The notes under the pieces are model-generated. The model saw nothing but the letters and a program-made list of their open reading frames with translations, was not told the DNA's origin and ran no database searches. A stretch of DNA of 56,647 nucleotides, filler included, from Catajapyx aquilonaris (Eukaryota): assembly GCA_000934665.2 (NCBI GenBank). It is 2 parts of 2 records of this genome, joined end to end, with 100 filler letters (N's around TTAATTAATTAA, not from the genome) between each part and the next. Parts side by side here need not be neighbours in the genome. Positions count along the whole stretch, not along the records: positions 1 to 28,138 come from KZ539251.1; 1 more part is not named here. One strand, given 5' to 3'. Within the stretch, counting starts at the first letter, position 1. Every line of letters starts with the position of its first letter. Below are positions 1 to 56,647 of the stretch, piece after piece. The translations under genes were made by a program, and so were the position numbers.

Positions 1-169
1 AGTAGGGAGCCCTTGTTCCGAATTTTAAGTTCAACTTTTGGAATGTTTTTCACAGGCTCTGATTTGACTTAAGATTCACTACCCAACCACCTTAAGATAA
101 TCCTGCCCTTCCCATTGACCCGCTTTTGGGGAAGATCCGACCCGGGGCAGCCCGCCCCTGGAGTGATTT

Positions 170-350
170 GCGAGTGCTCATCAACATTTCTCATGAAGCA
201 AACTGGATTATTTTCACTGCCTGAATCCACTAGGAGCGCTACTCATTTTCCCAGGGCTTTCCTGGAAACGTGTAGAGCATAGTTCCAGGCACACCTCGGC
301 TGTATGACTTGGTGGCACCCGACCACGCAACAATTCGTATTAGACTTTTT
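170..350 (-). pseudogene. THAP zinc-finger domain relic (P-element/Kolobok-type transposon N-terminus)
   Basis: Reverse strand reads NCCVVGC..., then after a frameshift TMLYTFPGKPWENE*RS*WIQAVK: the C-x4-C...FP...R..W signature of THAP; stops present. Confidence 0.6.
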
Positions 351-795
351 CCGAGTGTCTGCCTGCCATGGCCAACAGCCTTTCGAGGACCCAAGAACTT
401 ACAACGCTGCCCGCTAGGTGGAGATACCTCCGCGTTTTCTGGGTGTCAATAAGAAAGAGGGCTCCACGAGGGCTCAGTTGGGGTCAGTTGGTGTGGGAAC
501 TGTGGACGTTCCGGATCTTCCTGATCTGAAAACGTGCAACTTCGAAAGAGACACGTACAGAAGCACTGAAGAAACACATCCTTCTCTTATAACTTTGGAA
601 AATTAGGACGGCGGCAGGTGAAGGAGTGAAGGTCAGTATATTGCATTATTTTCAGTTGTTTTATGGATTATTACTAGAGCCCGGATTTTTAGGCAACCAG
701 GTTGGTGAATCCCTTGGTGAAACCCGACCTTACAGTTAGGATGGTTATGTGACGGGATCTATCCGTTTCATAAAGGCAGGATATTGCTTGATTGG

Positions 796-1365
796 AACTT
801 CAGCATGCTGGATTTGGTACACAAGATGAACCGCATAGAACTGCTCGACCAATTGAAACAGCAGTTACAACAAGATGAAACCATGTCCCTGAAGTTTCCG
901 AAGAAAAATCGGGAGGCCAACAAAAGTGACATTCAGGATGTGTACATCCCAACTGTTTTGCCCAGCAATGCAGAAATAGAGACCTCTGTGCTACGGGCAA
1001 AGTCTGACGCACTTCACGACGTGGAGAAATTAGGTGTCTTGTGTAAGAAGAGTCGTGCTTTCAAATGCAATCTTCCCTCGGTGCCGTGGAGCGAAGATAT
1101 CTCTGACGACGAATCTGATAGTGACGGAAAAAGCTGGGAGAGACGTATACGCGAAAGGATTCATGAATCTGAAGATTCACATGAAGACTATTATGCTTTA
1201 TCCGACGATGAAATTGAAGAGGTCTCCGGAGAAGGCCTGGAAAGTTTGTGCTCCTTGCCATCAGCCATCAGACTCAATGACGAAAAAGAGGAAGTAGCGA
1301 GTGCATTCTGCAAAATTAGAGACTCCCGTGGGGATTATTTTGCTGTAAGGAAAAAGGAATGTTAA
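796..1365 (+). mobile_element. Decayed DNA transposase C-terminal fragment (P-element/THAP9-like group)
   Basis: NFSMLDLVHKMNRIELLDQLK ... LPS..EIE ... acidic tract ... VRKK resembles arthropod P-like transposase C-termini; no termini found. Confidence 0.4.
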
Positions 1366-2111
1366 ACTATTTTCTTGTGTGTCATTGCATAAGGCCACGG
1401 TACCTTTCAATTTTAGCGTATCGTCGTTAAATACGAAATGCGTCATCTGATGTAGAGCAACTCATGACGCATTTCAGCACATTAAAACTAACCATGTCCA
1501 ATCGAGATGACCTTTTCCTTGTTTTGCAGATTCAGCCTGCCACAATAACGGGTGTGATCGCTGCCCTGTGGGCAATGGGCCAGATGTCATGGCTGCTTCC
1601 AGCCATGGCATATGTTGGGACGCTGCTGGCCATGGACGCGGGGACCTCATTGAATCTGGCCAGGGTCCCAATATTGTTGTTGGCCATTGCCTATGGGGCA
1701 GTGGCCATTGCCATCGTCACTACCATAAATTTGTGCCGTGTAAGAATAATATTAACTTACTGTATAACTGTATACGTATAGCTATACTGTAGGGTCCTAG
1801 GCTCTGCATAATAATTATGGCATAATGACATGGGTCTATAATTAATTATATTCAGCCTCCCCCCCCCACCATTTTTTTTCTTTATACCCCAACCCATTTC
1901 CTTCATCCGGGGCGAAATAATAAACTGCCCCCCCCCCCTTCTTTCTTTTTAGGAGGGGGTGATGGCGGAGGGTGTTGTGGGAGGTGTAGGGGATCCGGAG
2001 GGGGCGGAGGTGATGCCAGAGGAGATGATGGATATTGAAAGGAGTGCTGGGGAGGAGGTATATGAAGCATTATTTAATCCTTCATCCGGGGCGAAATAAT
2101 AAACTGCCCCC

Positions 2112-2335
2112 AGAAGGAGTGAACCAAGGCAAGGTCAACGACAAGGACGCAGAATACAAAGAGAAGATGGCTGCAGACTTCAACAGGAGACACCGTGCAA
2201 GGCCCTTGGAGGTGATACAACCCCAGGAGAACGTCTGGTTGCCCGACAGGGGAGAAGAAGGGCAGCATCGGATGAACCCCGATCATATCAGGTGGCGACG
2301 AAGACGGGGACCTTCCGGAGAAATGCGTCAACTCA
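2112..2335 (+). mobile_element. Gypsy/Ty3 integrase C-terminal fragment
   Basis: KDAEYKEKMAADFNRRHRARPLEVIQPQENVWLPD is the typical K02A2.6-like pol tail. Confidence 0.65.
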
Positions 2336-2659
2336 TGACGCATGACTCATGACGGGGGGGTTATTATTATTACTATTATTATTATGGTACTTTGCAATCA
2401 TAAAGTCAATGGCTGCTATACCAATGTAAACAATATGTGGGTTTTTAATAAGTTATTTGTTTCTTGTGGCAATAGATGTGTCATGACCAAAGATTTAACA
2501 TGTGCGCAAGATGCCACAGTGTTTTGTGTTTCACACACTTTTACTTTGAATCACACCTGTATCGATACACGTGCCCCGAGTCTCTCAATGATTAGCCATA
2601 AAAATGGGAAAGTATCCAATATTATTGATTTATTTGTCTTTGCCAAGGTGTATTACCCA

Positions 2660-2970
2660 TAACTAGGAAAGCAAGAAAATGCAAGACAATCCGGATGATA
2701 ATCAAGTGTTCCTTGCGAAGTTTCAAAGTGGAAAACAGGGTACTGATAGCAATCACTTGGCTGATAACGATTTCATTCTTGTCATCCAAACTCATTTCCA
2801 ACTTTGCACGATGAATGAGTTTGTTCCGGATCAGGTCCTATTTCCTGACTCAACGCAAGGGATAAAGAGTTATGATTTCCAGTAGATACGAGTATCTGTT
2901 GTTGCACGAGATGAGTTTGGTGAAATTATCCCAGTTGCATGGTGCCTCAGTGACAGGGAAGACCAAGGCC
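2660..2970 (+). mobile_element. MULE transposase fragment
   Basis: DFILVIQTHFQ...DSTQGIKSYDFQ*...DEFGEIIPVAWCLSDRED resembles the DSTHG..YDF..DE.G.G.PVAW MULE core; stop/frameshift. Confidence 0.75.
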
Positions 2971-3559
2971 TTTCTTGCAAGGAAGCATGTGGAGAGGACT
3001 TGGCAAGGTAAACTTCACAGGATAAAAAGCAAAAAATTCACAACATTTTGCTTGTAGCTTTGAAGCAGTGGTAGAGAATGGGCTTAATGATATAGACGTT
3101 CAGGTGCAAATACTATCATAAGATCCACAAGCACTATACAGAAAATCTTGAGCGACAATTCATCATCAATATGGAACTACATAATAAATTTTTTCATGAA
3201 TACAACATCCACCAAGTAGCAGGAACAATTGGACTTTTGCACCATCCTTTTCTTCAGTATTTCTTGTAGCAGTCTAATGGACCAAGAATCGTATAGTGGT
3301 AGAACCGATCATCCCACAGAAAGGCCTGACTTTGCAGACTAACCAATGAATCACGGTTACTAACGATAGCGAAGGCTGCGTAGCTTAAAAGCGGACCAAC
3401 CCTCTTTCCTCAGCGGCTTGGTCGCCTATACTACCGCCACTGCGTAGTTACTGGCAACCGTGTACAATAAAGGATTCTCGTGCAATGAGGCTTGTTAGTG
3501 GGTACCAATGTCCAAACAGACTGAACAGAAAACCAACATAACCCTAATCTAAGCAACAG

Positions 3560-3863
3560 CATGATTGATGGCCGAAAACTAACAAAGGATTGGTTTTTCA
3601 AACAACTGCAAAATGGGAAAAGGGTCAAAAGGTCATGGCTAGGTTATAGTCAAACAAAAAACGCTTCATTTTGCATTCCATGTAGGCCATTTTCACACCT
3701 TCTAACAGACACAGAGTCAAAATTATTATTATTGGATAAAGCAGAAGGGTGGGTGCATTGGAAGAAGCTCAGTGACAGGATTCCAGACCATGAAAATTAC
3801 CAAAACCATAAACGTTGGTTTTTTACCTGGAAGACTCTAGAATCCTCAATAGCAATGGATTGA
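3560..3863 (+). mobile_element. hAT (ZMYM1-like) transposase N-terminal TTF-type zinc finger fragment
   Basis: WFFKQLQNGKRVKRSWLGYSQTKNASFCIPCRPF...G..HWKK..DRIPDHEN..NH...W. Confidence 0.75.
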
Positions 3864-3864
3864 T

Positions 3865-4172
3865 AGAGAGCCCTTGAGAGGTAGAATTGTACAAGTCACC
3901 AAACATCATTTTTGAGATGTTTCCATCAGAAGTTTGGATTCCTCATGTAAATCGAGGGTTAATGATACCCTTTACTGATGCTAACTCCAAAATTACAGAT
4001 TCCTCCTATAAATTTTCTTTCTCTGCAGGGCTCATTATGATGGTCTTTGATGTGGTTTTGCAATTAGAAGTCGTTAGGGGAAGAAATGCACGATTGACGG
4101 GGCTTAAAATAAACTTGAGCCATTTATTAGGAAGAGTGCCACCAGAAAACCTTCGGGATTCCTGAGCAGCTG
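3865..4172 (-). pseudogene. Candidate endogenous viral element: Mononegavirales/rhabdovirus-like L polymerase fragment
   Basis: Minus frame GGTLPNKWLKFIL...ENL*EESVILELASVKGIINPRFT*GIQTSDGNISKMMFGDLYNSTS resembles the GG..P..LK / L.S...PRF / G...NS pattern I recall from rhabdovirus L; two stops; motif-level only. Confidence 0.35.
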
Positions 4173-4459
4173 ATCATCTAATAGTAAGCATAGTGCGTGC
4201 CTACTACGAGCCCTTGCACTAACCCTATTTTTGACATTGCAACCACCACAATATTTCTGTAGCCCGGAGGCTGATATCCGTTTAATCCCAGCCTTTTGAG
4301 CGAGTACGTCACTATGGCAGGAGGCATGACGTCACATGGCGGTGGCGGGCGGACATGGCGGGGGGGNNNNNNNNNNGATACTGGGCTTCATCAAACTTGG
4401 CAAAAAAGCCTCTAAATTGAAAGTCGTTCCAATACCACTGTACCACCCAACTGGTACAG

Positions 4460-4892
4460 TGACTTGCAGCCTTCAGAGGAGGACATGGAGATGCCTTCCA
4501 CATCCGCTGCTTCAAATCCTCTACCCACTAGTCGTCCAGAGAACCCACCTGACAATGAGTTACTAGAAAGGTGGCGCCAGGTGTATGATGACGTCCGCAG
4601 CAACCTCCTGGAAAAACCTGAGGAGTTCTCTGAGGCAGTAAACAAACTTGTCACCAGATATGAAGGCTACAAGACAAATGCAGCCAAGGTGTCTGCCAGT
4701 GCTTCATTTGGCTGCTACTCAGGTGGAGGGCGCGCCGTGCACCAGCGCTATATAAATGTTCAGAGCACGGCTATTAGCCGCAGGAGAGTAGTTCGTGGGA
4801 AAACCCTGGGAGGACGCCGAGTTGTGGTAGCTGGGCGCCCACCGGCGTCCAGCTACACAGCTGAGCATATGCATGCCATAACAGCATTTTGA
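4460..4892 (+). mobile_element. MULE/SWIM transposase C-terminal fragment
   Basis: ...SASASFG...RYINVQSTAISRRR...G.R....GRPP tail; a homologous piece lies at 16845-17100 (-). Confidence 0.55.
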
Positions 4893-4921
4893 TCATTATA
4901 CTAAAAATGGCTTTATTTTAG

Positions 4922-6652
4922 CTCTGGGAGAAAACCTTGTCCACCTCCATGGAAGAGGCTGGACGAGAGGAGCAGAAGCTTGCCATTGAAGCGGGCCGTA
5001 TATATCGAGGCAAGCCCTGCACAAGAGTGGTCGTCGATAGGGGCTGGTCACAACGTTCGTACGGTCACAGGTATTCGGCCTTCTCCGGATGTGCCGTCAT
5101 AATTGGGTTTTATACGGGAAAGATCCTGTTTCTGGGGGTAAAAAATAAATACTGTTCTGTATGTTCCCAATTAGAGAGGCAGGGTAAAGACCCATCAAGG
5201 GTAAATCACTTGTGCTTTCGGAACTGGACCGAAAGTTCAACAGCGATGGAATCTGCCATTTTGGTGGAGGGCTTCCAACGCAGTTCCGAAATGCACGGGA
5301 TGATTTACAAGGAGTTCGTTGGTGACGGTGATTCGAGCGTTTACTCTGATCTCATGAGTAAAGTCTCATACGGCCTCACATACAGAAATTTGAGTGTGCT
5401 AACCATGTTGTAAAGAACTTTACTAAGGCACTTTACAACCTGTGTAATTTGGCACTCTACAAAAAGGTGGTAACTAAAGGTCCATTTGGTACTATCGCTG
5501 TTATGAAAAATGGTGCACGCTTAGCCATCAGGTGTAATGCTGCCCAAGGCGGCAGTCCCACACAGCTGCGAGAGGCTCTCATGGCAGTTCCAGAGCACGC
5601 TCTGGGTTTGCATGTGAAGTGTTCTTCTTCTGTGTGCCGAAAGGCAGGGACTACCGAAGAGAACAGCATTTACCTGAGGACTGATTTTGATTCTAAGAAA
5701 ATTGTGACTGGCATCATGGCAGCAGTCAGGTCCATGGCAGTCAAGTCCGACAGACTGTGCCTTGATGTGACAACTAACACCGCCGAAATGTTTATGCACC
5801 TGGTTGCAAAATGTGTCGGCGGAAAACAGGTGAACAGGTCGCAGCAGGGTTCCTACAACCGTCGATGCTATGCTGCGGCCTTGAGTCACACACATGGTCC
5901 AGAGTGGCACAATGTGGCATACAAACATGCCACATCTGTGAGCCCTGATGTAGTTGTTTAAAAAATGTTGATGCAGCGAAGGAAACAATTAGTTTACGAA
6001 GCCAAGAGGCGGCGTGCAGATGATGGCACCTCAGGAAACTTGGCCAAGCGGCGTCGGCTTGTATTTGATAAGGCACCCGAGCTTCCAGGGTCACAGGGAG
6101 ATCAGTTTTATGGTTCTCATCCCATAGACGTTGACATCTCAGAGGCCGAGATGAAGCGCCTGTGTGATGAAGAACTGGAAGACTTGTCTCTGAATGAGGA
6201 AGCAAGGAATCAGCTCGAGGAGAAGAGGTCAAGCGGATAATCCTCTCTGGTTCGAGGGCCGCAAAAAGAGACTGACCGCCTCTTCCTTCGGAGAAATCTG
6301 CAAGATGCGCTCTGACACCTCCTGCAAAGCGTTCGTGCGCCGTAAGCTATACCAAGCTAGTTTTAGCACTGCTAGCACTAGCTATGGTATAATGAACGAG
6401 TCTCACGCTCTCCTTGCTTACGAGGTTCAGAGGCCCCTAGCAGTTTTGCAGAAAGAAGTAAGGCTGTTCGTCCATCTAGAGCACTGTTTCCTTGCTGCCT
6501 CTCCTGACGGGCTGGTTGGCGATGATGGCATGGTGGAAGTAAAATGTCCTCATATGGCAGAAGGCATGACCATCGCTGACGCCGTGGCCAAGTTTCAGAA
6601 AAAGTATCATTTTTGTTTGGAAAAGGACGAAAAGGTACCATTGTACTTGTAA
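4922..6652 (+). mobile_element. Decayed Mutator-like (KolobokE/Phantom-type) DDE transposase followed by YqaJ (lambda-exonuclease-like) domain
   Basis: VVDRGWSQRSYGH, NKYCSVC, CFRNW..SS.AMES, VGDGDSS, ECANH, TTN.AE; then RLTASSFG, YGIMNE, FLAASPDG, EVKCP; broken by frameshifts and a stop into four ORFs. Confidence 0.8.
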
Positions 6653-7177
6653 CGGTAATACCGTACTTCACTCCACTTGCCCTCCCTCCTTCAATACATC
6701 CAGCCTAAAACAGCCAATCTATACATACGACCCTGTCATATCCTAGCTCTCCCTTATATTGCCCCCCACCATTCTGTTCAATTCTTGCTCTTCCCACCCA
6801 TAAAAACTTTCCCCAAACTTGTACACTGAACGACAACACCCTATTGCCCAACTTATTGCCCAAACGGTTCCTCCTAAAAAGACCACCTTCATCTTGACCT
6901 CGCTCGCCACCCCCCTCCCCCTTAGTCTTTAGGGGTCCTCCAGTTTTCTCTGGGCCCTTTGTAGGCAGTCTGGATTTCATCCCCATCCAGTTACCACCCA
7001 TCCTCCTTCTCTCCTCCCAAATCTACACCACCATCACCTATTCCTCCCCTCCATATACTTCGTATTATTTAGTCGTTTACGCCAATACATTTCTGTTATC
7101 CCACACTACTCTCGATTCCATATTTATTCCCCCCTCCCCCGTGACACTTATGCGTTTGTCCAGTGAACCCAACTAAG

Positions 7178-7710
7178 TGTTACAAAATGGCGCCCTTTTT
7201 CCCGCCTCGCTCCTCTAGAATGCCCAATGTGCATAGTGTGGTGTCAGCTTCGCCTCAGACTGCATCGAGCGCATCATCCTGGTCCATCACAGCAGCGGTG
7301 CCAGGTGATGCTGGGAGGACCCCTCTCAAGGTGAGGAAACCTCGAGCACGCGGGTGTGCAAGTGCGGCGAATGGCCCCTCCAGTGCCGGCTCGGATCCAG
7401 CATCCGGATGGACCGTGACCTCCATCCCGACCCTTCAACCCAGGGATCAACTCAGATCCGCCCTTGGGCTTGCCGACGCCTCCACCGAAGACGTAGCCGC
7501 CGCGGTACTCTCACTCAGTTTACTCCCCAACAAGGAGCCCGCACCTGGCATCTCCCCAAGCAGCATAACGTCATCTCTGTCACATCATCACGCCGGGTTA
7601 CCGGCCTCATCACCCCTGATCAGGGTACCGACGTTCACCCCCAGAACCGACGACACCGTCGACGGGTTCCTCGGTGCATTGGAAGACTTACCAGACTGCA
7701 ACCGGGGTAC
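7178..7710 (+). mobile_element. Possible LTR-retrotransposon 5' part (PBS-like TGGTGTCAG, gag-like fragment)
   Basis: TGGTGTCAG at about 7239; VPTFTPRTDDTVDGFLGALE is gag-like; weak. Confidence 0.3.
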
Positions 7711-7984
7711 CAGACTCCCACATGCTAAGTGGTCATCTCCCCCGCCATGCAGGGAGTGGCCAAACTCTGGCATCCCACAAGCCACAACCAGTGAAGGAAA
7801 GGGTCTCGGCAATAAAACACTTATGGCGGTGGGTTACCCCTTCTTTCAAACCAAGCCCACCCTGAGTCTGCTTCCCACAACGCTCCATCCTTGCCCGAGG
7901 TCAAAACGACTCTAGCGCCATCTAGGCGGATTTTCCGCGAACTGTTTGCGGCTGAATCGGGACCTTAAAATCGCGTGGTGGTTT

Positions 7985-8290
7985 AATATATTGTACCCAG
8001 CAAGGATGTTTTTTTTAAAAATTTGCCTCAAGTCAGAACAGGTTTTTCGTAAGGCGATGCAAAGGAGTGGGGGTAAGCCTATGAGAGAAAAGTTTTCCCT
8101 TCCTCACTAAGTCTCCTTGTCAACAAGGCATTCATTGGACCAGACATTTTTTGAGCAGCTACATGAGCACATGCAAGAACAAGAACCTTTAAATAACCAC
8201 ATACACCACCTTGTTCGTGCTGTTGCCTATTTGTTCTTGAAAGTCAAGTATCATTATGCTGGGAAACGCTCCAATGAGGAAATACACAAG
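7985..8290 (+). mobile_element. P-element/THAP9 transposase extreme C-terminal fragment
   Basis: LYPA...KICLKSEQVFR...FEQLHEHMQEQEPLNNHIHHLVRAVAYLFLKVKYHYAGK. Confidence 0.7.
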
Positions 8291-8299
8291 TCGTTGAGT

Positions 8300-8660
8300 G
8301 CATCTGAAAAGTGCTTGAGCATTGCTGCGGACCGACTCATGGTGGGCTCAAGTGAAGTGTTTCAGTGTTCATCCAGAATCCCTAGAAGCTTCATTGCAGG
8401 CCTTCTACATGACACACATAGACAAACCTGTCAACACCCTGAAGAGTCTACTGATGACCACACTTGTGCAGAGTGCCAGTCCAGATGAAGAATGGCATGA
8501 AGCTAGAGCTGTCAGGCTGTCTAGCACAAAAGCTCATGCCGTTGTGATCCGCCGGAAAGATTTTGAGAACCTTGCTCAGAGGTTCATTCGCAAGCAGCCT
8601 TTTGGAAATGCGGCCATGCGGTATGGACTCCTCAATGAAAAGGTTGCCCTAAAAACCATT
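8300..8660 (+). mobile_element. YqaJ-like recombinase/exonuclease domain fragment of a DNA transposon
   Basis: Q....EWHEARAVRLSSTKAH...FGNAAMRYGLLNE; truncated by an LTR-like piece at 8661. Confidence 0.7.
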
Positions 8661-8971
8661 TGTGATACAGTATGGCGCCTCATCCGCCGCAGGGACCCCG
8701 CAGTGTGGCTGGCGCCCCTAGTGGAAGAGGAGTGGTGCCCCGCTCTGGGGCGCGGCGTGGTGGGCGCCGTCGCTCTGCTACTGCAAGGGTCGTGGTGCCA
8801 GCGGCGGCGGGTTGGACGAGAGAGAGAGAGAAGGACTGGCGACCAGGGCGGACGCACTGTTGAGGGGTCTCTCGCTGTACAGATTTCTCTGAAGGAATAA
8901 ACGTGAGTAAAACGGACTTCAGAGTGTTTACTTGCATGCGAGAGGTACGAGTCACCCCTTCCTGCAATACA
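8661..8971 (+). mobile_element. Solo-LTR-like element
   Basis: TGT...ACA ends, AATAAA at 8896; its 3' ~60 bp (8896-8958) recur at 21589-21650; TSD not clear. Confidence 0.55.
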
Positions 8972-10059
8972 ATATTGGAGTAAACGTTTTGTTGACACTG
9001 TTTACACATTATCGTAACACTGTATTGTTGTGTGAGGTCATATCCGGAAACTTGACAAGTGTGAGGTTCCAGGGGTGCGATCGGCAGATTTCTGTTGACT
9101 AGGAGTACATGAGCGAAATAATGACGTCAATGGGAAGTTAGGCTGGCTGCCTCTAGTAGTGTAAGAGCCAAGGGCGTACTAAAATGATTTACACTTGATT
9201 CCCCCCCCCCCCCCCCCCACAAATACACGCCCGAGGGTGGACGCCATCTTCGATCAAATGCTGCACACCCGCGCATAGCGTTAAACTGCCGTATTTATTA
9301 TTTACTGCGACTGATTCTGGCTCAGTTTGGCCATTTGGAAGCTACCTGACTTGCTTCAAAAGTCATCTTTCGACGAGGACTGTAACGAGGCTGTACCTTA
9401 TGTGCATATGGATGCATTTTCCTGAGGGGGGGGGGGGGGAAACAACTCAAATTTGCACTCTTATTATGGCTGATGGTTCCCCTTAAAAGCAACAGCAATA
9501 TACATCTACTGTCTCCAGGAAAATGTATTTGACAGGGGGAAATTGAATCATCTCAAGGCAAGGGTGTGATTATTTCTTCGTTCTGCCATTACGCCCTCAA
9601 AAATCATTAATTCCTGTTAATAAGTATAGAGATATCTCGTAAATAACATTGACGCCAAAATACCTATGGATCAGAAGAACCACTACTGATGTGACATGTT
9701 TCCATAAGCCTATCACGAGATAATCATACATATAATATTGCACACTACTGTACCTGATGCACTAAAATTTTACCGTAAAAAGTGGCAAAAATCCCCAACG
9801 ACTCTGTGGTTATGATGTCACTTCAAGACAAGCATCCAGCAAATTTAGGTCGAATATAGCGGATAAAGTCAATCGGTTGCATATTTCATTTAAGCTGTTT
9901 AATTATACCATAAATACGCTACACAACGCTACTAATTTATAACAGGACGAGTTGTACGGAATTACCTTGTTTAATGTTTGATTATCCTACCTGGGGAGTC
10001 CGACCATAGGCTCTCCTCACATATTCCTAATTAGCTCCACCCGGTGACATGAAAGATCT

Positions 10060-10330
10060 TTGCAAGCAAGTTGTGTTAAGTTGCCTATCATTTGGTTTCC
10101 CACAAGACTCATCTCATATAATTAAGCCAACTGTGTAGGGAATTACAGATGCAAGTTGTTGCACTGTACCATAATGCCACAAGACTAGCATCCTACAACC
10201 AGCTGACATTGCTGCGATTCTCCCTATCAAAATTGCCCGGGAAAATACTCAAAAGTGGTTTCCGAGCGCGCCGTCTGTGTCCATCGAACCCAGACACAGT
10301 GGATTACACCAAGTGTCTGGGCGGAAGTCA
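10060..10330 (+). mobile_element. pogo/Tigger (DDE_1) transposase C-terminal fragment
   Basis: SSHIIKP...KSGFRARRLCPSNPDTVDYTKCLG resembles the GFR..GL.P.NP.A.DY tail. Confidence 0.65.
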
Positions 10331-10789
10331 ATTGAAAACTCGACCGAGGCCTATATGGTGTGGTCTCCAGTTATATGGCGCCCGAACTGGAGCAAGAATA
10401 TACCTTGTGTGGAGTCCGTAAGCTACAGGTCATCCTCAGTTTGTGTGTGTGTGGTCATACGTAGAGCCTGCCGCCACACATGGATCATCATACCATTCAT
10501 GTGGGAAAAGGTATCACCAGTGCATTGGACTTCTGCTCCAGACTGCAACACGAAAGGGCAAAGAAAGGCCAGGTGTGACCACAACACATGTCACATAGCC
10601 GACTGCCCCTGGCAAAATATGTTCCGAAAAGTGACAAGTGAAAGAAGATATTACTGTTCAAGCCAAGATCTAGAGTACTGTAAGGTCAGCCATCGCGCAG
10701 CTTGGGCCTATGCTCCTCCCATATTTCCGGCGGATTAAACGTCACGCGGTGATCAGGTTCTCCTACATTCCCAAATGTACTTGTTTCTT

Positions 10790-11200
10790 GTTATGTCCAC
10801 GAAACTGGATTCTTACTGCATATGTTATCGGACTTTTCGATAGGTGGTTCGACTTATTAAACTCACGTGTCAGATATGATAACCGAAGAAACACCGAAAT
10901 GCTTATGCCCAAATAGATTACCAGGTGGAGGTTTTAAATGACATGATTTCATTAGTCAGTAGCATGAAAGTAAACGGTAAGATCGGGTAAGATATACACC
11001 TTCCAGAATTGATTATTAATGGCGTGCAAGTCTCTGAAGGAGTTGCATGCAATGTTAAACCGTGATTTTTTATTTGAGTTCATTCCCACCCACTCCTTAA
11101 ATCAGGACGTGCTTGAACTGTTTTTTTTTTTTTGCCTGCATAAGCCAAATGGGAAGTGCACAGCATATTGTGCATTAATCAATTATTAGACCAATTCTTA
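10790..11200 (+). mobile_element. P-element transposase core fragment
   Basis: TAYVIGLFDRWFDLLNSR ... IPTHSLNQDVLELFF (T.RLNQD.LE.FF motif); heavily decayed. Confidence 0.75.
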
Positions 11201-11560
11201 TATAAAAATATCCCAGTTTCGTGAAATATTTACGATCTTTTCAATTAGCTTCAATCAGGGACCCCTTCATTCTCGTTGTTACAAACATTATGAGTGGTAT
11301 ATAGTACATGTACAAAAACTACTATAGGCTAATATTATGAAACTGTAGCAGGATTGTCTGCTCTTACATCAGCTAGTCCTGCAGCATGTGTGCAAACAGG
11401 CACCCCAAACGAGATAGATAAGACCTGACCAACAACTTCTGGTATAGGAAGTAAGCTGTTTTTAAAAATAACTATAATAAGCTGTTTCATTTCCATGCTG
11501 TAATCAAGTTTTGCCGTAAAAGACATTCACAAACATATACAATGTATTGCTTCCATAGAT

Positions 11561-11850
11561 ATGGACAAATACATCATGAGGTCACTGCAGCTCATGAAAG
11601 CCACTCAAATGCAGAATGGTGAGCAGCTGCAAACTCTAACCTTGATGGCCACCGGCATTGCCAATCACCTCAAGGTGAATTCCTCAGGCGGGCATGATAT
11701 GGATGGGGCTGGAGCTATTGAAATATCTGATCTGCCTATTTCGGAAGAACAGAACCAGCCAGATATTGAGGGGAAGCTGTCAGACAGGCTGTAGGCTACA
11801 AAGAAAATTTGGTAACACACATATACACGGTGGGTGCGAAGTAGGCACTG
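11561..11850 (+). mobile_element. DUF4806-like (CACTA-associated ORF) fragment
   Basis: Coiled segment followed by DLPISEE...DIEGKL; resemblance only. Confidence 0.4.
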
Positions 11851-11974
11851 GGAAATGGCTGTGACCTCTATATTGTTAATGCGAAATAATGAAAATAACG
11901 TGAACGTACACGTCATCAAATAGGATTTCATAATTCAAACACCACACGCAGTGGAAAAAAAGATGGCCGCTATG

Positions 11975-12305
11975 AGGTGCGGGATTCGGTGATTGCTCTG
12001 CAGAGATGGTGGCGTTCGGTGCGGGGAAGAAATGCCACATTGCGTCCGGAAACAGTCAAGAAGTGTCATGCAAAACTTATGACCACAGGTTCGGTTGCGG
12101 ACATCCACAGAAGTGGCCGTCCATCCACTTCCCGATCTTCCTGGCTGGGACGACGAGGACCTCATGAATGGGCTGCAAGAAGTCCAGATCTTACTCCCTG
12201 TGACTGTTTCCTTTGGGGATGGGCAAAGGAGGAGGTGTACCGGACAAAACCCCCTACATTGGAACAACTGGAGGCACGGATTCGCGACGTTATCACCAAT
12301 GTGTA
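11975..12305 (+). mobile_element. Internally deleted Tc1/mariner (DUF4817-HTH type) transposase
   Basis: N-terminal ...KLMTTGSVADIHRSGRP joined directly to C-terminal WLGRRGPHEWAARSPDLTPCDCFLWG.AKEEVY. Confidence 0.8.
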
Positions 12306-12597
12306 CTACTTCCAACAGGAGATGCTGAAGAGGCTCGCTGACCATCTGTCTGATTTAAAGAAGGTGTTTTACTTCACATACGGATCAACGACCCAGTATA
12401 AAAACCAGAAATGTTTCCGCCACCTGTGCCTTCACAAGGCTCACTTCGAGTTGCATGCCGAGTGGCATTTCTTTGCCACCAGCCATGGCAAAGGGCCTTG
12501 TGATGGCATATGTGGAACTGTAAACGCCCTGGCTTCTCGAGCAAGCTTGCAGAAGACGAGTGGTGGGCATATCCTGACACCGAAGAAGCTATTATGA
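12306..12597 (+). mobile_element. Sola2-like transposase fragment
   Basis: YFTYG.TTQYKN...EWHFFATSHGKGPCDGICGTV. Confidence 0.7.
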
Positions 12598-12879
12598 CTG
12601 ATGCGTCGATTCACTGGATGGTTGGCTGCCTTCTGCAGGATTGGCAAAATATGCAAAACAAATGGAAGAGAGCTTTTCCGAGGCAGCCACAATCCCTAAA
12701 ACCAGGCAGTGGCAATGGTCCATTCCGCTGGATGAGAAAGTTTCAGCCACATCCAAGAGCACCTCGATAAGGAAAAAGAAGAGAAATGAAGCCATACAAG
12801 ATTTATGACTCAGTCAAGTACCCTACCTGCCGGTTTTTTCTTTCATAAGTGGTGTGCAGTCCCAAAACACATTTTAACG

Positions 12880-13120
12880 CATGCTTTATTGCATTTGGTA
12901 TAGCTTTGGAAAAGAAGAACGACGTCATGAAGAGGGAGTATTTTCGAACCAATAAATGGAATGCAGCTGAAGATGTGCCACGGTCACTAAAGAGATTGGT
13001 ATTGCTGGAGGAGCATGCACCTATTAGGGGAAAGTATCAGAAACATGACCTAGAGAACTGGAAAGAGGGAGGGATCACTGACTCGAGGAAGGCTAGGAAG
13101 AGGAGCAGCACTTACACTGA
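12880..13120 (+). mobile_element. Unclassified DDE transposase C-terminal fragment
   Basis: LEKKNDVMKR...NKWNAAEDV...KR...RGKYQKHD.ENW.EGG; superfamily uncertain. Confidence 0.35.
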
Positions 13121-13779
13121 AGATCGGCATGCTAGCAAAATTACTCGACCTGCAGGTGCACCACGGCGGAGCAAAAAAATAATTGCAACGTGTGAGGCAG
13201 GAAGAACGAGATGCACGAGAGAGGTAACTGAATGGCAAACAATATGGAAAGGTCGACATTATTGCAAGTATGCCATATGCAAGTATAATGTTGTAATTTG
13301 TAAATTAGCTACAGCTGCTATTGGACTTTCTCATTGGCATTTGGGAGGCATTAGTTACTACAATCATCATTGTTCACAGTTGTGAAGATTCTCTTTACAA
13401 ATGTGACATGTTTATCACTTTACTTGTACCATAAAAAACTATTGTTCTCGGATGAACATAAATGGTTACAATATTAATTGTCATAATAATAAAATTTCCT
13501 TTGTGGGTGACATATGCTGCTGAACTTGCTGTTTAGTGAATTTAGAAAGTAATAAATAGGCACTGCTTTATTATTACTTAGAGCACACCAATACGACACA
13601 AAGATACGATGATGATAAAGAAGAGGATGCGGATGGCAAAGAGGACGAACAGGACGAAGCAGACGAGGCGGAGGAGGATTGTTTTCTACAAGATGTTGAG
13701 AGAGTTGGTATTGTAAATGACCACGGCATCGCTTTCAAGGGGGCTACAGAATTTTTCAGCGGTGGTAGCCAGGCTTTTT

Positions 13780-15240
13780 ATGAAGGGGCACCAATTACTT
13801 CAATGCAGAGTGTCATTGCTATTATGCTCTTTTGCACTGAACATAACCTAACGAAAGCTGATATGAATGACCTATTGACACTTAAAGATCTTCATTGTAG
13901 GCCACCTATACGGAAGCCCTGGGGTGCAACCCCCCTCACACTTTCCCCACACACCCACACAAACATTACGCGCACACATTCATTACACCACTCAAGTTCA
14001 GCCACACATTTGGTTGGCGGGCGGCGAGGCGGGCAGCGCGAGTAGGCCTCAAAGCAAGAGGAAGAGGCACTCCGACTACAGAAAAGAATAACTATCCTCG
14101 AGAAAGAGCCAGAGAAGTAGAGAGCAGGCAGGTGTACAATAATTATGCCGTACTGCTCTCAATGCGGATTTTTTTACTCCGCCTAACTTCCCCGGCCGCT
14201 TCTGCGGGGGGTGTGGAAGGCCGGTTACTAATTCGCCGGTCGGTGGCGGACAAGCAGCATCAGGACAGGCCCCCATGCCGGCCATGCGGCGACCCGCCCC
14301 GAGAAACGCACCTGGTCAAGTTCGTGAATTCTGACGCTTGCATCATCATCATCTAACCAGGATTTTTCCCTCTCTCTGTTGTCTAGTTCTGCTTTAAAAA
14401 ATAAATAGATAACCTTCCCATATGTGACAAAAGTGGAAAAAAATACATGCCGTAAATATCACCTGGATAGACACATGGCAGTAATTGTTCTGGGACCGGA
14501 AGAGCAGTACCGTACATATCGACAAACAATGATCCACACGTGATTGCTGGTTATTACGCTAGATGCATTCCGTCCGTGTCCCAAATGTCTCATGTACTCA
14601 AGGAAACTTTTTTACAATCATGTCCTTGTTGTCAGGAGTAGAACAGCTCAAATTAATTCTAGAGCGGCCGAAGATATTTGAGAAAATCATGAGTGAAATA
14701 TAAAATGTCAGGAGAAACACAGCAACTTACATCAGTGACATATATGATGGCCTAATTTATAAAGCGGTTCCAGGAGAACATTACCCATGACAAAAACACA
14801 ATCTCCTTTATGTGGTTTACCGATGGTGTGCGAATGTTCAAATCATCAAAAGTAACGCTCTGGCCAATGTTCCTGCCTGTACTCGAGCTCCCATTTGCAC
14901 TGAGATTTTTGAAAGAGAACATCCGGTTTGTGGGTTGGAGAATCAAAGCCTGACATGAATACATTTTCCCAGTATTTCCAGGATTTTATAAAGAACATGA
15001 AGAGAGGTATACAAATCGTACAGGATGGCTTCAGGTTGACAATAAAGGGGCATATCATTTGTGGGACATGTGATCTACCAGCCAAGGTTTCTGCTCTCAA
15101 TATGGTGCAATTCAATGGAGATTTTGGATGCGCAAGGTGTCTACAAAAAGGCACTTCAGTAAAAAGTGATAAAGGAGGACATGTATATGTATATCCATTT
15201 TTGGAAGAAATTGAACCGGCGTTTACACATGTAAGCGATT
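13780..15240 (+). mobile_element. CACTA/EnSpm transposase relic interrupted by other sequence (~13897-14600)
   Basis: LFCTEHNLTKADMNDLL; ISDIYDG; WFTDGVRMFKSSKVTLWPMF; KPDMNTF; CDLPAK...QFNGDFGCARC. Confidence 0.8.
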
Positions 15241-15249
15241 TGACAAGCG

Positions 15250-16190
15250 ACGTCATCGCCGAGTGACGAACCGATAGCAGACAAGGTGCAGAGGTTGCAA
15301 TCTACGTACCCAAACACCCCCATTTCATACCCAGCAGTGAGATCACAGTGCCAGGCACCCAGGGGACGCTGAAAGCAGTGGCGTGCTCCGTCAGACTCCA
15401 AGGCCGCAGCATCACGATAATAGGATGTTACCGCCCCCCAGTAGCGGACGGCAGCGAGGAGGAGCTTACAAGGGTCCTAGCACAGTGCCAAGTCCAGAAG
15501 ACAGACAACCCAACCAAATAATAGTATGTGGAGATTTCGAAGCCCACAGCAGCTTATGGGGCGGACCTGAAACAGTACAAGATGCCTTCGGCCACGTGCT
15601 GAAGAAATACTTGCGACCCACGACTTGGTGGCTCTAAACGACGGAAGGCCCACCTACTATTGAGTAAATCCCCCCGCATCCTCAAGCCTTGACATAACGG
15701 TGATCGGCAAGGAAATCTCACTCGATTACACCTGGGAGGTGGAGTCAACCAATGGGGGAGTGACCACTCCCACACCTTCCTTATACCAACTCGCTCCCCA
15801 AAAAAGAAGGCTGGGCGAAACATGGAAGATATACCAATTACACAAGGCAATTCCAGGATGGCGTCGGGGACCTAAGCAGGCCGGAAGAGGCAGACCTCCA
15901 TAGAAAAGCTAACGTCATCACTATGGCCATTGCAGGAGCGGCAGCGAGGGCAAAAATGTCGATCAAACCCCCTAAGAAGTACTTATCCGCCACCTCGTGG
16001 AATGCAGTCTGCGCAAGAACAAACGTAACCTGAAGAGGCATTTAATACAGGTGCATAAGCAGGAGGTACAGGCGGCATCCCTGCCGCACCGGCAGCTCGA
16101 CTTAATACAAATATGTTCTTGGAGTCTTACCACCAGAAACTGAAGTACATCATGACCAGACGTTTGTACGCAAGAGGTATGGAGAAAGAG
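15250..16190 (+). mobile_element. Non-LTR retrotransposon APE endonuclease fragment
   Basis: IIVCGDFEAHSSLWG, LNDGRPT, SLDIT, WGSDH; frameshifted. Confidence 0.75.
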
Positions 16191-16214
16191 CAAACATGAA
16201 GAAGCGTAGCTGCT

Positions 16215-16837
16215 ACTAGAAGGAGAAGCAGCTGGAGAAAAGTGCTCCAGGAAAGAATAAGATTAGGAGTGGAGGATGGCAGGAGACAAGGCCGAAAGCG
16301 CAGGTGGAAGGAAGAGGCCCGCAGGATGGAGCGGGAGGTGGCGCAGCTGAAGAAGGACGCGGAGCAGGCAAGAAAGGAGACGGAGGAAGCGAGGAGGGAG
16401 AGAAAGAGGCCAATCGGAGGAAGCTGATTGACTGGGAGGATAGGAGCAGGAGGGACAACCTGGTCATCAGCGGGATCCCTGAAGAGGCGGAGGAGACATG
16501 GGCGAGGACGGAGGAGCTGTTGAAGGAGATGGCGAGCGGAAGGATGGGCCTAACCTTGCGGTCCATCTCCCGCGCACACAGAGTGGGGCCGAAGAGGGAG
16601 GGGGTGGACCGCAAGGTGGTGGTCAAGTTTGATGCTGGGAAGGAGACGGAGGCCATGCTGCGGGAGAAGGTGAAGCTGAAGGGGAGTAGCATTTATGTCG
16701 ACGAGGACTTCTCACTGGCGACCCGGGAGGTGCGCAGGCAGCTCTTCCGGGTGGCACGGGACTGGAGAGCGTCTGAAACCCCCAGCACTGTCAGGGTGGA
16801 CAAGCTGGTGGCCGGGGGGAAGTGGTACTCGCTATGA
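16215..16837 (+). mobile_element. LINE ORF1 (L1TD1/Transposase_22-like coiled-coil + RRM) fragment
   Basis: Coiled coil, then EDRSRRDNLVISGIPE, RAHRVG, VVVKF, LKGSSIYVDEDFSLATREVRRQL. Confidence 0.75.
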
Positions 16838-16844
16838 GCTTCCA

Positions 16845-17100
16845 CTGTGGAGATGAGACCTCCTCCCCCACCCCTGCTCCTTCCTGTAGTGGTCGTGGCG
16901 ATGTAGGAGGCATTTCGCGACCTTTTTTCTCCTCCCAACTTGCCAAAGCTGTGCAACGCGGCTAACCGGGCACTGTCCGTTTTAAGGCCATCCCAATTTT
17001 TCTGAAATGCTGTTATCACCGCACGCCAGTCATCAACTGACCCAAATCTCATTTGCCGTGTTACTTTTTGGAACCGCTCATTGGTGCTCTTCTCATTCTC
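16845..17100 (-). mobile_element. MULE/SWIM transposase C-terminal fragment (inverted)
   Basis: LKTDSARLAALHSFGK...YIATTTTGRSR is homologous to 4460-4892. Confidence 0.45.
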
Positions 17101-17289
17101 CAAGTGGTCTTCTTCCCCACCACCACTGCATTATACACCACCCTGTTCTATTGCTGCATCATCAGGTGTTAACGATGTCAGCGTATGTCTGTCTGTTCAA
17201 GTCATCTCCCGAATGGCACAATGTCGGAGGCGCAAAGTAACTCGGTGGAAGCACTTCTTGGAGCCGTAACATAAAGCTTGAAGACAAGA

Positions 17290-17620
17290 AGCACAGTTCT
17301 GTTTGGTGTCCACTGCAAGACTACATGCCAAAAACCAGGAGGACTTGCACAAGGCAGCAGTAGAAGCCTCATGTGACAGCATCGCCAACGGCTATCGTGA
17401 CTTTGTCAGGTACCTCCAAGATTTGCTGGGAAAGGCTGAAAAGTGGCCTCTGTCTTTCAAGCAGAAGCTGCCGACACATGGCAGCAATACAAACAATATC
17501 GTGGAGTCCGCCTTTAAAGTCCTCAAGAAGGGTGTACTGCTCAGGACCAGGACTTATTCTATCCCGGAACGTTTTTTTTTGTAACCGAAACTCTGAGTCA
17601 AGTTTACTCTGTTGCCATAT
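17290..17620 (+). mobile_element. MULE transposase fragment
   Basis: FVRYL....EKWPLSFK..LPTHGSNTNNIVESAFKVLK...RTRTYS (TNN..E motif). Confidence 0.7.
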
Positions 17621-19284
17621 CTGGCAAGCTGGATGGCAGGGGAAAGAAGTTCCAGGCTCCAAAAAAATGACAAATAATTGGATTGTCTGAGTGTGACTCC
17701 ACTTGAGACAGTTCAGCATTTTCAGGTGAAGAACATCAGGAAACGAGCGGCGGGCAGTTGCTAGAGAGATTGCCGGAGAGCAAGCGTGGGCATGTCCGCA
17801 ACCTCATCCCTGGACGTCTCCGGCGGGGACGCAGTATGTGAGGCCTTCCCGACGGGAATTGGAAGAAGTGGGACCGGTGTTTGTGATGGGCATCCCTGAT
17901 CGTACGGCTCCACAGGTGCATGCGTTGGCACCAGGGAAGTACATTAAGTTGAGGAATTCTGAAATCTTTGCCGCACGCAAGAGAAGGGCTGAGCAGGCCA
18001 GGTGAGAAACTTTGGAACAACTAGGACTTGAGGCGCAAGGTGTGACGATGGAGGGGATGCTGGAGATGGTTACTGGAAGGCACTGGCATTGCAACTGGAG
18101 GAGGAAATAAAGTAGTTTTCTTATTAGAATGCTGTGTTGTCATTGAAGGACCCAAACTGAGCGACACCGGGCGACAAACCAGGTACGTGGATGTAGGTTT
18201 GTCACAAGAATATTATTTATATTGCCTTTTAATATTAGTAATATTGGTAATATTAAGACTGGGACAATGCAGTACGAGGTGCTTGAAGAAATCCTTCTCC
18301 ATTCATCTTGGAGAAACCCGACGCAGAGTCATTTTTGGACGTGAAAGATGCACTCCGGCCCCACTTCAGGAGCCGTTAAAAGACTTAATAAAAGGTATTA
18401 TATGCCGAATATCACGCCTAGTCATACTTAGAAACGAGTTATCCCACATTATTTTCCATTAAAATGGCCTGACAACCTAAGTTTCAACAAAAAGGGCTTC
18501 ATTTGCAAATATTTTATATTGATTTATAAAACTAATATTGGCCCACCGCATATTTTCACCATGCACAATTATTATGCAGATGAAGCATGTTAAACGATAT
18601 GTAATTTTTGCAGGCATGACAGACGTCATCGTTGACTCAATATTAATCATCTTCATTTATTTCGGTTTGCGATTTAGATGAACGAGGCCCTTTTTAGAAT
18701 CAACCCTTCAATTCTTGTTGGGAAGGTATGGGTGGATATTAGGTCAGAGGTCATCAAGCATCCTTTTTTTTAAAAAAAAACATGAATGTTTGATACACGG
18801 GCTCCTTTTCCAGGCAACCAAGGACAAATATGATCAAACAGAACTCAAGAATTATTTGGAGTCACTGTCACCAGCCCCGAACAGGCCTACACCTCAAAGG
18901 GTTCAGCCTCACAACTTCATTCAGCGCCTCATTCTGCCAGTTCATCACCAAACTCAGTTCGACCAATTGAACCGTGGAATCTGAAAACCAGACAAGTCAC
19001 ATCGAAACTGAAAAGGCGTTTAGGAACTTGTTGCACTGAGCCCGTCTCAAATCCACAGGAATGGTCGTAGGTGCACCAAATTTGCAAGGTGGGTGCATGC
19101 AACGGTGTAGTCTACATTTCAGAGCAGAACTTCATATACTACAAAATAATCTGTTAGGCTATAGCCTAATTATAACAGGAACAATAACAATCGACAAAAG
19201 GAGCCTTGGAGATACCATCGAACAGGCGTTTCGCCAGCTTTTCCGCCGATTTAGAAGGCTTAAGCACCACATACTCTATCCAGG

Positions 19285-19588
19285 ACTGTTTCGTTAATCG
19301 CAAAATAAATGATGCCGGATCAAAGGTTGAATTGTTGAAAATCAAATTGATGCGTTTTAGCAAGGACCAACCGGGCATAAAGGAGTACAAGTATACCCAC
19401 AACGAATATGTTGACTTTGAAGATATGAATCTGAACAAGCGGACGACCTTCCAACCTAGGATCACTAACCCTAAACTGCATGTATCCTGGTCGACACCTA
19501 ATCTCTGTTGAGAAGAAGGACCTCATGTGTCTACTTGACTATGTACCACCTAAGTATGACATGTATGACATGTTTTACATTGATTTAA
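19285..19588 (+). mobile_element. Sola1-like transposase C-terminal fragment
   Basis: KIKLMRFSKDQPG...YKYTH...LYPG...KKDLMCLLDYVPP...FY..L; interrupted at TTAA by the Kolobok element. Confidence 0.5.
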
Positions 19589-20731
19589 AGGGACACTCCA
19601 CTCAAAAAACAAGTTGACCTCTAAAAATCAGGCAAAAAATCATGATTCCGAGAATGCGATCCGTTTATCTCTGAGACGAACGCTAATGACATGGGAAGTG
19701 ACGAAAGTCGGAAAAAATTCGAGGTCTGATGGAGAGTGGCGCCGCCTTCCTCACCTGGCAGCTGCCTCAGGAAGTAGGGATCGTAGCCGCGCGGGTTTGA
19801 AAAAATGCAGTTCGGTGGGATATTTCTGGCTGCTGCCAATACTGTCACGGAGGTGTTACTTTCCAGACCTCGCCTTTGCTTGGCTCCTAATTGTGTACAG
19901 GTGGGCTACATCATTCTGTTGCTGCGGCATCAGATCCCCGTAAAATTGGAATTAGTCATTGAAACAGAGCCATTAGCAATCTTCTGGCCCCAACACATAT
20001 TAGCTGCTATTCTCAATCGCGTCGCGGTTATTCCAAGATGGCGCAGTCCAGCGATTCTGTCGGGCCCGAATGTACGGTAATGGAAAATGATAGTTCGCGA
20101 TCTAGTATGGAGGCTGCCGAGGGAGATAGCTCCGAACAGTCCGAAGTTCCAGGCTGCCTCCGACCCAGTCCACATGGGATCCTCCCTTATCAATTCGAGC
20201 CGTGCGAGGGTGAGGAGCAAAACACTGCCCAGAATGACGGCCTTTTGTCCTACGCCCTCCACCATATGCCGGAATGAAAGCCAGAAATGACAAGCGTAGG
20301 ACCTACCCACCCCCTGCCCTAGTGCTAAGCATAAACATGTGTCGCCTTCCAGTCGTTCCCTCCGGGCCTTTATTAGTCTTGGGGATCTGATGCGTAAGCA
20401 ACAGATGTAGCCCACCGGTACCCAAGCAAAGGCGAGGTCTGGAAAGTAACACCTCCGTGACAGTATTGGCAGCAGCCAGAAATATCCCATCGAACTGCAT
20501 TTCAAACCCGCGCGGCTACGATCCCTACTTCCTGAAGCAGCCGCCAGGTGCCCGGGGTAGGTGTCGCCGGGGGTGGAGGGGCAGGGGGTTTGCAGCCGGC
20601 CTACTTTGCCATTTATTTATCGGATTATCGCTCGCCGTAGGAAAAAAAACAAAAAAACATGGTTATCACCGGAATCAGGATTTTTTGCCTGATTTTTAGA
20701 GGTCAACTTGCTTTTTGAGTGGAGTGTCCCT
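19589..20731. mobile_element. Non-autonomous Kolobok-type DNA transposon (TTAA TSD, AGGG...CCCT termini, long internal inverted repeats)
   Basis: TTAA 19585-19588 and 20732-20735; ~62-bp TIR AGGGACACTCCACTCAAAAA.CAAGTTGACCTCTAAAAATCAGGC...; second inverted pair about 19760-19935 and 20383-20542. Confidence 0.9.
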
Positions 20732-21411
20732 TTAAAGACTGTGGACCCAATGTCTGGGAAGTAGTGTATGACAATATTTAGCACTCAATGTGATTTGGTT
20801 AAGATTTCCTTATGCCCAACAACACTTATGCCTAAGTGAACTATATCATTGTTGTGGCAATTCTTCCGACCCCTCAAGCTGGCTGGGTCCCGCCTTCTGG
20901 TTTCGTCGGGGTGGGGCCGAAACTGCCCGAGGCCCCACCGGCGCGGCGCCTCCTGCCGCCCCTTCACCGAACCCGGGTGTTGCCGTTCCTCCTCCGTCGG
21001 CTCCAATCCTGGAGCGGGTGGAGGCCGCACGCCTTTAGCTGGCGGCCGCCCAGGACCTTTTTGAGAAGATGCTCAAGCTCGTCTCTGCTCAACCGGTGGC
21101 CGCTCCTTTGGCCCGTGATCCGGCTGGTACTGAGGCCATGAGTGTGGAAGAAGAGAAGCAGCTAATCCAGTAAGCTGGGGCACCCTTCACCCGGCCATAT
21201 ATACGGACGAGAACTGTGTTGCAGTAGTGATTGTTTTTTTTATTATTAAACCAGTGTGTGGGGTGACCTCCCTCCCCTGTTGGGGGTCACTTTCCTATTT
21301 AGTCGTTACCCCTCCCGTCTTTGTTTTTTGGGTTTGTGTGTGTGTGTCTTGAGGTGTTCCCCCCCCTCCTATCTTGCAATTTTTGTTTTCTTTTTTCTAC
21401 TTTTGGTCCGG

Positions 21412-21674
21412 TGTAACCATAATGAGACACGCTCCCCCACCCCCCTCTCCTCCTATGTTTGTTCTTTCCCTTCCTTTTTTCCCTGTGGTGCCTCTTGGGA
21501 TGGGTGGGAATAAAGGAGAAGCTGAGGCTGAGCTGACCAAGGTGGACGCTTTCTGGGATCCGTGTCTGTATTCGGAGGGGTTGAGAGCAATAAACGTGAG
21601 GAAAACCGACGTCAGAGTGTTTACTTGCATGCGAGAGGTACGAGTAACCCAGTGATAAAACAATATAACCAACA
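21412..21674 (+). mobile_element. Solo-LTR-like element related to 8661-8971
   Basis: TGT start, AATAAA 21589, shared GAGTGTTTACTTGCATGCGAGAGGTACGAGT. Confidence 0.45.
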
Positions 21675-22199
21675 TGATGCCTGTGATTTGATTTTCACTT
21701 TCTTTACTCCCGCTCTCCTCTACACGTGAAAAAACACAGCATTGCAAAACAATGATCAGGGATTTTTTCAGACGCCGTAAAAATAAAACATCAGTTTCCC
21801 AAAAATAGGCGACCTATTTGGATTTTTGATCCTTCCATCCTACAACCACATTTAGAGAGTCAAAATCTGTCGTTATCACCTTGCAGGTTTTGGGCTAAGT
21901 TTAACAAATATCCTCCTCCCCCAACAGCCATGGTTCTTACGTCACCAACAGCATCTTCCCAGTCTTTTGTGTCTCATACTAATGTCCCAAGCCAATTATC
22001 CTTTCCTAATCTTTCTGGACCTGCTTGTCCTGTGGTAGGGGGGGAGGAGCCAGGGATAAAGGCAGAAATTCACAAAACAAGCAAACACAATTCACTGGGC
22101 TCTTTTAGCAGTAAGAAAACAACCAGAGTCCCAATGAAGGGCGGAGGTCCAACTCAGGGCATATCTGTTTCTGTGATAAGCACTGAAGTGCATGTGCCA

Positions 22200-23800
22200 T
22201 TGGATGTTGTGTGTGAATATCCAAAGAAGTGTGAGGACTGTGGTCAGTCACATAAAAGCAGGAAGACTGTTATGGCTCATATTAAGAAAACCGATGCCAG
22301 GCTTTGAAGAATTACTCTCAGTTGGATTGTCATGATAATCCTGAAGTTGGTAGTACTCCGATGACACGATGTGAAGGGGAAAGCAGCTGTGATGCTTTCA
22401 GTGCAGAGCACCTTGAATTTAAGAATATGGATGAATTTTATCTGTGACAAAAGAAAGAACAGAGAGAGACGTATACGTGTTACATCAAGCAATCCGGTCC
22501 AGTTAAGATGATAGGGGTCGCGTATCATTACTTTAAATGTCTTTAATGGGAGGCCAGAGAAAATTCACCGTAGAAAAAATGAGCCACCTCGCAAGACTGA
22601 TAAAACTTGGGAGAAAAGTAGAGTTGGCCAAAAGTCTAGCCGGCACTGTAGATGACAATGGTGTGCATGTAAAGTTTACCAGGGAGCACAGCCATGAAAT
22701 TCCCCTAAGTTTATGAAATTATTCCGCCTGCCTAAAAGGGTACTGGCATATATTAGTAGCCAATTTGATTTAGGTGCATCTGTAACAGAAATTCATAAGC
22801 AACGTCTTGGGCCAGCTGGGTATTTGAACAACCGCGATAAACCCATGAAATACACACCAGAGCAATTATTACTTTCACGTACCCGATTAAGTACTCTCCA
22901 AAGGAACTATATTAAAGCTAATCCAAACATTTCCGAGCAGGAGCTACAATGGTGTTTCACTTCCAAGACGAATGTAAAGATAAAAGCCGATTCATATATT
23001 TCAAGCCACAAGGAGACAGTGAAGATAGGAGACATTGTGAAGATTGGCGACACGACGCTCAATTTACCGGATGATTTGTTTGCAATTGATTCAAACGCGG
23101 TAAAAATTGGAAATGATGAAAGAGGGTTGCAAGCATATTCCTTGTGTAGAATCCACTCATGGAACCACTGCCTATGGCTTTTATTTATATAATCTGAGTG
23201 TACCAGACAAACATGGGAAAGGTTATCCTGTTGCACACTTTATTTCTAGTTGTAAAAGCCAAGCAACAGTGACCATCATGTGTAGCAGGATAAAATCTAG
23301 GTGCCCAGATTTACGCATTAATTGTCTCATGACCGAAGATGAGCCAGCTATTTACAATGTCATTTTGGAAACTTTCGGTTCAGAAACTAAACATCTGTGT
23401 AAATTTCATGTGATGCAGAACTGGGATCGGTCATTGTCAAAATATGACATTGCTGTAGAAGCACGGAGAGATTTACTGTCTGAGGGAAATACTAAATTAC
23501 CCTGATTTTTCCAGGTTTAATTGTGGCCTTAATGACTTGATAGAAGCTCTTAAGTGAGTGTGCTTCTAACTTCTTTGCTTTCTTCAATACCAACTACGTA
23601 TGTTCGAAGGCAAAACCTGTGGGCAATGTGTTTCAGGACTTTCCCACATGAGAAGACTGACACCAATAATAATTGTGAGGCATTCCATAGTATGCTAAAA
23701 AAAAGATTATTTCGGCAAAAAGGAGAATGTAAGAGTTGACAAATTAATAGAGATTCTTTTGGAAATTGAAGCAGCAAATTATGTTAATTTGTTCACCAAA
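22200..23800 (+). mobile_element. Decayed MULE transposase with N-terminal C2H2 finger
   Basis: CEDC...H; EHSHE; CVESTHGTTAYGF...VPDKHGKGYPVAHFI; LMTEDE; LCKFHV; WAMCFR...TNNNCEAFHSMLK. Confidence 0.85.
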
Positions 23801-23939
23801 ACTCGTGTACTCCCAAGAACTGAGATCATGCACTAATGTAAAGATTAAATGCCGCCATGGCAAGGGAATGAATACTCCCCATTCAGGTAAGAGAATTGGA
23901 CAGTGACTGACTCGGCATGACCCAGAGGACGAAGGTAAG

Positions 23940-24321
23940 TTAGTGCACTATGCTTATCGTCTGTGTAGTACACCTTCTTCAAGTCACAAAAGAAGCCAAA
24001 CATATTATATTTCCCACGCGTGGTCATTCTTTTCTGCCTAATGATTCCGACTTCGCCCTCATTGGAAAGAGAAAGAAAGGAACTGTTGCAGTTGATATCC
24101 CTGCAGAGTGGGATAAAATAATCACGTCTGCACGATCACACCTTACACCATTTAAGATCGTACATGTTGATCAGGACATGATTTTTGACTTCAACAAAGC
24201 ATTGGCACCATTCTGCCAAAAATCTGCAAATGCCAAGCTTCGATTGAAGCAAGTGCGCATTGTTAAAGAGATGTGTGACACTGACAGTCAGTCTGCTCTG
24301 ATCCACACAGCACATAAGTAA
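23940..24321 (+). mobile_element. Sola1-like transposase fragment
   Basis: HIIFPTRGHSFLPNDSDFALIGKRKK...P.EW..II..AR...PF. Confidence 0.7.
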
Positions 24322-24997
24322 TTACCTGCTCTGAACTTAACACCACGAGCATGTGATCGGAATAAATCAGCATAGTTTTCTACCAGTAGCAAAATAAATG
24401 GCATTTTTCTGCATCATACTTGAATTTCTGGAGACACATTGCCATGCACTTTTGAGATAGCTAGGTTACAAAGACAGATAAGAAGTGCCAGATAAGAGTG
24501 CTCGAGAGGGGTAGATAAGGGAGGAGGAAAAAAACAACAACAACAGATAAGCACGGACGTACACACACACGTGTGTGTGCACAACCGCCAATGTTTTTTA
24601 ACGTGATGGTACACAGTATTTTTGTTCCAGTACACAGTATTTTTGTCGCTACTGTCTTGTAACTCGAGATGTATTCCACTCTGGCTGAAGTCGGCACTAG
24701 CCGAGGAGTGCGGAGGATCGCCCTATATCTAGATTTGTCTGACACCGTCTCCGGCTGCTTCCAGCATGGCAGTTTTTCTGACTTACTCTAGAGGAGATTT
24801 TCAAAGCGTCGTCGAGGGTTGGGCAAAAGACTGCAGCGATGACGGGTTCTTCTCTTCTATACTGCTGTACAAGAGGTTCAATGCCAGAGCGTGAGCTGAG
24901 TGGACGTGCAGAAATTGAGCTCCTGCCAAGGCCGATCGATACACGTGCTGGGTCGTTCACTGGTTAACTGGCCAAATGGGGGTCTCGAAGGAGGAGA

Positions 24998-25420
24998 CAT
25001 TGTAATGGCATAATCAAAGTCAGTGTCTCAGTTGAGCCCCACTGAACCACTGCTTATGCCGGCATTCTGATTTACACCCGGGGCAATTGGCTCTCTAAGG
25101 GCTGCTGAGCCACATCCAGACAAGAGAGACGGGGATTCGTCTGAGAAAGATAAAATCTGGCATCGAGTTGTGAGATAGGGCTAGTCATCCCAGGATCTCT
25201 TCACTGGAGACGAAGGACTCTGAAGTGCACAGGAGACGAAACTTGAGTAATGCAGCAATGTGTCATATCTTTTAATGGGGGAGCCAGACACTGTTAATTT
25301 CACCAGACACTATAGAGAAAATGGAAAGGAAAGGGAGGCAATGCTGCCCGAAAAGGTGTGAAGTTGAGGGGCAGCCCGGTGTGTATAGACGAGGACTTCA
25401 GTGTGGCAACCAGGACTGTC
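24998..25420 (+). repeat. Direct repeat copy 1 (LTR-like ~25001-25313 + LINE ORF1 scrap)
   Basis: Closely similar to 26845-27320; lacks ~50 bp present in copy 2. Confidence 0.9.
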
Positions 25421-25526
25421 AGAAGGGAGCTGTTCAGGGTGGCCAAGAAGTGGCGGTCATCTGCCCCGATTGTCACCGATTGTCACAGGGTGTATAAAAA
25501 AAACAGGTGCGCACAAGAAATAAGGG

Positions 25527-26045
25527 GTATGCGTGCACACTCTGTAAAAGGCGCATTTTTGGACACGGCAATGTCATGAGGCAGGAACGTGCACGAACGT
25601 GCCTGAAGGAATTGTCGTGTACCATTTGCGGGAAAACTTTCCGTCACCAGCACCACTAGGAGGTACATCATAGGTCTCACTCGAAGGAGAGGCCGTACCG
25701 TTGCCAGTAATGCGATAAGGCATACAAACATCAACATCACCTGGAGAGCCACAAGAAGAAGTGTCATCACTTAGGGTAAAGTAAGGTTGGATGGCAAATT
25801 TTCCAAACAATTTTTTGTACGAAGTTAGGTTCACCATTTCAACCAAAGTTTTGGGCCAATATCATTTTCGGTGTGGAAACCCCAGCCCGTAGACTTGAAA
25901 GGTGCTGGGGACAAGGTCTTTCGCTCCTTGGCGGGGGCCAAGCAGCACGAACAAAATAACGTATGTACACGCAAGCAGGGGGAACAGTGCCAACTCCGCC
26001 AAAGGTACTTTTTTGGTCACGGCAATATCATGAGGCAGGGACCAG
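25527..26045 (+). pseudogene. C2H2 zinc-finger gene relics (two paralogous pieces)
   Basis: YACTLC...FGHGNVMRQ...SCTICGKTFRHQHH*EVHHRSHSKERPYRCQ*CDKAYKHQHHLESH; second piece ...CQLRQRYFFGHGNIMRQ. Confidence 0.7.
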
Positions 26046-26059
26046 ACCCGCTCCTCTGA

Positions 26060-26500
26060 AGACACCTTGAATGTTAGTGACCCCAAGTCCAAGTTGGAAA
26101 ATGAGTGCCTCCATGACAGGTGCAACCTTTAAAATTTGCCAACTTTGTTAAGGTCTGTACGAGCGCTATTTTGAAGCCTTTGAGCCTGTTGCTGAGTTGG
26201 CAGCTCAGTATGGCCACGGTCGCCCCCCTACCACTGCATGTTAAACCCTATTGAGATGATATGGTCTCAAATCAAAAGAAGAGTTGCTGTTCACAATATT
26301 CGCCAACAACAGCTGGACAGTGTAGTGCGTTTATGGGAAGAGAGCATGAGGGTAGTGACATCTACACAGTGGCAAAACTGTCTCACACATTGAAGTTGAC
26401 TACTTAAAATTGCAACCGGCCGACGACGAGGCCCCTCGCCTTCAATTTATCGTCACGGAAAGTGCCGATTCCCATTCACCTATTGACAACGAAATTGGGT
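26060..26500 (+). mobile_element. Tc1/IS630-like transposase C-terminal fragment
   Basis: PPYHCMLNPIEMIWSQIKRRVA..N.....V..LWEE...VT..QW.NC..H. Confidence 0.75.
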
Positions 26501-26844
26501 ATGAATAATACAATTCTCCGAAATTCCTTGACTATCTCGGATTTCTCAAATACTCTGTAAAAAGTACATGACTTAGATGGTACCATTGCGAAACGAAATT
26601 CTTTCATCTCCACATCAAGTTTTTCTTTAAATGGCTGTTCCCGGGAGATTGAGGTTGAGCAAGCGATTTATTCATTTTCTGCAGTAACATAGTCGAAACC
26701 GCTAATAATAATTCCAAGCGTTAATTCCAGCCACCCAGAAGTGCCTGGCACCTTTCCCATGCTCCCTAACAATCAACTGCAACAGGGATTGTGGTACAAT
26801 AATCAACATGATGCACTTACACCGAAAGAGTGATATGTTCAAGG

Positions 26845-27320
26845 CATTGCAATGGCATAATCAAAGTTAGTGTTTCAGTTGAGCACCACTGAACCACTGC
26901 TTATGCCGGCATTCTGATTTACACCCGGGGCAATTGGCTCTATTAGGCCTGCTGAGCCACAGCCAGACAAGAGAGACGGGGATTCGTCTGACAGTGAGAA
27001 AGCTAGGATCTGGCATTGAGTTGTGAGAAAGGGCTAGGCATCCCAGGATCTCTACACTGGAGACGAAGGACTCTGAAGTGCACAGGAGACGAAACTTGTA
27101 ATCTCTTTCCCCTTTCTCCTGTGCTCACATTTATTGACTACTTCTTGAGTAAAGCAGCAATGTGCCGTATCTTTTAATGCAGGAGCCAGACACTGTTAAT
27201 TTCACCAGACACTACAGAGTAAATGGGAAGGAAAGGGAGGCGATGCTGCTTGAGAAGGTGAAGTTGAGGGGCAGCCCGGTGTATATAGACGAGGACTTCA
27301 GTGTGGCAACCAGGACTGTC
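26845..27320 (+). repeat. Direct repeat copy 2 (LTR-like TG...TACA ~26848-27216 + LINE ORF1 scrap)
   Basis: Same composite junction as 24998-25420; KVKLRGSPVYIDEDFSVATR. Confidence 0.9.
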
Positions 27321-27967
27321 ATGTCAATGTCCATTTTTGAGTCATTTTTTTTTTTATAAATAAGTTGAAGCAATGGTGAAATCAGTGTTCAGTTTGCCAT
27401 CATGATGCAATGTGGCGCAATGTTGCGCAAGTTTACGTCAGCAATGTGAGCGGGAACTTCTGGCGACGTCGCTGTTGCAGCTGTCGCTGCGACAACAATG
27501 CTTGGTGTACATTTAGCAGAGAAGATGTGTGACCTGTTCTGCCTTGGAGGTGATGTCCAAGCAGGGTGAACATTGGTGACTCCTCCCATGAACAATTTTC
27601 TGGTGAACCAGTTGTGCGGCAGCAATCAACCAGACGGAATGAAGTTGCAGCCAAACCAGTGTCAGTCAAAAAGATGAGAAGGTGCAGTTCACATGAATCA
27701 GCCTTTTGGAGGTGTTGTGTGTGATCAGCAGGAAGCCGTACACAAACTATGGGGTGGACCTTGCGGTCAGCGTGCGGCAAACACTTGCATCGATACCAGT
27801 CTTTGACTGGGGTATAGGAAGTTGGCCTACCCTCTTCCGGTGTGAGCCAGTAGAAGTGGTGTGGTCCGGCTGGATGGGAAAGCTCAGGGGCCCTGCCCAA
27901 GCTATCCCCCCGTTTTTGACTACACGTGCTCGCACCTTCCGTCCATGGGTCCTCACCTTGTGTTCCA

Positions 27968-28038
27968 CCTCGGTATACGATGATCCTGTCGGGGTAACAT
28001 GAGTTGACCTCATGATACTTCCGAAGGGCTTGCATCAT
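27968..28038 (-). pseudogene. Short PIWI-domain (Piwi/Ago3-like) gene fragment
   Basis: MMQALRKYHEVNSCYPDRIIVYR(G) resembles the PIWI-clade AL.KY.E.N...P.RIIVYRDG segment; only ~23 codons. Confidence 0.6.
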
Positions 28039-28138
28039 TCAGTGAGTGATCCACCTCGGAGTAAGTCCGTTGGGACGACTGGGGAACTGTTTTAAATTCT
28101 TTGCCGTTACTCTTTAATACTTTATCTGCATTTTACCT

Positions 28139-28238
28139 NNNNNNNNNNNNNNNNNNNNNNNNNNNNNNNNNNNNNNNNNNNNTTAATTAATTAANNNNNN
28201 NNNNNNNNNNNNNNNNNNNNNNNNNNNNNNNNNNNNNN
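28139..28238. other. Artificial contig linker (N44-TTAATTAATTAA-N44)
   Basis: Exactly 100 bp and symmetric; the core 28183-28194 gives stop codons in all six frames. Confidence 0.9.
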
Positions 28239-28240
28239 TT

Positions 28241-29695
28241 CTCTCAGACACCATGGCCTCAGGGGTCAGGTTCAAGCTCATGGCCACTCCGGCTCAAGGG
28301 CAGGGGGGCAGGGGACTCAGGCTCACCTCCGTCTGTTTCTTCTGCGATCGGGGCCAGCCTGACATCGTGGACTTCGGGCTCTACCGAGGTCAGGAGGTCA
28401 GGGGAAGAGACCTCTTCCCGGACATGACCAGGAACCTCAATGGAAGGGAGGTGGTGATGGGGAGTTATTTACCAGTGAATTTGGACGAGGCAAAGGACAG
28501 AATGAATCGTTTGGGTGTCATAGCATTACATCCTTTAGAGAGATCACTCATTTTAATAGAAGAAGGATTGAACTGCAAAGCGACTGTCTTTGTCACAGCT
28601 ATCACAGGAGGGGACTTTAAGAACCGGTTTCCCAACGGTACCTGGACAGGAAATGTGGGCGACATCGTGCGAAGAGTCACCAATTGTTCCATCAGTATGC
28701 TGAACTCTGAGTATGCCATTAGGATCCTGGAAATGTCCCGACCTATTTTGTTTTTGAGTGGAATTATGGTGACTCGGAAACCAAGGCCTATCATTACTTG
28801 GAAAGTGCTTATATACCCTTTCACACCGCTTATGTGGATCTCCGTATTTATCATTATCGGTTCCTGTGCTCTTGTATTTTGCTCCATGACCCCTGATCAG
28901 AACATGCCGATAATTCATACCTTCTGCTACTCGGCCTACCATCTTTTCCGCATTCTGATTGAGCAGCCAATGCCTGCTCCAACTGAGTCACTCTGTCGAT
29001 GTCTAACAGGATTGTTTTGGATCTTCGCAATCGTAGTGTGTTGTGGCTACAAGACCAAAGTAGTAGTATTCATAACTTCTCCATCAAAGGAGTTTGTGCC
29101 TGAGACCGTAGAAGAGCTGGTCAATTCAGATTTCAAGTGGGGGGTGACCTTTTTAGAGTACAGCATATTACAAAGCACAATTGATTTGAATAAAATAGGT
29201 GAATTTATTCCCATTTACCACAACATAATGAGCAAAACATTAATACTCGGGGATGCAAAGTCATGTATGGAGGAAACTCTCAAAGGAAACTTCGCTTGCA
29301 TAATTAGTAACATGTTTGCCGAGCAAGAGCGCGATGGATTTGTGAGCAGCAGAGGAGATCTGCTCCACTACCCACCAGTAGAGTTTATGAACATGTTCGT
29401 TGGTTGGGGATTTGGTAGAGGTGTGGTGCATTCTCCCAAGATGATTGAAATCGCACATTATTTTTTGCAGGCACATCTAGTTGGGAAGTGGGTTTCCGAC
29501 TTCAATTTCTTGCGTCATCTGCGTTCCAAGATGGAAAGAGCTAAACAAGATCTGGCAGAAGGCAATGCGTCAGTTTCCGTCTATTCTCTGTACGACCTGA
29601 GAGCCCAGTTTTACCTTTTATTAATAGGTGCTGCAATCAGTTTCAGCGTATTTGTGTTGGAATTTACGTGCCGTAAAATGTCACGCACATCATAA
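28241..29695 (+). CDS. Variant ionotropic receptor (IR), intronless, 5'-truncated at the contig start
   Basis: Open 480+ aa: LFPD..NLNGR, G...PNGTWTG.VGD (S1), PFTPLMW (M1), R.L.G.FW.F...YK (M2/3), P.TVEEL..S...WG (S2), C-terminal TM FYLLLIG...VFVLE. Confidence 0.85.
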   Translation, partial: LSDTMASGVRFKLMATPAQGQGGRGLRLTSVCFFCDRGQPDIVDFGLYRGQEVRGRDLFPDMTRNLNGREVVMGSYLPVNLDEAKDRMNRLGVIALHPLERSLILIEEGLNCKATVFVTAITGGDFKNRFPNGTWTGNVGDIVRRVTNCSISMLNSEYAIRILEMSRPILFLSGIMVTRKPRPIITWKVLIYPFTPLMWISVFIIIGSCALVFCSMTPDQNMPIIHTFCYSAYHLFRILIEQPMPAPTESLCRCLTGLFWIFAIVVCCGYKTKVVVFITSPSKEFVPETVEELVNSDFKWGVTFLEYSILQSTIDLNKIGEFIPIYHNIMSKTLILGDAKSCMEETLKGNFACIISNMFAEQERDGFVSSRGDLLHYPPVEFMNMFVGWGFGRGVVHSPKMIEIAHYFLQAHLVGKWVSDFNFLRHLRSKMERAKQDLAEGNASVSVYSLYDLRAQFYLLLIGAAISFSVFVLEFTCRKMSRTS

Positions 29696-31013
29696 GGCAG
29701 GAATCACCCCGTGCCATTGACGGATCTAAGTGTCTGCATTTTTATCCATCATCAATCATTACTCATTAGTTATCCTTTCCTAAAACTGCAAAGATTTATA
29801 ACTCACCATTCCAGATTATTTTCCATATTTCTGATTATTTTATGATTCATTTTGAAATCAATAATAAATGACTGGCATGATAAAGATGAATACAGTGCAT
29901 ATACAAACAGTTGGTGATCTAATAGTGTGGGATAAGTGTACAATAGCACACAGGGATACCTTCGAATGTAGGACCCTTAGGAATTGAAGGACATGAGGCT
30001 AAAGGACATGCTGTTAATGGAGATCTTCCTTTGGGTCCTTGGTCGAACATAAACTTCCTTCTCACCTGTACAGAACGTCAAAAAGATATCTTTCTGCCCC
30101 ATGAGGGTTTTTTTCCTGCACGGTTCTTCCGTTTCTTTTCACTTTCCAATATCTCCCTTCCTATTATACTGTATATCTCATCCTCCCTAGATAATATACG
30201 TAGGTATAGTTTCTTTGACTTCCCCAATCTGCCAACCAACCAAGCATATTGCTGCATGATTATTTTGGTAGAGTCTTTTGCGACATATACTTTGATTCAT
30301 TTCACTGGCTAAGAAGCCAGTACTATAATTATCATAGCCACATAGCTATGGCATCCTATAATGTACTGTACCATAAATAAATAGTGTTTTATGAAAAATG
30401 CCTGCACTTCGTTGATGCTACGTCAAAATTATATCGAAAAATTCATTGATATTTCAATTTTCTTTGCTCCGCCTTCGTGTCATTGTTTTCATGCCAAATC
30501 ATATTTTGACTTAAATGTCACCAAGTACCAGTTGGTTATTTCTACTGGTTTGCATGCTGCTTGGTTTCGTTTCATCAAATCTCAAAATTTAGTCCTCCAA
30601 AACAGTATATCCGTCCATTTTATTTGTATTTGCCAGATATTATTTTGCTTTAAACGAAAAGGCTAATGAAGCAGTAATCACCCCCTCACCATTGACAGAC
30701 CTGAAGGTGTGAATGTTTATGCATCAACCATTAGTGATCCTTTCCCACTTTGCCAAATTGAATATTGATATACTGTAACTTACATATAGCAGAGCATTTC
30801 ACCTTGACGACATTGCACTGTGTATTGATTGCGCACATGTAGCATATCCAGGAAACTCCGATTTGAAATGGAAGTGACTGCCGTATACTGAATATTAAAC
30901 TATAGTAGCACATTAAATTACATTCGAGGAGGACCAGAGCCCGTCACAAATTCAATCGGTGTAAATCATCGTCGGTACATATATAGCTACATAATAAATT
31001 ATACAGTATTATA

Positions 31014-31957
31014 CAGGGTGATCCAACTCTATGGCACCAACAGTTATTGGAAAAATCAGCAAGCTGCTTGTTTATAAGCAGGTCGTTGAATGCTAAGAGA
31101 TCAATAAGAGTTACTTTCTGGAGAATCGGGAAGAGCACCTGCTGATATTAGGTCCAATGCCCATGTAACAATTAATGAGGTAAAAAAGGGTCATCCGTGT
31201 GGGAAACTGGCTGTGTTCTGGTGTTCGCTGGAGGGTTTCACATGAGGTCACTAGCTGTCAAACCAGAGGCCTAATCCGTCGGAACTGGACAGACCCGGGC
31301 AGGACCCGGGTGTGTCAATAAATAGAGGCCTTCTGGTCTGTTCATTGTTGGCCGCAGTTGGCGCAACTGAGACAGGTCAACACTTTGGGTCAACAGGCAG
31401 CGTCGTTTAGTTACCAGTAAATAAATAGTTCTTGTAGAGTCAGGACATGCGTTACTCAGGGGGCCTGTTCGAGGCCCGCCCAAGGGCTTCTTGGGTTCTA
31501 ACAGTACAGTCTGCATTGGGCATTCTCTCATTAATTGGTACATCTATGGGCATTGGACCTAATATCAGCAGGTGCTAAGCCTGGTAACTAAACAACGCTG
31601 CCTGTTGACCTGTCTCAGTTGCGCCAACTGCGGCCTACAATGCACAGACCAGAAGGCCTATTTATTGACACACCCGGGTCTGTCCCGTTCCGACGGATTA
31701 GGCCTGTGGTTTGGCAGCTAGTGACCTCATGTGAAACCCTCCAGCGAACACCAGAACACAGCCAGTTTCCCACACGGATGACCCTTTTTTTCCTTCATTA
31801 ATATTGTTACATGGGCATTGGACCTAATATTAGCAGGTGCTATTCCCGATTCTCCAGAAAGAGCCAGAAAGCATCTCTTAGCAACGACCTGCTTATAAAC
31901 AAGCAGCTTGCGCGATTTTTCCAATAACTACTGGTGCCACAGAGTTGGATCACCCTG
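31014..31957. mobile_element. Tc1/mariner-type foldback MITE
   Basis: TA|CAGGGTGATCCAACTCT...AGAGTTGGATCACCCTG|TA; ~400-bp inverted arms. Confidence 0.9.
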
Positions 31958-32949
31958 TATAAATGATAATAATAATATTACTGTAAGAAGATGCTATAAG
32001 TTTATGGCAGAGTAAAAATTATTTCTTTTTGCGCTCCAAATGTAAAATATGCCGATGGCTAATTAGGGATTTTAGCTATAAATGATTATTACTTAAATTA
32101 AACCATACATGTATAGGCTACTGTGTCAAATATGACTTGTGGAGACATTTTTCGACAAAACTGTTAATTTGCATGATAATGTGCAACTTTTTATGTAACA
32201 GGAATTTAAATGATAATGGCTTGGAGTGTTGTTCATTATTGACATGTCACATTATTGTACGGTATATTTACTTCTGAAACTAATGATGCACCAATGTTTC
32301 AATAAGGTGTAATTTTTCCCAGTGCACTTGCTGTATGATGCTTTTGATTGGCAAGTAATTGCGAAAATACCATTTTAAATTCAACAAGTGATTTTTGTCA
32401 TTTTAAATATTTAATCCGGATTTACGCATAATTACTCTTCTTGTTGACGTACTCTTTTGAAGTGTAATGAAGACAACTGCTTCAGAGTGGAAAATGGCCA
32501 GTGCAACGTACCAGTAAGCTTGTCTTTGATCACCTGCTGATTAGTACGAGATTACATGAATCCACGAATGTGAATCACTCCTTCAGGGAAACCTCCCGCC
32601 CATGATAGGAGCCGGCGTGTTCGCAGCATGTTTTAGTGAGTCATGAGATAAATATTTTCCAATACCTTGTTGCTTTTTAGAAAATCCTAAACAAGTGTCC
32701 GGTGTTTTTAATATATTCCGTTTGTTTTGCAGTAAATCTGGCAGTGTGGTTGTTATGTAACTGTGCAGCTCAGCCACAAAGAGAGCCAATAAAAAGACCT
32801 TCAAGAGAAGTACGCCTAAAATCAATTGCAGCACTGTTAAATTTATTCATAATTATTCCAGATGTATAAATAAGACGAATATTACATGGATTTAGGCGAG
32901 GCGTCTAATAAGTGATCAATAATATTGCGATATGGCGATGTTACATTAA

Positions 32950-33200
32950 GGCTAAGGCAAGTTCCGTCTTCAAAGCACAAAGGAGAGCATTAAAAAATTC
33001 GCAAGAAGCCGTTAAAATATTAATTCCTGAAGCAGATAAGAGATCCGATAAAGAGCGGCACAAAATCAATAACATTTAATGTTTGTTCACTATCTTCATC
33101 CATTAAGTCCCATTCCAGTTGTCACAATCACTCCTGCCCAATATTTATGCAAGAAGCAGAAGCTATGTGAGATCTTGATCATAAAAATGTAGTGAAAAAT
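32950..33200 (+). pseudogene. Tyrosine-kinase relic (subdomains II-IV), paralogue of the downstream kinases
   Basis: QEAVKILIPEA, then a cattccag acceptor and MQEAEAM*DLDHKNVVK, matching exon context at 46833-46905. Confidence 0.5.
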
Positions 33201-33240
33201 GAAAAGGAATCAACAGTTACAGCTTGTGGCTCTCATCATG

Positions 33241-33902
33241 TCATATCATTATCTTCAATAAAGCTGAAAAATATGATCGGCAATTAATACTATTCTGTTC
33301 TGGAATAGGCTATGAGTGTTGTCACATTACCCTCGTAATTGATGTCTCCATCTCCATCCAGTTCAGCTACATCAATGATCTTATCAGCTTCTTCTTCTGT
33401 CATCACATCTCCAGTCGTAGTTAGCATGATCCTCAGATTTTCCTTAGTGATCGTGCCATCTCCTTTCCTGTCAAAGGCTTCGAAGGCTGTCATATATTCA
33501 TCAAATCCAGTTCGATTCTGCCATTGGACAATGAACATAGGCAAGAAATTGTCGTACTTGATGTAGTTTTTTGCTGCAAGAAAATGTGTCATAGTTTTCA
33601 TAGCTATAATTACAGACGCCATCATCAATCATTTTGGGCCAGGTTATGTCTTCGATTATGCATGCGTTCACAGTCTCAATTTGTGTTCATAAAAGTGGCC
33701 TTTATTATTTTTTTAAAATAATCGTACCATCAGGCTCCAAATCGGCGATGATCTTGTCCAATTCAGCATAAGTTGGGTGAATGCCCAGTGATCTCATGAC
33801 GGTACCCAAGTGACGTGATTTTATAGTTCCATTTCTCTTTTCATCAAACACTGAAAACGCTTCTTTAATCTCATCCAGCTGATCTGCCGTAAATTCCTCC
33901 GT
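33241..33902 (-). CDS. Divergent calmodulin-like EF-hand protein; exons 33902-33728, 33573-33331, 33263-33241; ATG-only first exon upstream (candidate 34871-34869)
   Basis: TEEFTADQLDEIKEAFSVFD..GTI...LGTVMRSLG.HPT.AEL...AFEAFDRKGDG.I....LR..LT..G..MTEEE.D..I..A..DGDG.INYE; GT-AG introns in calmodulin-typical positions (175- and 243-bp exons). Confidence 0.85.
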
Positions 33903-33997
33903 CTGCAGACATAATAAACATTTGCTTTAATATTAAAAAGTGTATACAGAACAGTATAATCCGTGCTTGAAAAATAAAGTGTTCATTTTATATCAAA

Positions 33998-34310
33998 CTA
34001 GATGCGGCACCCGGCGTTGCCCGGGAAGAAATGAATGAAGGGAAAACACCTGCCAGTACCCCCGTCAACTGTCTGTCTTTCTGTCTGTCCGCCCACCAAT
34101 GCCATCTGTGGTCCTCCTACTCCAACTCCTTCAACCTCTCCCGCCTGTATAACGCTCAGGTATAACGCCAACCGTGATTTGCCTGTCATCTGGCGGGAAC
34201 CCCCAACACCACCATCCTCTCCCAGCTGGGGGTGGAGCACAGATGGCAGGCAAATCACGGTTGGCAGGCGGACAGACAGACAGACTGCCAGACTGCTTTA
34301 TTTACATAGA
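33998..34310 (-). mobile_element. Non-autonomous Helitron-like element
   Basis: Minus strand starts TCTAT, contains (CTGT)n, ends with hairpin CCCGGGCAACGCCGGG then CTAG|T. Confidence 0.6.
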
Positions 34311-35817
34311 AATGCTTGAACATAATCAATAAGAGAGGCTGCGCATTGAAAATATTTGTTTGTTACAAATTAATTATAAAAATTACGACGTGACACTTCG
34401 TTGTAGGAAATTACGCACATATAAAACTACTCTTCGTCCCAATAATGTATACAGTATAAGGTGCAATATATATATATTTTTTTTACCTCTGATCCATACG
34501 ATCCGTTCTCCATTTTATCGAACAGGAACAAAATCCTCAGACTCTTGTTATTTACTAATCAAACGCAAGATGCCAATAGTGTAGCTGCTGGGCAATCCAA
34601 AGACATTGACAACGCGTTTTTGAGCGAAATAAAATTGCTAACAAATTATTGTGCTGATTCATAGATCAGTTTTTTTGTGTGCTCTAGGTGAAAATATAGC
34701 TCGCTTACTTTCCGTTCATTTGATACAATATTACAATCGAATCCTGATATAACAGACTTCAACTCTTCAAGTGATGGCGGAAAAAGTAGTACACAATAAA
34801 CGAGGTCTGTTATAGCCAAATCGCCCCCTTTCTCAAGAATACGCCGTTTCCGTTTTCCATATGCCTACCATGCACATTACTGCATACTGATTAAATGAAA
34901 CTATGATACAAAAAAAAAACACACACACAATTTTCTTGAATTCAAACGGCCGCCAGCCTAGGTGACGTCACGAGATGACTGCGAGCGGATTGGCCGGGGG
35001 GGCTGTTTACAAAGTTGCAATTTATAAAGTTTCTAAACATTTTAATTAAAAGCGGAATTTAATACGATAATTATTCCTAAAACACGGTAATAATTGTTGA
35101 AGGCTGCGGTGTTTCTCGTATCGGGATGAATCGGGGGATGTTGCAACGCTGCGCTGGCTGGATTCAAGTCTCAACATGTTTGCATGTTGGGCTCGCTGGG
35201 CATAAGCCTCAAGGTCGCGGCCTTATTGTTCGACGCAAGAACCTGTCTCCGGAAGTGGACGAGCCAAGGTGAACAGCTACCTTTCACTTTTTGGGTCCCT
35301 TTATTGTCCTTGAGCTAGGTATTAAAATAACTGGTTGCTGTCCAGTGTCCAGGGAGGGAGGCTTTTGACTACTTTTTTGGACTTTGGATCCTCCTGAGTA
35401 GCTGACCTGTCGAAATCTGACCCTCCGGTGCTGAGGGTGCTGCTCCTTTGTTCAGTTGGAGAAGGGTAGGAGCAGGTCTTTTAGCTGCATCAGAAGAGGT
35501 TGCATGCTGTGCAGTTTACTGGAGGATTTTATTGCATTGGGTTGAGCATGTTGGTGGCGGTGTTCATTTGGAATTTTGCTAATATAAACTTAAGCGCGAC
35601 TAAAAAGGCACGGAGAGTAGGTCCGTGCCAACCCAACTGTTGACATGTTGTGCCGTGTTGTGCTGTTGGTGCAGAGGAATTCCCATGCTTTCATAGGATT
35701 TAATTTCCATTTGTGAACCAGCGTCGACAATGGCAGTACTCCGGTAATGAGCTCCTCAAATTAATCAGCTAATTTTTTGGACTATGTTACGTGCTAGTGG
35801 TATATGAGCCATTCCAG

Positions 35818-36925
35818 CGTTACGGACGTTATCATCGCAAGCGCAAAGGGGGAAAGATGGCTGCTTCCACGATGGTGCATGCGAGTGATGATGAAATGGG
35901 TATGGCCTAAGGAACAATAAGGATGTGTGCTTTCATATACACCATGAACCGACCTCCTACATTGACACACGAGAGGGACAGTCGCGTTATTGTGCTCGTT
36001 ACCTGATTTGAACACCCGAGGGGGGTTAAAGTATACGAAATTCCTGCGAATTATGTCAGGTTATGGAACTTTCTTCTACAGGGTCCATTGCAAGAACGGT
36101 GTGTTCGTATAATGACTTGACTCGTAGAGCAATTGCAGCCATAGTTCGCCAACAATGGACAAATGTTTCCTGCGTTACGGACGTTATCCCGGCGTTACGG
36201 ACGTTACCCGATCGACACGGGCGTAACAACACCTTACTAAATAGGCTTTAGAAGTCGACTCGAAGTACTGTGCGTGGCATACATATAATATGAAACAACA
36301 GCATCAACTCAGTAAATATTTTAATGTGATTGGGTAAACGAAACAGGTTACAGTATATGTTCTTTTTACTAATAATGAACACTGTAATGGAGGGTCATAA
36401 TTTAAACCAAAAACATACATTCGTCATCAATCATGTCAGCAAGCTCAGACAATGTGCATGACATACAAAAATGTGACACAAAAAAGGGTATGATCATTAG
36501 CTCTTGATATGACATGAAAATGTGGGCATACAAAAAAATGCGTATGACATACAAAACTGTGCATTACATATACTGAAAAATTAACCTACTTCCAGTAATT
36601 AATGCTATATTGCATTGCCACATTGAATTTTCGTATTTAATTAGCGCATTTTAATTGGCATGATATGATGGCATTATGGGGTCTTGATCATGTTCATGAT
36701 TATTCGTTTTGGATGCAGTTAGATATCGAGCAAGTTCCGTTACGGACGTAACAGCTAACGTCCGTAATGCACATTAGCCCATTAATAGACATTAATTTCA
36801 GGAAATTGTGTCATCATATCATTTCCCTTGATGACCCAAAATTAGATACGAAGAATGGTGGCGATCGACAACTTATCCTCCATGTGACAGGAACTTTGTT
36901 GTGTTCTCGTTACGGACGTTACCCG
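35818..36925. repeat. Dispersed CGTTACGGACGT(T/A)A motif array, probably subterminal repeats of a non-autonomous DNA transposon
   Basis: Copies near 35818, 36173, 36193, 36738, 36908 and an inverted copy near 36757. Confidence 0.5.
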
Positions 36926-37895
36926 TTCTAGGGAAGGGTAACTGATTATTGGTCCCTGTAACTCCGGAAATATTTAATCTATTTTTTCCGCATATATACA
37001 TTTGCACTGTGATAATCGTAGGTAACTATTAACTGCGCAGATACATTTCAGCAAGTCACATGTGCAAATTGCGATGGCCGTTTCTTTGTGCTTCCTCAGT
37101 GAGCTTGTGCACCCATGCAAAATGAGTCACATATGTACGTTGTCTCCACACCTTCACACATGTACGAAACGAGAGTCTCTGTGTACTGCAATGAAATTTG
37201 GACTATGCCCTTTGAATGTGCAGAGAACATTTTCTCCTACGATGAAATTTTTTCCATGGCTGTCATGTTGACATTTTCGTGGAATTGCTCATATGCGTCA
37301 CAGGAAGTTGCAAACCGCAATGACTGCCTAACATGTTCCGTTTTGATTCAGGCTGGCTGCAAGCTGCATTGAGTAGACGTCAGGCTTGGCTTCCAAGATT
37401 CAGCAAGGATCCACAAGTATCCAACTACTGAGAGGTCACAGTCTATTGTGGCTACCAAATTGTGTGGGTAAGTTCATGCACTATCAGCACAATTGCAGGC
37501 ACACTCACATTTTTAATGCAAGTCTGACGTGAGTCATCAACATAGTTAACTTGACTCCAAATGTTCAGTCAACGTTATAGAGAACATTGAATGACTTAAG
37601 GATGAACACATGTTTCCCAATGAGTAATCAATAATATATAAGTTAATCAAATTACATAAGGTGACCACCCGTACATGCTCATAGTCAGCAATTTTGAAGG
37701 TTAGCAGCTGCGAAAGAGTGGCGGAACTTACACTTTGAAGGTTGACACGTGTAAAAACTTGCGCATGTGCAGTACTGTTTGTTTCAAGATTTTTATGCGT
37801 ATGGGACACTAGTATATTTTGATCCAAGGATTGAGCAGTTCCATTGGTAACAAGCTGACCCTTTTTATTCATCAGAAAGTCAAGGAGGCAATAAC

Positions 37896-39875
37896 ATGTA
37901 TGCGGGTGGCAACTCGTCCTCTGAGGAGGAGTATTATGAGTACGTACCACAAAATGGACAGTACGAATCAGATGAAGAACGCCCTGAAGTATGTTGCATG
38001 ATTGCAACAGTGTACGGAAGGTACCAGTCTGCAGGAGGCACGCCCCCGATAGCTGCGGCACCCAAGAAGGCTACTAAGGCACCCCCAGGTTAATATGTTA
38101 ATGCAACTTATATTCTGTCTTTCCTCTTCCTATGCCCACAAAATTTAAAATTTACACCAGCTAGCTGCATGGTTGTGATGGACCACTTGGGCGTACTGTA
38201 CAACCAATTTGTTGCGATCATCACATGCAGGTCTCATGGCAAGAAACTCAGAAATTTACTTGGGCATTGATAATATTTAATTACTCATTTGCAAAAAAAA
38301 AACCATGTCATAATCTAATCAATTTCATACCATCTTTTAGGAGAGATATTAACAGGCCTGCGAGTGAAGCTGGTGACTTGGGACAGCCCCCCAGTAAGTT
38401 TCTCTTTTCATCCATGTTCCCATTATTTGTACTGAATGTATCAAACCTAATCCATACCCTGCAGTAGCAAGGTGTAACATTTCTGATTTTACGTGCAGAT
38501 TGATATTAAATATGAAACTCTCAGGTGCCTCGTCGCCGACGCAACAAGAAAGATGTAGTGTTCAAGGGGATACTTGGCAAGGGTGCTGTTGGCCAGGTTT
38601 ATGAGGCAATGCATTGGAATAGACCTGTTGCCATAAAAGTGTTGCCTGATGAGGGTAAGTGTCAGTATGAGTTGCACCTCTTGATGGCATTGCGTCATTG
38701 TTCCACTTTTTATAGCCATAATGACCGAGGGGGAATTTTTGGAAGAGTCAAAAGTCTTGAGATCTCTGGACAACCCCAACATTGTCAAGTTTTTGGGTAT
38801 GGTCAGCATTCCACCACCGTACCGTGCCATCTCAGGCATCGTCATGGAACACATGCCGCGAGGAAATCTGCGCAAGTTCCTTCGTACAGGTAGACATAAC
38901 AAGATGCTTTTATATCTGTGCATGAGATGACACATTTTTTTTTTTTCCTGTAGCTGAAGGCCGCAATTTGCCTGAGGAGACCTTGCTTCTGATAGCTATG
39001 GACATTGCGTTTGGCATGGAATACCTCGAAGCCAGGAATGTGCTTCACCGGGACCTTGCGGCAAGAAACATTTTACTGGATGAAAATTTGGATGCCAAGA
39101 TCGGCGACTTTGGACTGTCTCGTGCTTTGCACGTGAGTCTTTGTGAAAATATTACAGATAGATTTCATATGCATCATTTTAGTTGAATTGAAAAGGGGAG
39201 GATCCGTACTTGCCAAGTCCAGTTGTTTAATATGGATATTTTTTAGAGGCAATTTTTTTATGTTTTAAAACTTCAATACCAAAAGCAGCTTCACGTTTAA
39301 TAATTTGAATACAGTATAAGATATTAATAACGACATAAAACTATTCCAAAAGTGGACGTCTTTTATTCGATTGAAATGATAGCACATTGGCATTTTTTGT
39401 TTATATGGAAGTAAAGGTCTTGCTTAGTCATTCTAATGATGAGATGATGTTTGCCTTTTTAGCCTGGGAGCATCTACCAGGCAAGCGTAGGTGGAAAGTT
39501 TTCACGGCTATGGACGGCTCCAGAAGGCATTGCTTCGGATACATTCTCCACGAAGTCAGATGTGTGGTCATTTGGTGTGGTTTTGTTTGAGATATTCAGC
39601 GATGGTGCTTATCCGCAACCTCAAGGTTAGTTCTAAACTGTGGAGGCCTTTTAACTTAGCATTAATTTTTGAAAATTGTCTATTCAGGAGTCAAGAGTCA
39701 GAGGCATGCGTTCCTGGACTGGTTGCTGACTGGGCATCGGCTGTACTGTCCCCGAAAGTGCCCTCCTGATGTCTACGGCATAATGCGCAAGTGCTGGAAC
39801 AAGTCTCCGAGATGGAGGCCACGGTTCCGATGGATTGTCAATGAACTGGGGTACATCCTTCAAAACACACATTGA
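37896..39875 (+). CDS. Tyrosine kinase with intact catalytic motifs and no SH2/SH3/TM seen; 7 predicted coding exons (start uncertain)
   Basis: In-phase GT-AG exons give [46 protein letters not shown]...P..RP.F; stop at 39875. Confidence 0.85.
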
Positions 39876-41013
39876 TGGGTGAAAAGGTTCCAAAATATTC
39901 AGAGGCAAAGCTGCATTGATACATATGGAACTTGGTAAAAGCTGCATTACTCTGGACTCGAAACTGTTATTTGGCTTATTCAGAATGGTTATTATAATCA
40001 TAATTATCTCAATGTTGTGGCATACAGGGTGGTTCACAATTAAAGCTGCTTACAGAAATCTTGATAGTTTTGCTGGATGCAAGGGGTGAAAAAACTACAA
40101 GAACTGATTTCAGCTGTCCTTATTTAGTTATTCAGAATAATTTATGTTCAACAGGAGTGAGCAGGTAGCTTCTTCGAACTAATACAAGTGTAGTAGCCGA
40201 TGATGTTCTGCTTGCTGTGTAAAATGTAAAGAAGCATGATGTCTGTGAGAAGCGTACTTGTTTGACCACAATGTATTATGTCAAAGATGTTACATTATGT
40301 TCTACATTACATGTTTTCATGTAAAGAACTTTGAGGAAACTTTATGTTGGCTTTATGTATGGTTTTTCAATAAACATTTAGCAGGAAAATTTTTATTGCG
40401 TCATTGTACTGAACAGTCACCTACAGTCTTGCAATTACCAGGTTTAAACTGTTACGTAAGTTCCTACTGGGTGATCCCTTCTGCAGTATTTTAGTTACGG
40501 GGTTTGAGCACTTTTGTACTTGATTGTATGTAATACGTCGTAGCTGTGACTTTCGATCGAATATGACACCGCAAGGATGTACAGGATGCTCCGCTTGAAT
40601 GTTTCAGATATTTTACGCTGCGAACCTACTTAATTTTAAACCAGTTTTAGTGGTTATCGAACATCATTTAGCGTTGACAAAATCTCGTTCAAACCTCGCG
40701 CGGAAATAGTGACGTCATTGTTATGTTGACCACCTTTTGGGACAGATGGCGCGCATATCACCCACTTTAATTTTTGTCCGTTTAATAAACAACGCGAATT
40801 ATTACTAAATTATTTTAATCCGTTAAAAATTCCGCGTTGTATGTTTGAAGTGAGCAGCCATTTTATGTATTTATGAGCTTCCTTTTTTTCCCCTGGTCTC
40901 AGCAACATCATTGGCTTGAGCGGTCTCGAATGTCGTTTGAAGGATAACCGGACCAGACGTTCCTCTTGTTGTACCTTCTGTTCGTCACATTCCTCGCCCT
41001 CCTCCGACCAGCC

Positions 41014-42748
41014 ATGGCCCTCAAGAAGCTGCCCATGGACAAGCTGGACCTGAAGGACAAGCGGGTCTTCATGCGGTAAGGTTACCACACCAACCAGAAG
41101 AACATAATTATTTTTGTGCCGTTTGTGTTCCTCTACATTCCATTCATTTCTTGCCAAAGGGTTGACTTCAACGTTCCTCTGAAGGATGGAAAGATCACCA
41201 ACAACCAGCGGATCGTGGCCGCCCTGGAGTCCGTCAAGTACGCCCTGGGCAAGGGGGTCAAGTCGGTCGTCCTGGCGTCGCATCTGGGGAGGCCAGACGG
41301 TACGCCCAACCCAAAGTTCTCTCTCAAGCCGGTGGCCGAGGAGCTCAAGAAGTTGCTTGGGAAGTACGTAACCATGTTCCATTGCCGGTTTCCATCGTAA
41401 TGTCGTGAACAATCAATCGTTCCCGTTGCCATGTGGTTGCCATGAAACCACGTCGCCATGGTAACCCCGTTGCCATGTGGTTGCCATGATAACCCCGTTG
41501 CCATGGACAAACCTTCTTACATCATGTAAGATGTTTCGCTGCTTGATTGTAATGGGCGTCGTGTGTGTTTGTTTGAAAGGGATGTGACGTTTCTGCCGGA
41601 TTGTACCGGCCCAGAGGTGGAGAAGGCGTGTGCGTCACCGGCGGCTGGATCGGTGATACTGCTGGAGAACCTGCGCTTCCATGTGGAGGAGGAAGGGAAA
41701 GGGGTGGATGCAAATGGGGGGAAGGTCAAGGCCGATCCGGAGAAGGTTAAGCAGTTCAGGGCGTCGCTGCGTAAACTGGGCGATGTGTACGTTAACGACG
41801 CTTTTGGAACCGCTCACAGGGCGCATGCCTCGATGCTTGGTAAGTGATGAAAATGTGGATACCAGATGATGCAATTACACAATAGCATTCCTTTTCTATC
41901 TTAGGTGAGGGGTATGACAAGCGTGCGTCTGGCTTCCTCCTGAAGAAGGAGCTGGAGTACTTTGCAAAGGCCCTGGACAACCCGCAGCGTCCATTCCTGG
42001 CCATTTTGGGAGGGGCCAAGGTCCAGGATAAGATCCAGCTGATTGAGAACCTTCTGGACAAGGTCAACGCGATGGTGATTGGCGGTGGGATGGCCTTCAC
42101 CTTCCTCAAGCAGCTCAACGGAATGAAGATTGGTTCCTCCCTCTTCGACCAGGAGGGGGCAGGCATCGTGGCTTCTCTCATGGAGAAGGTAACAACGCTG
42201 TATTTTGCTGTACAATTTATCGGACTTCATGGATATGTTTGTTTCAGGCCAAAGCAAAAGGGGTGACGATTCATCTCCCTAAGGACTTTGTGACTGGAGA
42301 TAAGTTTGCTGAAGGTGCAGCCGTGGGGAAGGCAACGGTGGCTGAGGGTATCCCGGACGGCTGGCTGGGGATGGACATTGGGCCGGAGTCTTCCAAGGAA
42401 TTTTGCGAAGCCGTCTCCAAGGCTAAAACTATTGTCTGGAATGGGTAAGTGATAGCCAATACTCATTTGATATGTCATTTATGGACTTTCTTTGTAATCC
42501 TCAGTCCCATGGGCGTCTTTGAGTGGGACAAGTTCGCTGGAGGCACCAAGGCAATGATGGATGCTGTGGTGAAGGTCACCGGAACTGGTGCTACGACCAT
42601 CATTGGAGGTGGGGACACGGCAACGTGCTGTGCCAAGTGGGGGACAGAGTCGAAGGTGAGCCATGTGTCCACCGGGGGTGGAGCTAGTCTGGAGCTCTTG
42701 GAGGGGAAGGTTCTGCCAGGAGTGGCCGCACTCTGCGACGACAAGTAA
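41014..42748 (+). CDS. Pgk: Phosphoglycerate kinase; exons 41014-41075, 41160-41363, 41580-41839, 41905-42188, 42248-42444, 42505-42748
   Basis: [81 protein letters not shown]; all splice phases consistent; AATAAA at 42781. Confidence 0.98.
41422..41512. promoter_or_regulatory. Tandem GTTGCCATG repeats containing RFX X-box-like sites (Pgk intron 2)
   Basis: GTCGCCATGGTAAC 41452-41465 fits the X-box consensus; near-matches at 41436 and 41480. Confidence 0.4.
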
Positions 42749-43303
42749 AAACAAGATTGTGTTACCTGGTACTAGTCGACAATAAAAAGGTGTATAGTAT
42801 CTTTCAACAGTTGGATGGTTTCATTGCGTGATTGTTGGTGTATTTAGATGGCGCCTGTATGCAGAATATCAGTACGTGGGACTTATGTATGACTTATTGT
42901 ACATGGGACTTCTGATAAAATATTTAAATAAATGTCATTGTTTAGGAATGTATTTTATACGAGAATATTTTTTTTTTGGTTAGACCTTCCTCATGCTGAA
43001 GAATAAAGCTTCGTGAATTATGATAGTTTGATATCAATTCTCATTTGCTGTGAAGGAATATCATGATTTTCTGTTAATGTGGTGCGTAATGTTAACATTT
43101 CATTAAACAGTGTCTTTAATTTTAATCCAGCAGCGTACACTAGGTACACTAGGTATACCACCTGAATATAATAGTTTCAATTTAGTCCTGTGTTTGACTT
43201 GAAATTACTCCTAGGCCAGGGCTATTCAATTGGCAGACTGCCGTCCAGATCCGGACCGTGACACTTACAGTTTTTCTAGTGAAACCTCTGAATTAAAAAA
43301 GTT

Positions 43304-43613
43304 ACCGAAGCAGTAGTGGTGTAGTGGTATGGTGTCCGACTGCTAATCGGGAGGTCCTGGGTTCGAATCCCGGAGGCCGGCGACCCTGACCATGGTTTTC
43401 TGTGGTTTCCCATGGTCCTTGCAGGATAATTTCGGGGTCGTTACCGTAATATAGGCCACAGCCGCCTCCTTCCTACCCTTTCCCTGCTTCATTCCGGTGA
43501 TGAGAAAAATAGTAAAAAATGGAAGAGTTCCAGACAAAAAATTGGGAGAAATCCCCCCCTAGGAAAGCCCGTAGGCTGATAATGGGGTATCAAATTATTA
43601 TCAAATTATTATT
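43304..43613 (+). mobile_element. tRNA-derived SINE
   Basis: A-box TGGTGTAGTGG, B-box GGTTCGAATCC, conserved SINE core GGTTTTCTGTGGTTTCCC...GGCCACAGCCGC, (ATT)n tail; 13-bp TSD AATTAAAAAAGTT at 43291-43303 and 43614-43626. Confidence 0.9.
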
Positions 43614-43634
43614 AATTAAAAAAGTTCTCAATTA

Positions 43635-44240
43635 CTTTCTGATTCGCCCTCGTAAAAGATAAAATAGAGCACTCAGGCCATACAATGAGTACAGAGAAAC
43701 TAACTTGTTGCCTTCTGCCATTTCTTGCTTGGTGCTTTCCATGTCAGATCGGAGGTGACACAGAAAATTAAATTCCAAAATCCATTTTCTGGCCAGGTCC
43801 GCCTGATACAAATTATATGAAAATTTAAATGCTGCTGGAGCAAACACTTCCCCTCTACCGCATCCTCCACCTATGAACGTGTTCATGTGGTCCATTGATG
43901 GTGGGAAATGAAGCAGGTTTTCTCCTCTCACTATTCACAAATGCACCTCTCTTGTTCGGCAAGCATGTTACTAATTATGCAGGTGCCATTGCTTTTAAGA
44001 TCTTCCTCGACTTTGGATCGACAAGTAACAATGTTTTTCTCATTATCTCTTGGTACAGTGGAATACACTCTCCTAACGCATACTCACTGTTCAGCATACT
44101 GACGCAACAAAATTGGTGATTACTCGTACGATGTTGCCCACACTTCCTGTCCATGAATGGTTGGGTAATCTACTGTGGAAGTCACCTCTCTGTCCTTGGC
44201 CTTTTCCAAATTCAATGAAAAATAACTCCCCATTACCACA
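43635..44240 (-). pseudogene. IR pseudogene with multiple internal deletions
   Basis: VVMGSYFSLNLEKAKDR; CIISNMLAEQER; KWILEFNFLCHLRSDME...SLYSLY...FYLL are paralogous to 28241-29695. Confidence 0.85.
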
Positions 44241-46623
44241 TCCTTTCTTCCATAATATTCACTCAGGCTTTTATACGCACTGTTCGCACATGAGTCTCTG
44301 ATAATAACAGGCTCTCGACTTAGAATTGCAATTTTTTTTAATTTTTGTTTTAAATTGTTAAGATATCTAGTTTTGAGGGTAAGACTGTTGGCGTCCTCAG
44401 CATAATTGTTCCTGACACTCATTACCCGTTTCACCTCAACCTCGACGTTATTTGTTGGCCATTTATTTCACAAAGTTAATCACAGGTTGGATTTATTAAA
44501 CCTGGCTGGTTGATTATGTTTAACCACGCTTCCGGTAGATGGTAGGATGAGCACCAATCTCGCTTCCGTGCTGCCAGTGAGAGGCATGGAACTACCCAAA
44601 AGCTGCATTGGACCACATGCTTTTCTTCATGTGATTGGTTTGCATTTTAATTTGATTTATTTAGTATATTTGATCGCAAATAGTTTTATCTTCAGGCCTG
44701 CAAAGCTTCCAGCAGTGTATGGAGCAATTCAGCATGACAGTACTTGAAGGGTTCAAGGATTGGAACGGAACACTGCTGAGCTGAATTCTGCAACACACGG
44801 TATCGAATACATGTTTTATGTGTACTCGTCGCAATTTAGTAATTGTAGAATGTGATGCCTATGGCACAATGTTATGTTACAGAGAAAATGCATATCTCGA
44901 TGGTGACATGGGCAGTCTGCCTCGTATGTGGGACCTCCATGTCGTACCTTGGAGTTGGTGTCGTAGCCTGTGTGTGCGTTACTGGTATGTTACGAGGGGG
45001 ACAATAAATGGTTATCAAACACTGTTAACATGTAAGGCAATCAGACCATTACAATTTTCACCATGTTAATAAATTTAATTCATTAATCAGTTGTTAATTA
45101 ATTGTCAATAAAAAAAATAATAAAAAACAGTGGTAGGGCCCGAGACCCTCATAGGGGGGAAGGGGAGGTCCCCAAGGGAGGGCGCCGTGCAGTAGTCATT
45201 TCTGACATTCTTTAAACACCAGGCCTTTTTCTCCTGGCCATGGGCAGAGTAGGGAGTGCAATTCTGCCCCGGGTCTGCCTCGGGTGGAAATTTCCGCTAG
45301 ACTAATCCACCCGGGGGAGTTCACAAAATGACCAAGCAACGAGATTGCACTTGCACTTTGCACATCCCCTCCTACTTACCCCAATAATTGTGGACCAACT
45401 AAATAATTACAAAATTATACACATGGTTCCAAATATGGTGGTATCCCCCCCCCCCCCCAAGAGNAAGAGGGCCATACGGCCCTAGCACAGGGTGCTTTTA
45501 AAAAAAACCTTGCAAAAGTTATATGATGTTAAGTGCCAAAAATAGTCAATTTCCGTGCACAATGGGATTACGTTAGCTACCTCATATATAATGACATTTA
45601 TATAAGTGTGTCATCAGTTTTATTGTACCAAATATGCATTATTTGACTACCATACAATTTATTTACACATAATTATGCAGTTTACTTTTTAATGAATCGT
45701 TTGTACAGAAACAAAATTAATATTGAAATGTGCACAACAAAATAAGAAGCGCTGATCTCATAGCATGTCATTATTGTGTCACCATCAATCATCGATTAGG
45801 CCTACTTCTTTACTTTGAAAACTACCTGTTTATTAACCAGCATAGTGTAAGTATCTCGTCACATTAAGAACTGTTGGGACCACTTCTCTTTGTGCTGCTA
45901 ACAGGTAAAAAGTCTTCATTTGCTCACACTTACTTTTCAATTGACCTGCAATTGACACTCACGATATGTCAGGAGATGAGCTTTTTTTGTTATTTACATT
46001 TCAATATTATGTTTCTGTATAAAACCATTCATTTAAAAAGTGAACTGTACAGGGTTCGGAAATTTATTGTACCTTTGCTTTGGGATATGGTGTCGAGGGG
46101 CTCTAGGAGACAATTTTAAATAGAGGCAATCATGGGTCTCCGCCGCATAGTTACCAAGATAATGTGCTTCAAACACATAGTATAAAATATCCTGGCAGGT
46201 ATGCGTCCCTCCATGCAACCGTGCCTTTTTTTCAACGTGTTACCGTGTAATTTCATTTTAATTTACGAACCTGTTAGGTATAGCAGGGAATTAGCAATGA
46301 AATTAAATAACTTAATTAAATTGCTAATTAATTAAATTAGGTTTAATGACTATTTTAATGAAAATGTGTTCAAAGTTGTTAAAGGCTTGAATTTTCCTGG
46401 CTGTAATGTTGTTTTTAATTTTTAGTGGGAGTACTGATCATGATGTTTCTAAATATTCAATCACTTGGATGCATACATGTGCAGCAGCTCTACCATCAGA
46501 AGGGAATCCACTCTCGGTATTACATGTGTCACGTAATTACAATACAGTTCGCATAAATAAATTTAAAAAAGTTTGACTGATTCGGATACATAGAGTGTTT
46601 CATAAAGTTAAGTTTATTTCTAG

Positions 46624-47829
46624 ATAAGTGACTTTTCATCTTCACTTGAACTTACAAGTGTTCTCAGCTTTGGAAGTTTTGGCAGCATTTACGGAGGAAC
46701 ATAATGGAAATGTACAAGTAGCTGTCAGGATGTTACTTCCTGGTGCTGGTGAGTGTTAAACGGTGTAATTGACTAATGTTCATGTTCATCACAATGTATC
46801 ATACTAATATTGCATTACGACCGTTCATTCCAGTGAAAATTCCTCTTGTTAAATTTTTGGAAGAGGCGGATGTGATGAAAAATCTGGCCCACAAAAATGT
46901 CGTGCGGTATTTTGGAGCAATACATGAACACGGCAGCATCACATGCATTGTTATGGAAAACATGCCATGCGGAAGTCTCCAGATGTTTCTTCAAATAAGT
47001 GCCAGTACATTAGGAATTGGACAGTTGGCAGTGATGCATTTTCATGCCACTGAAATTGATACCAACGACTTCTGCAGGTTATGAAGGCCACATCCCAGAG
47101 ACAAGAAGCTTGTTAAGAATTGCTGGGGATGCTGCTCATGGAATGGAATACCTGCAGGATCATAAAGTAGTACATGGAAACTTGGCTGCAAGGAATGTTA
47201 TGATGACAGAAAATTGGGATGTGAAGATCAGTGATTTTGGATTACGTTGGACTTTACATGTAAGTTTTGCTATCAATTATACCAGCCGCATTGAAATTAG
47301 GATCGATTCTCTTGATTACCAGTATGGTTAGTTTATCAATGTGTAATATTTGCACAGAAAGCAAAGGTGTTGTGAAGACTTCTCGTGTCGTTTCCAGATG
47401 CAGAGTGTTTACTGGTCGATGCGTGACACTTTATTCCCAGTTCTCTGGTCAGCTCCGGAAGCAATTACATCCGACATGTTCTCCACCATGTCAGACGTGT
47501 GGTCTTTTGGAGTCCTGTTGTTTGAAATATTTGGTAATGCCAATACACCAATTCCGCAAGGTGAGATCGAGAGTGACTCGAGCCCAAGTGTTCAAGGTGG
47601 TCGAAATGCTAACATTTTGAAAACCATGTGATATCTAGGAATGGAAGTACAGACGAGTGTAAACTCCTACCTTAACTGGTTGAATGAGGGATCCCGCTTG
47701 CATCGTCCTAAATACTGTCCACAAGAAGTTTACGACATCATGCTTAAGTGCTGGATGGCTAAGTGGGAGCAGAGACCATCATCTTGCCGAAGATTTGGAA
47801 CTCATTGGAAAAAATCTTGTCTTCACTAA
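46624..47829 (+). pseudogene. Tyrosine pseudokinase pseudogene (HGN type)
   Basis: [32 protein letters not shown]; frameshift/stop near 46701, donor apparently mutated (ATAAGT near 46995), probable 3' frameshift. Confidence 0.7.
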
Positions 47830-48628
47830 TCAATTAACTCTCAATAATTTAGTTTTAAGTGATAATGTATGATACAACCTAATCACTGCTCTTATTGCTA
47901 GTTCATATTTCTCGATATTGGCTGTTTGCCTGCCAGGTAATTATGAATTGCCGAAATTCATGTATAGCGACAAATTGTGGAGTAAAACATCCCATTGAAT
48001 TGGTATAATTATCTTCTTACAGGCTGTCTGGTACACCATATACCGCTGTATACGGACTGAGTGATTCTTGGCTTTTTTATTCGCGATCTCAATTTTTCTT
48101 TGTACTGTTAGAGAGTAATAGTTCAATAGTTATAACATTGTTATTAATAACATTGTCGCATTTATAATAAGTAACCCACTGGCAATGGCCGAGAACCACT
48201 GAGATCTGTGGACAGACAAAAATAAGAATTCAGCGATTCACATTTGAAAAGTTGGCGCCCGAATCAGATTAGTCACATTCGCCACCAGATGTCAGTAGGT
48301 GAAAATCAACATTAAATTTTGGCATAATTTGGCAACGGCGCGGTGCAGTGGTACCAACTGCACGATTAATTGTTGGCCATGAGCTGTCAATGCCAGGTAA
48401 CAATAATAATAATTGTTGTTGATTATTTTCAGTGGGCCTTGCAATTAATAAAAGTGCTAATAATTATTCTAGCTGAAGCTGCACTACTATTAGTCATGTA
48501 ATAATTACAAGTGCCTGAAGTACCTCTGCACAATACCTGGGAAATTGCTGATTTATTTGAAGGTAATGAGATGCGCATTATTGTGTGCCGAGTTTTTGAC
48601 TAATTTATTATGTACTGTTGCAGAAAAA

Positions 48629-50640
48629 ATGGGCAGAAAAATGATTAGAAGATTTTGTGTCTCGTTTTGTCAACTGGTCCTGGTCGCACTGGGATGGGGC
48701 GGTGCTACGTACGTCGCAGGTACCTCGATTGGTGCATGCGTCGGTATGTCATTATACAATTACATTGTTTCACATGAAGGTTATAATTATGTCGTTAGGT
48801 CATACCAAAATAATTAACAGAACATGAGTGTTATTATTAGTGCACAACGCACATTTTAACTTGATGTTGTTACAGACTCTCTGTGTATGTCAGTATGACT
48901 TTTATATTATTGTCTTATTATAATTTTGTAATATTTTCCTGTATTATTTTCTGCCAATAATTAACAGAACATGGTATGTTCCTATTAATTAACATTTTTA
49001 ACATAAAGTATGGTTACAGGCCCTCCATGCCTTACAGTATTATTTTGATGTTATAATATTATTTTTCATTGTAATTTTTTTATTTTGTTATAATTATGGT
49101 ATTATTTTATACCAAATATGCGTCCATTGTTTTCTTTGCATTATGACATAATGCAAAGAAAACAATGGACGCATATATCACCAATACCTCAAACTGACAT
49201 ACATGTCGAAACTGTAACAAGTTTGTTAAAATGTTCTTTAATAATAATACTGATGTACACATTGTGTACATGTTCATAGAATAATGTGTTGATTTATTTT
49301 TAAATAATTTAAGGAGGAGCACTGCTAGGCCTGTGGCTAATAGGATGGGGTGGCGACAGAAAGTCCGCACCTTATGCTCCAGAGTTGAACGAGAGTCAAG
49401 ACGAACTGGTTAGTATCATGTTTTCATGTGTTACGTGAGGTCGATGTGTGCAGGGTGATGTAAAGTATGTTTCATTTCCAGGCAAGCGACACTTCAACAT
49501 CATTCACTGTTGGAAAAAGTGTTCTTCATTTGAACGAGGGAACTTTTGGATATGTACGCGAAGGAAAGTATTTTGGAGACCAAGCTGCTCTCAAGGTTCT
49601 GTATCCGGCTATTTTGCGTAAGTGTCACGCAGAAGGTTTTGTCGAAACTGGTCGCTGTCAGTCCGCATCTATCTATTTCAGGGGGAACGACTCTGGGACA
49701 GTTGTTCCAGGAGATGAAGGCTGTGAAAAATCTCGAGCACAAAAATGTTGTGAAGTACTTTGGAGTAACATACAATGGGAAAGGTGTAACTAACCTGGTC
49801 ATGGAGTATTTGCCCCAAGGAAGTCTTCATGAGTACCTTCAATGTATGATTTTTTTTCAAGTGTAGCAACATGTTTTCAAGTGCTCTGAAATCTTCACAC
49901 TTTGTTATGATTCCATTTCAATAAGATGTGGGCTACAACTCTACTACGGAAGAACTGATGAAAATTGCACTGGACGCCTGCTGCGGAATGGAATTTTTGG
50001 AGACTCACAGGGTCATTCACGGGAATTTGGCTGCACGGAACGTCATGATGGGAGAGGACATGACTCCAAAGATTAGCGATTATGGGTTTACTGTGGCGCT
50101 AGATGTGAGTGTTGCTGTGAAACATAATGATATTTCGCAGCACGTCATGATCAGATTTTGAGCACTAGATAACTTGATATTTTTTGACTCATTTTCAGCC
50201 ACTTAGCAGCCACAGGTCAGATCCGAATGGTGTACTTCCAGTGCTTTGGATGGCTCCCGAGGTTATCGAATTCAAGATATTCTCAATCAAGTGCGACGTG
50301 TGGTCTTTCGGAGTGCTCTTGTTCGAGATTTTCAGCAACGCTGCCAGACCAATTCCAGCAGGTTGGTTTTTTCCCCTCTCTTTGCCTGCATGTGTGTGCT
50401 AAGTGATATCTATGCTAGATGATTATATGTTTTGAAACTGGGGCAGCATTGGAAGGGACGCCCACTTGGAGCTCGCTTTTTAACTGGCTGAAGGCGGGAT
50501 GGCGCTTGGATCGTCCCCCAAGCTGCCCTCTGGACGTGTACGACATTATGATGATGTGCTGGAGTCCTGAGCCGCACCAGAGACCAGCATTTTGCCAGAT
50601 TGTTGAGGCAGTGAAACGTGTTGGATTCAAGTCGAAGTAG
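48629..50640 (+). CDS. Tyrosine pseudokinase with N-terminal hydrophobic anchor; 7 in-phase coding exons
   Basis: [44 protein letters not shown]...[38 protein letters not shown]; no stops in the spliced model. Confidence 0.8.
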
Positions 50641-50706
50641 TGTGATACATACACTACATGATTTTAAGTAAAACAGTTCAAAATCGAATCATGACATTTT
50701 AAATAT

Positions 50707-50820
50707 TGCGTCGAATTTTCGGCCCACTGCTAGTTACTGCTAACTTAGTAGTACCAGTGTTGGCAATAGTACTTCTAAGTTAGCCGTAACTATATAGCAG
50801 TGGGACGAAAATTCCACCCA
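50707..50820. repeat. ~110-bp imperfect palindrome (mini-MITE/hairpin)
   Basis: GAATTTTCGGCCCACTGCTA.GTTACTGCTAACTTAGTAGTAC ... GTACTTCTAAGTTAGCCGTAAC...TAGCAGTGGGACGAAAATTC. Confidence 0.75.
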
Positions 50821-52486
50821 GTTATTTTAAAGTGAAATCATTAAGACATCCATTAGTATTACTTGGCTGTGATGTGTCTTTCCTGAAGAACTGTGTGATT
50901 TTAATGTTAGCTTTTTGTTTGCGGAAGAGATAATTATTATCTGAGAGTGAAGATGTGACTCAAAAAAGTCCGCAGCAAGGGCATGGGAATATTTTCAGAT
51001 TTAATGCCATGTACATGAGTCGCAATGGCAGTTTTCTGTGAGCCTGAAGCACAGCTAATTTTTTCCTACTAGAACAACGTAACAATGATTAAGGAAATTA
51101 TTACTGATAAATAATTATTAGTGTGTATTAAAGTTCAAAATTTTAAATCGAAATTTTATAAACTCAAAAACCAAAACTTCTCTTTTATTACCCAGTGCCA
51201 TATTATTCATATTAACAAAGCGCAATACCATTCTGAAATCATAATTAATGAAAATTACTTACAGCGTGCGATACAATCAAGTTGATTGATAACAGGAGAG
51301 ACAAACAGAATTAGTGGAACTTTTGTTAATGCTTCTTCTTGACTTAACAAGCAATTAGCGATGCCTGCAGGAGACTTTTTAATACTGGTATGGAAAAACA
51401 AACCAGTAGACAAAAAGAAATGACAGAAAGTAACAAGGGTTTGACAAAGTAATGCTTTAACACTTGCAGACTGCGCCAGACCAGTATACAAATCAAGTCA
51501 CTTAGTCTTACTGTACCTTGACTGGCCTATTGCCAGTGGACGTAGGTAGCTCTGAGCATTTCCGATGTACGTGAATGCTGTGATAACTTGCCTTTTTAGG
51601 AAAAATGGATCGGAGCAATTTATTTATTTACTAAAATTGCTTAGTACTACTTGCATAAGTGACTAGATGCCCCTTTCAATAAAATTGTTATGCACCCTTC
51701 GTGTGACCTATTGATTGCCCTCATGCACAGCAGTCAATTAATGTCATCCCAAGGTTATGCTGTTGTATTTTGTTTCATTATTTACTTTTGAATAATATGT
51801 TGAAGTGCCATGGGTCGGAATACTCTACTCTTTTTATCGAAATGGAGTGGATATCGTGTTTTGTACCTCAGGTTTTAATATACATTGTCCATAAATCCAT
51901 AATATATTACAGTATGTGGCGAGTACTTTCAGTAGGTTGAGTGAGTTGTACACTAGATAAATTAAAGTCACCTCGAGATATGTTTAGAAAAATGAAGCAT
52001 TCCAGCCCAACTTCAACATACTTCAATGTCTGTTTATGCACTTTAATAACAGCGCATGCAAATCTAAGGAAAATAAAGTAACTCTTATAAATTCATGATT
52101 GATTTGAATTCTTCCAGATACGGTAATAACTTCTTTAGTTACGGGGTATATGAGGCTATTTATTGATTTTTTTAATTCATTTCATTTCATATTTTGTATG
52201 ATTTCCAGATGTAGAAGTAGACTGCCAGTCTCCTTATAGGAGGTTGGAGTAGTTTAATCAATTATAGTACACAATGCACAAAATGTACACAGTGCAAAGT
52301 GAAAAGTAAATAAGCCAGATTTTTTTTTCCAAGCAGAATGAAACGAAAGGCAAGAGCACTGGAAATGTTGGCCAGTAAGACAGAAACCCACAGCATGACA
52401 GTGTGTATGGGTAAATTTATTCCAAGTAAAGGTGTTTTTACATGTGAGTGATTTGACAAGCGAAATCTTCGCCCAGGCTGAAGTAA

Positions 52487-54413
52487 GGTGTACTCTAAAA
52501 GGTCACCCCCCACTTGAAATCTACTAGCGCTTTACGAGTCACCATAATCCCATGAAAAAATAGAGAAGGACGGGACATGCCAAGTGTGCTGAAGGGATAC
52601 TCAGTGTTCAGCATACTGATGGAAGATCATGGAACAATTGGTGACTCCTCTCATGATGTCACCCGCATTTCCTGTCCAGGTACCATTAGGAAACCTATTC
52701 TTGAAGTCCCCTCCTGTGATAGCTGTGACAAAGACAGTCACTTTGCAGTTCAATATTTCTTCCACTAACAGTAAGATGAGTCTTCTTTCCAGCGGGTCTG
52801 GTACGGAATACCGAAAGACATAATACCGACAGACTAAATTTCCGACGGCTTTATTACCTAATACATACTTCCCCGACACCTCCTTAATAACTACAGACAC
52901 TTACGTCTACTACCCATTTTCACCTTTGAACCTTTATTACAACATCGCACATATACAACTTGGTCTTATTCATTATACATCTGCAATACCTACTACTTTC
53001 TCTATTGTTCGACAACACTATAATCCCTATTTATACTTTTCCCCTTCTCCTCACTACTTCCTCCAATAACACATTTCCTTTACATCTTTCCATTGCTTAA
53101 TATGTGCTTAATATGTGTATCCCAATCACTGCACCTCTCTCAGTCTTTCCTTTTTTACGACTGACACCTTTTTCTCCTCCGCAATCAGCTAACCCTACTC
53201 CTGTATCCTTTTTTTTCCCCATATCATCCCGTCTTTCGAACGGGTAGCCTTCATATCGTTATATGCGCCTTGTACTACTTGTCTTTCAATTTTTATTTCG
53301 TAATTCCATAACTTTCGATATTACTTTCATTAGTTATTTTTCCCTTGTCGGTGTATTTTTTTTGCAATATTTCTGCTTCATAGGTCATATTTTTAGTAGG
53401 TCTTTCCCTCCTGTCAGTATTCTCAATTTCGGTATTTTCCTGGTGTCGGTATTTTGATCTTTCCGCTTTTTTTCCGTCGGTATTTTATCCCGTCCGTATT
53501 GTTTCCGTAGGTATTGGAACCGGGACCGCTTTCCAGCAGATGTAATGCCATGACACCCAAGCGATCCATTCTCTCTTTCACCTCATCCATATTCTCTGAT
53601 ATATAACATCCCATCACCACCTCCCTTTCGTTGAGGTTCCTGGTCATGTCCGGGAAGAGGTCTCTTCCCCTGACCTCCTGACCTCGGTAGAGCCCGAAGT
53701 CCACGATGTCAGGCTGGCCCCGATCGCAGAAGAAGCAGACGGAGGTGAGCCTGAGTCCCCTGCCCCCCTGCCCTTGAGCCGGAGTGGCCATGAGCTTGAA
53801 CCTGACCCCTGAGGCCATGGTGTCTGAGAGAAGGGCCTGGTCCATCGCAACACGAGTGGTGTTTGGGGATGTGGAGAAGAAGAAGAAGGGGTCGCGTAGG
53901 TTCCTGACCCGGAGGGAGGAGGAGGCGTGGACCAGGAGAGGGGAGATGAGGGGAGGGAGGGATGGGAGTGGTGGAGATGACGATGGACCAAGGAGGAGGA
54001 TGTTGAAGGCGCAGGGTGGACCTGGACTGGTGGACCTGGACCTCATCTCTAAGGGCATGCTGGTGAAGGAGAAGGGCTCCTCCTGCGTGACCCCTGCTGA
54101 CCCTGGTGATGATGATGATGATGGGTGGGAGGAGGAGGAGGAGGAGGAAGAGTCATCCATCACGGTGGTCACCACCACTCTCTCCGCACTCCCTCGGGTC
54201 AGGAGGTCACGGATCCAGTCCACTGGGACCCTCTTGTCCTCCCTCACTATCACTATCTCACACTTGATGAAGGACTGGTCCCAATCCAGGTCCTGAAGTA
54301 AGGAGGCCACAAGAGACTGTTCCAGATCTGGTTCTGATAATGCGACACTGGCATTTGCATAAGTCACAATGGGCAAATATGAGTATTGCACAGAGTAGAA
54401 CTAATGCTTCCAT
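52487..54413 (-). pseudogene. IR pseudogene (frameshift after signal peptide, MULE-type insertion, internal deletion, 3' truncation)
   Basis: MEALVLLCAILIFAHC signal out of frame with the body; MASGVRFK...LFPDMTRNLN identical to the 28253 copy; MVTRK joined to DFKWGVTF (M1-M2 deleted). Confidence 0.85.
52794..53528. mobile_element. Non-autonomous Mutator-like insertion in the IR pseudogene
   Basis: 9-bp TSD CTTTCCAGC at 52785-52793 and 53529-53537; imperfect TIR (GGGTCTGGTACGGAATACC / GGTATTGGAACCGGGACCG); inverted AATACCGA subterminal repeats. Confidence 0.8.
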
Positions 54414-56280
54414 GTTCAAGCAGTAAAACTTGAAAGGCACAGGGTTTGACGCGAATCCGGAATGGAAGAATTCACTTCATATGTTCAGGGTACAACCGCA
54501 CTTATTGTGTTATACTGATCGCATGACCACACTCTGTGTTGACGTGCCTTTTTGCCAAATATGGGATTCGACCATGATCAAATACAAGGCTTTTATTTTG
54601 CCAAAATTGCCTTGGACTCTCAAAATGATTGGTAGCCACTTTCAACCGAATTGGTTGGCCTCCTCTGTATGTAGGTAAATGATTGTAGTACTATGTTCGC
54701 GATGGCAATCAATAAGACATGTCCTATTGATTTCAATCATTTACCTCATACCAAGGTTATGGATGCGTATGTTTTGTTTCTAAAATAATATTCAGTACTC
54801 ATTCGAATTTGTTGAAGAGCTTTGGTCCTGTTGAGTCAGAGTGATGTAATGTGCCATTTCAATAAGGAATAGATTTGTTTGGTCAGCCTGTATCGTTTGT
54901 CATCTTGACTGTCCTCACACACAAGTTATAATCGTAGATGTGCTTGTAGACTATATGCAATAATAATTATAAACAATAATGAAGAAGAGTAATTCACAAT
55001 TATCTGCAGACAATTGGGACTCTTAAAAAAATAATATGGCGAAAACTGAGTTTAATGGGCAATTTCTGTAAATCTACTGTACTTAAATCCCCGGCATAAT
55101 TTGATGCACTTATAGCAGCACCCTGTCCTGTTTTTTAAAAAAGGAATGTTGCTTTGTCTACTTGAAATAATTATACGTGTAGTGTATTATTCCAACCTGC
55201 TTCATTGAGGAATGCATAAACTGCTTTATCTGGAATTCTGGCAAAATAATCTGAAATTAAATGAATCGAAGCTGATCGAAAATTTCGCATCGGTTTTTCC
55301 CCAATTGATATAAAATTAGTGAATGATTATTATGATTGTTGTTTTCTTTTCTTTTCTTTTTTTTCCTTTGTTCCGATACTTTTACTTCCCGTTCCATTGA
55401 GTGAACCTGTGTACCTGTCAATTTTGTTTGTAAATATAGGCAGAACTATTATCGTGCGGGCACTCAATAAGCCCATTACGTAATAGAACACATCGAAGGG
55501 GTTTGATTCTTTATATCGACATATCATCAAAGAAATGGATTAATTGATGCTCCATACACTGTATTCAGATCGTGACATAAAACCTTGTAATAATGTCCCT
55601 CATACTTTGCCTTGAAGCAATTTCTTCAAAAGATACCAGTATGAAAATTTTATTTCGATTCAGTAGTGTGGCTTCCCTATATGCGTAATTCGGACCCCTC
55701 ATTTCTAATTCTTCCCTTAGACCTTTTGTGTAATGGACGCAGAGCCTTGATCTGCATGCACTAATTGAATGCACTAATAATATCAATTATTCTGGAGGAA
55801 ATATTGATCGCGATTATAAAATTACGCCATCTTTTCCCCTGTGTTGGCCCTCTTAGCTCCATGCAGGGATGCATTATTCTTCACTTGCATTGTGCAGATA
55901 TCTTTGACATCTCCTGAGAGAATGAGAACTCCTTTACTTTGCTGCCCCTTCATGCTTTCTACGATTATGATAATCTATTTTTCTCCCCCATTATTATGGA
56001 CTCTGCACGTCATCTACAGTCAGGTTTTTGATCCCTGGCATGTCAAAAGCTACGATAACAGATAACTCCGGTAGCCGTTTATTAAATATTTAACGAGCTA
56101 AGGACAAAGTAATTGCAAAGAAATTGCAGAGCAGCGAGTTCTATGCTATCATAGGAGATCTAGCGAAGGGCATAAGTGCGAAGTAATACATCAGTCCGCT
56201 ATGAATACACATTGTCAGTGCACGACTCGTTCTTAGCACAGTTTTAGTGTGACTGGCAAACGTATTGAACACGGATCATC

Positions 56281-56647
56281 ATGCCGTCTAGAACAATGCA
56301 ACTGTGTGCGTTAATTGGATTACTCTATGTTGCGGCTTGTGCAACAAACAGTGTAAACTTGATGGGAGACGATCCGGAACATTCTCACCTCGTCTCATTA
56401 CTGGAGGACCTTGTATGGGACGAGTCCTTCATCAAGTGTGGGATAGTGATAGTGAGGGAGGACAAGAGGGTCCCAGTGGACTGGATCCGTGACCTCCTGA
56501 CCCGAGGGAGTGCGGAGAGAGTGGTGGTGACCACCGTGATGGAGGACTCTTCCTCCCACCCATCATCATCATCACCACCAGGGTCAGCAGGGGTCACGCA
56601 GGAGGAGCCCTTCTCCTTCACCAGCATGCCCTTAGAGATGAGGTCCA
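56281..56647 (+). CDS. 5' end of another IR gene (runs off the window)
   Basis: Open frame MPSRTMQLCALIGLLYVAACA (signal-like)...SLLEDLVWDESFIKCGIVIVREDKRVPVDWIRDLLTRGSAERVVVTTV...MPLEMRS, homologous to ~54040-54305 (-). Confidence 0.8.
   Translation, partial: MPSRTMQLCALIGLLYVAACATNSVNLMGDDPEHSHLVSLLEDLVWDESFIKCGIVIVREDKRVPVDWIRDLLTRGSAERVVVTTVMEDSSSHPSSSSPPGSAGVTQEEPFSFTSMPLEMRS

Follow-up and report, generated by a model that had tools for sequence, protein, structure and literature searches.

A mosaic of decayed transposon copies

The window, 56,647 nucleotides of Catajapyx aquilonaris DNA, switches abruptly at an assembly gap: positions 1-28138 are a graveyard of decayed transposon copies, while 28239-56647 hold host genes (no transposon Pfam match at E<=0.01 among ORFs of 60 aa or more), with a receptor-like gene on the + strand beginning immediately right of the gap. 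We analyzed 1-28138, whose end coordinate is simply where an N run begins; truncated on the left where the window begins and on the right by the N runs at 28139, this stretch has a visible size of at least 28 kb. As the preliminary description had noted, it shows no intact host gene: none was detected by Pfam on 198 ORFs, the exceptions being a weak zinc finger and a 25-aa Piwi-like piece. The content is mostly cut-and-paste DNA transposons (MULE/Mutator, Tc1/mariner, CMC and likely hAT), together with LINE pieces and nameless families. We support 16 transposon-derived pieces, of which 12 are counted as independent loci and two are leads, all on +. The supported set comprises three MULE pieces, a Mutator-like piece, two YqaJ pieces, Tc1/mariner, CMC, a LINE endonuclease and ORF1, and an unnamed family, with the hAT-like and DUF7869-like pieces as leads. 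About a third of the stretch is thereby annotated and about two thirds is unannotated. The features are:

2667..3045, +: MULE-a, MULE-type transposase remnant, front half of the MULE domain (tblastn)
3525..3860, +: hAT-like N-terminal piece, lead only (Atlas feature search, first hits score 0.97)
4922..5958, +: Mutator-like transposase remnant in two frames (Pfam PF20700, again with stop read-through)
6194..6649, +: YqaJ-type exonuclease remnant (Pfam PF09588, E 2.6e-11, again with read-through)
8319..8897, +: second YqaJ-like piece (BLASTP against ORF 6194-6649, E 2e-5, 17/57 identical)
11944..12300, +: Tc1/mariner-type (DDE_3) transposase copy, catalytic middle deleted (relatives, alignment)
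12301..12657, +: piece of an unnamed transposon-like family, P0032-type (tblastn with P0032)
13767..15245, +: CMC (CACTA/Chapaev-type) transposase remnant with frameshifts and a 0.67-kb gap (relatives P0117 and P0118, tblastn)
15341..15773, +: LINE endonuclease remnant (Pfam Exo_endo_phos_2, E 3.1e-4, below cut-off; E 2.4e-3 with read-through)
16220..16834, +: LINE ORF1p-like remnant (phmmer against PDB, LINE-1 ORF1p 2ykp, E 1.1e-3, query residues 52-175)
17303..17569, +: MULE-c, third MULE-type piece, rear part of the transposase (tblastn)
19584..20736, no strand: foldback-like element with long inverted arms, orientation-neutral
22557..23809, +: MULE-b, MULE transposase remnant (Pfam MULE, E 1.2e-9; ZSWIM1-3 RNaseH-like, E 6.9e-9)
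23944..24318, +: DUF7869-like piece, lead only (Atlas first hits score 0.95)
24995..25463, +: repeat copy including an ORF1-like tail, 91% direct repeat of 26842-27321
26196..26390, +: weak DDE_3 (Tc1/mariner-type) piece (Pfam PF13358, E 2e-3, below cut-off)
26842..27321, +: second copy of the ORF1-tail repeat, direct repeat of 24995-25463
27958..28032, -: Piwi-like exon-sized piece of 25 aa, then a splice-donor-like CAAG|GTGAGG (PDB phmmer, Pfam)
28139..28238, no strand: two N runs of 44 bases each, separated by 12 bases and marking the right-hand limit of the finding

Among the MULE pieces, MULE-b has 819 relatives at E<=1e-3 and a best tblastn E of 4.6e-38. MULE-a was matched by 54 of 150 MULE-set proteins (best tblastn E 2.9e-17) and is a separate copy, since the same protein positions are matched as in MULE-b; MULE-c was matched by 20 (best E 6.9e-4), again at protein positions overlapping those of MULE-b. 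PF20700 was recovered twice in the Mutator-like piece, at E 1.2e-43 (profile 118-265 of 357) and E 1.3e-9 (profile 269-357), and this piece and the YqaJ remnant at 6194..6649 are possibly one element. The second YqaJ-like piece had no match in Pfam or PDB.

The Tc1/mariner copy, with 116 relatives at E<=0.01 among 403 candidates (DDE_3 is present in its relative P0001), keeps residues 3-73 and 269-351 of a 351-aa relative, the catalytic middle being absent and the right-hand deletion breakpoint being common to related public proteins. It thus lost its core and kept its ends, contrary to the preliminary claim that coding cores are kept while ends are lost. At about 12300 it is joined in frame and with no spacer, inside a single ORF (11899-12594), to the P0032-type piece, which matches residues 75-185 of the 362 in P0032 at E 5.5e-30 by tblastn; P0032, P0044 and P0059 carry no Pfam family. 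The fragments had been said to abut each other, which we could show at this one junction and at no others. The CMC remnant covers residues 164-475 of 729 (tblastn E 4.7e-46) spread over three frames, and its relative P0117 (E 4e-26), from a spider, carries PF06869 and PF02992, which we take to be Transposase_21. The weak DDE_3 piece was not recovered in read-through translations.

The LINE endonuclease remnant shows motifs at 15408-15773 that we take to be endonuclease-like. The tails of both repeat copies match the ORF1p-like remnant, 25322-25463 against 16636-16775 at E 4e-14 and 27224-27314 against 16636-16726 at E 1e-13. The foldback arms (81, 67 and 51 nt) are 96-99% identical, with 76% overall over 318 nt. 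Neither lead has a Pfam match; members of the Atlas clusters of the hAT-like lead carry PF14291 (DUF4371, presumably linked to hAT) in 12-18% of cases, and those of the DUF7869-like lead carry PF25273 in 27-73%. For a suspected integrase tail at 2029-2349, none of 125 candidates proved to be a relative. Decay differs greatly among the pieces, which measure 0.2-1.5 kb.

Orientation of the pieces

The strand of the remnants was assessed by several searches. Pfam on 198 stop-to-stop ORFs of 60 aa or more (97 on + and 101 on -) placed transposon-type families on six + ORFs and on no - ORF; four of the six passed the curated Pfam cut-off (Mutator twice, YqaJ and MULE), two fell below it (Exo_endo_phos_2 and DDE_3), and the sole match among - ORFs was an unrelated sub-threshold zinc finger. 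At a looser threshold of E<=0.5 a transposon-type family was found in none of 46 - ORFs. In a six-frame read-through with stops read as X (42 + and 42 - translations), transposon families appeared in 5/42 translations on + and 0/42 on -. Searches by tblastn at E<=1e-3 with 268 fetched relatives, the database queries having been picked from + ORFs, gave seven merged places, all on + and all inside 1-28138; MULE-a and MULE-c, found by tblastn on both strands, both lie on +. Self-comparison of the stretch yielded seven direct and three inverted pairs, the latter being two self-palindromes and the one foldback, so that the interspersed repeats are direct, the foldback excepted. AT skew is +0.055 in 1-28138 (positive in 22 of 28 one-kb bins) and -0.046 in 28239-56647 (positive in 4 of 28).

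All 12 conservatively merged loci are on +, for which a sign test by hand gives a two-sided p of 4.9e-4, and the two Atlas leads are likewise on +. Minus-strand remnants could be hidden, since Pfam missed the mariner and CMC pieces on +. Because at least seven unrelated families are present and few copies repeat, duplication does not account for the one-way layout. The preliminary description was thus right about a one-way transposon mosaic without a detected host gene, but its tally of about 30 fragments, some 25 on + and 4 on -, comes down to about 16 supported pieces, with none found on -, and sizes given as mostly 200-600 bp reach 0.7-1.5 kb in several pieces (for example CMC, 13767-15245, and MULE-b, 22557-23809).

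Explanations for the one-way layout

The likeliest reason for this layout, in which we have slightly less than even confidence, is that the stretch may be part of a unistrand piRNA source locus. One long - strand transcript would start to the right of 28138, would carry the transposon remnants in antisense and would be cut into piRNAs against the remnant families. The structural prerequisites of such a cluster, namely that no gene is detected, that many transposon families are present and that co-orientation is full, hold. We also count in favor of a piRNA source that the stretch adjoins a gene-rich region in the window, the + AT skew, the direct repeats and the outcome of the strand-symmetric searches. 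Against it we count that the - strand is not short of AATAAA (16 seen versus 8.5 expected, sd 2.7), that so much of the stretch is unannotated, that - remnants could be hidden and the database queries came from + ORFs, that the visible size is small beside the Drosophila loci, and that 316 windows of the genome were noted, so that one window at p ~5e-4 is not negligible by chance; the presumed 5' end and promoter of the - strand transcript fall in the assembly gap.

A broader proposal, which we regard as rather doubtful, is that this non-insect arthropod could have several unistrand piRNA clusters, the locus being one of them, made up mainly of cut-and-paste DNA-transposon and LINE remnants and not of endogenous retroviruses. 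One-way trapping of the flamenco type would in that case be a defense general to arthropods and not tied to Gypsy elements, and the decayed Piwi exon, whose splice donor is intact and which lies at the presumed 5' end, could open the precursor as its first exon. Confirmation by small RNAs would establish a one-strand piRNA trap outside flies and mosquitoes that is dominated by DNA transposons, would make the one-way architecture separable from its supposed link to retrovirus-like Gypsy elements, and would supply a sequence-only search rule for poorly studied arthropods, namely the strand bias of any transposon class. Absence of small RNAs would mean that a dozen remnants can come to lie fully co-oriented with no piRNA function involved, and would usefully caution predictors that go by strand bias only.

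The best-surviving alternative, which we judge unlikely, assigns the stretch to a host gene on the - strand, either as one long intron or as the end of the transcribed unit; sense insertions, bringing splice and polyadenylation signals with them, would have been selected out while antisense (+) insertions survived. Antisense bias of intronic transposons is established, and the only coding-like piece on -, the Piwi-like piece at 27958-28032, runs straight into a consensus-like donor; all eight of its PDB phmmer matches are PIWI-clade proteins (best 7yfy, E 0.007), with a Pfam Piwi match at E 0.22 (profile 132-158). This piece, however, reads YRGG where YRDG, which we take to be catalytic in Piwi, is expected, a residue presumably as in a dead copy, and no further Piwi or host exon was found on - in 1-27957. 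No family was recovered from the read-through - translations (36 covering 1-24100 and 6 covering 24001-28138), nor did a motif scan pick up anything. Moreover, strand bias in introns tends to be moderate and, for DNA transposons, weak, yet every supported piece here is on +, and the + strand receptor-like gene begins at once right of the gap.

Alternatively, and in our view quite improbably, the stretch is a neutral transposon nest whose co-orientation reflects chance and ascertainment, with few independent events, + queries and many windows screened (316 in the genome). Only four loci pass Pfam's own cut-offs, and the independent events may number 8 to 10 if Mutator and YqaJ, mariner and P0032, and the LINE pieces pair up; even 8/8, however, gives p = 0.008, strand-symmetric methods yield nothing on -, MULE-a and MULE-c, which came from a strand-blind search, are both on +, and the repeats are direct.

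Far less probable is a composite origin, in which a large mobile element (Helitron-like or Pack-type capture) or template switching put the pieces together one way. The in-frame joining of the mariner piece to an unrelated family at about 12300, and individual pieces without flanking terminal inverted repeats, fit such an origin, but among 27 inverted pairs none encloses the stretch or its pieces (the sole convincing one is the 1.15-kb foldback at 19584-20736), Pfam on ORFs and read-through translations found no Helitron-type helicase or Rep domain, abutment is confined to that one junction, and decay is very unequal among the pieces. That the fragments are exons of host genes with captured transposase domains, as acidic ORFs at 721-1362 and 13560-14042 might suggest, is scarcely credible, as single domains are broken by frameshifts and stops (Mutator between frames at profile 265/269, CMC over three frames) and the acidic stretch 13560-14042 belongs to the CMC transposase itself; nothing resembling ORF 721-1362 turned up among the noted stretches.

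Comparison with known systems

Like long introns filled with transposons, the stretch has co-oriented remnants, which would lie opposite to a host transcript, and one Piwi exon-like piece on -; unlike them, it shows no second exon, and its bias is complete where theirs is moderate.

For the putative piRNA source, the closest comparison is with flamenco. In the portions of the accounts drawn on here, flamenco-like unistrand clusters are strongly strand-biased, rich in transposon remnants and poor in genes, flam-like loci are defined by enrichment of antisense, env-bearing Gypsy/LTR elements, reach a substantial size (100-kb bins are used in the genome scan for them), have a canonical promoter at one end for a single long precursor and are validated by small-RNA sequencing, with 24-32 nt, 1U piRNAs from one strand (PMC10643416); FlaHMM (PMC11400887) is a further account of such clusters. 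As far as these portions go, the stretch resembles Drosophila flamenco and flam-like clusters in being a gene-poor remnant mosaic with near-complete co-orientation and ordinary genes adjoining and, as a proposed mechanism, in one long transcript that would be antisense to the remnants. It is thus remnant-rich, gene-poor and strongly strand-biased, but shows no antisense enrichment in Gypsy/LTR elements: on neither strand did Pfam on ORFs and read-through translations recover a family of reverse transcriptase, integrase, gag, protease or env type. Because no Gypsy or other LTR-type domain was detected, the locus lacks flamenco's defining content; DNA transposons and LINE pieces dominate instead, the visible size of at least 28 kb is small beside the Drosophila loci, and the stretch is known from its sequence.

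In the part of the report considered here, Aedes aegypti has a single unidirectional flamenco-like piRNA cluster holding viral remnants (PMC7161354). The stretch is likewise a one-direction array in an arthropod outside Drosophila; the mosquito cluster, within that same part, is described through viral elements and small RNAs, whereas Pfam on ORFs and read-through translations found no viral domain in 1-28138.

Dual-strand germline clusters such as 42AB are graveyards in which transposon families are mixed, non-LTR and DNA elements among them, and the stretch is a mixed-family graveyard of this kind. The relevant section of the flam-like study gives dual-strand clusters a reduced strand bias of insertions (PMC10643416); unlike clusters with bias reduced in that way, the stretch has every supported piece on one strand.

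Transposon remnants on the plus strand

A Pfam scan at E<=0.01 of stop-to-stop ORFs of at least 60 aa (353 in the window; 198 in the stretch at 1-28138, 97 on the plus and 101 on the minus strand) revealed transposon-type families in six of the 198 ORFs of the stretch, all six on the plus strand:

Transposon-type Pfam matches in 1-28138
4922-5410, plus: Mutator-like PF20700 (E 1.2e-43)
5362-5958, plus: Mutator-like PF20700 (E 1.3e-9)
6194-6649, plus: YqaJ (E 2.6e-11)
15341-15634, plus: Exo_endo_phos_2 (E 3.1e-4, below cut-off)
23104-23502, plus: MULE (E 1.2e-9)
26196-26390, plus: DDE_3 (E 2e-3, below cut-off)

The sole match at E<=0.01 among the 101 minus-strand ORFs of the stretch was a sub-threshold, unrelated zinc finger, and none of the 46 minus-strand ORFs of at least 80 aa carried a transposon-type family at E<=0.5. 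When 2.1-kb pieces were translated through stops (written as X) in six frames, 5 of the 42 plus-strand translations showed transposon families, against 0 of 42 from the minus strand. The sensitivity of this read-through scan was low: it missed the mariner and CMC pieces, MULE-a (a MULE transposase remnant at 2667-3045) and the weak DDE_3 match. Because Pfam missed pieces strongly supported by other searches, its blank on the minus strand is weaker evidence than it appears.

Homology searches added further pieces. For ORF 11899-12594, 116 of 403 candidates proved to be relatives at E<=0.01, and the front part of the ORF reads as a Tc1/mariner-type copy with the catalytic middle deleted, since 351-aa relatives bearing DDE_3 and HTH_32 align to it as residues 3-73 plus 269-351 only. 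Shorter public relatives have the same right-hand breakpoint, so this deletion-derivative lineage seems to be widespread. Against PDB the ORF returned coiled-coil noise only. At about 12300 the mariner copy continues in the same open frame (232 aa) into an unrelated, unnamed transposon-like family without a Pfam family, as a piece matching residues 75-185 of its 362-aa member P0032 (E 5.5e-30). This junction, the only abutting one shown, bears out at one point the preliminary description, in which fragments abut. The same description had coding cores kept and ends lost; the mariner copy is the reverse, core lost and ends kept, and the impression of kept cores probably reflects what a reader is able to recognise.

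ORF 14913-15263 has two relatives with PF02992, and tblastn extended this CMC-type remnant to 13767-15245 (residues 164-475 of 729, in three frames); one transposase piece has its closest relative in a spider. ORF 16220-16834 matches LINE-1 ORF1p (PDB 2ykp, E 1.1e-3), and ORF 8319-8897 is similar to the YqaJ ORF (E 2e-5) and had no match in PDB. The ORF of MULE-b, the MULE remnant at 22557-23809, has 819 relatives at E<=1e-3. Two leads came from Atlas, a search returning protein clusters: 3525-3860 (DUF4371-bearing clusters, score 0.97) and 23944-24318 (DUF7869, score 0.95). Back-mapping of 150 listed MULE proteins and 118 other fetched proteins on both strands by tblastn at E<=1e-3 gave seven places, all on the plus strand and all within 1-28138, among them a new MULE copy at 2667-3045 (54 of the 150 listed proteins, best E 2.9e-17); looser thresholds added a third at 17303-17569 (20 proteins, best E 6.9e-4). 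Both are separate copies, because they overlap protein positions that MULE-b covers. Relaxing tblastn to E<=5 gave symmetric noise in the stretch (74 plus-strand and 69 minus-strand places).

Several candidates stayed out of the counts. ORF 2029-2349, suspected from recall to be an integrase tail, found no support in 125 candidates at E<=0.01; 16089-16358 is low-complexity sequence matched by two proteins only; and the matches to zf-H2C2_2 (about 25.66 kb), DUF2195, Zf_2nd_IFT121 and TNP-like_GBD (E 0.25) were set aside. A sense-versus-antisense codon score trained on host genes of the flank was positive in 12 of 13 known plus-strand pieces; it was also positive in most unannotated ORFs (32 of 36 on plus, 18 of 24 on minus), because these are long ORFs without stop-like codons, and it was discarded as an uninformative strand test.

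The mosaic of transposon remnants in one orientation, with no host gene detected in 1-28138, is real, and every supported piece lies on the plus strand. Its description needs revision in detail: about 16 pieces are supported where about 30 had been counted, none was found on the minus strand where about four had been placed, and several remnants span 0.7-1.5 kb where most had been put at 200-600 bp. About two thirds of the DNA of the stretch is unannotated. Under a conservative count, in which Mutator was merged with the adjoining YqaJ and the pair of ORF1-tail repeat copies was treated as a single locus, 12 of 12 loci are on the plus strand (sign test by hand, p = 4.9e-4), in agreement with the proposed orientation bias.

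Repeats, limits and flanking genes

Internal repeats of the stretch are few, its tandem repeats are unremarkable, and Rfam and tRNA scans found no RNA genes:

Repeats in 1-28138
8893 and 21586, direct: 65-bp repeat
about 16.7, 25.4 and 27.3 kb, direct: ORF1-tail copies
19584-20736, inverted: 1.15-kb foldback-like element, arm blocks 96-99% complementary
24995-25421 and 26842-27321, direct: 0.47-kb pair

The foldback and two small palindromes are the only inverted repeats, and an inverted-pair search found no inverted termini around individual pieces. The foldback looks far younger than its surroundings. AT skew is +0.055 in the stretch (22 of 28 one-kb bins positive), mostly from the annotated third, and -0.046 in the flank at 28239-56647 (4 of 28 positive). 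A C/T-rich low-complexity tract occupies 6700-7200 (6-8 kb bin: GC 0.53, GC skew -0.18), followed by an ORF (7145-7912) that, at 256 aa, is the longest in the stretch; this ORF is Pro/Ser-rich, without a family and probably non-coding.

In the 56,647 bases of the window, N runs lie at 4367-4376, 28139-28182, 28195-28238 and 45464. Because one starts at 28139, the right limit of the array, 28138, is merely the edge of a scaffold gap. The gap between the remnants and the genes (28139-28238) has an odd structure, two 44-base N runs with 12 bases between them. No transposon Pfam match was found in flank ORFs of at least 60 aa at E<=0.01:

Features of the flank
28187-29692, plus: intron-free, ligand-gated-channel-like ORF, 502 aa (weak match)
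flank, minus: EF-hand exons
38516-39872, 46773-47826 and 49534-50637, plus: three tandem kinase genes (tyrosine/serine-threonine kinase domain), each split across several frames
41080-42745, plus: phosphoglycerate kinase gene (Pfam positions 14-379)
43653-44247 and 52479-53832, minus: inverted paralogue pieces of the 502-aa receptor-like ORF

The paralogue pieces, one with 94% identity over 294 bases, suggest that a small family of receptor-like genes surrounds the kinase and phosphoglycerate kinase genes. The phosphoglycerate kinase gene comprises five consecutive ORFs with changing frames and almost no spacing, so that either its introns are very short or the copy is frameshifted. A region of about 950 bases (31009-31962), lying between the EF-hand exons and the receptor-like gene, is a large palindrome or hairpin that matches its reverse complement at 78% identity.

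A candidate piRNA source and its rivals

The layout fits that of a candidate unistrand piRNA source, a tentative reading that we stop somewhat short of calling probable. A minus-strand promoter would then sit where the gap (28139-28238) is. AATAAA is not depleted on the minus strand (16 observed, 8.5 expected), which does not help this reading.

The main rival, that the stretch is a long intron of a minus-strand gene, has as its one point of support an isolated 25-aa Piwi-like stretch (27958-28032, minus) with 64% identity to the PIWI domain of Piwi-like protein 2; all eight of its PDB matches are PIWI-clade proteins (best E 0.007), and a consensus-like splice donor, CAAG/GTGAGG, directly follows it. 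However, read-through Pfam and a motif scan for Piwi exons found no other exon on the minus strand, and the piece has YRGG where Piwi proteins have YRDG, a change in the catalytic motif. Either it was left as an orphan exon by a dead Piwi paralogue, or it marks the edge of a gene that the gap interrupts. Co-orientation by chance or ascertainment is another rival; chance explains complete co-orientation poorly, although 316 windows of the genome were noted and selection therefore matters, and duplication is no explanation for it among unrelated families. The stretch might also be a composite capture element. That the pieces are host genes with captured transposase exons is unlikely, because frameshifts break single domains.

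Comparison with known clusters

As a candidate piRNA source, the stretch can be set beside known clusters. In PMC10643416, flamenco-like clusters of Drosophila are defined by LTR/Gypsy content, whereas no LTR/Gypsy-type domain was detected in the stretch, which again does not help the piRNA-source reading; those criteria keep the locus out of the flamenco-like clusters strictly defined, whether or not it functions as they do. Our literature search found no unistrand cluster dominated by DNA transposons for chelicerates or other non-insect arthropods, where one may still exist. Unistrand clusters are known in flies, with at least one mosquito example (PMC7161354), and the content of the present stretch, dominated by DNA transposons, is unusual.
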